Notes under the pieces: model-generated | Database searches by the model: none | What the model saw: only the letters and a program-made list of their open reading frames with translations | What the model was told of the DNA's origin: nothing | Assembly: GCA_025358985.1 (NCBI GenBank) | Contig: JANYHQ010000491.1 | Location: 1 to 24,085, forward strand | DNA length: 24,085 nt | Source of the DNA: Acidimicrobiales bacterium | GTDB lineage: Bacteria; Actinomycetota; Acidimicrobiia; Acidimicrobiales; JANYDT01 | Direction: 5' to 3' | Part shown: positions 1 to 24,085 of the stretch, piece by piece | Layout of the letters: each line of letters opens with the position of its first letter | Position numbering within the stretch: the stretch's first letter is position 1 | Position numbers and translations under genes: made by a program

Positions 1-1
1 T

Positions 2-769
2 GGTTACGCTGCCGGCCTCACAGACGGCCAGGACGCCAGACGGTACTGCCAAGATCGCCTCGCCATGCCATACGGGTATCCGATCACGGTCGCCTACGAC
101 ACCGACACGACGCCGGTCAACATCGCAACGTTCGTCGACTACCACCGTGGATTCAACACGGGATGTGGCCCATACCCGACGTGGGCCTACGGCGACCAGG
201 ACATCATCGAAGAACTCGGCCGGCTCGGCCTCATCACCGGGGCAGTGCGGGCCAACGCTTCATGGTGGTCGAGGTTCTGGTCGAAGCTGTTCAAGTCGAA
301 GTACACGAAGGTGATCCAAGGCACCCAGTCGCCCGACCATACGGTCGACTACAACCGCTGCCTTCTGCCCTTCTACGCCTGGGACGGTACCCCGGCACCA
401 ACCCGAGGAGTGATACCGATGGATGTCGTCACCAACGCCAACGACTGGGACCCAACGCCGGAAGGTGTGCCCCAGCTCGCCGGATACGTCAAGTTCGCAC
501 TACAGTACGGCGGACAGTCGCTGTATCATCTGAGCCCTGTCGAATGGACGGCCGGCGGATCGCAGGCCGGGGTCCCGATGAGTAACGAAGATATCGACGC
601 CCTCGCTGCCAAGCCGTACGGTGCTGCCCCTCCACCGATCGATTACGCTGCGGTCGCCGTCCAGGTCGTCCCGCTACTGCCGGCCACGGTAGACCCGGAG
701 GCTCGCTCGCTCGCCCAGGCCGCACTCGACAAGATCGGTGCCTTGCTTGACAAGCTCCGAGCGGTGTAA
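2..769 (+). CDS. Endolysin, DUF1906/GH25-like glycoside hydrolase (5'-truncated by window edge)
   Basis: Frame is open from base 2: GYAAGLTDGQDARRYCQDRLAMPYGYPITVAYDTD resembles the DUF1906 pattern G.aaG..dA..A......lG.p.g..I..avD.D. C-terminal PPPIDYAAVA helical tail is like actinophage lysins. Ends just before a terminator. Confidence 0.7.
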   Translation, partial: GYAAGLTDGQDARRYCQDRLAMPYGYPITVAYDTDTTPVNIATFVDYHRGFNTGCGPYPTWAYGDQDIIEELGRLGLITGAVRANASWWSRFWSKLFKSKYTKVIQGTQSPDHTVDYNRCLLPFYAWDGTPAPTRGVIPMDVVTNANDWDPTPEGVPQLAGYVKFALQYGGQSLYHLSPVEWTAGGSQAGVPMSNEDIDALAAKPYGAAPPPIDYAAVAVQVVPLLPATVDPEARSLAQAALDKIGALLDKLRAV

Positions 770-810
770 GCTGCCAGTCTCTTTCCTTCATGGCTGTTGG
801 GGAGAACACA

Positions 811-843
811 GAAAGGCCCTGGGGGGTTGCCCCAGGGCCTTTC
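811..843. terminator. Bidirectional intrinsic terminator between convergent late (+) and early (-) units
   Basis: Perfect 14-bp inverted repeat GAAAGGCCCTGGGG / CCCCAGGGCCTTTC with a 5-nt loop. TTTC plus T-rich tail follows on both strands. Confidence 0.85.
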
Positions 844-867
844 GTGTATCCAGAATGACGCAGAACG

Positions 868-1065
868 CTATTTTGAGTGCGTCACCTCCTGGATTGCAAG
901 ATGGAAGTGGTCGTGTCGGGTAGTGACGTCCTGGTCGACGAGTGCGCCACAGCGGCGACAGACGACGGCCATAAAGATGCTTGGCGGACCCGAACCATAC
1001 GTCGGGTCCCATGATTCTGCGTGGAGTTCGATGATTCTGGAGTAGTGGTCGTCGTCAGGTATCAC
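868..1065 (-). CDS. Small putative Zn-binding protein (65 aa; CRRC...H..H)
   Basis: GTG start overlapping the upstream stop (GTGA), AAGGAGGTGA RBS. Motif VCRRCGALVDQDVTTRHDHFH. Confidence 0.65.
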   Translation of the reverse strand: MIPDDDHYSRIIELHAESWDPTYGSGPPSIFMAVVCRRCGALVDQDVTTRHDHFHLAIQEVTHSK

Positions 1066-1265
1066 TGCGTCACCTCCTTGGTCCAGGTTGCGATGTTGGC
1101 CAATGGTGCGTAGGTGGTGACCGACGATTCTGCCGATGCTCTCCAGCATAGCCAGTCGGCGTAGACCCAGGGCCCGGCGGCCACGGTGTACTCTGCCAGC
1201 TCGGCCGGCTGGCCGTTGATCCATTCGATCACCAGTGTTCCCGGTTCGTTCAGCTTACCGCTCAT
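1062..1265 (-). CDS. Hypothetical protein (67 aa, MSGKLNEPG...)
   Basis: ATGA overlap with the upstream stop, GAGGTGA RBS. The start at 1265 is preferred over the 1397 start in the ORF track. Confidence 0.65.
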   Translation of the reverse strand: MSGKLNEPGTLVIEWINGQPAELAEYTVAAGPWVYADWLCWRASAESSVTTYAPLANIATWTKEVTQ

Positions 1266-1423
1266 GCGTTCACCTCGGCCTGCTTCAACTTGAAGTCTCG
1301 GATGAGCCGAGCCCGAAGGCTCGGGCAGTGATGCACTGGCGGGAACGACAGGGCCAACGGGCTGCGGTAGACCGTAGGGCAATGGTCGCAAACCCACACT
1401 TGAATGGCTGCATTGTCTTTCAT
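1262..1423 (-). CDS. Small putative Zn-ribbon protein (53 aa; not in ORF track)
   Basis: MKDNAAIQVWVCDHCPTVYRSPLALSFPPVHHCPSLRARLIRDFKLKQAEVNA. ATGA overlaps at both ends fill the gap between neighbours exactly. CxxC plus HxC. Confidence 0.65.
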   Translation of the reverse strand: MKDNAAIQVWVCDHCPTVYRSPLALSFPPVHHCPSLRARLIRDFKLKQAEVNA

Positions 1424-2097
1424 GACATCACCACTCCGGCGCTGTTCGGGTTGAAGCCCTCGGGCCAGATGGTCGCATAGTTGGCGTCGGCGCCGTCCAG
1501 GTTGGCGCCGTACAGGTTGACGTAGCGCAGGTTGGCGTAGCGCAGGTTGGCGCCGTACAGGTTGGCGCCGTGCAGGTTGGCGTCGTCCAGGTTGGCGTAG
1601 CGCAGGTTGGCGTAGCGCAGGTTGGCGACTGCGCCGGCCCTGACGAGTGCCACAACGTCGAAGCAGTCAACGTCGATCGCCCACGGGACCCGATGCTTGC
1701 CAGTCGTCTTTCCCCTAGCCAGGTCGGTAGGGTAGACGAGGGCATGACCGACACAGTGGGCGAGTGACTCAACGACACCCGTCGTGGCCGCCCCGATACC
1801 AGCATCTGTGACAAGGCATAGCCCGTCGCCTTCCGTCTCGGGACACGAGCCATAGTTCGACTCGTCCCAGTCGGATGCCTCGTGGAGCACCGGGACGTCG
1901 TGGTCGCCGTTGACGATCGGCCAGTAGTAGCCGCCGTAGCTGGTTCCGTCGACTTGGGTCACCTTCCAGCCGACCTTTAGGTCGTGGCCTTTGGTGACCT
2001 CGGGGTAGGCGAGTTGTGCGCCCAGAATGTATTGCTCGTGCCAATAGGTCGAGAATTCTGCGACCTTGGCCCGATGTGATTCTGATTCGGATGTCAT
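1420..2097 (-). CDS. Pentapeptide-repeat protein with an N-terminal domain of unknown function (225 aa)
   Basis: C-terminal A(N/D)Lxx repeats (ANLRY ANLRY ANLDD ANLHG ANLYG...) ending in ATIWPEGF. Start placed at ATG 2097 behind a GAGAGGGAA RBS. Confidence 0.85.
   Translation of the reverse strand: MTSESESHRAKVAEFSTYWHEQYILGAQLAYPEVTKGHDLKVGWKVTQVDGTSYGGYYWPIVNGDHDVPVLHEASDWDESNYGSCPETEGDGLCLVTDAGIGAATTGVVESLAHCVGHALVYPTDLARGKTTGKHRVPWAIDVDCFDVVALVRAGAVANLRYANLRYANLDDANLHGANLYGANLRYANLRYVNLYGANLDGADANYATIWPEGFNPNSAGVVMS
1498..1627. repeat. 15-bp tandem repeat encoding the pentapeptide repeats
   Basis: Nine occurrences of CAGGTTG(G/A)CG at a 15-bp period from 1498 to 1618. Confidence 0.95.
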
Positions 2098-2110
2098 AAT
2101 TTCCCTCTCT

Positions 2111-2190
2111 GGCTGTAGGGTAGATGTGTCTTTGATGGGATATCTTATGCCCACCGTGCGAGCCATAGTTTCCTATGGCTCGAGGCGCTA
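2111..2190 (-). promoter_or_regulatory. Repeated structured early leader, copy E1
   Basis: Minus strand: TAGCGCCT-CGAGCCATAG-GAAA-CTATGGCTCG-CAC-GGTGGG-N10-CCCATC...CATCTACCCTACAGCC, then RBS and ATG 2097. Confidence 0.8.
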
Positions 2191-2249
2191 GGCACCGATA
2201 GTTAAACTCTATTCGCTATGCAACTCGTCGGCATATCAGCGCTCGACAC

Positions 2250-2456
2250 CTATTTCTTCACCACGAACCGAGCGGGGATGAGCGTCACCTCGCGCACATT
2301 GACGATTCGGCACATGAATACTGATGGCTCTCCGTCAGTGATGTGCTCCATGCATTGTGCGTATTGTTTGACTGCATCGGCCTCGGTGTCACAGAACCAC
2401 CGCGTCCTCCCTTGGCGAACGATGTAGGGGTCATCCTTCATTTCTTCCATCCTCAT
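2250..2456 (-). CDS. Hypothetical protein (68 aa, MRMEEMKDDP...)
   Basis: GAGGAG RBS and ATGA overlap with the upstream stop at 2453. Confidence 0.65.
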   Translation of the reverse strand: MRMEEMKDDPYIVRQGRTRWFCDTEADAVKQYAQCMEHITDGEPSVFMCRIVNVREVTLIPARFVVKK

Positions 2457-2587
2457 TGGGGTCTCCTCAGTTTCAGCTTCTTCTCGTTCGGTGTGATAGT
2501 TGCGTGTCGTTCCATGAGCCATCCTACGAACAGTAGAAGGAACCACGGACTGAACAGGATGGCGACCGTGAGCACTGCGGCGATCAT
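2453..2587 (-). CDS. Small single-pass membrane protein (44 aa)
   Basis: GGAGGT RBS, ATGA overlap. MIAAVLTVAILFSPWFLLLFVGWLM hydrophobic segment followed by a basic tail. Confidence 0.6.
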   Translation of the reverse strand: MIAAVLTVAILFSPWFLLLFVGWLMERHATITPNEKKLKLRRPQ

Positions 2588-2751
2588 GCCGGCACCTCCA
2601 GGTCTTCGAGTCGAGCTCGGCCGAGAGGGCACGAAGCCCAGCATTCCCGAAGGTGGCAATCCCGATTGGTTCGCTGAAAGCCAAGGTGACAGACGCCAAC
2701 GTGGTGCGCTGTACGGTAGTCCACGACGTGAACGGTCATCACGGTCACCAT
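2584..2751 (-). CDS. Small Cys/His-rich protein (55 aa)
   Basis: Start overlaps the clamp gene stop (ATGGTGA). MVTVMTVHVVDYRTAHHVGVCHLGFQRTNRDCHLRECWASC... The stop overlaps the next ATG. Confidence 0.55.
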   Translation of the reverse strand: MVTVMTVHVVDYRTAHHVGVCHLGFQRTNRDCHLRECWASCPLGRARLEDLEVPA

Positions 2752-3506
2752 TCGACCGAATGGCGAATAGGCATCTGTAGGGCAACCAGACAGGCGCCGG
2801 CGGCCCGGATCGTGAACACCGCCGGTTTCTGGTCGGTCTCGGCACCGAGCATGACGAGAGGGAAATCTTCCGCCTTGCCGAAACATTTATTGAACGAGGC
2901 GAACCGTGCGAGCAGCTCGGGGTTGAATGCCAGATGGTTACATGCGGCCAAAGTCGGTTCCTGGGTCGGGACAAGCGGGCCCCAGTTCGGGTGGTCACCT
3001 TCAACGATCCGACCGATCGACACTTGATCCTGGTACTGCAACAACCTGTCAGGCGTGCATTCGACCAGCGTGCCGTAAGGGGGTAGATGCTTGCATGAGT
3101 GGGCCGCCAACGTGACCTGATTCGAGGTCGGAAAGGCGCCGGCCCCGAACGGGCCGACAGTCAAAGTGACCAGTGTCGGCACTTTGCCGACCTTCAGTTT
3201 GGTGATATCAGCTTTCTCGATCAGCACGTATGACATGGCGTCATCGGCCAACGTGTTGCGCAGTTGACTCGGCGACATGTTCGAACTTCCGACCAGACCT
3301 AGCTGGTAGGAGTCTGTCGCCACAAAGCCGACAGGCGTGAGACGGCCGGCGTGGTCGAGATTGCCTTTCACGTCGAACACGATCGCTACCGCATTGAGGA
3401 TCGGTTGTGCCGTATCTCCGCTGGCGAACAGTGCTGCCGCAGCGAGTTGGCGACCGTCGAACACGAGGGTCAAACCCTCGGTTTGGCGTGCGTTGAATGA
3501 TTGCAT
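2745..3506 (-). CDS. DNA polymerase III beta sliding-clamp-like protein, domains II+III only (253 aa)
   Basis: Clamp-like motifs in the correct order: FASGDTAQPILNAV, VATDSYQL, GDHPNWGPLVP, AFNPELL, QKPAVF and C-terminal MPIR. Start at ATG 3506 after GAAAGGAAA. Confidence 0.75.
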   Translation of the reverse strand: MQSFNARQTEGLTLVFDGRQLAAAALFASGDTAQPILNAVAIVFDVKGNLDHAGRLTPVGFVATDSYQLGLVGSSNMSPSQLRNTLADDAMSYVLIEKADITKLKVGKVPTLVTLTVGPFGAGAFPTSNQVTLAAHSCKHLPPYGTLVECTPDRLLQYQDQVSIGRIVEGDHPNWGPLVPTQEPTLAACNHLAFNPELLARFASFNKCFGKAEDFPLVMLGAETDQKPAVFTIRAAGACLVALQMPIRHSVEW

Positions 3507-3524
3507 GGGATGGTTTCCTTTCAT

Positions 3525-3593
3525 GGCTGTAGGGTAGATGGGTCAGTGAATGCCCACCGTGCGAGGCCGGATCGCTCCGGCCTCGTGGCGCTA
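3525..3593 (-). promoter_or_regulatory. Repeated structured early leader, copy E2
   Basis: Minus strand: TAGCGCCA-CGAGGCCGGA-GCGA-TCCGGCCTCG-CAC-GGTGGG-N10-CCCATC-TACCCTACAGCC, then RBS. Confidence 0.8.
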
Positions 3594-3607
3594 GGTACTC
3601 ACTCGGT

Positions 3608-4522
3608 TCAGGCGGCCATTAGGACCCTTTCCGCAACCTGGGCGACCAGGTAGTCGCAAGCTGCTTGGGCTTTGCTCGCAACCGTCCAGAGGAGTGCGGG
3701 GGTCTCTTTCAACATGCCGCACCAGTTCTTGAGATACGCAGCGTGATCGGTTCGGGCTACCGTGTCGATACCGATACGGGCGCAAGTGAAGGCTGCGCCA
3801 AGTTCGGCAACGAGCTCTTCAGCTGCGTACTCGTTGTCCCCGAAACGCTTACCGTAGACCCTCGCAAGTCGGTCCTTGTGGCCAGTCCAGTGCGTCAGCT
3901 CGTGTGCCAGTGTTGCGTAGGCGTGCTCGGAAGTGTCGAACTGGTCGAACGCTGGCATGTGCACCTGGTCGGTCGCCGGCTGGTAGAAGGCACGATTACC
4001 GCCCCAGTGCACTTCTGCCGGCACTGCATCAAAGAACGCTTCAGCCTTGGCGTCACGTTCCAGTTGCGTCGGCTGTACGGTAGATGGCTCTTCCGGTGCT
4101 CCGTCGACCTGGTCACGGTTGAAGACCACGAAACCCTTGTAGAAGCCACCAGAAGACCGCAGAGACGTCAATGTGACGTCTTCCCCGGTCTTCTCGTCTT
4201 TGACCGTAATCGTGTCGCCGGTATTCGACGGCTTGGGCGACCAGAAGACCAGGTGCGTACCCTTCTCGCCAGTGCGGACGGTTGCGCCGACTGTCTGCCA
4301 CTGTTTGTAGGTTGCCCATTTCGAGCAGGTGTAGCCTTTCGTCGCACCGAAGTAGGCGAGTACCAGGACGTTTCCGCCCGAATACTCTTTGCCTGTCGTA
4401 GCGTTGCTCGGAAACCCTCCGTCGGCAATCTTGCGCCACGGCATCGCCCAGGTATCCGCACCCTCTTCCATCTGTTCGACCAGCCGCTTCACTACGTCAG
4501 TCATCACCTCATCGGCTCTCAT
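3608..4522 (-). CDS. ardC: ArdC-like antirestriction/ssDNA-binding protein (DUF1738 N-domain plus zincin-like MPTase domain; 304 aa)
   Basis: WAMPW, PSNATTGKEYSGGNVLVL, WATYKQWQ, VRTGEKGT, FVVFNRDQVDG, AFYQP..DQVHMP, HELTHWTGH..RLAR, YAAEELVAELGAAF, HAAYLKNW: the typical ArdC motif series. Start at ATG 4522. Confidence 0.92.
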   Translation of the reverse strand: MRADEVMTDVVKRLVEQMEEGADTWAMPWRKIADGGFPSNATTGKEYSGGNVLVLAYFGATKGYTCSKWATYKQWQTVGATVRTGEKGTHLVFWSPKPSNTGDTITVKDEKTGEDVTLTSLRSSGGFYKGFVVFNRDQVDGAPEEPSTVQPTQLERDAKAEAFFDAVPAEVHWGGNRAFYQPATDQVHMPAFDQFDTSEHAYATLAHELTHWTGHKDRLARVYGKRFGDNEYAAEELVAELGAAFTCARIGIDTVARTDHAAYLKNWCGMLKETPALLWTVASKAQAACDYLVAQVAERVLMAA

Positions 4523-4548
4523 GGTTCTCTCTCCGTTTCGTTTCGTTT

Positions 4549-4621
4549 GACTGTCGGGTAGATGGTGATGCAAGTGCACACCGTGCGAGACAGGGACTAT
4601 CGCCCCTGTCTCGTGGCGCTA
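4549..4621 (-). promoter_or_regulatory. Repeated structured early leader, copy E3
   Basis: Minus strand: TAGCGCCA-CGAGACAGGG-GCGATAGT-CCCTGTCTCG-CAC-GGTGTGC-ACTT-GCATCACC-ATCTACCCGACAGTC, then AAACG repeats and ATG 4522. Confidence 0.8.
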
Positions 4622-4633
4622 TGCGCTAGCGAG

Positions 4634-4732
4634 CTACTCTCTACGGTCTGTCACCTCCACTCTCGGCTCTGTGTCGTCTGAGCCGTCGAACAGTTCAGCG
4701 AACACTTCGCCTACCGTCTCGTGGTAGCTCAT
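4634..4732 (-). CDS. Small acidic peptide (32 aa; not in ORF track)
   Basis: ATGA overlap with the upstream stop. MSYHETVGEVFAELFDGSDDTEPRVEVTDRRE ends just before element E3. Confidence 0.45.
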   Translation of the reverse strand: MSYHETVGEVFAELFDGSDDTEPRVEVTDRRE

Positions 4733-5130
4733 TCTTCGACCTCTGTCATCAGGTCACACTGGAACTCTTCGGCGTAGGCCAAGAACCGCTCGCACACCTT
4801 CGGGAACAGGTCTGCATTCTCACTCTGCCCGTAGGTCGGTACGCCATACTCGACCGCTTCATGCCACGCGCCCACGAACCTCGACAGAGTCTCTAGGACT
4901 TCGGTTGATGTCGGGTCACCAGGTGTGAAGATCAGCTCTCGGGGGTCGGCGAAGGTGTGACCGAAGCCGACACCGTCGGGTACCGAAACCGACAGGTAGT
5001 AAGCCCATCCATCGGCGCCACGGTCGTCGGTATGGCTGGTGAGGCTCACGCTGGCCGTGGCTAGACCATCGGAGCTAGTCCAGAAGGCTGCTTGCGTGGC
5101 CCAGTCTGAAGGGTTGGCGTGTACGCTCAT
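4729..5130 (-). CDS. Acidic hypothetical protein (133 aa), first gene of the early operon
   Basis: ATG 5130 follows an A-rich AAACG-repeat leader and the promoter. About 22 D/E versus 5 K/R by manual count. Confidence 0.75.
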   Translation of the reverse strand: MSVHANPSDWATQAAFWTSSDGLATASVSLTSHTDDRGADGWAYYLSVSVPDGVGFGHTFADPRELIFTPGDPTSTEVLETLSRFVGAWHEAVEYGVPTYGQSENADLFPKVCERFLAYAEEFQCDLMTEVEE

Positions 5131-5178
5131 GGTCGTTTCTCGTTTCGTTCGTTTGGCTGTTGGGTTCTTGCAAGGTTC

Positions 5179-5208
5179 ACTATGCGCTACCCAGTCCAGC
5201 ACTGTCAA
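5179..5208 (-). promoter_or_regulatory. Host sigma70/SigA-type early promoter
   Basis: Minus strand TTGACA (5208-5203), 18-bp spacer, CATAGT (5184-5179); about 50 nt upstream of the first early ATG. Confidence 0.7.
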
Positions 5209-5297
5209 GCAACTTACGTGTGCCAGTCGTCACACGCTTGCCGGCCTGGTGTTGGAAGGTGCGCCTTACGAGCTCCACGATTATGCTAATCGTAACG

Positions 5298-5330
5298 CCC
5301 GTCCCTCCCGCCCTCCGTCCCGCCCTCCCT
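5298..5330. repeat. C-rich mirror repeat / seven-tract G-quadruplex motif (minus strand)
   Basis: TCCCTCCCGCCC-TCCGT-CCCGCCCTCCCT (5302-5330) has exact 12-nt mirror arms. CCC tracts start at 5298, 5303, 5307, 5311, 5319, 5323 and 5327. Confidence 0.85.
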
Positions 5331-5532
5331 TGTCATAGTACCGACCGAGCTCGGAGCTACTAACATAATGTGTTAGGCATACCTACCAACCATGGTGACC
5401 ATGGTCTATCCATGCTCACCAGTGCATGCCAACGAAGCCTGAGCTCTGCCGGCAGTCCTGTGACCAGTCAGGTCAACTGAATAGACCTACAGTGCACCGT
5501 GAGCAGGCACGATGGGACCCACGCCGAGCTCG

Positions 5533-6239
5533 ACACCCGGGTGTATAAATTTGAGTGGAGACTATAATGGGAAGGTCAACCTATTGTCGGCCGGACATTT
5601 CTGTAGGGGGACAGTAACCCGTCTTCCTGTCCGACCTGGTGACCGGGAGTGCTGTACGAAAACTGTGTTGGCCGGCGGTGCCGGCCGGTCAACCGGTTTT
5701 GGGGGCCGTAAACCGTTTCTCGAGAAACGGGTCCTTAAATGACTTGCCCCGAGAGGGGCAAGTTGGACGGCCGGAGACGGCCGTGTGGTAGTGCACTGTG
5801 TACTTTACTTTAATCGGGAATACTTTACTGTAATTAGGTGAACTTTCCGCCTGGCGGCTCCAAGTTCACCGTCTAGGGGGACGTCTCCGTCCGGAGACGG
5901 ACCTATTTCCCCCCCACCGGGATGCTCACTACTCCGGTCCCGCTAGGTTTAGCGTCTCAGCGTTCGACGTTTTTCTGTGTACTCCACCAGGCCACCAAGG
6001 CCTGGGTTGTGTAGGGCCGGTCGGTATCGCACCTGTGGGCTCGCCTACACTTGAACACACCGTCTGACGGCTGAACTCCCGGTGGTAAGCCGGTGGGAGG
6101 TTCACACTCCACACCTCGTGTCACGCTGAGGTTGCGCCCCTTGCGGGGTGGTTGAATTGTCCTACATAGACCCCCGGGAGCGCCCGAGCCTCGCCGTGCG
6201 GGGCTGGGACCCGGGCTCTGCTCCCGGGACCTATGTAGG
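5533..6239. other. Non-coding block packed with inverted repeats (candidate origin/packaging region or structured RNA)
   Basis: At least 11 palindromes or stems, e.g. 5533-5544, 5670-5686, 5713-5730, 5742-5763, 5767-5784, 5837-5870, 5889-5902, 6009-6050, 6072-6104, 6161-6239. No convincing ORF with an RBS. Confidence 0.6.
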
Positions 6240-6275
6240 GAATCATGCCATCTCTTCCGGAGGGCTCCTGTGTCA

Positions 6276-6282
6276 GGGGGTC
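6276..6282 (+). promoter_or_regulatory. GGGGGTC late-unit motif upstream of terminase
   Basis: GGGGGTC followed by TGTAGGAG and ATG 6291. The same motif precedes six other late units. Confidence 0.5.
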
Positions 6283-6290
6283 TGTAGGAG

Positions 6291-8168
6291 ATGCCTACCC
6301 GAAAGCCTGCCGCTGACAGGGCGCCCGACAAGTCGTGGGCGTCGAAGCCGAAAGAGAACCGTTTCCGGGAAGCGTTGAAACGGATCGACGCCGGTATGCC
6401 GGTGGCGACCGCTGCCCGTTCGATGGGCTTGTCCCGTTCCCAGGTGAACGTCCGGCTGAAAGTCGCTCGGGATGAGAGGGCGGCAGCCCAGGGGCGTGCC
6501 GCCGACAGTCTGGCCGGCAAGGCCAACTTGACGCAGAACCGGACGGCCGGGCCGCTCGACGACCAGAAGATGCGGGTGTTGCCGTTCGACGACTTCGACC
6601 AGAAGTATTTCGGGACGCTGGTCTGCCCGGATTGTGGCGTCCACCACGAGACCCCCGGGTTTCACACCGAGATCGCCGACGCAGTGCTCGACCCTGACAT
6701 CAAGCGTCTGCTCATCAACATCCCTCCGTACCACAGCAAGTCGGCACTGGTGACCGTCAAGTCGACGGTGTACGAGCTGGTCTGCAACCCGAACGGCCGG
6801 CACCTCATCGTCTCGGCTTCGCAAGACTTTGCGAAGGCCTTCCTCTATTCGATCAAACAGTGGCTGACCAACCCCGAACTGTACGAGGGTGCCGGCGGCA
6901 ACCTGATCGACGACTACGGCCCGTTCTTCAATGACACGTCGACCGACACGCAGACCAAGATGTACATCGCTGGGCGTATGAGCTCGGAGAAGGACCCGTC
7001 CGTTCTCGCTCTCGGCATCGGCAACCAGATCTACGGTCGGCGTGCCGACCGGATCATCTTCGACGACATTGCCACGCTGGAGAACCAGCGCAACCCCGAG
7101 ATGGTCATCAAGCAGATGGAGTGGATCGACAAGCAGGCGCTGAGCCGTATCGGCCGCACCGGCAAGGCGATCTGGGTCGGCACCCGCATCCGTCCCGGCG
7201 ACATCTACACCGGGCTGCAGGACCGCACCGGGTACAAGATCATCAAGTACCCGTGCATCCTCGACGAGGAAGCCGAGTCGACCCTCTGGCCGGACCATTT
7301 CCCGTACCCGGACGCCTCGCTGCGTCGAGCCGAGATGAGGCCGGAAGAGTGGCAGCTCGTCTACCAGAACGTTGACACGCCCGGGCTCGGCTCCTCCTTC
7401 CCGGCCGAAGTGATCGAAGAGTGCAAAGACCGGGAGCACGTCATCGGACAGGTTGACCCGGCATGGAAGCTGTTTGTCGGCATCGACCCGGCGGGCGGCG
7501 GGAAGCAGTCGGGCTTCACGGCGCTGATCCTGCTCGGCTGGGACCGTGACAAGCAGGAGCTCCACCTCGTCGACATGGTCAACGCCCGGGCGTTGAAGGC
7601 CTACCAGTTGAAAGACCAGATCCTCGACTGGGCGGCGTCGTACAACCTGACGGAGATCCGGGTCGAGTCGAACGGTGTCCAGTCGCAGCTCGTCCAGTAC
7701 AACCAGGAGCTGATCAACCCGTTGACACAGCGGGGGATCAGGGTCGTGTCGCATCACACTCACTCGAACAAGTGGGACGCCCAGTTCGGTGTCGAGGCGA
7801 TCGCCCCGTGGTTCTACAACCAGAAGGTCTTCCTGCCGTGGGGGAACGCCGACTCGCAGAGGCGGGTCCAGACGTTGATCGAGCAGTTGGCCGGCTTCCC
7901 GATGGCGGAACGCTCCGACCTGGTGATGGCGTTCTGGTTCGCCTGGCTCGGCATTAAAGAATCGCAGGCCCGTCAGCCCGGGCCGATGTACGAGAACCGG
8001 AAGATGCCGGCCTTCGTCCGCAATCGGCGCCGCATCGCCGACATGCGCACCGGCAAGCTGTGGTCCCCGACCGACCCGAGCCGACCAGACTTCGGTCGCA
8101 TCGACGACACTCGACCGAGGAACGTCGCCAGGTTGGTGAACGTCCCGGGCCAGGTGAACACCTGGTGA
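6291..8168 (+). CDS. terL: Terminase large subunit with N-terminal HTH (625 aa)
   Basis: Walker A-like INIPPYHSKS, Walker B RADRIIFDD, coupling motif WVGTR, RNase H-like nuclease FVGIDPAGGG ... SDLVMAFWF. N-terminal HTH-like MPVATAARSMGLSRSQVNVRLK. Confidence 0.93.
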   Translation: MPTRKPAADRAPDKSWASKPKENRFREALKRIDAGMPVATAARSMGLSRSQVNVRLKVARDERAAAQGRAADSLAGKANLTQNRTAGPLDDQKMRVLPFDDFDQKYFGTLVCPDCGVHHETPGFHTEIADAVLDPDIKRLLINIPPYHSKSALVTVKSTVYELVCNPNGRHLIVSASQDFAKAFLYSIKQWLTNPELYEGAGGNLIDDYGPFFNDTSTDTQTKMYIAGRMSSEKDPSVLALGIGNQIYGRRADRIIFDDIATLENQRNPEMVIKQMEWIDKQALSRIGRTGKAIWVGTRIRPGDIYTGLQDRTGYKIIKYPCILDEEAESTLWPDHFPYPDASLRRAEMRPEEWQLVYQNVDTPGLGSSFPAEVIEECKDREHVIGQVDPAWKLFVGIDPAGGGKQSGFTALILLGWDRDKQELHLVDMVNARALKAYQLKDQILDWAASYNLTEIRVESNGVQSQLVQYNQELINPLTQRGIRVVSHHTHSNKWDAQFGVEAIAPWFYNQKVFLPWGNADSQRRVQTLIEQLAGFPMAERSDLVMAFWFAWLGIKESQARQPGPMYENRKMPAFVRNRRRIADMRTGKLWSPTDPSRPDFGRIDDTRPRNVARLVNVPGQVNTW

Positions 8169-8172
8169 CCCT

Positions 8173-8179
8173 GGGGGTC
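8173..8179 (+). promoter_or_regulatory. GGGGGTC late-unit motif
   Basis: TGACCCT-GGGGGTC-CCTTTGT-ATG(8187). Confidence 0.5.
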
Positions 8180-8186
8180 CCTTTGT

Positions 8187-8417
8187 ATGGTCTTCACTTC
8201 ACACGCAGAGGCGAAGGCGGCTGCCGAGGCTGCCGACTGCTCTTTCATCGGTTTCGGTCCTGAGGCCGGCAAGTTCACCGGCTACGTGCTGGTCGACGCT
8301 GACGCCGACCCGATCGCCTGCCGCAACGTGGCTTTCGAGGCCATGCGGGGACGCCCCATCGATCGCCGAGAGGAACTCCTCGTGAGCCTCGTGGAGGCCC
8401 GCAGTGCTGAACACTGA
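8187..8417 (+). CDS. Hypothetical protein (76 aa) between terminase and portal
   Basis: Fills the intergenic gap, follows the motif and overlaps the portal start. Confidence 0.7.
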   Translation: MVFTSHAEAKAAAEAADCSFIGFGPEAGKFTGYVLVDADADPIACRNVAFEAMRGRPIDRREELLVSLVEARSAEH

Positions 8418-10179
8418 CGATCTGCCGGCGATCTACGCCGCCTTCCGCACACGCTGGAAGAACCGGGACAACCGAATGTTGATCATGCAAGACGTGGTGA
8501 AAGGGACGGTCCTGTCGACGATTCCCGACGACACCGACCTCCAGAGCACGTCGCCGAACCTGATCCAGGTCGCCCTGGAAGACACCGCCGAGTCGGCGGC
8601 GATCATGCCGTCGTTCCGGGTGATCCCCCCGACACAGGATGGCGCCTCGAAGAAGATCGCCGAGAAGATGGAGAAGATCCTGCTCGGCTACATGGACCGT
8701 GCCGGCGGGGAACTCTTCCTCGTCCGTAGCTTCCTGGAGCTCGCCGCCTACGGCTTCTTCGCCCCGGCCGCCTTCATGGACACCGAGGTCGGCAACCCTC
8801 GCCTCGATCTTCGGCCGGCGGTCGGGTGCTACCCGGAACCCGACTGGAAGCCTGGCATGGCGGTCCGCAAGTGCCTGTTCGCCCGCTCGATCTTCTTCTC
8901 GCAGCTCCCCCCAGAGTACCAGGCGATGGCCAAACCGTGGGCGGCCTCTCGGGATTCGGCGATCGTCAACAACCAGCGCCACGTCATCCTGATCGAATAC
9001 TTCGACGAAGACGAACAGGTCATCGCCCTGTTGAGCACGTCGGCCTACGGGTCGGCGCTCAACATGCGAGCCGAAGGCCTGCCGATGATCCTGGAGCGCT
9101 TCCAGCACGACTACAAGATGTGCCAGGTCACCGTCGGCCAGCGCCCAACGCTGGACGGCGAACCCCGAGGCCAGTTCGATCAGGTCGTCGCCCCGATGGA
9201 GGCCCACTCCCGTCTGATGGCAATGGCCATCGACTACGCCGACCAGAGCGTCTATTCGGACATCTGGGTGAAAGAGCCGATGGGCGAGATCCCGTTCGGT
9301 GGTGGCGGCATCATCCAGCTCGGCCCGAACGGTGCCATCGGTCGTGTGCCGCCGGCCGTGTCCAGCCTGTCGCTGTTCCAAGAGCTCGACCAGTTGATGA
9401 ACACGATCCACCTCGGTGGCCGCTGGCCGAAGTCCCGCCCCGGCGAGATCGATCAGGCGATCGCTTCGGCGAAGTTCTTGGAGACCTCGGTCGGCGTGAT
9501 GAACACCGCCCTTCGGACGTACCACTTCATCATGAAGTACGCTCTGGAGCGCATTCTGCTCGTCATGCTGAAGATGGACAAGGAGCACGGCAGCCCCACC
9601 TCGGTCGCTCGTGGCGTGCTGCGCAACCAGGAGTTCGTCGAAGAGTACGACCCGTCGGTCGACATCGACCTGTCTTACAAGGTGAGGATCGAGTATGGCC
9701 TCGGGCTCGGGCGTGACCCGAGCCAATCCGCCGTTCTTCACATCCAGTACGCCCAGGCCGGGATGATCTCGAAAGAGTTCGTCCAAGAGTCGATTGAGGG
9801 CGTCTCCGATGTCGAGCGGGAACGGCGTCGCATCGACGTCGAGAAGCTGACCGACATGATGTTCGGCAAGCTGATGCAAGGCGTACAGCAGGGCACCGTG
9901 TCCGATTCTGCCCTCGTCGAGATTGCGGCCGCTCGCCAGCAGGGCGACCAGATGTTCGACATCTTCAAGAAGTACATCGTCGACCCGCAGACGAAAGCCC
10001 AAGCCACAGGGATCACGTCTGGGATCGATGGGTCACTGCAGCAGCCGGGCGGCCCCCCGGCCGCTGACGTGCCCGGACTGACCCCGCCACCTCCGCCGAG
10101 CATGGTGCAAGGCATGGCGAGCATGAGCATCCCGACGGGCGGGCGAGGCAACTTCATCGGCACCCGGACAGGAGGCTGA
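8404..10179 (+). CDS. Portal (head-tail connector) protein (591 aa)
   Basis: Position after TerL, size, GGAGG RBS with GTG start. The LDGEPRGQFDQVV segment and helical C-half resemble actinophage podovirus-type portals. Pro-rich C-terminal tail. Confidence 0.8.
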   Translation: MLNTDDLPAIYAAFRTRWKNRDNRMLIMQDVVKGTVLSTIPDDTDLQSTSPNLIQVALEDTAESAAIMPSFRVIPPTQDGASKKIAEKMEKILLGYMDRAGGELFLVRSFLELAAYGFFAPAAFMDTEVGNPRLDLRPAVGCYPEPDWKPGMAVRKCLFARSIFFSQLPPEYQAMAKPWAASRDSAIVNNQRHVILIEYFDEDEQVIALLSTSAYGSALNMRAEGLPMILERFQHDYKMCQVTVGQRPTLDGEPRGQFDQVVAPMEAHSRLMAMAIDYADQSVYSDIWVKEPMGEIPFGGGGIIQLGPNGAIGRVPPAVSSLSLFQELDQLMNTIHLGGRWPKSRPGEIDQAIASAKFLETSVGVMNTALRTYHFIMKYALERILLVMLKMDKEHGSPTSVARGVLRNQEFVEEYDPSVDIDLSYKVRIEYGLGLGRDPSQSAVLHIQYAQAGMISKEFVQESIEGVSDVERERRRIDVEKLTDMMFGKLMQGVQQGTVSDSALVEIAAARQQGDQMFDIFKKYIVDPQTKAQATGITSGIDGSLQQPGGPPAADVPGLTPPPPPSMVQGMASMSIPTGGRGNFIGTRTGG

Positions 10180-10180
10180 C

Positions 10181-10603
10181 ATGGCTGATATCCCGGATAT
10201 CACTCAACTTCCGGGTTCTGGCTCGGTGAGCAAGCCGGATTCTGGCACCTATGGTGACGTGACCGCCCTCCAGGACCTGAAGAAGGGGACGGGCCTCGGT
10301 GAGGCCCCGCCAGGGCCTCCCGGCCCGGACGTGTCGACAATGCCGGGCAGTGCCCAGATCAAGCCGTCGAGCGGCCCGTTCGGGCTCCCTTCGGCGATCA
10401 CCGCACCGACGCAGCAGCCGGACACGCCGGTCGGCACGCCCCTGGCGGCAGCCCCGGTGAACCCGGTCGCTCAAGCCGGCGCCCCGAACCAGCAGCGCCT
10501 GGCGTTCCTCGACATGCTGGCCCGCAACCCCGACGTGTCGGACACGACCCGTGAGTGGGCGCAGACGGTGATGGCCAAGCTGATCCAAGCGACGAGGCAA
10601 TGA
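10181..10603 (+). CDS. Pro/Gly-rich portal-adjacent virion protein (140 aa)
   Basis: AGGAGG RBS. N-terminal GTYGDVTALQDL motif, low-complexity middle, helical C-terminus. Coupled to the next gene by ATGA. Confidence 0.75.
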   Translation: MADIPDITQLPGSGSVSKPDSGTYGDVTALQDLKKGTGLGEAPPGPPGPDVSTMPGSAQIKPSSGPFGLPSAITAPTQQPDTPVGTPLAAAPVNPVAQAGAPNQQRLAFLDMLARNPDVSDTTREWAQTVMAKLIQATRQ

Positions 10604-13494
10604 CCGACATCCCGGCCCAGATCCCGCAGCAACAATCGGAGGTGAGTCTCGCCGACGGTGCTGCCGCCCTGCCGCCGATCGTCTCGTCGCCGCCCGAGGA
10701 GCCATCGCAGCCGTTTCTGACCAGTCCGGTCCCGGTCCCGCAGGGGCAGGTGTCCAACGTCGAGCAGGCCACGCCTGCCGACTGGCATCCGAACGACCCG
10801 GTTCGGCGAGGCATCGCCGCCGGTCATATCGGCGTCTACGCCAGCAAGCAGCCCGGCGGGCTTGCCGATGCAAAGCAGCACTGGGACACGTTCGGCAAGA
10901 TCGCTGACGGCGGGATGATCCCGAGCACGGGCGACACCGCCGAGACCATGCGGATCTGGAAGAAGTTCAAGGCGAACCCGGAGAGGTTGAAGCCCGACGA
11001 GTCGGCTGCCCTTCTCAATGCGGTGAGCCAGGTCGGCGCAGCCACGGCAGGCTCACCCGATCTGCAGTTCGACCCGGTTGCCCGGGTGAGATCGGTCGGT
11101 GCCGGGGGTGAAGTCAAGGTCGCCTATCCCGCAACGACTCATGTCAGGGACCTGGCGCTTCAACCCCTGGCACCCTCCGGCGTCGAGCGGATGCGGACGC
11201 TGGCACACCTCGGCGATGGTGCCACGAAAGACGTCCCCCCTCAGGATCTCCTGGCCCCTTTCCTCGGGCTCGACACGAACCATTCGACACCCGACGTCGC
11301 CAAGTTGAACGAGGTCGTGGCCGGTCTGGCCAACGAACTCGGTAGCGAGCCGCAGCGGGTCCGTGCTCAGATCGCTGCCGGCTGGCAGCGGCTTCGCACC
11401 CCGACACAACCGTGGGAACGCCCGTTCGCCGTTCGTGCCGGCGGGGTGAACCCGGCCGAGGAGGCCCTCACCGACGGGCTTTCGATGAACCTGGTCAACG
11501 CCATGAAGGGAGGGGTGAATGTCCTCGACTTCACGACGGAGGGTGAGCCGGCCATTTCCGTCCAGCCGGGCGGTGGCCTGGCCGTGTCGGCGCCACCGTC
11601 GGAACGCAACGCCCGACTCCTCCGGCACCTGTACCCCGCCTTCTCGAAGGGCGGGATCACCGCATGGCTTCCCGGCGCCCCCGCCTCAACCGAGAACGCA
11701 TCGAAGTTGCCCGGTGCCGTCTACAACGACTTCTTCCTCCGGGCCTCCGGCGGCCATCCGCTGTTCAAGCCCGGAACCCACATCGTCTACGATGCCTCCG
11801 ACCCGAAGCAACCCGGACAGGATCTCGGGCCGGTCCTGACACAGGGACCGGCACTGAACATGGACCGGCTCAAGTCCGCCGAGATCGACCCGGGCAAGCT
11901 ACCCGACCTCATCAAGTCGAACGCCTGGGCACTGATCCCGGGCGACAACTCGACGAAGGCCTCGCTCATCAGGAGCGGGTACAACCCGATTACCCACAAA
12001 GTGAGTGAATCTACTCACTTTGTGGTATTCGGGATCACGCCCGAACAGGCCCGGGCGCACACTGCCGGCGAGATCGTGACCAACGCTGGGACGTACTCGA
12101 AGGACGGGTTCAGGCCCGGTGACGGGCCGACGTTCGAAAAGGCCGACGACGGCCAACAGTCGGTGACCCGCCTTGCCGGTGGCGACGTTCACTGGCATCT
12201 CGGCGGGGTCGATCGTTCGGCCGAGGCTGAGGCACCCCCGACGACCGAGGTGACCACGACCCGGGCGCAGCGCCGGGCCGTGGAGGTGACCGGAGACCTG
12301 CAGTCGACGATCTCCGACCTGGAGAACCAGGGCGCCCAGAACCTCCACGTCTACGCTCACCGCAACCAGCTCGACGGGTTCCACACCGCCTGGGAGCACG
12401 TCTACACCGACGGGACGAACACGACCGGCGTTCTGGCCAAGAAGGCCTCAGAGGCCGCTCACGCCGGCCCGGTGTTCGTTCGCAGCACCGACGGACTCCC
12501 CGACACCGTGACGCCCCCGCAGACGGCTCGGCGTGGCACGTCCGGGTACATAATGAACGGCGTCCAGGTGATCACGACGGACAACATCAAGAAGCTGACC
12601 GACCTGAAGGCCGGCGGCCTCCGCCTCGACGGCAGCGCCATCGTTCCGGTCGACCAGGGCGGTGACGTGTCGTTGAGTGGCGGCAAGATCGTCGTGCACG
12701 ACCCGACGCCGGCTGCCGCCCGGCTGATTGCCACCGCCAAGGCAACCGGGCTTCCCGACTCCCAATTTCACGCGCCGAGCGCTGGACGTTTGACGCCGAA
12801 CACCCCGGCCTCGATGGTGACAATCTCGGGGGACCGTGTCCAGCCGCTGCGACAGACCCGGCCGAGCCCCGACTGGGCGAGCCGGTTCGGGATCGTGTTC
12901 GACCCGGCGTGGCGGACACAGGACGGTGTGCAAGAGCTCGACCCGAAGTTGTCCGCCCATCTGGCCAACGTGTACGACGCCTTCCAGTCACAGCACCAGG
13001 CTGCGACCAGCCTGTGGGATCTCCAACGGATCGCCGTGACTGGTGGTTACTCGAAGACGCCCGCCTACACCGAGTGGGGCGGGCTTGGTGGTGGCATCGG
13101 TCTGTCGGCGAAGCACTGGCAGGACCCCGGCGCCCTCACTGACCACGTTGCACGGTTGCAGGACAATGGAACGATTGTTCCAAATATCATACCAACTCCG
13201 GCCTATTTCGTTACACATGAGCTCGGGCACGTCGTCCACGGTGCCTTGCAGTTCGGAACCGATGGCTCCGGGGCTCGTAAAGAACTGTTGGCGATCAGGA
13301 GTTCGTTGGGAAAGGACGGGATCACACGGGGCCTCTCGGCCCAGGCCTGGGCCTCCCCCGAGGAGATGGTCGCCGAGGCGGTCGCCGAAGGCGTGCTGGC
13401 GAGCAACCCTCGCCCGCTGGCCAGGGAAATCTTGAACACCGTTCAAGCGGCGTACACTCGTGTTGCTGATGCCCGAACGAAGACGGAGTGGTGA
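10600..13494 (+). CDS. Large probable virion protein with C-terminal zincin metallopeptidase domain (964 aa)
   Basis: ATG 10600 overlaps the upstream stop. HELGH (HExxH, 13216-13230) plus downstream EEMVAEAVAE form a gluzincin-like arrangement. Confidence 0.75.
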   Translation: MTDIPAQIPQQQSEVSLADGAAALPPIVSSPPEEPSQPFLTSPVPVPQGQVSNVEQATPADWHPNDPVRRGIAAGHIGVYASKQPGGLADAKQHWDTFGKIADGGMIPSTGDTAETMRIWKKFKANPERLKPDESAALLNAVSQVGAATAGSPDLQFDPVARVRSVGAGGEVKVAYPATTHVRDLALQPLAPSGVERMRTLAHLGDGATKDVPPQDLLAPFLGLDTNHSTPDVAKLNEVVAGLANELGSEPQRVRAQIAAGWQRLRTPTQPWERPFAVRAGGVNPAEEALTDGLSMNLVNAMKGGVNVLDFTTEGEPAISVQPGGGLAVSAPPSERNARLLRHLYPAFSKGGITAWLPGAPASTENASKLPGAVYNDFFLRASGGHPLFKPGTHIVYDASDPKQPGQDLGPVLTQGPALNMDRLKSAEIDPGKLPDLIKSNAWALIPGDNSTKASLIRSGYNPITHKVSESTHFVVFGITPEQARAHTAGEIVTNAGTYSKDGFRPGDGPTFEKADDGQQSVTRLAGGDVHWHLGGVDRSAEAEAPPTTEVTTTRAQRRAVEVTGDLQSTISDLENQGAQNLHVYAHRNQLDGFHTAWEHVYTDGTNTTGVLAKKASEAAHAGPVFVRSTDGLPDTVTPPQTARRGTSGYIMNGVQVITTDNIKKLTDLKAGGLRLDGSAIVPVDQGGDVSLSGGKIVVHDPTPAAARLIATAKATGLPDSQFHAPSAGRLTPNTPASMVTISGDRVQPLRQTRPSPDWASRFGIVFDPAWRTQDGVQELDPKLSAHLANVYDAFQSQHQAATSLWDLQRIAVTGGYSKTPAYTEWGGLGGGIGLSAKHWQDPGALTDHVARLQDNGTIVPNIIPTPAYFVTHELGHVVHGALQFGTDGSGARKELLAIRSSLGKDGITRGLSAQAWASPEEMVAEAVAEGVLASNPRPLAREILNTVQAAYTRVADARTKTEW

Positions 13495-13598
13495 TGTGTT
13501 GGAAGTGCTTCCTCCGGCAGTACCCGCTCGGCGAGTACGCCTTCCCGGTCGCCCTCCCGGCACCGCCGAAGCCGAAGGAGAAGCCACGTGATCGCTGA
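13494..13598 (+). CDS. Small CxxC peptide (34 aa; not in ORF track)
   Basis: TGATG overlap with the zincin gene, GGAG RBS. MCWKCFLRQYPLGEYAFPVALPAPPKPKEKPRDR. Confidence 0.45.
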   Translation: MCWKCFLRQYPLGEYAFPVALPAPPKPKEKPRDR

Positions 13599-13761
13599 AG
13601 CCCCGTGCAACACCTGCAAGTGGGCGTCGCTGGCAGCCGACGGCTCGGCCGCAACATGCGACGCCTTCCCGAAAGGTATCCCTCAGATGTTTCTCCGTGG
13701 CGAAAACGACCACTCGAAGCCCGTGCCGGGCGACGGCGGGATCACGTACCAGCCCGCTTGA
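13588..13761 (+). CDS. Small Cys3-His protein, candidate immunity/partner of the zincin domain (57 aa; not in ORF track)
   Basis: GAAGGAGA RBS, GTG start. MIAEAPCNTCKWASLAADGSAATCDAFPKGIPQMFLRGENDHSKPVPGDGGITYQPA fits a CxxC...C.AFP.GIP.....G..DH..P.PGD.GI pattern I recall from proteins downstream of phage zincin/MuF-type genes. Confidence 0.75.
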   Translation: MIAEAPCNTCKWASLAADGSAATCDAFPKGIPQMFLRGENDHSKPVPGDGGITYQPA

Positions 13762-13765
13762 CCTT

Positions 13766-13772
13766 GGGGGTC
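13766..13772 (+). promoter_or_regulatory. GGGGGTC late-unit motif upstream of tRNA
   Basis: TGACCTT-GGGGGTC-CATAT, then tRNA base 1 at 13778. Confidence 0.55.
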
Positions 13773-13777
13773 CATAT

Positions 13778-13850
13778 AGCGCAGTGGAGCAGTGGTCAGC
13801 TCGGCGGGCTCATAACCCGTAGGTCCCCGGTTCGAATCCGGGTTGCGCCA
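13778..13850 (+). tRNA. tRNA-fMet (initiator, anticodon CAT)
   Basis: Full cloverleaf: acceptor AGCGCAG/TTGCGCC with a 1:72 mismatch, D-stem GAGC/GCTC (A11:U24), anticodon arm GCGGG-CTCATAA-CCCGT (three consecutive G-C pairs), T-arm CCCGG-TTCGAAT-CCGGG, discriminator A. The 3' end reads CCG, so CCA is not fully encoded. Confidence 0.95.
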
Positions 13851-13858
13851 CCGGACGT

Positions 13859-13865
13859 GGGGGTC
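13859..13865 (+). promoter_or_regulatory. GGGGGTC late-unit motif
   Basis: GGGGGTC-TACATAC-ATG(13873). Confidence 0.5.
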
Positions 13866-13872
13866 TACATAC

Positions 13873-16800
13873 ATGGCTGTCTCTCCTTCGCTCATTGATG
13901 CGTCCGGGCAGGCGCCGGTCACTTCGGCCATCGACGCCTCACAGGTCGACCAGAACCTGAAGGCGATCACGGCCATCCACAGCTCGTGGAGGTTGCCGAC
14001 ACTCCCCGACGAGGTGAAGCTCGACCTGGCTTCGCAGCCGGGCGTGACGCCCGACCATCTCAACAACTTCCTGTACGGCGTCGAAGCCGACCTGACGGGC
14101 GGGCAGCCGCAACCGCCGGCCTACCAGGCACCGAGCCTGCCCGACTTCTCGACGTTCGACAAGACGAGGGCGATCGTCGCCGGCATCGCCGGTACGAAGG
14201 CGCCGACCGTCGTTGACGGCTCGGCGGTCGAGCGCTGGAAGATGGACGCCATCGATAAGGGGTATCTGCCGGCGCCAAAAGATGGCGTGATCGACAACTC
14301 GTGGAGTCCCGAGTTCGACACGATCCGCAAAGGCATGGCCTACGACGAGTACAACACACGGCAGCGGGGCGACCGCCCCGGCTCGGTCCCTTTCTCGAAG
14401 ATGGTCAACCAGCTCTACAAGTGGACATCTCCGACCGGACTGCTTGCGGCCGCAACGAACCTCGATCTGTTCTGGAACTTCGGTGCCATCGGCAAGGAGT
14501 TCAACACCTGGGGCGACAAGTGGCGCCAACTGGGCAAGTCGAAGAACCCGTTCGACTTCGCCAAGCACCTCGTCGATGCCCTCACCGGCCCGATCGACGA
14601 CATCCTCATGCCGATCGCCAACTGGGCGATGCTCGCCTCGGGGGTCGGTGAGGCCTACAACTTCGCCAAGGTGGCGTATGCCGGCGAGAAAGCCTTCGCT
14701 GGCGCCGAAGCCGTCGAAGGCCTTTACAAGGCCTCCGGGTTCCTCAACTTCACCAAAGGCTACGACGCCGTCTCCGACGTCGAGCGCATGAAGGAAGCCT
14801 CCGGGCTGGCCTTGCGTCTCGGCAAGTCCAGCAACGGGGCGGTTTCTGGAATAGGCGATGCGATGGGAGCATGGCGGAACCTCGACTCGGTGGCGACATC
14901 GAAGAAGTTCCTGCAGGTCGGCATGCGGGCCGGGCTCACCTCCCAGGCCGAGGATCTCCTCCCGGGCTACCAGGGTGGCCATTCGCTCGGCGACCTGGCC
15001 CCCGTCAAGGACGCCGTCACCTGGGCTCAGACCAACCCGCTGTTCGTCGCCGGCTCCGGCGTTGCCGAGCTCTTCTTCACGCCCTATTCAACATTCCGCC
15101 CCGGTTCTTTCGTGAAGGGCGGCAAGAGCATCATCGGTGGCGCCGCCACGGCGCTCGGCACGACCGGGGGTAGGGCCGTCCTCGGTGGCGTGCTCGGTGC
15201 CGGCGTCGGGACGTGGCTCGGCCACGACACGGGCGACACGCTGGAAGGCGGGGCGATCGGCGCCCTCGGACTCGCTTCGGTGCCTCTGCTCGGCAAGGGC
15301 CTCCATTCGGTGGCCGCCGCAGCCGAAGGTGTGCCGCTCGCAAGCAAGATCCTGCCGAAGTCCGTCGGGACCGTCGGTGACTTCCTCCGCAACACGTCCT
15401 GGAAGCCGATGGCGGACAACAAGGAGCTGACCCTGGCGTTCCACAACGGGATGCTCAACACGCTCGACGGACAGGCCCTGACCGACTATCAGGCGGCCTT
15501 CGACGAGAAAGGCTTCCTTCACGCCTTCGCCCAGTATCACGGCGTCGATGAGGAGACGGCCGGCGCCTCGATGGGTTTCGTGGCGACCGCCGCAGCGATC
15601 GACCACATCGCTTCAAGCCAGGCCAAGGCCGGCGGGGCGAAGAACTGGCTGAAGGTCTACAGCGACGCCAAGAACAAGCTGATCGCCCAGACTCGCTCGT
15701 TCGATCTGAACAACATCGGAGCCCACACGATCGACGAGATTGCAATGGCCGCCTCGATGGGCGTCAACGGCCAGAAGAAAGAGTTCGCAACGCTTCGAGC
15801 CGCCTTCCAGCAGGACCCGTCGAAGGCGCTGGAGTTCGCCAGTGCCCACAACCGACAGGCCCAAGAGACCCTCCAGCAGCTTCTCTCGGTCGAAGCGACC
15901 CCGGACCTGAACCCCGACATTGCCTCCCAGCTGTTCGGCTGGAACGATCTGGGCGCCAAGGAACGTGCCGGCGTCCTGTCGAAGTACATCCCGCAAGTCA
16001 TGGATCACTTCGGCAACTGGCCGCAGTTCTCTGCTCGCACGAGCGAGATCCGCCAGGCCCTCCATGACGGGATGCTCGACGATGCGGTGTTCGACACGTA
16101 CAAGCTGCCTTCGGGTAAGGTGGTGCCGACCGTCAGGCCCCGGGACATTCCGGTCTCGGTGCTGCCGACCACTTCGCAAGAGATCAGTCAAGGCGTCAAC
16201 GACGCCGTGTTCCGGCTCCCCGAGACCGACATCACGAAGGTCACCTCCACCGGCAAGCTGGACGTGCTGGCACGGGCCGTCGACCCTTCGATCGGCCGGT
16301 TCACCGTCATGCGGGCAGACACGGCCGACAAGGGCCAGGTGCTCGGTATCCTCGCCGAGCTCAAGGAGCTGAAGGCGATCCACGAGATCTCCGCCCCGAA
16401 GCTGGACGTCCTTCGAGAGGCCACTGCCGCCCACGGCGAACTCACCGATCTGACCCGCCAGCAGTACGGCGACGTCATCAACTCGATGGTGAAAGGCAAC
16501 AGCTCCCAGAAGGAGATGCGCCGGCTCTACGACTTCGCCAAGCGTCAGGGCGCCTCTTTGTCTGACATGAAGAACTTCATGTCCGACACGATCGACACTG
16601 CCGTGAACGACCCTCGGCTCACCGACTGGCTGGGCATGTCGAAGGTCATCACCGGCGACCCGAAGCCCGGAGAGGCGATCGGCGCCGTCCTGTCGGGTCC
16701 GGCCGCCTTGAAGGCTCGCATCGTCGAACTACAGAAGAAGTCGCAGTTCACCGCCGCCCGCATCGATGGCGACAAGTTGCTCGCCGGGCTCGGCGAAGGC

Positions 16801-19107
16801 ACCCCCGAGTACGTGCGGATGCAGAACCATCTCGACTCGCTGGACCGTGACGGCTACAAGCTCGTGCACGGTGTCGAGTACCTCATGCCCGAAGACCTCG
16901 CTCACCACACCCCGGTCTTCGAGGACATCACCCGACGTCACCTGAACGCAGCGACGCTCGGCAACTTCTTCAAAGGCCGGGAGCCGGCCGTCGCCCGCTT
17001 CGACGAGGAGCGTCGCTCCCGTTCCATCCTGTTCAACAACCTCTCCAAGCAAGGCCTCTTCGACAAGGGCCTGAACGAACAGGACGCCACCAACATGTTT
17101 GAGGATCTCCATTCGATCCTCCGGTCGGAGCAGTCGTTGTCCGAGGAGGCTCGCACCAACGCAGCGACCGGCGGCTGGCTGAAGAAGCGGCTCGCTGGCA
17201 TCACCACGTCGATGACGCCGGTCACGATGGCAGACCTCGGTCGCACGTCGTGGCGCCGTGTCATCAAGGACTTCACCCCGGTGTACGGCGAGGAGGCGGC
17301 GAACGTTGCCGCCCAGTCGTTGCGTGAGATGCGCAACACCCAATTCAGGGACGTCGGGGTGTACGCCATCGAGGCGAAGCTGCGAACCAACAACCAACTC
17401 GCCGGAGCCTTGAAGGTCCTCTCGGGCACAGAGAACGGCGAAGGGTTCCTCGCCCGGTCGAGCACCGCCCGCAAGGTCGGTGCCGTTGCAGGCGGTATCT
17501 ACGGCGCCGAGACGTCCGACAACAAGGCCACCGGGGCGCTGGAAGGGGCGGCGATCGGTGCCGCCGCCGGCACGGTCGGCCAGGGCGCCCTGTCGCCCCT
17601 GTTCTCCAATGCCGAGAAGGCTTTCTCTGCATCGAAGTGGTTCCAGTACGGCTACCTCGCCGACGACGTCGCCGGCATGCGGGACACGATGCGTTTCACG
17701 CTCTCCCCATTCTTCGACCTGTCCCGCATGGTCAAGAGCCAGGAGCTGGGCCAGACCGCCGCCCCACTCAGGAACGACATCGGCGAGCGGATCGTGATGC
17801 CGCTCAACTCGTCCCCGAAGGCGATGAAGGCCCAGTGGGTAAAAGACGGGCTGACCAAGGAAGGGGCGGACCAGAAGTTCGCCACTGCTCAAGCCCGGTT
17901 CCAGGACCTGATGCGTGGCGGCAAGGGCGGCGTGGCCGACGACTTCCAAGCTACCGACAACCTCGCCAACTACTTCCAGCAGATCGGCATACTCGGCCAC
18001 AACCCGGGCGAATGGCAGGTCACCGCCTTCCAGCATCTCGTCGACCAGGGGATCAACCCGGAGAGGGCGGCCCAGGCTGCCCGGGGCATGTACACCTACG
18101 GTACGAGCGGACGGTCGGCCGCCGAGATGTCGGCCAACTTCCTCTTCTTCCCGTTCAGCTTCCAAAAGAAGGCCTACACGGCTCTCGCCCGATACCTGTC
18201 GGACGACATGTCGAGATCGGTGATCCTCCATGACGCCTTGAAGGGCTACGAGTTGCTCGATCAGAAGTACGACTTGAAGCGAATGTGGCACGACCACCTG
18301 CCGGCGCTGGAGAAGTTCCAGCAGTTGAACATGTTCGCCTACGGCGCTTCGCCCGGCAGGCTGGGCGGGATCAACCGGCCGTTCATCGAGCCGATTATGA
18401 ACATGGCCGCCAACTTGCACGGCAAGAGCGACTTCGTCCCCGGGATCTTTAACATGTTCAACCCGCAGGGCGTGCATATCGGCTCGGCCGCCGATGCGGC
18501 CAACATCAAGCACCTGACCGTCCAGCTTCTACCAGTCATCAACGACATCAACCACCTGCTCGGCTCTGGCGCAGAACAGGTCCATGCCTTGAGTTCGCCG
18601 AGCCGGCAGACCTACGCAGCGGACGCTGGCGACGGCTGGTCCGCCTGGGGGGCGTTCCGCAAGGACTTCGAGGCCAACCTGACCAAGCACGGCTACACGA
18701 TGAACGACCTCAGCCAGCCGTGGCTCGCCTCGACGAAACTGGCCTACGAGGCGAAGCGTGCCGAGATCGAACAGCAGTACCCGGGCTGGAAGGACTCCAG
18801 GGTGAAGTCGGCACAGAATAACGCAACGCTCAAGTTGGAACTCCAGGAACGGTTTGACAGGGTGGCGAACGGCAACGCCAGCCCCACTGATCTCGTCACC
18901 TACCAATTCAACCAGGCGGTGACCGCCGCCAAGGCCGACCTCAAGTTGCACGGCATCCCCGACTTCGTGGACGCCCCGTCGTCGGTTCGTAAGAACCTGA
19001 TCGACCAGGCGGTCGGCCTCGCTCGCCAGTTTCCCGAATGGCGGCAGATCTACGGCAAGTACTTCGAGCCTGAACTCGGCACGATCGAAGCAGAGGTAAA
19101 GGCATGA
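13873..19107 (+). CDS. Very large probable internal virion / DNA-ejection protein (1744 aa)
   Basis: Start at ATG 13873, because the track's TTG 13843 lies inside the tRNA. Ala/Gly-rich helical protein with two glycine-zipper-like hydrophobic segments and a C-terminal FLFFPFSFQKK motif. Lies in the morphogenesis operon. Confidence 0.65.
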   Translation: MAVSPSLIDASGQAPVTSAIDASQVDQNLKAITAIHSSWRLPTLPDEVKLDLASQPGVTPDHLNNFLYGVEADLTGGQPQPPAYQAPSLPDFSTFDKTRAIVAGIAGTKAPTVVDGSAVERWKMDAIDKGYLPAPKDGVIDNSWSPEFDTIRKGMAYDEYNTRQRGDRPGSVPFSKMVNQLYKWTSPTGLLAAATNLDLFWNFGAIGKEFNTWGDKWRQLGKSKNPFDFAKHLVDALTGPIDDILMPIANWAMLASGVGEAYNFAKVAYAGEKAFAGAEAVEGLYKASGFLNFTKGYDAVSDVERMKEASGLALRLGKSSNGAVSGIGDAMGAWRNLDSVATSKKFLQVGMRAGLTSQAEDLLPGYQGGHSLGDLAPVKDAVTWAQTNPLFVAGSGVAELFFTPYSTFRPGSFVKGGKSIIGGAATALGTTGGRAVLGGVLGAGVGTWLGHDTGDTLEGGAIGALGLASVPLLGKGLHSVAAAAEGVPLASKILPKSVGTVGDFLRNTSWKPMADNKELTLAFHNGMLNTLDGQALTDYQAAFDEKGFLHAFAQYHGVDEETAGASMGFVATAAAIDHIASSQAKAGGAKNWLKVYSDAKNKLIAQTRSFDLNNIGAHTIDEIAMAASMGVNGQKKEFATLRAAFQQDPSKALEFASAHNRQAQETLQQLLSVEATPDLNPDIASQLFGWNDLGAKERAGVLSKYIPQVMDHFGNWPQFSARTSEIRQALHDGMLDDAVFDTYKLPSGKVVPTVRPRDIPVSVLPTTSQEISQGVNDAVFRLPETDITKVTSTGKLDVLARAVDPSIGRFTVMRADTADKGQVLGILAELKELKAIHEISAPKLDVLREATAAHGELTDLTRQQYGDVINSMVKGNSSQKEMRRLYDFAKRQGASLSDMKNFMSDTIDTAVNDPRLTDWLGMSKVITGDPKPGEAIGAVLSGPAALKARIVELQKKSQFTAARIDGDKLLAGLGEGTPEYVRMQNHLDSLDRDGYKLVHGVEYLMPEDLAHHTPVFEDITRRHLNAATLGNFFKGREPAVARFDEERRSRSILFNNLSKQGLFDKGLNEQDATNMFEDLHSILRSEQSLSEEARTNAATGGWLKKRLAGITTSMTPVTMADLGRTSWRRVIKDFTPVYGEEAANVAAQSLREMRNTQFRDVGVYAIEAKLRTNNQLAGALKVLSGTENGEGFLARSSTARKVGAVAGGIYGAETSDNKATGALEGAAIGAAAGTVGQGALSPLFSNAEKAFSASKWFQYGYLADDVAGMRDTMRFTLSPFFDLSRMVKSQELGQTAAPLRNDIGERIVMPLNSSPKAMKAQWVKDGLTKEGADQKFATAQARFQDLMRGGKGGVADDFQATDNLANYFQQIGILGHNPGEWQVTAFQHLVDQGINPERAAQAARGMYTYGTSGRSAAEMSANFLFFPFSFQKKAYTALARYLSDDMSRSVILHDALKGYELLDQKYDLKRMWHDHLPALEKFQQLNMFAYGASPGRLGGINRPFIEPIMNMAANLHGKSDFVPGIFNMFNPQGVHIGSAADAANIKHLTVQLLPVINDINHLLGSGAEQVHALSSPSRQTYAADAGDGWSAWGAFRKDFEANLTKHGYTMNDLSQPWLASTKLAYEAKRAEIEQQYPGWKDSRVKSAQNNATLKLELQERFDRVANGNASPTDLVTYQFNQAVTAAKADLKLHGIPDFVDAPSSVRKNLIDQAVGLARQFPEWRQIYGKYFEPELGTIEAEVKA

Positions 19108-19111
19108 CCCG

Positions 19112-19118
19112 GGGGGTC
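19112..19118 (+). promoter_or_regulatory. GGGGGTC late-unit motif
   Basis: TGACCCG-GGGGGTC-TTTAC-GTG(19124). Confidence 0.5.
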
Positions 19119-19123
19119 TTTAC

Positions 19124-20800
19124 GTGAGCGATGCCAACAATCAGACGTTTGAGCAACTCGTAGCTCAGATCCAGGCGCTCGGCATCGACCCGGCCACCCC
19201 GTTTGAGCAGTTGCCTCCGCACGTCCAGGAGATGCTGAAGGCCTACGTGAAGCCGTCGCCACTCGACGACCCGACATCGAAGGCGGGGAAACCGTTCGGC
19301 TATAACGATACGGCAGTCCTCCAGGGCATGTGGGACCGGGTCAACCAGCAGGCTGACCGGAACGTCGTCGACGCCGCCACCAAGAAGGCTCAGGCCGACG
19401 GGGTGGTCACGCCCACCGAGAAGCAGGTGATCGACAGGGCCAACAAGTCGGGCAAGCTGACCCCGCAGGACCAGGCGACACTCAACCTGCCGCAGACCCC
19501 GAAGTGGCTCCTGCAGCAGCTCCAGTCCGATCCGACGTCAGCGCAACAGCAACGCATCGTCAAAGAGTGGAACACGGTCTTCGGGACGAAGATGGCCTGG
19601 AGCCAGCTTGTCACCTCCCCGCAATTCAACGACGCCACCGACATGACGAAGTCGGTTGTCAACGGTGCCCTGCTCGACATTGACCCGATCGTCTCCTATG
19701 CGGTGACCCTCCCAGGGAACCGCAAGTATGACGTGACCGCCGACCAGATGAAGACGCAGTTCGGCCTGTACGGGTACAAGACCGAGGACGTGTCCCGGAT
19801 CATCCGCTACGCCGACACGTTCGGCTTCAAAGACTCGACCGGCAACGTGGCCTGGCAGCCTCTGGCGGCCCTTATCAAGGCTCACGGCATCGACCTGTCG
19901 GCCGGCGACTACGTCCAGGATTCGAGCATCAACTCGGACACCGGCAAGCCGAACCACGTGAAGGTCGGCTACAAGATGCCTGACGGCACCACGGTCACCA
20001 ACGCAGATCTAGCTGGCACCATCCAGCCGGCATACAAGGGCAACCAGCCAGCGGCTAAGAACGAACTCTCGATCGCCGAGTTGACGATGGGCTACCAGCA
20101 GGCGCTGAAGAAGTACGGCGACCCGACGCTCGCCTACCTCGGCAGCCTCGACTCCGGTCTCGCCTCCCGGCTGATGGCGACAGGTGGCGATTCGACGAAG
20201 GTCTCCAACGAGGATGCCCTTCTCGCCGGGCAACTGATGTTGAACGGCCAATGGTCCCCCGCCGCCCAGAAGGCCCTCGGCTACGAGGGCGGCTCGGGCC
20301 TGGACGCCTTCATGAAGCACCTTACCGACGTGGCGGACGCCGGGAAGGCCGCCGAACGAACGATGCCTGATCCAGAGACGATCAAGCAGAACGTCAAAGA
20401 CATGTGGCGCTCCTGGTTCCGATCAGAACCCTCCGATGCGATGGTCAACCAGATGACCGGCGAACTCAGGGCGGCCGTCTCGGCTGCCCCGAAGGATCAG
20501 AGCGTGGACCTCACCGCCCGTTTGCGGGCGATGGCGGAAGCCAGCCCCGAATACAAGACGCTCTACGGCCACAAGCAGCCCGGCCAATCCGAGACGGATT
20601 ACCAACAGCAGTTCGTCCAGGGCGCCCAGTCGTTGCTCGGCAACGAGGCCCCCGACAACGCATCGGTGTTGGCCGGGATGAGGACCGGCTCCTACCAGAC
20701 GACGATCGGTTCCACTGCGGCGAGCGCCCAGGCGATGCAGAACTCAACCTTCCTCGGCCACCTCGCCGAGGCCGCCCGAATCGTCAACCAGAACACCTGA
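19124..20800 (+). CDS. Probable internal virion protein (558 aa)
   Basis: Long ORF with genome-typical codon usage between large virion genes. Gln/Ala/Thr-rich; no catalytic motif recognised. Confidence 0.6.
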   Translation: MSDANNQTFEQLVAQIQALGIDPATPFEQLPPHVQEMLKAYVKPSPLDDPTSKAGKPFGYNDTAVLQGMWDRVNQQADRNVVDAATKKAQADGVVTPTEKQVIDRANKSGKLTPQDQATLNLPQTPKWLLQQLQSDPTSAQQQRIVKEWNTVFGTKMAWSQLVTSPQFNDATDMTKSVVNGALLDIDPIVSYAVTLPGNRKYDVTADQMKTQFGLYGYKTEDVSRIIRYADTFGFKDSTGNVAWQPLAALIKAHGIDLSAGDYVQDSSINSDTGKPNHVKVGYKMPDGTTVTNADLAGTIQPAYKGNQPAAKNELSIAELTMGYQQALKKYGDPTLAYLGSLDSGLASRLMATGGDSTKVSNEDALLAGQLMLNGQWSPAAQKALGYEGGSGLDAFMKHLTDVADAGKAAERTMPDPETIKQNVKDMWRSWFRSEPSDAMVNQMTGELRAAVSAAPKDQSVDLTARLRAMAEASPEYKTLYGHKQPGQSETDYQQQFVQGAQSLLGNEAPDNASVLAGMRTGSYQTTIGSTAASAQAMQNSTFLGHLAEAARIVNQNT

Positions 20801-20801
20801 C

Positions 20802-22376
20802 ATGCTCACTCAAGAACAGGTAGCCCAGATCCTCTACCAGGCCGGCTGGCGTGGTGAGGACCTCGTAACGATGCTGGCCATCGGTGGCCGGGAATCGAAG
20901 TACAACCCGGCGGCGCACCGCACCGACAACCCGAACCCGACCGCCCAGACGGGCGACTATGGCCTGTTCCAGATCAACTCGGTCCACCTCGGGTTCTTGA
21001 AGCAGGCTATCGGCATCACCCAGATGAGCGACCTGCTCGATCCGGTCGTGAACGCCAAGGCCGCCTTGGCGCTGAAGAACAAGTCGGGAGGCTTCTCCCC
21101 CTGGTCGGCCGCCCCTGGCGGGTTCAACGCCTCCGGTAGCCCGACCTACGGCACGAACGTGGAAGCGGCTCGTGCTGCCGTCACCAACGCAACGAACCAG
21201 GGGCTTCTTGGCCAAGACTGGCAGCAAGGAGGGAGCGTGAGCTCGACTACCGGGGGTGCCGTTTCGCCCACGGCCAAGTTCAAGTTGCCGTCGGACGCCA
21301 AGGTGGTCAACATCGCCGGCACCTACGACGTTTACGCCCTGTTCGACGTCGGTGGCGTCAACATCTCGTACAAGATCAACCCGAACAGCGCCGTGGATAT
21401 ATCGGGCGCTTCAGTCACGAAGATGTCTCAGGCCGACTGGCAGTCGACGGCAGCGGTCGACGCCGGACTCGCCGATGAGCTCGGCACGGTCGGCTCGACC
21501 TACGGTTCCTACAAGGGCTTCTGGGATTCGATCGTCGGCCAGGTGATGGGTTACAACAACCCGGCCAAAGACGACCCCGAGGTTCGTCGTGTTCTGGCCG
21601 AGTTCGCCGGTCGCCCCGACATGAACCCCCTGGAGCTCAACAACAAGCTTCAGGCTACTGCGTGGTGGAAGTCTCGCACGTTGGGGCAGCTCGACTGGAA
21701 CGGTCTCGCCGACGGCGAGAAGGCAAAGCGCCGTGACGACACGGCGAACCGGATGGCCGACACCTGGAAGCAATACACGGGCCAGCCGGTCACCGCCAGC
21801 GACCCGATGATCCAGAACTACCTGGAGCAGGTTGCCTCGGGGCAGATGGGCTTTGGTTCATGGACCGAGTCGGTCGTCAAGAAGCACGCCCTCGACATCG
21901 CCAACAGCCCGTACAACCGAGACCTCTCCGACGAGCAGAAGGCAGAGAAGCAGCCCGGGATCGACGTGGAGAACACCGCCATGCGGGTTCGCCAGACCCT
22001 CGACCGTTGGGGCCTGAAATGGGGCGAGAGCACCATTCAGGACTGGGCTCGCAAGATCGTCAACAAGGACGCCTCCGACGACGACCTGACCGAGACGTTG
22101 AAGAACCAGGCGCAAGCCCAGTACGGCCAGTGGAAGCCTCGGGACATGGAGACGTTGACGTATGCGGCCCCGTGGATGGAGACGGCCAACCGGGTGCTGG
22201 AACGTCCCACCGATCTGTCGGACCCGAAGGTTCAGCAGGCCTTGACGAAAGGCCAGCCGGTGTGGCAGTTCGAGCAGGACTTGAAGAAGTCCGACGAGTG
22301 GCTCGGGACGAAGAACGCCCGGGACTCGCTCACCACGCTCGCCGGCTCCGTCGGAAAGTTGATGGGGTTCTCGTGA
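20802..22376 (+). CDS. Virion-associated lytic transglycosylase / lysozyme-like protein (524 aa)
   Basis: N-terminal QAGWRGEDLVTMLAIGGRESKYNPAA...DYGLFQINSVH...DPVVNAKAA has the catalytic Glu (RES) and GLFQIN motif of SLT/lysozyme-like domains. Followed by a Gly/Ser/Thr linker and a helical C-half. Confidence 0.85.
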   Translation: MLTQEQVAQILYQAGWRGEDLVTMLAIGGRESKYNPAAHRTDNPNPTAQTGDYGLFQINSVHLGFLKQAIGITQMSDLLDPVVNAKAALALKNKSGGFSPWSAAPGGFNASGSPTYGTNVEAARAAVTNATNQGLLGQDWQQGGSVSSTTGGAVSPTAKFKLPSDAKVVNIAGTYDVYALFDVGGVNISYKINPNSAVDISGASVTKMSQADWQSTAAVDAGLADELGTVGSTYGSYKGFWDSIVGQVMGYNNPAKDDPEVRRVLAEFAGRPDMNPLELNNKLQATAWWKSRTLGQLDWNGLADGEKAKRRDDTANRMADTWKQYTGQPVTASDPMIQNYLEQVASGQMGFGSWTESVVKKHALDIANSPYNRDLSDEQKAEKQPGIDVENTAMRVRQTLDRWGLKWGESTIQDWARKIVNKDASDDDLTETLKNQAQAQYGQWKPRDMETLTYAAPWMETANRVLERPTDLSDPKVQQALTKGQPVWQFEQDLKKSDEWLGTKNARDSLTTLAGSVGKLMGFS

Positions 22377-22380
22377 CTCC

Positions 22381-22387
22381 GGGGGTC
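22381..22387 (+). promoter_or_regulatory. GGGGGTC late-unit motif
   Basis: TGACTCC-GGGGGTC-CTATAG-ATG(22394). Confidence 0.5.
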
Positions 22388-22393
22388 CTATAG

Positions 22394-23509
22394 ATGGACC
22401 CCGCTCAAGCGATAACGCCGCCCAGCACGGGCGCCGGGCTACTCTCCGATCTAGAGACCTTGTTCCCGTGGCTGAAGTCTGTCGGCCTGCCCGCCTCCTG
22501 GTTCCAGGAGGTGTCGGCCACCTCGGCCTCCGACAGTGAGGTCGTGGCCAAGCTGCGGGGCACCTCTCAGTACAAGTCCCGATTCGCCGGACTTCTCCGT
22601 GAAGACGGCTCGATGCGGATGAATGAAGCGCAGTACATCAACCAGGAGGACTCCTACCGCCATCTGCTCAAGCAGTACGGGGTGTCGGCTGATCGCATGG
22701 ACAACCCGGCGGACTTCGTCGGGTTCTTCAAGTCGGACATCGACCCGAACGAGCTGAAGCAGCGCCTCGACATCTACGACAACGTGAAGACCGGCGGCCA
22801 GGACCTGAAGGACGCCTTCTACGTCTATGCCGGGATGCGGGTGTCGACCGACGACCTGTACGCAGCGACCGTCGACCCGGCAGCCAGTCAGCGGCTGAAC
22901 GAGGAGTACAACCAGAAGGTTGCGATGCAACCCCTCGACTACAAGACGTGGATCACCCGGGCCACCGAGGCCGGGCTTGCCCGTGTCTCTTCGACCCTCT
23001 CGGCCCTGCAGCAGCAGGGCGCCCTGACAGGCAGCGCCGTCCAGAGCGTCATCCAGACCGATCCGAATTTCGCTCGACAGATAATGGACGCCTTGTATCA
23101 CGGCGGCGACCCGACGTCGGGCCAGACCTTGAACTTGAACGAGCTGATGCATAGCTTCGAGTACGCTGCCCTCGGGGCCGCAGCGACAAGCGCCGGGCTC
23201 GCCTTGCCGGACAAGGATACGATCGCTCAGATCCGGTCGGCTGGCGTGAGCCGTGCTGCGGCGCAGCAGGCCTACGTCCAGTTCGGCGAGAACAAGAACC
23301 TGTACGCCGGAGCGGTGGACCGCTCGGGCGGCGGTGCGTTCACTCAGAGCGACTTCGAGAAGGCATCCTTCCTCGGCAACGCCGATGAGGCAGCGAGACT
23401 GACGAAAGGACTCGGGCAGGAGGCCTCCTACGGGCAGGGTTCCGGCCAGTTCAACATCAGTCAGAACCGAAAGGGTGGGTATAGCCAGACGGGCCTCGTG
23501 AACCGTTGA
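22394..23509 (+). CDS. Probable internal virion protein (371 aa)
   Basis: KLRGTSQYKSRFAG...NEAQYINQEDSYRHLLKQYG resembles, from recollection, a segment conserved in actinophage virion proteins. Operon context agrees. Confidence 0.6.
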   Translation: MDPAQAITPPSTGAGLLSDLETLFPWLKSVGLPASWFQEVSATSASDSEVVAKLRGTSQYKSRFAGLLREDGSMRMNEAQYINQEDSYRHLLKQYGVSADRMDNPADFVGFFKSDIDPNELKQRLDIYDNVKTGGQDLKDAFYVYAGMRVSTDDLYAATVDPAASQRLNEEYNQKVAMQPLDYKTWITRATEAGLARVSSTLSALQQQGALTGSAVQSVIQTDPNFARQIMDALYHGGDPTSGQTLNLNELMHSFEYAALGAAATSAGLALPDKDTIAQIRSAGVSRAAAQQAYVQFGENKNLYAGAVDRSGGGAFTQSDFEKASFLGNADEAARLTKGLGQEASYGQGSGQFNISQNRKGGYSQTGLVNR

Positions 23510-23721
23510 GGTGGAACCCGTTCACGAAGTGGTGGCTCGCCTGGGGCGCAGCTTTCACCGTGATCGAACTGAGCGCCATACGCAAGCGCAGCAAGTACCC
23601 GGGCGGCACCCTGTCGTCGCTCGTCTGGCGGTTCTCTGACCGCAAGAACCCGATCCGCCGCCGGCTGTTTCTTGCCGGCTGGCTGACCCTATCCCTCCAC
23701 TTCCTCCTCCACTGGTTCTGA
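23506..23721 (+). CDS. Small two-helix membrane protein (71 aa)
   Basis: TTG start overlapping the upstream TGA. Two hydrophobic segments (WWLAWGAAFTVIEL; LFLAGWLTLSLHFLLHWF) flank a TLSSLVW motif. Confidence 0.65.
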   Translation: MRWNPFTKWWLAWGAAFTVIELSAIRKRSKYPGGTLSSLVWRFSDRKNPIRRRLFLAGWLTLSLHFLLHWF

Positions 23722-23738
23722 CCGTGAGAGTGGTCCTG

Positions 23739-23745
23739 GGGGTCT
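23739..23745 (+). promoter_or_regulatory. GGGGGTC late-unit motif upstream of scaffolding gene leader
   Basis: GTCCTG-GGGGGTC-TCTATAG. No start codon follows closely; a separate AGGAG RBS lies about 60 nt downstream. Confidence 0.55.
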
Positions 23746-23812
23746 CTATAGAACCTGCAAGTGTTTCCCCCGGCACAGGGCAGCGTAGTCGTTAGGGGCG
23801 TAGGAGAATCAC

Positions 23813-24085
23813 ATGGCCGAAGAGCTACCTGAGGGAGGCTCCGAGACCGGAGGCTCACTCCGAGCACGACACGAAAGTGTCCTCGAAGAGAAGCGTCAGT
23901 TGGAGGTGGAACTCCGTGGCTTCAAAGCTGCGGCCGTCATCGCCGACAAGGGTTTCAAGTATGTGACCCCTGACGATCTCAAAGAAGTGGACCTCGCCGA
24001 GTTGCCTGCCAAGGCAGCCGAGATCGAGAAAGCGAAGTTGGGGATGCGGGAAACCGTTCTCCGAGAGACGCTCGCCGATCAGGGC
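23813..24085 (+). CDS. Probable capsid scaffolding protein (3'-truncated; not in ORF track)
   Basis: AGGAG RBS, ATG 23813, frame open to the window end: MAEELPEGGSETGGSLRARHESVLEEKRQLEVELRGFKAAAVIADKG... Acidic N-terminus followed by a coiled coil, as in scaffolds. Confidence 0.6.
   Translation, partial: MAEELPEGGSETGGSLRARHESVLEEKRQLEVELRGFKAAAVIADKGFKYVTPDDLKEVDLAELPAKAAEIEKAKLGMRETVLRETLADQG

Follow-up and report, generated by a model that had tools for sequence, protein, structure and literature searches.

The window (the whole stretch of DNA that was analysed, 24,085 nt), which belongs to an uncultured phage, carries a minus-strand block of early genes that was found to begin with a sigma-70-like promoter and to be closed by a canonical intrinsic terminator. 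The promoter was the only good match ahead of this gene block, and nothing on the minus strand between the two sites matched a promoter or terminator better. A single early transcript is therefore likely to span the three copies (E1, E2 and E3) of a structured RNA element that lie between early genes of this operon. The features of the region are as follows.

5179..5208, minus strand: sigma-70-like promoter, TTGACA-18-CATAGT (10/12, consensus match only)
5155..5165, minus strand: leader box ACCCAACAGCC, in the 5' leader of the first early gene
4561..4631, minus strand: copy E3, upstream of the ArdC-like gene (identified by covariance model, 66.4 bits, E 8e-18, fold and sequence); stem 1 at 4586-4613 (12 bp, loop GAUA), alternative hairpin 2 at 4564-4582, lower helix formed by 4620-4626 and 4617-4618 paired with 4574-4583
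4549..4559, minus strand: leader box ACCCGACAGTC, between E3 and the ribosome-binding site
3608..4522, minus strand: gene for an ArdC-like anti-restriction protein with a zincin peptidase domain, downstream of E3 (PF08401, 5.8e-28; PF18818, 1.6e-43)
3537..3603, minus strand: copy E2, upstream of the 253-aa gene (covariance model, 70.8 bits, and fold); stem 1 at 3562-3585 (10 bp, loop GCGA), alternative hairpin 2 at 3537-3558
3525..3535, minus strand: leader box ACCCTACAGCC, between E2 and the ribosome-binding site
2745..3506, minus strand: gene for a 253-aa protein, downstream of E2, without a Pfam match and with weak PHROG matches to RusA-like families in its C-terminal part
2134..2200, minus strand: copy E1, upstream of the pentapeptide-repeat gene (covariance model, 71.2 bits); stem 1 at 2159-2182 (10 bp, loop GAAA), alternative hairpin 2 at 2134-2155
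2111..2121, minus strand: leader box ACCCTACAGCC, between E1 and the ribosome-binding site
1420..2097, minus strand: gene for a pentapeptide-repeat protein, downstream of E1 (PF00805, 6.3e-18), with 15-nt tandem repeats at 1471-1642
811..843, minus strand: intrinsic terminator, a 14-bp stem followed by a U-rich tail

The sequence of the three minus-strand copies reads as had been claimed in an earlier note on this DNA. The count of three also held, as a covariance model search of the window returned exactly three matches of 66-71 bits (E ~1e-18), the next best match scoring 8.9 bits, and no further copies were found in the rest of the assembly (745 contigs, 3.46 Mb). A relic of the 3' part of the element was observed at 792-805, past the terminator.

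The element had been described as heading each early gene block, which does not hold for the first early gene (5130-4729), the leader of which contains the ACCCAACAGCC box downstream of the promoter and is without the hairpin element. The conserved tail CATCTACCCKACAGYC, previously counted as part of the element, has three exact minus-strand matches (chance expectation 0.53) and a variant with one mismatch inside the ArdC-like gene (4071-4086). This tail is missing from most members of the element's family and is present ahead of genes without the hairpin; the leader box within it (ACCCNACAGYC) is a separate lineage-specific module that lies outside the wider family. An exact search of IMG/VR with the 16-nt tail gave 29 single matches, none of them in a hairpin context, and its use as a family signature was rejected, these matches being attributed to chance.

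Cluster K mycobacteriophages possess a short conserved box, SAS, ahead of many start codons of non-structural genes, about half of these boxes being preceded by an inverted repeat (ESAS) (PMC3203893). The box and hairpin of the window follow the same two-module logic. However, the window box differs in sequence from the 13-bp SAS (GGGATAGGAGCCC) and is situated 13-26 nt from the start codon rather than 3-8 bp before it, and the stems of the element vary and covary, unlike the 17-bp inverted repeats of ESAS, which are of conserved sequence.

Fold of the intact RNA and the alternative hairpin

The minimum-energy fold of the element was found to be a single long interrupted hairpin of 20-22 bp, in which TAGCG and the 5' flank pair with CGGUGNNN. 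Its lower helix is variable, is formed by the 5' flank and GGUGNNN, and spans about 10 positions (in order, seven to eight variable covarying pairs, an A-U pair, a G.G mismatch, a C-G pair and a G-C pair). This is followed by a conserved 3x2 internal loop (CCN opposite CA) and, directly above the loop, by a conserved 4-bp box (YGAG/CUCR). The upper stem is variable in sequence, is 9-12 bp in all and forms a GC-rich hairpin of -13 to -25 kcal/mol, while the core (AGCGCC-N-YGAG...CUCR-CA-CGGUG) is near-invariant. The inner pairs of stem 1 differ among E1, E2 and E3 and all of them pair (10, 10 and 12 bp), as had been noted, and the fold energy of each copy was far better than that of shuffled sequence (z-scores of -3.75 to -4.99). 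The upstream stop codons of E2 and E3 lie 4-5 nt before the 5' strand of the lower helix, with that of E1 being ~50 nt away.

Sequence directly following stem 1 is CACGGUG in all copies and no U-tract follows any of them, whereas the operon's own terminator is U-tailed, in agreement with the earlier claim that these are not ordinary terminators. GNRA loops had also been described, and these do occur in two of the three window copies (GAAA and GCGA, the third being GAUA), but they are not a family-wide feature, as loops across the family are variable, 3-8 nt in length and of the GNRA type in only 6 of 24 copies. With loops this unconserved and no boxA-like sequence seen, a lambda-type nut site was rejected.

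The double-hairpin layout that had originally been proposed and the long hairpin exclude each other, given that hairpin 2 and the long hairpin compete for the same GGUG strand, and the proposed layout proved to be the less stable one. The fold with hairpin 2 was less stable than the long hairpin in all 24 copies, by a mean of 4.3 kcal/mol. Nevertheless, hairpin 2 is present in 22 of the 24, beginning at the same G, with an energy of -6.4 kcal/mol compared to -1.5 kcal/mol for shuffled tails. It was assessed by per-copy folding, permutation and shuffling, the MAFFT alignment having left the variable loops out of register for a column-wise count. That this hairpin is kept in spite of its lower stability suggests that the RNA passes into a state where the 5' strand cannot be used for pairing; the alternative fold makes sense only once the RNA is cleaved or has lost its 5' strand.

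Covariation and distribution of the element among phages

Twenty four distinct copies of the element were collected, from unrelated phage contigs. Among 25 copies, 96.7% of cells were paired and compensatory changes were found in 12 of 17 pairs, although independent events are fewer than these pair counts suggest, because many of the 24 copies come from contigs that are related to each other. An alignment made with MAFFT, without the use of structure, gave 96.5% of cells paired (27-45% in controls with a slid partner strand) and change on both sides in 10 of 17 pairs. The 5' strand of the lower helix paired with its own partner at -8.6 kcal/mol and with the partners of other copies at -4.0 kcal/mol, a result matched by none of 5000 permutations. 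Pairs of the YGAG/CUCR box (G-C, A-U, G-C) never vary. On the sense strand 32 G-U pairs were counted against 11 A-C mismatches which, together with the covariation, bears out the proposal of a cis-acting RNA under structural selection on the transcribed strand. It is best explained as an mRNA element of ~65-75 nt that is carried by phages, acts in cis and serves as punctuation within a single polycistronic early transcript.

Every copy is oriented in the sense direction and precedes a Shine-Dalgarno sequence and start codon, with a distance from C52 to the start codon of 53-61 nt in the window and of 21-61 nt in 24 of 25 copies. In L073 and some other carrier phages a single copy is present, seemingly straight after the promoter region. 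Genes downstream of the element are unrelated among unrelated carriers, and the carriers have few proteins in common, with zero to two weak matches per pair and none common to all. This near absence of common proteins speaks for a universal host factor rather than a partner encoded by the phages.

The motif had been thought to lie outside described families, and a scan of Rfam 15 at gathering score gave no match for the element, the sole match being a tRNA at 13778-13850; with E values up to 10, the region 2000-4700 gave two noise matches only (mir-2232 and sR55). Comparison of 12 kb with GenBank phages using megablast returned no match. Terminase relatives in IMG/VR (23-29% identical) were without the element, and the closest full-length relative, L039 (77% terminase), differs in its early region, with no copy in the 21.8 kb examined. 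Among bacterial and archaeal species genomes, the exact pattern with TAG gave no matches, while a looser pattern gave 43, of which one was a true copy, on a 4-kb contig in a Solirubrobacterales bin (L185). A search of 150 genomes from the order of the host, limited to the scoring of 33 candidates in each, gave no copy. A half-motif, CGCACGGTG, in the first leader of L042 lies within a small zinc-ribbon ORF and was dismissed as coincidence.

Processing by RNase III and alternative roles

To our knowledge, intercistronic processing signals are textbook knowledge for phages T7 and SP82 and have hardly been catalogued for most phages, the majority of which are uncultured. The early sites of Bacillus phages SP82 and SPO1 are of the same kind as the RNase III signals of T7. 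An ideal RNase III substrate consists of ~two helical turns (22 bp), and internal loops result in single-strand cuts by this enzyme, leaving 3' hairpins as stability determinants (PMC3867540). The element is an irregular hairpin of ~20-22 bp whose internal loop is nearly central; with an upper stem of 9-12 bp and a lower helix of about 10 positions, counted as nine pairs and one mismatch, the loop falls at the centre of ~two helical turns. It is positioned between cistrons of the presumed transcript, just before the next ribosome-binding site.

These properties suggest that the element may be a T7-like RNase III processing signal, marking where a long early message would be cut and stabilised, a reading to which we give a probability of roughly 45%. 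Host RNase III, or an enzyme of equal double-strand specificity, would cut in or beside the internal loop, which would leave the upstream message with stem 1 as a protective hairpin at its 3' end. CGGUGNNN, no longer held in the lower helix, would pair anew with the CACC-type strand further downstream to give hairpin 2. This hairpin would begin 1-3 nt away from the 5' end that the cut is predicted to create and may shield the monophosphate there from 5'-dependent RNases, while the ribosome-binding site 33-61 nt beyond would stay open. Of the three candidate roles that the earlier note had put forward, a processing or stabilising site appears to fit the evidence best.

Comparison with T7 showed similarities in organisation. 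Like the T7 sites (R0.3, R0.5, R1, R1.1 and R1.3), the element is repeated between the cistrons of one long early transcript with the next ribosome-binding site adjoining, has an irregular hairpin of ~two turns with a central internal loop, and combines conserved flanks and loop region with an upper stem that is variable yet paired. When the T7 early intercistronic regions were folded, variable upper stems of 9-13 bp were found in five of five, all just before the next ribosome-binding site, with conserved flanks (CUCAAGG...CCUUUAUGAU) in four of five. As at the T7 sites, the upper hairpin would be expected to stay on as a 3' stabiliser (PMC3867540). However, there is no sequence similarity (the covariance model gave a best match of 6.9 bits, E 0.65, on T7 700-6700), the core of the element being AGCGCC-N-YGAG / CUCR-CA-CGGUG, and the T7 sites belong to one lineage whereas the element is spread over unrelated phages. 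In the element, the 3' strand of the lower helix is also used a second time, by the conserved hairpin 2.

Each of 20 relatives of the binned host was found to possess RNase III genes; no such gene was found in the window's own bin, which is 79% complete and may not be that of the phage's host. Against processing by RNase III, the ~20 near-invariant nucleotides around the internal loop exceed the known needs of the bacterial enzyme and could instead represent a sequence-specific protein site or a catalytic core. Single copies that seem to be promoter-proximal, such as that of L073, would need no separation of cistrons, although R0.3 of T7 is placed like the single copy of L073. The traits that set the element apart are its strongly covarying structure, a 20-nt core shared across phages that are nearly unrelated in gene content, and a built-in alternative fold. 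If the RNase III model holds, the element would be a compact portable module by which one transcript becomes several stable, separately translated messages, of use in the annotation of phage early regions and as a synthetic operon part in high-GC bacteria. Should the model fail, the core would point to an RNA-protein or catalytic interaction of a new kind.

Such a role for the core has several possible forms. It may be where a host protein or RNA polymerase binds, with the element acting as a protein-bound leader or as a processive antiterminator or anti-pausing RNA; the ~20 near-invariant nucleotides and never-varying pairs suggest sequence-specific recognition, and presence in many unrelated phages is as expected of a host-directed RNA. 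The put RNAs of HK022 (putL and putR) are cis-acting RNAs of the early region, of ~70 nt with two stem-loops, which the element resembles in size and in its possible two stem-loops (PMC9378689). However, put lies downstream of early promoters, twice per genome, and requires both stems at once, whereas the copies of the window are found between genes deep in the operon, the promoter-proximal leader is without the element, and no internal terminator-like site exists that three copies would override. Furthermore, the two-hairpin fold, less stable in every copy, would form second during transcription, mutually exclusive pairing is not known as a feature of put, and the covariance model gave no match in the whole HK022 genome at E values up to 1. 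The put-like role proposed in the earlier note is thus a poor fit, and we consider this reading of the core unlikely. It is less probable still that the core is an active centre or docking site, that of a minimal self-cleaving RNA or of a binder of RNA polymerase or the ribosome, in a portable, horizontally spread module that is cut or bound and then refolds. Small ribozymes often occur between phage genes, and a self-cleaving ribozyme of an undescribed class, cutting at the conserved internal loop, would account for the conservation of the core in and around this loop across unrelated phages and for the post-cleavage state implied by hairpin 2. A fold made up of one hairpin, interrupted by a 3x2 loop and a mismatch, nevertheless offers very little for a catalytic core, neither a multi-helix junction nor a pseudoknot was seen, and known ribozyme families in Rfam were unmatched at E values up to 10, which makes this reading highly improbable.

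A translation-coupled switch, in which a terminating ribosome covers the 5' strand of the lower helix and the resulting two-hairpin fold alters the fate of the downstream cistron, would be in keeping with the covariation of both folds and with the many copies in which the upstream frame ends within or a few nucleotides from this strand. The motif itself holds TAG, however, so that stop-to-stop frames end there by construction, and the stop upstream of E1 is distant. Predicted accessibility from the Shine-Dalgarno sequence to the AUG was 0.60 and 0.59 in the two folds, so no switch output is evident; masking of the ribosome-binding site was ruled out on this basis, and a translational switch in general appears improbable. 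U-less terminators have reportedly been proposed for actinobacteria and phage phiC31, and the strong GC-rich hairpin between genes at each copy could be an intrinsic terminator or attenuator of this type, perhaps followed by a phage-specific promoter, making each block its own transcription unit. We regard this as very doubtful, as no copy has the U-tract found at the operon's own terminator, a terminator scan listed none of the three, no promoter consensus was found inside or after them, and the conserved flanks and covarying lower helix would be left unexplained; mycobacterial RNA polymerase is also reported to require a U-tract (PMC3993855). Hairpin promoters read by a virion RNA polymerase (N4 or crAss type) were rejected, as the 1754-aa protein is without a DFDxD motif and the G-U pairs are on the sense and not the template strand.

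T4-type phages possess repeated stem-loop modules (PeSL) that border small early gene cassettes and are thought to favour their shuffling. The element resembles these in being repeated at early gene borders but, whereas PeSL carry an early promoter, no promoter consensus was found in the element or after it. A role at the DNA level, as a recombination hot spot or cassette boundary for the swapping of early genes, would be consistent with the occurrence of the element ahead of unrelated genes in unrelated phages and with the 3'-part relic. It would not require covariation in RNA pairing, sense-only G-U pairs, or a fixed orientation and distance to the ribosome-binding site, and is most unlikely to be the main function; gene shuffling is more likely a side effect of the element. 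The suggestion of cassette shuffling gained only circumstantial support, in that relatives with different early genes resemble each other at the nucleotide level in an island formed by the element. It is the only such similarity that the early region of the window shares with that of L042, a relative with 80% terminase identity. E1 and the copy of L042 are 81% identical over 69 nt, with different flanking genes.

Early transcript and copies of the element

The window, which is an entire 24,085-base contig within a 3.46-Mb metagenome bin, looks like part of a phage. Large structural genes follow its terminase gene, and a run of small genes on the minus strand includes one for an ArdC-like anti-restriction protein and one for a pentapeptide-repeat protein. 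The terminase gene, together with the signals found in a promoter and terminator scan, are as follows:

6291-8168, plus strand: terminase gene, followed by large structural genes
5208-5179, minus strand: sigma-70-like promoter (10 of 12 consensus positions), the sole good match on this strand
843-811, minus strand: canonical terminator with a U-rich tail, the only one on this strand

Between this promoter and this terminator, the scan of the minus strand returned no other terminator and a single weaker, intragenic promoter-like match (2392-2363, 9 of 12 positions). As one good promoter and one terminator were found with none between, the three elements are most simply read as lying within one polycistronic early transcript of approximately 4.4 kb. 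These copies, E1 (2134-2200), E2 (3537-3603) and E3 (4561-4631), precede the genes for the pentapeptide protein, a 253-aa protein and the ArdC-like protein, respectively, and their sequences read as the earlier note had given them. Its claim that the element heads each early gene block was too broad, since the first early gene (5130-4729) has no hairpin and a leader with the box ACCCAACAGCC only. A covariance model recovered exactly three copies from the window at 66-71 bits, with the next match at 8.9 bits. The 16-nt tail that follows the element was found in three exact occurrences in the window, against 0.53 expected by chance, and it did not occur elsewhere in the window's assembly.

Two partial copies were observed on the minus strand. 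Just past the operon terminator, positions 792-805 read CCCCAACAGCCATGAAGGAAAG, with 83% identity to the 3' part of E2 (ACAGCCATGAAAGGAAAC); this sequence likeness suggests a relic pointing to past recombination at these modules. Within the ArdC-like coding sequence, positions 4071-4086 hold a copy of the tail with one mismatch (CATCTACCGTACAGCC) and no upstream hairpin, which may be due to chance or be a recombination scar.

Regarding the early proteins, the 253-aa product (2745-3506, minus strand) has no Pfam match, and its C-terminal third weakly resembles PHROG families of RusA-like resolvases (4.7e-8). Eight 15-nt tandem repeats (1471-1642, minus strand) encode the pentapeptide repeats of the protein that adjoins the ArdC-like anti-restriction gene and that may be a DNA mimic. 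A tRNA-Met (CAT) gene (13778-13852, plus strand) lies midway through the structural module, immediately ahead of a 1754-aa gene. The approximately 1.1 kb from the early promoter to the terminase gene (5210-6290) are non-coding, with many short direct and inverted repeats. Since the contigs of two relatives (L041, L043) stop 940-980 bases ahead of their own terminase genes, 5210-6290 may contain a genome end or a packaging site.

Distribution of the element and of the leader box

Rfam, which the earlier note had proposed to search, gave no family match up to an E-value of 10. A nucleotide search with 12 kb of the window against GenBank phages returned no match, and a search of IMG/VR with the 16-nt tail gave chance matches only. 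Relatives of the terminase protein led to contig L042 (80% terminase identity), which carries two copies ahead of different genes. Pattern searches with the conserved core located copies in five IMG/VR contigs, to which the model added a sixth copy. They also gave 18 more strong matches from metagenome contigs and one copy from a Solirubrobacterales bin, on a contig of 4 kb; the distinct copies total 24.

The larger carrier contigs have almost no proteins in common with the window or with one another, and each holds one or two copies (a complete 48-kb genome with terminal repeats holds one). No co-travelling protein was evident among the carriers. Between the early regions of the window and L042, nucleotide similarity is limited to the element and two short non-coding patches. 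As the carriers are unrelated and no element turned up among the 33 candidates scored in each of 150 genomes from the order of the binned host, this is a phage element that either moves among unrelated phage backbones or persists in them.

A close relative, contig L039 (ENA, 47.7 kb; 77% terminase identity), encodes structural proteins 66-77% identical to those of the window and has an entirely different early region that includes an rve_3 transposase fragment; no copy was present within the 21.8 kb of it that were examined. On metagenome contigs of related phages (L098, L143, L084, L111, L086, L153), the element lies on both sides of a conserved 300-aa protein of unassigned function that begins MSNRKR...LRINRWGAK and is preceded by a 65-aa gene.

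The leader box ACCCNACAGYC is a module separate from the hairpin element. It is missing from most other family members, and is also found ahead of hairpin-less genes in the window (5155-5165), L042 and L039, with 13-26 nt separating it from the start codon:

Window, minus strand: 5155-5165, 4549-4559, 3525-3535, 2111-2121
L042, minus strand: 2283-2293, 1499-1509, 509-519
L039, minus strand: 861-871, 1660-1670
L039, plus strand: 4081-4091, 4404-4414

Across the lineage, the variant (A/U/C)CCCNACAGYC stands upstream of many early start codons, with or without a hairpin. In behaviour the box resembles the start-associated sequences of Cluster K mycobacteriophages, although sequence and spacing differ (PMC3203893).

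Conserved and alternative folds

RNAfold predicted a single long hairpin for each copy (z-scores -3.75 to -4.99), in which TAGCG and the bases preceding it pair with CGGUGNNN, located after stem 1, to form a lower helix. The consensus runs 7-8 variable nt, (U/C)AGCGCC, N, YGAG, variable stem and loop, CUCR, CA, CGGUG and variable nt, with a 3x2 internal loop (CCN opposite CA) adjoined by A-U, a G.G mismatch, C-G and G-C. Stem 1 is of 9-12 bp, a range partly set by the search pattern, which admitted roughly 6-15 bp, and its loops of 3-8 nt are unconserved.

Ten copies aligned with MAFFT without regard to structure showed 96.5% of cells paired and both bases altered in 10 of 17 pairs (sliding the partner strand lowered pairing to 27-45%); for 25 copies aligned to the model, the values were 96.7% and 12 of 17 (26-45% for the slid control). 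The lower helix, which played no part in the selection of sequences, was 94.7% paired across the 25 copies, with compensatory change in six of nine pairs. Its 5' strand binds its own partner at -8.6 kcal/mol and the partners of other copies at -4.0 kcal/mol, a difference matched in none of 5000 permutations. Both copies of L042 carry compensatory changes, one at the base of stem 1 (CGAG/CUCG to UGAG/CUCA) and the other from TAGCG...CACGG to TAGUG...CACAG.

All 25 matches have the sense orientation and are followed by a Shine-Dalgarno sequence and a start codon, the latter 21-61 nt past C52 (107 nt in one exception). G-U pairs outnumber A-C mismatches (32 vs 11), and in 17 of 24 copies it is the sense strand that gives the more stable stem 1. 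The downstream genes are diverse, encoding ArdC-like, pentapeptide and HTH proteins, AAA ATPase, integrase and products of unknown function.

The double-hairpin layout of the earlier note did not hold as the stable fold, but its hairpin 2 is real as an alternative. In 22 of 24 copies its first base is the same G (G53), and the fifth pair is of several types. Its own 3' strand gives -9.6 kcal/mol and those of other copies -7.6 kcal/mol (0 of 5000 permutations), while against shuffled tails the values were -6.4 and -1.5 kcal/mol, with 17 of 24 copies at or below the 5% level. Because hairpin 2 needs the same GGUG strand as the long hairpin, the two folds are mutually exclusive. In intact RNA the long hairpin is favoured in all 24 copies, by a mean of 4.3 kcal/mol, and it would form before hairpin 2 during transcription. 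Hairpin 2, being conserved yet less stable in intact RNA, is thus under selection for conditions where the lower helix has lost its 5' strand or that strand is otherwise engaged. Since predicted accessibility of the RBS is equal in both folds, hairpin 2 is, on this modelling, not a gate of the RBS.

A candidate processing signal and its alternatives

With approximately two helical turns and a central internal loop, the element has the geometry of an RNase III substrate. Internal loops in such substrates lead to single-strand cuts, after which the upstream RNA ends in a stabilising 3' hairpin (PMC3867540). The five early intercistronic regions of T7, folded with cleavage coordinates taken from outside the T7 record (where the sites are unannotated), displayed the same evolutionary pattern: flanks conserved in four of the five (CUCAAGG...CCUUUAUGAU), variable upper stems of 9-13 bp, and sites just ahead of the next RBS. 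Elements of this kind are already known from T7 and SP82. No prior description was found of a core conserved across unrelated phages or of a conserved alternative fold, and the sequence family is absent from Rfam, a comparison that does not extend to the 10,006 unnamed candidates of a viral RNA catalogue (PMC10690425).

From this geometry and the T7-like pattern, cleavage is proposed in or beside the CCN/CA loop. The element may be a T7-like RNase III processing signal (rough probability 0.45), a reading in which cleavage, the nuclease responsible and the stabilisation are all inferred, no RNA run with this sequence having been listed. Such a cut would leave stem 1 on the upstream message, and the released CGGUGNNN strand would refold into hairpin 2, at most 1-3 nt away from the monophosphate 5' end that the cut creates. 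Hairpins at 5' ends protect against 5'-end-dependent RNases, and hairpin 2 could so block enzymes such as RNase E or RNase J. An RNase III gene was not found in the window's own bin (79% complete); among relatives of the binned host, 20 of 20 carry such genes.

The near-invariant core would also suit a put-like or other protein-binding RNA. This is rather unlikely, as the element is located deep in an operon without internal terminators, the two-hairpin fold is the minor one, and nothing matching was found in HK022, the source of put RNA (PMC9378689). A translation-coupled switch is distinctly improbable, its output not being visible where both folds leave the RBS equally accessible. Very little credence is given to a new ribozyme, the fold being very simple for a catalytic RNA. 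A terminator lacking the U-tract is similarly remote: it leaves the covarying lower helix unexplained and the operon ends in a normal terminator (PMC3993855). It is also very doubtful that the element serves as a cassette boundary at the DNA level, which is more likely to be a side effect.

Follow-up and report, generated by a model that had tools for sequence, protein, structure and literature searches.

A conserved GGGGGTC motif at late gene starts and tRNA junctions of a metagenomic phage lineage, and its possible role as a late promoter core

A seven-nucleotide motif, GGGGGTC, precedes most separately started late genes and a tRNA gene in a 24,085-nucleotide stretch of phage DNA (the window), and judging from the arrangement of its copies it most likely fixes the starts of late RNAs instead of serving as a ribosome-binding site alone. 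We tentatively propose that the motif may be the core of a ‘-10-only’ type of late promoter, which would produce leaderless or near-leaderless RNAs. Six related phages keep it at orthologous sites, including sites that lack a start codon, which bears out the claim of an earlier sequence-only reading that it is a genuine signal, late-class-specific and distinct from an ordinary ribosome-binding site. The lineage is an unusually informative case, in that one motif marks protein starts, tRNA genes at three positions and a long predicted 5ʹ untranslated region, all within one temporal class.

Placement of the motif in the window

The copies listed by the sequence-only reading all exist (Table 1), although the last one on the plus strand starts at 23738 rather than 23739. 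Six of them were said to lie 5-8 nt before an ATG, a GTG or the 5ʹ base of the tRNA, and the measured distances agree; the divergent copy on the minus strand is likewise present in the letters. Five of the eight intergenic copies are followed within 5-9 nt by a start codon (ATG or GTG), and in tight gaps the upstream stop codon lies 0-8 nt 5ʹ of the motif. The scaffold-like gene carries an AGGAG of its own besides the upstream motif copy.

Table 1. Motif copies and associated features of the window, with orthologous copies in related phages (start positions where given)
Feature	Position	Strand	Context	Orthologous copies
GGGGGTC copy	6276..6282	+	8 nt 5ʹ of terminase large subunit (TerL) ATG 6291	L011, L012, L094, L095, L096
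GGGGGTC copy	8173..8179	+	7 nt 5ʹ of ATG, ~75-76-aa gene 8187-8417; 18-nt gap after TerL	L011 9759, L012 7374, L094 2852, L095 2870, L096 5774
GGGGGTC copy	13766..13772	+	5 nt (CATAT) 5ʹ of tRNA base 1 (13778)	
GGGGGTC copy	13859..13865	+	7 nt 5ʹ of ATG, 1744-aa giant gene 13873-19107	L011 16509, L012 13100, L094 9592, L095 8769, L096 12667
GGGGGTC copy	19112..19118	+	5 nt 5ʹ of GTG, 558-aa gene 19124-20800	L011 21747
GGGGGTC copy	22381..22387	+	6 nt (CTATAG) 5ʹ of ATG, 371-aa gene 22394-23509	L098 9988
GGGGGTC copy	23738..23744	+	followed by TCTATAGA; 68 nt 5ʹ of scaffold-like gene ATG 23813	L098 11306 (downstream stretch conserved too); L097, variant GGGAGTC-TAAGTAG
GGGGGTC copy	6169..6175	-	followed by TATGTAGG; no usable start codon; at head of leftward non-coding stretch	L011 7528, L012 4897, L096 2388, L094 767 (GGGGGTT)
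tRNA-Met (CAT), initiator-type features	13778..13852	+	ARAGORN; Rfam tRNA 61.5 bits	
Short beta-clamp-like protein	2745-3524	-	candidate clamp	

The motif alone is not unique, as had been conceded from the start. The coding-region copies at 4941, 14640 and 6650 (minus strand) were all found, and a further copy at 3698, antisense to an ArdC gene, was absent from the original list; the bare 7-mer occurs 12 times in the window versus 8.4 +/- 2.6 times in shuffled sequences, which is no enrichment. The 354 nt of late intergenic gaps, by comparison, hold seven plus-strand copies versus approximately 0.03 expected (Poisson P ~1e-15), and all five gaps of 16-20 nt contain one (chance ~4e-16). Four of the six matches to the extended form GGGGGTC-Y..T[AG]YA in the 3.45 Mb bin reside on this contig.

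The genes marked are structural and lysis genes, and most of the separately started late genes have a copy. No sense copy was found among the early genes of the window or among the 24 early genes of the related phage L012, not even behind gaps of comparable size, and in the host bin and contigs GGGGGTC shows no association with gene starts. The assignment of the motif to late unit starts is thus upheld by its absence from early and host genes.

The position of a copy directly before the tRNA, with a gap of 5 nt, was also read correctly and has parallels in two other phages. In the window, L012 and L069, distances of 5, 5 and 7 nt, respectively, separate the motif from a tRNA-Met or tRNA-like gene, at three different genome positions. 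The L012 junction consists of the motif, TATAT and a tRNA-like gene that is called by ARAGORN only and falls under the Rfam threshold, and the L069 junction of GGGGGTG, 7 nt and the tRNA. The tRNA bodies of the three phages have strongly diverged and the junction is retained, with base 7 of the motif tracking the variant of each phage (C in the window and L012, G in L069). In the window the tRNA is flanked by motif copies on both sides (13766 and 13859), and its sequence includes A1 facing C72, an A11:U24 pair and an anticodon stem with three G:C pairs at its base.

Conservation and architecture of the sites

The comparison set comprised six related metagenomic phages (L011, L012/L097, L094, L095, L096 and L098), whose portal proteins are 57-77% identical to that of the window where measured. 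The motif occurs in them at the same gene starts, namely those of TerL, the 75-aa gene, the giant gene, and lysin and tail genes. Counting the window, the minus-strand copy 5ʹ of TerL is present in five phages, and the alignment of the TerL gap is invariant only in the two blocks formed by the motif copies, which stand approximately 100 bp apart and back to back, arranged as divergent promoters would be. The copy situated about 65 nt 5ʹ of the scaffold-like gene is kept in the window, L098 and L097 with no start codon beside it. This retention, together with the tRNA junctions of three phages, substantiates the earlier argument that the copies at the tRNA and at 23738 are not explained as ribosome-binding sites.

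We compiled 37 motif sites from seven phages, 29 of which lie 5-9 nt 5ʹ of an ATG or GTG. In a genome of 63% GC, the five positions that follow the motif (+1 to +5) have an A/T content of 68-89%, and a purine occupies position +6 in 33 of the 37 sites and in all eight copies that are not at a start codon. Both features would fit a transcription start site at a fixed distance. Base 7 of the motif is retained as C in 35 of the 37 sites, and the anti-Shine-Dalgarno sequence in the well-known 3ʹ tail of 16S rRNA (...GAUCACCUCCUUUCU) cannot pair with this base; the bin itself contains no 16S 3ʹ end.

Upstream of the motif nothing is conserved across the compiled sites except a C at -3, and no column resembling a -35 box or UP element appears in the 30 sites aligned for this check. 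A host sigma-70/sigma-A promoter (TANNNT or TATAAT at -10, with or without a -35 element at a distance of 16-18 nt) has no match on the plus strand between 5200 and 24085. Folding around the motif shows no excess relative to shuffled upstream sequence (36 of the 37 sites, mean z +0.18), and hairpins like those of N4 virion RNA polymerase promoters (5-7 bp stem, 3-nt loop) occur in a few copies only. The imperfect dyad that the sequence-only reading described can be seen in the letters at 8173, 13766, 19112 and 22381; it gains no statistical support from the same folding score and consists largely of C-rich sequence and the TGA stop that lies upstream. Among candidate intrinsic terminators (a GC-rich hairpin with a U-tract), only 8167-8179 scores, and weakly, and their count is not above that of shuffled sequences.

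A candidate late promoter and alternative explanations

In the promoter class that we propose, specific to late genes, the GGGGGTC core would occupy approximately -12 to -6, five A/T-rich and pyrimidine-leaning bases would follow, and RNA synthesis would begin at the purine about 6 nt past the motif. Because there is no -35 box, such sites would resemble ‘-10-only’ or single-element promoters and not those of host sigma-A. Each non-overlapping late or lysis gene would be given its own start, resulting in a leaderless mRNA or a leader of 0-3 nt, whereas the scaffold/capsid unit would receive a 5ʹ untranslated region of about 60 nt (23745-23812) with a normal AGGAG, and transcription would directly yield a tRNA-Met with a mature 5ʹ end. 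A dual role for the motif appears likely, because on polycistronic RNA produced by read-through the same G-run could still be used as a Shine-Dalgarno-like site.

We infer action at the DNA level, and the location of the start, from several observations that count for a promoter: the placement in gaps, the orthologous starts, the non-start copies, the tRNA junctions, the A/T-rich spacer and purine, the late-class restriction, the absence from host gene starts, the non-pairing base 7 and the lack of a sigma-70-like promoter on the plus strand. Other observations count against it. A fixed start at +6 combined with spacers of 7-9 nt would create leaders of 1-3 nt, and in studied bacteria mRNAs with such leaders are translated worse than true leaderless ones. 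In more distant relatives, about ten late starts are preceded by GGGGGTG, and the spacers there are GC-rich. The wider lineage places other class-specific boxes at ribosome-binding-site positions (CAAGGGGAGAGAACA-ATG in Immanuel3 early genes, CAACGAGGAGGAA in other relatives), which would fit a translation-level habit. The lack of upstream conservation, the negative polymerase and sigma-factor results given below and the sub-threshold score of the L012 tRNA-like gene also weigh against it. The original suggestion of a late promoter stands as a candidate, supported by a late-specific signal that is not an ordinary ribosome-binding site and by the spacer and purine pattern, with some probability left to a role in translation or in RNA processing.

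The main alternative, at the level of translation, which we consider possible if somewhat unlikely, is that GGGGGTC represents an over-conserved ribosome-binding-site element acting in RNA, as in the start-associated sequences (SASs) of cluster K mycobacteriophages and cluster EF Microbacterium phages. A G-rich Shine-Dalgarno variant would drive or time late translation, perhaps with the ribosome helped by a phage or host factor, and might support re-initiation after the nearby upstream stop seen in tight gaps; copies that lack a start codon would then have a secondary origin, such as recombination between motif copies. The claim that GGGGGT can pair with the anti-Shine-Dalgarno through a wobble is correct, since GGGGGU matches ACCUCC of the 16S tail with one G-U pair, and the spacing of 5-9 nt to most start codons suits a ribosome-binding site. 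The GGGGGTG of the distant relatives is a better match still and looks like a plain strong Shine-Dalgarno, and the other boxes of the lineage point the same way. However, a ribosome-binding role accounts neither for the motif lying 5-7 nt 5ʹ of a tRNA gene in three genome locations nor for the retention of the minus-strand copy and of the one upstream of the scaffold-like gene, both of which lack a start codon, and it fits poorly with the retained non-pairing C, the restriction to one gene class despite similar gaps before early genes, and the lack of use at host gene starts. Were the motif a ribosome-level signal, the tRNA junctions would demand a new explanation.

The SASs provide the closest comparison for this alternative. 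Over-conserved start motifs of actinobacteriophages were described in 2011, the cluster K sequence being GGGATAGGAGCCC and the cluster EF sequence GGGAAAGGACCCC, and in the available text of these accounts they are given no function (PMC3203893; PMC7302621). As that text describes them, SASs are short, asymmetric and over-conserved, occur in one orientation at approximately 10-19 copies per genome a few bases 5ʹ of the start codon in genes preceded by an intergenic gap, have no counterpart in the host, and contain positions unable to pair with 16S rRNA; a lone reverse copy is not tied to a gene start (PMC3203893; PMC7302621). GGGGGTC shares these traits: the window holds seven plus-strand intergenic copies and one on the minus strand, and its close relatives are alike. 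The distance of 3-8 bases to a start codon typical of SASs has its counterpart in the five window copies and 29 compiled copies noted above (5-9 nt), though not in the remaining ones. GGGGGTC is also different and shorter, with a 7-base core in which a run of five G residues replaces the AGGAG Shine-Dalgarno core and pairs with CCUCC through a G-U pair only, and it lacks the upstream inverted repeats of extended SASs. The genes that it precedes are structural and lysis genes, in contrast to the non-structural genes described for cluster K SASs, and copies 5-7 nt before tRNA genes or 68 nt before a Shine-Dalgarno-bearing gene do not figure in the available descriptions of SASs (PMC3203893; PMC7302621).

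Two further explanations act at other levels. An endoribonuclease of host or phage might cut the late transcript a few bases past GGGGGUC, releasing the tRNA and giving late messages defined, short-leadered 5ʹ ends, much as RNase III sites punctuate T7 transcripts. Processing would cover the same facts as a promoter (the fixed distance to RNA 5ʹ ends, the copies flanking the tRNA and the copy in the scaffold 5ʹ untranslated region) and fits the absence of a -35-like box, but we regard it as quite unlikely: no secondary structure is conserved around the motif, the back-to-back TerL copies would each require another promoter within about 100 bp where nothing else is conserved, RNase P makes tRNA 5ʹ ends without an upstream motif, and no nuclease candidate turned up in the window. 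Very improbable is a DNA element unrelated to expression, such as a boundary or linker of recombination modules, a primase site, or functionless shared ancestry. The window tRNA does sit between two motif copies as if recombined in, the tRNA location differs among relatives, GGGTC is a T7-type primase site, and a primase of the Zn-ribbon DnaG type is encoded in the relatives, as is a DnaB helicase. Nevertheless, about three bases suffice for a primase site, and such sites would not be expected to spare coding sequence. The strictly kept spacing of 5-9 nt to starts and tRNA 5ʹ ends, the single orientation relative to genes, the +6 purine and the retention across phages with such diverged portals together point to a signal for expression.

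As a promoter, the motif would define a new late-promoter type and would tie leaderless late messages to an initiator tRNA encoded by the phage. An extended version of the promoter proposal, which we judge unlikely as a whole, would have a single-element promoter firing at the start codons of leaderless late messages and at base 1 of the phage initiator-type tRNA-Met, with the extra initiator tRNA boosting their translation. The A1 opposite C72 would keep the initiator mismatch and permit a purine start. Raised initiator tRNA strongly favours leaderless translation (PMC9031893). Were this version true, it would offer a possible function also for the actinophage SASs, which the available descriptions leave unexplained.

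Comparison with phage late promoters and the search for a reading factor

The sequence-only reading had attributed recognition of the motif to a phage-encoded sigma factor, RNA polymerase or activator, and here the searches lent it no support. The phage RNA polymerase family PF00940 has no match in five complete relatives, a weak negative given that the control was silent too and that the window genome is incomplete, and the ‘sigma-like’ protein of L011 is by fold a generic HTH protein and not demonstrably a sigma factor. Late promoters of T4 consist of a single TATAAATA element at -10 and depend on gp55, gp33 and the gp45 clamp. By analogy, GGGGGTC would share with them a single short element near -10, the absence of a -35 box and placement before many late genes, and the window encodes a candidate beta-clamp-like protein (Table 1). 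However, the G-rich GGGGGTC is unrelated to the T4 element, and no homologue of gp55 or gp33 was identified.

Promoters of the T7 group of single-subunit RNA polymerases (e.g. ...CACTATAG) are conserved over approximately 18-23 bp, whereas GGGGGTC offers only seven conserved bases plus the composition bias of its A/T spacer and purine. The ‘-10-only’ layout can also be likened to the proximal half of such promoters, with a block at about -12 to -6, 4-5 A/T-rich nucleotides, a purine start and many copies in the late region. In several motif copies the spacer reads CTATAG or TATAG.

Placement and conservation of GGGGGTC

The window, contig C150, is a phage fragment with a GC content of 63% and the longest of 745 contigs in a 3.45 Mb metagenome bin. 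Its ends do not join, and other pieces of the phage were not found in the bin. No convincing gene is present over the ~1.1 kb between the leftward gene block and TerL (see table).

Features of the window and positions of the intergenic motif copies
Feature	Position	Strand	Remarks
Lysin-like gene	2-769	+	
Leftward gene block	868-5208	-	Pentapeptide-repeat protein, 259-aa protein, ArdC-type anti-restriction protein
259-aa protein	2745-3524	-	Within leftward block
Rightward late operon, first part	TerL at 6291; portal at 8404	+	TerL, 76-aa gene, portal, 140-aa gene, ~964-aa gene, small genes
tRNA-Met	13778-13852	+	Within late operon, ahead of giant gene
Late operon after tRNA	scaffold-like gene from 23813	+	1744-aa giant gene, 558-aa gene, SLT-domain gene, 371-aa gene, 71-aa gene, scaffold-like gene
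Giant 1744-aa protein	13873-19107	+	
GGGGGTC, intergenic	6276, 8173, 13766, 13859, 19112, 22381, 23738	+	
GGGGGTC, intergenic	6169-6175	-	

All GGGGGTC copies listed by the sequence-only reading are present, with the position of the final copy corrected to 23738 from 23739. The coding copies that it listed likewise exist, but one at 3698 had been overlooked. Enrichment of the bare 7-mer was rejected as the signal, since the 12 copies seen in the window versus 8.4 expected are not a significant excess; the signal instead lies in placement. The late intergenic gaps, which total 354 nt, hold seven plus-strand copies versus 0.03 expected (P ~1e-15), and the motif occurs in all five gaps of 16-20 nt. 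One-mismatch variants are rarer in the window than expected (102 versus 153 +/- 10), and within the bin an extended form of the motif is nearly restricted to the window contig. In the bin of the putative host, only 4.9% of GGGGGTC copies are followed by a long ORF, a value not above that of arbitrary k-mers; the 3' end of the host 16S rRNA was not found in this bin.

Among cultured phages, the closest are podophages of Streptomyces that belong to the Beephvirinae (portal identity 25%), and these lack the motif. Much closer relatives are known from metagenomes only. Six of these were compared: L011, L094, L095, L096, L098 and the L012 phage (one 50.6 kb contig, also fetched as L097 and L099). 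Five were retrieved via the portal, at 57-77% identity to that of the window, and L098 was retrieved via the 371-aa protein (70% identity). In these close relatives, GGGGGTC occurs at orthologous sites before TerL, a 75-aa gene, the giant gene and the gene that follows it, as well as before the 371-aa gene, the lysin and several tail genes, and the distance from motif to ATG/GTG is 5-9 nt at all these conserved gene-start sites. Copies that lack a start codon are retained as well. The minus-strand copy ~100 bp upstream of TerL is kept in five phages, and an alignment of the gap upstream of TerL reveals the two motif copies as its only invariant blocks. The copy upstream of the scaffold-like gene is present in the window phage and in L098, and L097 carries the variant GGGAGTC at the same site; the stretch downstream of this copy is likewise conserved, as expected of a 5' UTR. 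The L012 phage has no sense-strand GGGGGT in its early region, which comprises 24 genes, many of which follow gaps, and the motif was not found before the leftward genes of the window either.

tRNA junctions and anatomy of the site

The window tRNA begins 5 nt (CATAT) past a motif copy. In the L012 phage, a tRNA-like cloverleaf (anticodon CAU) begins 5 nt (TATAT) past the minus-strand copy, at a genome position and on a strand that differ from those of the window tRNA. This gene is called by ARAGORN and folds into a clean cloverleaf, yet scores under the Rfam threshold. A more distant relative that carries the variant GGGGGTG (L069) encodes a tRNA-Met (Rfam, 66 bits) 7 nt past GGGGGTG and upstream of TerL. 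The bodies of these tRNAs have strongly diverged while the junction with the motif is retained, and base 7 of the motif ahead of each tRNA is that phage's own variant base. Wider pattern scans for further junctions yielded nothing beyond the L069 contig already known and a single chance match in coding sequence, and Rfam matches were to tRNA only. Because a ribosome-binding site would be pointless ahead of a tRNA, the junctions are the strongest argument that the function of the motif extends beyond ribosome binding.

The window tRNA exhibits initiator hallmarks, namely a 1:72 mismatch, A11:U24 and three G:C pairs adjoining the anticodon loop. Its mismatch places A1 opposite C72, versus the usual C1 opposite A72, and its gene encodes only the CC of the CCA end. 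The L069 and L012 tRNAs likewise start with AGC and place A1 opposite C72. With a purine as base 1, the primary transcript could begin at the mature 5' end.

Among 37 compiled sites, the only upstream conservation apart from the 7-mer itself is a C at -3, and no -35-like box or column was found in 30 aligned sites. Counted downstream from the motif end, A/T makes up 68-89% at positions +1 to +5, in a genome of 63% GC, and pyrimidines occupy +1, +3 and +5. A purine stands at +6 in 33 of the 37 sites, including 20 of the 24 at which this position falls outside the start codon and all eight copies not associated with a start. The dyad proposed for the motif lacks statistical support, and folding stability is not above expectation. 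Hairpin readings (an N4-like promoter, a processing hairpin or a sequestered Shine-Dalgarno) were rejected for want of excess stability. Promoters of sigma-70 type and terminators were rejected too, since neither occurs at the motifs beyond chance expectation.

A proposed late promoter and its rivals

A late promoter, which had been proposed to make near-leaderless transcripts, is the best explanation of the motif, albeit a tentative one. The promoter idea is partly supported: the placement, conservation, restriction to the late class and tRNA junctions of the motif proved real, and the dyad was not supported. The simplest single explanation would be a motif that sets the 5' ends of RNAs ~6 nt downstream of itself. 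A core promoter with '-10-only' geometry would fit best, because the two back-to-back copies before TerL are accompanied by no further conserved sequence that could act as promoter, because no sigma-70-like site was found anywhere on the late strand, and because the A/T-rich 5-mer and subsequent purine may correspond to a melting region and start site. A dual role, in which the motif acts as a promoter on DNA and as a Shine-Dalgarno-like element on read-through RNA, is plausible. A plain Shine-Dalgarno site would account for the start-proximal copies, but not for the copies at tRNAs, for conserved copies that lack a start codon, for the C that is invariant yet non-pairing, or for the late-class restriction.

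The formally closest known kind of element is the start-associated sequence (SAS), an over-conserved motif at gene starts in cluster K and EF actinophages, and the tRNA junctions offer a new clue to what SAS-type motifs do. Translation-level control of this type is a serious, if less probable, rival as the function of GGGGGTC. Most of the formal features of the motif, including the lone reverse copy, are common to the published SASs. Such control also agrees with the GC-rich spacers that accompany GGGGGTG in more distant relatives, and with the wider lineage's use of different class-specific boxes where a ribosome-binding site would lie. The same 5' ends as those of a promoter could also come from an RNA processing site, which we consider improbable. 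Other DNA-level roles seem very improbable; among such ideas, a primase site and a recombination linker were judged unlikely because spacing and orientation are fixed.

Candidate readers and associated elements

A phage single-subunit (T7-type) RNA polymerase (PF00940) was not found in five complete relatives, which is a weak negative. The giant protein has no sequence match in Pfam, PHROG or PDB, and its features are akin to those of large polyvalent (LPD) or MuF-type phage proteins; on these grounds it was rejected as a virion polymerase. A 230-aa 'sigma factor' of L011 (944-1636) exhibits only a marginal Sigma70_r4_2 match and no similarity to the 'sigma-K' of Streptomyces phage Immanuel3, and its AF2 model (pLDDT 84) matches generic HTH domains only. 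Its predicted fold is helical, with a C-terminal HTH of generic type, and this protein too was rejected. In its language-model features, the 259-aa protein is akin to short beta-clamp-like proteins of viruses (DNA_pol3_beta_2 clusters, score 0.95), and it has a weak PDB match to a beta sliding clamp (E 0.25), whereas in PHROGs its weak matches are RusA-like instead. Homologues were not found in the fetched relatives. By analogy only, this protein recalls T4 late transcription.

A ~100-nt block is conserved in the gene-free region upstream of TerL (window 5510-5610, plus strand; L011 6880-6980; L094 50-150). It reads GGG(G)GT(G/C)-TATAAAT..TGGAGAC-TATAAT-GGGAAGGTCAACC. In the window its TATAAT, at 5563-5568, is perfect, and the block is a candidate host-type promoter or small RNA. 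An almost perfect inverted repeat, CCTACATAGACCCCCGGGAGC with its complement, lies at window positions 6161-6181 and 6221-6240; it takes in the motif copy on the minus strand as well as a degenerate one, GGGACCTATGTAGG, on the plus strand. In L098, past the capsid block (13385-13434), the motif supplies the 3' arm of a perfect hairpin of 11 bp (GACAAGACCCC ... GGGGTCTTGTC), and a second copy directly adjoins it, followed by ATG; this arrangement looks like a terminator and then a restart.

The L012 phage encodes a tyrosine integrase, Lsr2 and an HTH_3 protein (L099 8884-9846), and its group is therefore probably temperate. Portal homologues P0005 (854 aa) and P0064 (870 aa, PF14528) are ~260 aa longer than other portals, and one of them has a LAGLIDADG-type domain match, which suggests an intein within the portal gene. 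Other class-specific boxes occur at gene starts in relatives (Immanuel3, L035, L036, L038, L043, L046 and L051). In Immanuel3 (L009 38396-44614, minus strand), approximately ten early genes have CAAGGGGAGAGAACA-ATG at their start, and in several metagenomic relatives CAACGAGGAGGAA is repeated 8-12 times before leftward genes.

Follow-up and report, generated by a model that had tools for sequence, protein, structure and literature searches.

Phage proteins injected with the DNA determine the first minutes of infection, and MuF cargo proteins and polyvalent proteins are both thought to exit the capsid along with the DNA. The MuF polymorphic toxins of temperate phages or prophages are encoded directly behind the portal gene, have an N-terminal MuF domain (PF04233, PF06152 or the MuF3/MuF4 profiles of Jamet et al.), carry a C-terminal enzymatic domain that differs among proteins with a common N-terminal domain (a metallopeptidase in 20% of 191 MuF toxins; Jamet et al. 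2017, PMC5576092) and are followed by small ORFs (<150 aa) that are assumed to confer immunity. Large polyvalent proteins (Iyer, Burroughs, Anand, de Souza, Aravind 2017, PMC5512222) are multi-domain proteins encoded among virion genes, and the polyvalent gp47 of phage phi24B, with a reported MuF-C metallopeptidase domain, has been detected in virions by a proteomic analysis (preprint 10.64898/2026.04.10.717836). Here we describe a 964-aa portal-proximal protein that ends in a zincin domain of the type found on MuF proteins and is followed by a small Cys3-His protein whose family also accompanies MuF proteins with other tails.

The window (the whole stretch of DNA that was analysed, 24,085 nt) is the complete 24-kb contig of a MAG; it stops before the capsid genes and the genome is incomplete. 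Its terminase matches phrog_38 (E 3e-82), its portal protein shares 25% identity with the portals of Streptomyces podoviruses across about 90% of the length, and the gene order is TerL, portal, 140 aa, 964-aa gene, 1744 aa, 558 aa, SLT. The features referred to below are the following:

10181–10603, plus strand: 140-aa gene between the portal gene and the 964-aa gene; weak phrog_8200 match
10600–13494, plus strand: gene for the 964-aa portal-proximal protein, a MuF-less scaffold (aa 1–738) with a C-terminal zincin
12814–13491, plus strand: zincin domain, aa 739–964 (invariant residues, AF2, Foldseek, A2 HMM, hhalign)
13159–13218, plus strand: low-GC3 codon patch directly 5' of HELGH (GC3 windows)
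13494–13598, plus strand: 34-aa CxxC micro-ORF, TGATG overlap with the stop of the 964-aa gene
13588–13761, plus strand: gene for the 57-aa Cys3-His protein, CxxC-x13-CxAFPxGIP-x9-H; phrog_33375
13778–13852, plus strand: tRNA-Met (CAT) between the 57-aa and 1744-aa genes (ARAGORN)
13873–19107, plus strand: 1744-aa gene, next in the conserved internal-protein block (start from homologue starts)

The late block (TerL, ~76 aa, portal, ~140 aa, 964-aa family, Cys3-His, ~1750 aa, ~550 aa, SLT transglycosylase) is strictly conserved, with synteny kept down to relatives of ~25–30% identity. The 964-aa gene is the second after the portal gene, both in the window and in all relatives' loci that reach upstream, and a gene of 138–148 aa precedes it in every locus extending that far. 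Of the 'post-portal position' given in the first-pass annotation there remains a place in a portal-proximal internal-protein block, with the 140-aa gene sitting between. The 1744-aa gene is likely to start at ATG 13873 and not at the tRNA-overlapping TTG 13843, because its homologues start at the equivalent Met. The tRNA-Met is also present in the relative's locus L019 and is absent in L002, L003, L005, L008–L010 and L018. No lysogeny gene was identified among the part of the genes scanned on this 24-kb contig of an incomplete genome. Elsewhere in the window an ArdC-like gene has a match to Pfam MPTase-PolyVal.

The ORF of the big gene spans 10555–13494. We take the real start to be ATG 10600, in an ATGA overlap with the stop codon of the preceding 140-aa gene, giving the 964-aa product, because 6/6 close homologues begin there with MTDIP, MSDIP or MTDF. 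The absence of a MuF-type signature, noted in the first-pass annotation together with the uncharacterised nature of the scaffold, held up in all searches: Pfam Phage_Mu_F and Phage_min_cap2 were without match in the 964-aa protein and in 38 family members, NCBIfam (TIGR01641 included) did not match the 964-aa protein, and PHROGs matched neither it nor its thirds, Pfam giving the same result. The 964-aa translation, read by eye, contains no Cys and hence no NCRC motif. The scaffold model (aa 1–738) is confident (pLDDT 88.2), and Foldseek of this model against BFVD returned no match, none to MuF (best E 0.085). A tblastn search of 50,697 phage records with the 964-aa protein gave zero matches, and phmmer and profile searches of PDB sequences retrieved only the generic HExxH stretch, which was not significant (profile E ≥ 0.16).

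On this scaffold, the last 226 residues are, as judged by their residues (HExxH plus ExxxE), a catalytically intact gluzincin. The HELGH motif occupies aa 873–877 (nt 13216–13230), the candidate distal ligand residues are E922 (13363–13365) and E926 (13375–13377), and H873, E874, H877, S913, E922 and E926 are invariant in 42/42 aligned tails. AF2 modelled aa 739–964 with a pLDDT of 93.5, and Foldseek with this model against the PDB gave 4l7a as the best match (E 6e-4) and then M34-type catalytic domains (E to 1.5e-2), all of these fold matches being weak (TM 0.37–0.48, 10–18% identity); Pfam ATLF had no match on the 964-aa protein. The invariant residues, the AF2 model and the zincin fold found by Foldseek bear out the earlier claim that the big gene terminates in an HExxH...E metallopeptidase domain. 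Against BFVD the zincin model reached E values down to 9e-7, with matches annotated 'minor capsid protein', 'MuF-like minor capsid protein' and 'lethal factor', and the A2 HMM matched the tails of three MuF proteins (E 9.5e-18, 4.7e-17 and 9e-17). With hhalign the zincin could be aligned to the C-terminal tail of the MuF protein from Flavobacterium phage lotta8-1 (probability 97.2%, E 3.2e-11). The window zincin and the MuF tails have in common the motif HExGH ... S-x-x-A ... E-x-x-A-E, and the Tyr of SxYA is invariant in MuF-type tails and not conserved in the 964-aa family. From these alignments, the zincin type of the 964-aa protein also terminates many bona fide MuF minor-head proteins.

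The zincin is kept by 42/42 relatives with an aligned tail (domain identity 21–81%), with HExxH and the distal Glu residues always lying ~100 aa before the C-terminus; those relatives that lack HExxH are short proteins of 136–881 aa. Relatives of 1100–1650 aa combine the zincin with DUF7178, DUF3293, ParB-like or SAM-lyase modules, the inserts lying mid-protein (Pfam, n = 38: DUF7178 in 25/38, DUF3293 in 13/38, one SAM lyase and one ParB-like). The window protein, in which the zincin is the sole recognisable domain, is the minimal 964-aa form. The 'exchangeable tip' originally envisaged did not survive a search for variable C-termini, which found the catalytic residues kept in all 42 relatives. 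As far as these alignments go, the tail of the family is constant and accessory domains come and go in mid-protein, and the variable part of such cargo proteins can be the middle rather than the tip. This speaks against an effector, in that a tail without variation across the clade is at least as compatible with a central function in morphogenesis or processing.

The AT-rich codons reported near the active site are a real feature of the gene, its GC3 minimum being located directly before HELGH: the 20 codons at 13159–13218 have a GC3 of 0.35 as against 0.81 for the whole gene, the lowest of 945 windows. The dip is common to L002 and L008, weaker in L005, and there is none in the distant L009 and L010. 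Synonymous-site conservation of the patch is 0.58 versus 0.49 overall (rank 168 of 939), and no sigma-70-like promoter match was found in 12900–13950. Given this ordinary synonymous conservation and the lack of a promoter-like site, we rejected for now the patch as a conserved nucleotide element or internal promoter.

The two small genes downstream are tightly coupled, as had been proposed: the 34-aa ORF starts in the TGATG overlap with GGAG upstream, and the 57-aa ORF starts with GTG, is preceded by AAGGAG and overlaps the 34-aa ORF by 11 nt. No promoter or terminator consensus was seen between the genes. Their supposed co-conservation with the zincin held for the 57-aa gene, which follows the big gene in 8/8 relatives' loci examined, and failed for the CxxC peptide, which is conserved in the nearest lineages only (homologues MC(W/F/I)xC...FxFP in L005, L018 and L019; absent from L002, L008, L009 and L010). 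The 57-aa protein matches phrog_33375 (E 8.1e-5) and has 1177 homologues at E ≤ 1e-3, none of them named. The Cys3-His family was defined by the motif CxxC ... CxA[FY]PxGIP ... H within ~55–75 aa and has no Pfam entry; in the alignment C, A, P, G, I, P and H are invariant. Six longer hits to the small protein were read as candidates for a natural zincin–Cys3-His fusion, which was rejected, as four were tandem duplications and two were single domains plus an unrelated tail.

In 71 IMG/VR loci, a census taken from the small-protein side only, the gene upstream of the Cys3-His protein encoded MuF plus zincin in 21, MuF plus ADP-ribosyltransferase (ART) in 15, MuF plus another tail in 14 and other types in 21; for cultured phages, tblastn of MuF zincin tails gave too few matches for a census. 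Brevibacillus phage Jenst has a zincin-tailed protein, gp075, which is annotated as a virion structural protein and has a member of this small family behind it. Zincin, ART and unrelated tails are all followed by a single compact family of ~55 aa whose motif does not vary. On the small-protein tree the ART and zincin labels are clustered, needing 11 changes versus 17.8 when shuffled, so that cargo-matched small-protein subfamilies are possible; the tree nonetheless implies at least 11 partner switches, and the nearest IMG/VR relatives of the window's 57-aa protein include ART-linked ones. Because MuF proteins with ART or other tails precede the family about as frequently as those with a zincin, the Cys3-His protein does not appear to be zincin-specific, and the 'cognate metal-binding inhibitor' of the first-pass annotation is not supported.

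We consider it somewhat probable that the 964-aa protein serves an uncultured clade of podovirus type as a portal-proximal cargo protein resembling MuF proteins, with a cargo-agnostic zinc-binding partner. The protein would be packaged near the portal and would exit the capsid together with the DNA. Its zincin may be an enzyme acting in the newly infected cell, as suggested by its alternation with Alt-like ARTs at the ends of MuF proteins, to which we give a little under an even chance; that it cuts its own protein or the neighbouring giant internal proteins is rather doubtful. The 57-aa protein would be made with the cargo protein through translational coupling, is predicted to bind one zinc via C7, C10, C24 and H42, and would serve as a cargo-agnostic partner, e.g. 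a holdase or packaging adaptor, rather than inhibit the zincin specifically; the 34-aa CxxC peptide is a putative lineage-specific coupled add-on. It is a tentative extension of this, which we would not expect to hold, that the Cys3-His protein might be a zinc-dependent factor that handles cargo delivered from the capsid in general, with any tail, on MuF or on the new scaffold; such a factor would keep the cargo inactive or unfolded, or load it at the portal. If this were true, many assumed 'immunity genes' behind MuF toxins would not be immunity genes, and the 964-aa family would represent another way, independent of MuF, of reaching the same site of packaging.

The same gene arrangement can be read as a toxin–immunity pair, the zincin being a toxic effector and the Cys3-His protein, perhaps with the CxxC peptide, its cognate inhibitor that protects the producing cell. 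The tight gene coupling and strict co-occurrence within the 964-aa family would be expected of such a pair, and small ORFs follow 89% of MuF toxin genes as compared with 25% of short MuF genes (Jamet et al., PMC5576092). It is difficult to reconcile with one compact 55-aa family carrying the same motif behind zincin, ART and unrelated tails, and with a tree that requires so many changes of partner, unless the small family is a promiscuous immunity superfamily, like SUKH, with subfamilies matched to different toxins; Zhang et al. 2012 (PMC3482391) list superfamilies of immunity proteins that have partners among several types of toxin, and the greater clustering of ART/zincin labels relative to shuffled ones agrees with this version. 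However, the small gene belongs to the late structural operon, and the scanned stretch holds no promoter-like site that would serve it alone, so it could not protect a lysogen, and the zincin is invariant rather than polymorphic, which leaves this reading unlikely.

Clade-wide invariance of the catalytic residues, including those of the minimal 964-aa form without accessory domains, would be in keeping with the zincin being a morphogenetic or processing protease that trims the 964-aa, 1744-aa or other internal proteins, in the procapsid or just after ejection, with the small protein restraining it until assembly. Such a role was proposed by Iyer et al. for the metallopeptidases of polyvalent proteins, with P1 DdrB as a precedent (PMC5512222); the relatives with DUF7178, DUF3293, ParB-like and SAM-lyase inserts are polyvalent-like, and among the BFVD matches one carries the annotation capsid maturation protease. 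Even so, the alternation at MuF ends with ARTs, which are host-directed enzymes, and the presence of the same partner behind both make this role improbable. Much less probable again, to the point that we hardly credit it, is a cell-wall-breaching peptidase that would cut peptidoglycan cross-links at ejection alongside the downstream SLT transglycosylase. The SLT gene is within the same block, 'peptidase' and 'glycosylase' genes occupy the corresponding position in phage Manuel, and the role was suggested for phi24B gp47 by its authors (preprint 10.64898/2026.04.10.717836), but the fold matches are to M34/PPEP-type protein endopeptidases and not to known peptidoglycan peptidase folds, and the same tail occurs on siphovirus and myovirus MuF proteins, where ARTs replace it.

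If the cargo-protein reading is right, a scaffold without MuF and a partner indifferent to the cargo are what is new here. An entire clade of podoviruses, uncultured and probably actinobacterial as judged from their nearest cultured relatives only, carries a predicted zinc protease on a database-unrecognised scaffold, and an unnamed small phage protein with >1000 homologues appears to accompany cargo-carrying head proteins generally. The Cys3-His family thereby offers a testable alternative to the assumption that a small ORF after a MuF toxin is an immunity gene.

Among described phages, the Beephvirinae (Streptomyces podoviruses, e.g. Manuel, NC_048685) are the nearest cultured terminase and portal relatives (25–31% identity), and Manuel, like the window, has portal, small genes, a giant protein and then cell-wall enzymes in order, although its gp10 (1646 aa) lacks similarity to the 964-aa and 1744-aa proteins. 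The zincin shares with M34-type gluzincins (Pfam ATLF, PPEP-1/Zmp1, 4l7a) an HExxH helix and a distal ExxAE helix, and these enzymes provide its best PDB fold matches and nearest ESM Atlas feature clusters; at 10–18% identity and TM 0.37–0.48, however, the resemblance goes no further than fold class and is silent on substrate. The 964-aa family is like the large polyvalent proteins in that its relatives are multi-domain and include a zincin, and in its virion-gene context in a podovirus-type phage with giant internal proteins, whereas the window protein itself is minimal, with no Pfam LPD or MPTase-PolyVal match. The 964-aa protein resembles the MuF polymorphic toxins in being encoded near the portal gene, in its C-terminal enzymatic domain, in the homology of its tail to MuF tails and in the coupled small ORFs directly downstream (34 and 57 aa here). 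It differs from these in lacking a MuF domain (Pfam, NCBIfam, Foldseek), in its invariant tail, in the 140-aa gene that separates it from the portal, and in having, where an immunity ORF is assumed for MuF toxins, a small-ORF family shared with ART-tailed MuF proteins, which calls the cognate-immunity reading into question.

The window is the entire 24,085-bp contig of a MAG (completeness 79%) and carries a phage late block on the + strand:

6291–8168, +: large terminase (phrog_38, E 3e-82)
between the large terminase and portal genes, +: 76-aa gene
8404–10179, +: portal, 591 aa (~25% identity over ~90% of its length to Streptomyces podovirus portals)
between the portal and 964-aa genes, +: 140-aa gene
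from ATG 10600, +: 964-aa gene
3' of the 964-aa gene, +: two small genes and a tRNA-Met gene
3' of tRNA-Met, +: 1744-aa gene, then 558-aa gene
last in the block as listed here, +: SLT transglycosylase gene

Synteny of the whole block is kept even in relatives at ~25–30% identity. Phage Manuel belongs to the group in which the closest cultured relatives of the terminase and portal are found. Its gene order follows the same logic (portal, small genes, a 1646-aa protein, peptidase and glycosylase), and its capsid gene lies much further on; its giant 1646-aa protein has no homology to either giant protein of the window. The block is therefore best read, from its position, as encoding portal-proximal internal or ejection proteins. 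Among the relatives' loci (L numbers), L002 has a portal gene of 854 aa (7014–9578) against 587–612 aa in the other complete loci, and gene calling splits that of L019 (809–2580) into two, 151 and 439 aa long; insertion or frameshift could account for these anomalies. The minus-strand early operon holds an ArdC-N plus MPTase-PolyVal protein (3608–4579, −; E 2e-43 and 7e-28), a second, apparently unrelated zincin of this phage, and a pentapeptide-repeat protein is encoded at 1420–2166 (−).

Six homologues (66–75% identity) settle the ATG at 10600 as the start codon and 964 aa as the length. As the first-pass annotation had described, the gene ends in a zincin domain (HELGH at aa 873–877) and has AT-rich codons near the active site, where GC3 is 0.35 at 13159–13218 vs 0.81 gene-wide, the minimum of 945 windows. 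The second-lowest stretch of the gene is 11986–12045 (0.55). The low-GC3 patch is present in closer relatives and not in distant ones, conservation at its synonymous sites does not exceed that of the rest of the gene, and scanning it for a promoter-like site found none. The reported absence of a MuF domain (MuF being a phage minor-head protein type of this portal-proximal position) also stands: none was found by Pfam (38 family members), NCBIfam or Foldseek of aa 1–738 (confident model, pLDDT 88.2; best E against BFVD 0.085).

An exhaustive HMMER search gave 51 representatives of the family, and nearly all full-length members are 900–1650 aa with HExGH ~100 residues before the C-terminus. Residues H873, E874, H877, S913, E922 and E926 do not vary among 42 aligned tails; E926 is presumably the third zinc ligand, a candidate suggested by comparison with M34 enzymes and their ExxAE helix. 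Differences concentrate in the middle of the protein, where relatives carry inserts (DUF7178 in 25/38, DUF3293 in 13/38, also a ParB-like domain and SAM lyase). The idea of an exchangeable tip therefore fails by the refuting condition that the first-pass annotation itself had set, a C-terminal domain constant across relatives.

The AF2 model of the zincin (aa 739–964) is confident (pLDDT 93.5). Its top PDB match is a putative zinc peptidase from Bacteroides (4l7a, E 6e-4), followed by M34-type catalytic domains and Pro-Pro endopeptidases; TM scores are modest (0.37–0.48). The best BFVD matches are phage proteins annotated 'minor capsid', 'MuF-like minor capsid' and 'lethal factor' (E down to 9e-7). 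ESM Atlas features agree. The family's tail HMM matches three bona fide MuF proteins at their C-termini (E ~1e-16 to 1e-17), and hhalign pairs the zincin with the Flavobacterium phage lotta8-1 MuF protein at 97% probability. From these matches to MuF tails the zincin would be of the type counted as 'metallopeptidase', 20% of MuF toxins, by Jamet et al. (PMC5576092).

Both small ORFs proposed downstream are confirmed, each having a Shine-Dalgarno sequence and overlapping its neighbours. The 34-aa CxxC peptide (13494–13598), kept in L005, L018 and L019 and absent from L002, L008, L009 and L010, is a genuine, lineage-specific micro-ORF. The 57-aa protein (13588–13761; CxxC-x13-CxAFPxGIP-x9-H) has 1177 homologues, mostly viral and none named, with no Pfam family found, and its gene is co-conserved, lying directly 3' of the large gene in 8/8 inspected loci of relatives, including those at ~25–30% identity. 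Some homologues (P0066–P0069) have two Cys3-His units in tandem in 137–157 aa. Additional small genes accumulate at a hot spot between the zincin gene and the ~1750-aa gene: in L002 (13060–13734) the Cys3-His gene is followed by one for an acidic, Ala-rich protein of 149 aa, in L005 (8348–8593) an 81-aa ORF separates CxxC peptide and Cys3-His gene, and L018 (5901–7320) has called genes of 86, 122 and 72 aa. A tRNA-Met (CAT, 13778–13852) follows the Cys3-His gene here and in L019 and is absent from L002, L003, L005, L008–L010 and L018; the ORF-finder TTG start of the 1744-aa gene (13843) overlaps it, and ATG 13873 fits the homologues' N-termini.

The 57-aa family also occurs 3' of the MuF-zincin gene of lotta8-1 and, in Brevibacillus phage Jenst, one gene 3' of gp075, a zincin-tailed 'virion structural protein'. 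The zincin-partner cassette that these two phages first suggested is countered by the ART (ADP-ribosyltransferase)-tailed and other cargo that precedes the same small family elsewhere. IMG/VR was scanned with the small-protein profile and the best 80 loci retained; in 71, an ORF of 150 aa or more on the same strand ended just before the small gene. By our own iterated HMMs these 71 were classed as MuF plus zincin (21), MuF plus ART (15), MuF only, with another tail (14), ART or zincin without recognised MuF (7 and 5), mixed ART and zincin (2) and nothing recognised (7). Pfam on 68 of the upstream ORFs gave Phage_Mu_F 39, ADPrib_exo_Tox 21, ART 8, and Acb1 (anti-CBASS) and LPD3 one each; since the same small gene follows the last two, counter-defence enzymes occupy the same cargo slot. 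The nearest relatives of the 57-aa protein outside its own family include ART-linked proteins, and on the poorly resolved small-protein tree the ART/zincin labels need at least 11 changes against a shuffled mean of 17.8 (0.2% of shuffles as low), which argues against a family divided into two cargo-specific halves; the residual clustering would be as expected from kinship alone. The small protein accompanies cargo-carrying portal-proximal proteins in general rather than the zincin, which weakens the proposal of a cognate zincin inhibitor.

The 964-aa protein would enter the capsid close to the portal and leave it along with the DNA. That the zincin then acts as an effector in the new host is a reading we hold tentatively, at a little under even odds, because zincins alternate with Alt-like ARTs on MuF ends with the same partner after both; a processing protease acting on itself or the neighbouring giant proteins, which would suit both the invariance of the zincin and the polyvalent relatives, we consider a less probable role, and a peptidoglycan peptidase is unlikely, being disfavoured by the fold. 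The 57-aa protein is most likely a zinc-binding, cargo-agnostic partner produced via translational coupling (neither a promoter nor a terminator consensus was found between the genes); possibly its family is a promiscuous, SUKH-like immunity superfamily. A cargo-general small protein also touches the view of Jamet et al. (PMC5576092), who assume that small ORFs 3' of MuF toxins encode immunity proteins.

With their inserts the relatives are built like the 'polyvalent proteins' that Iyer et al. (PMC5512222) described, of which the 964-aa protein is a stripped-down form, and the zincin may be of the type of the 'MuF-C metallopeptidase' in gp47, the virion-borne polyvalent protein of phi24B (2026 preprint, 10.64898/2026.04.10.717836). 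It is well supported that the locus varies an already known kind, MuF or polyvalent cargo proteins with a zincin tail that would be delivered from the capsid, all of whose functions we infer; the scaffold is new, the tail is not polymorphic and the partner is not specific to zincins.
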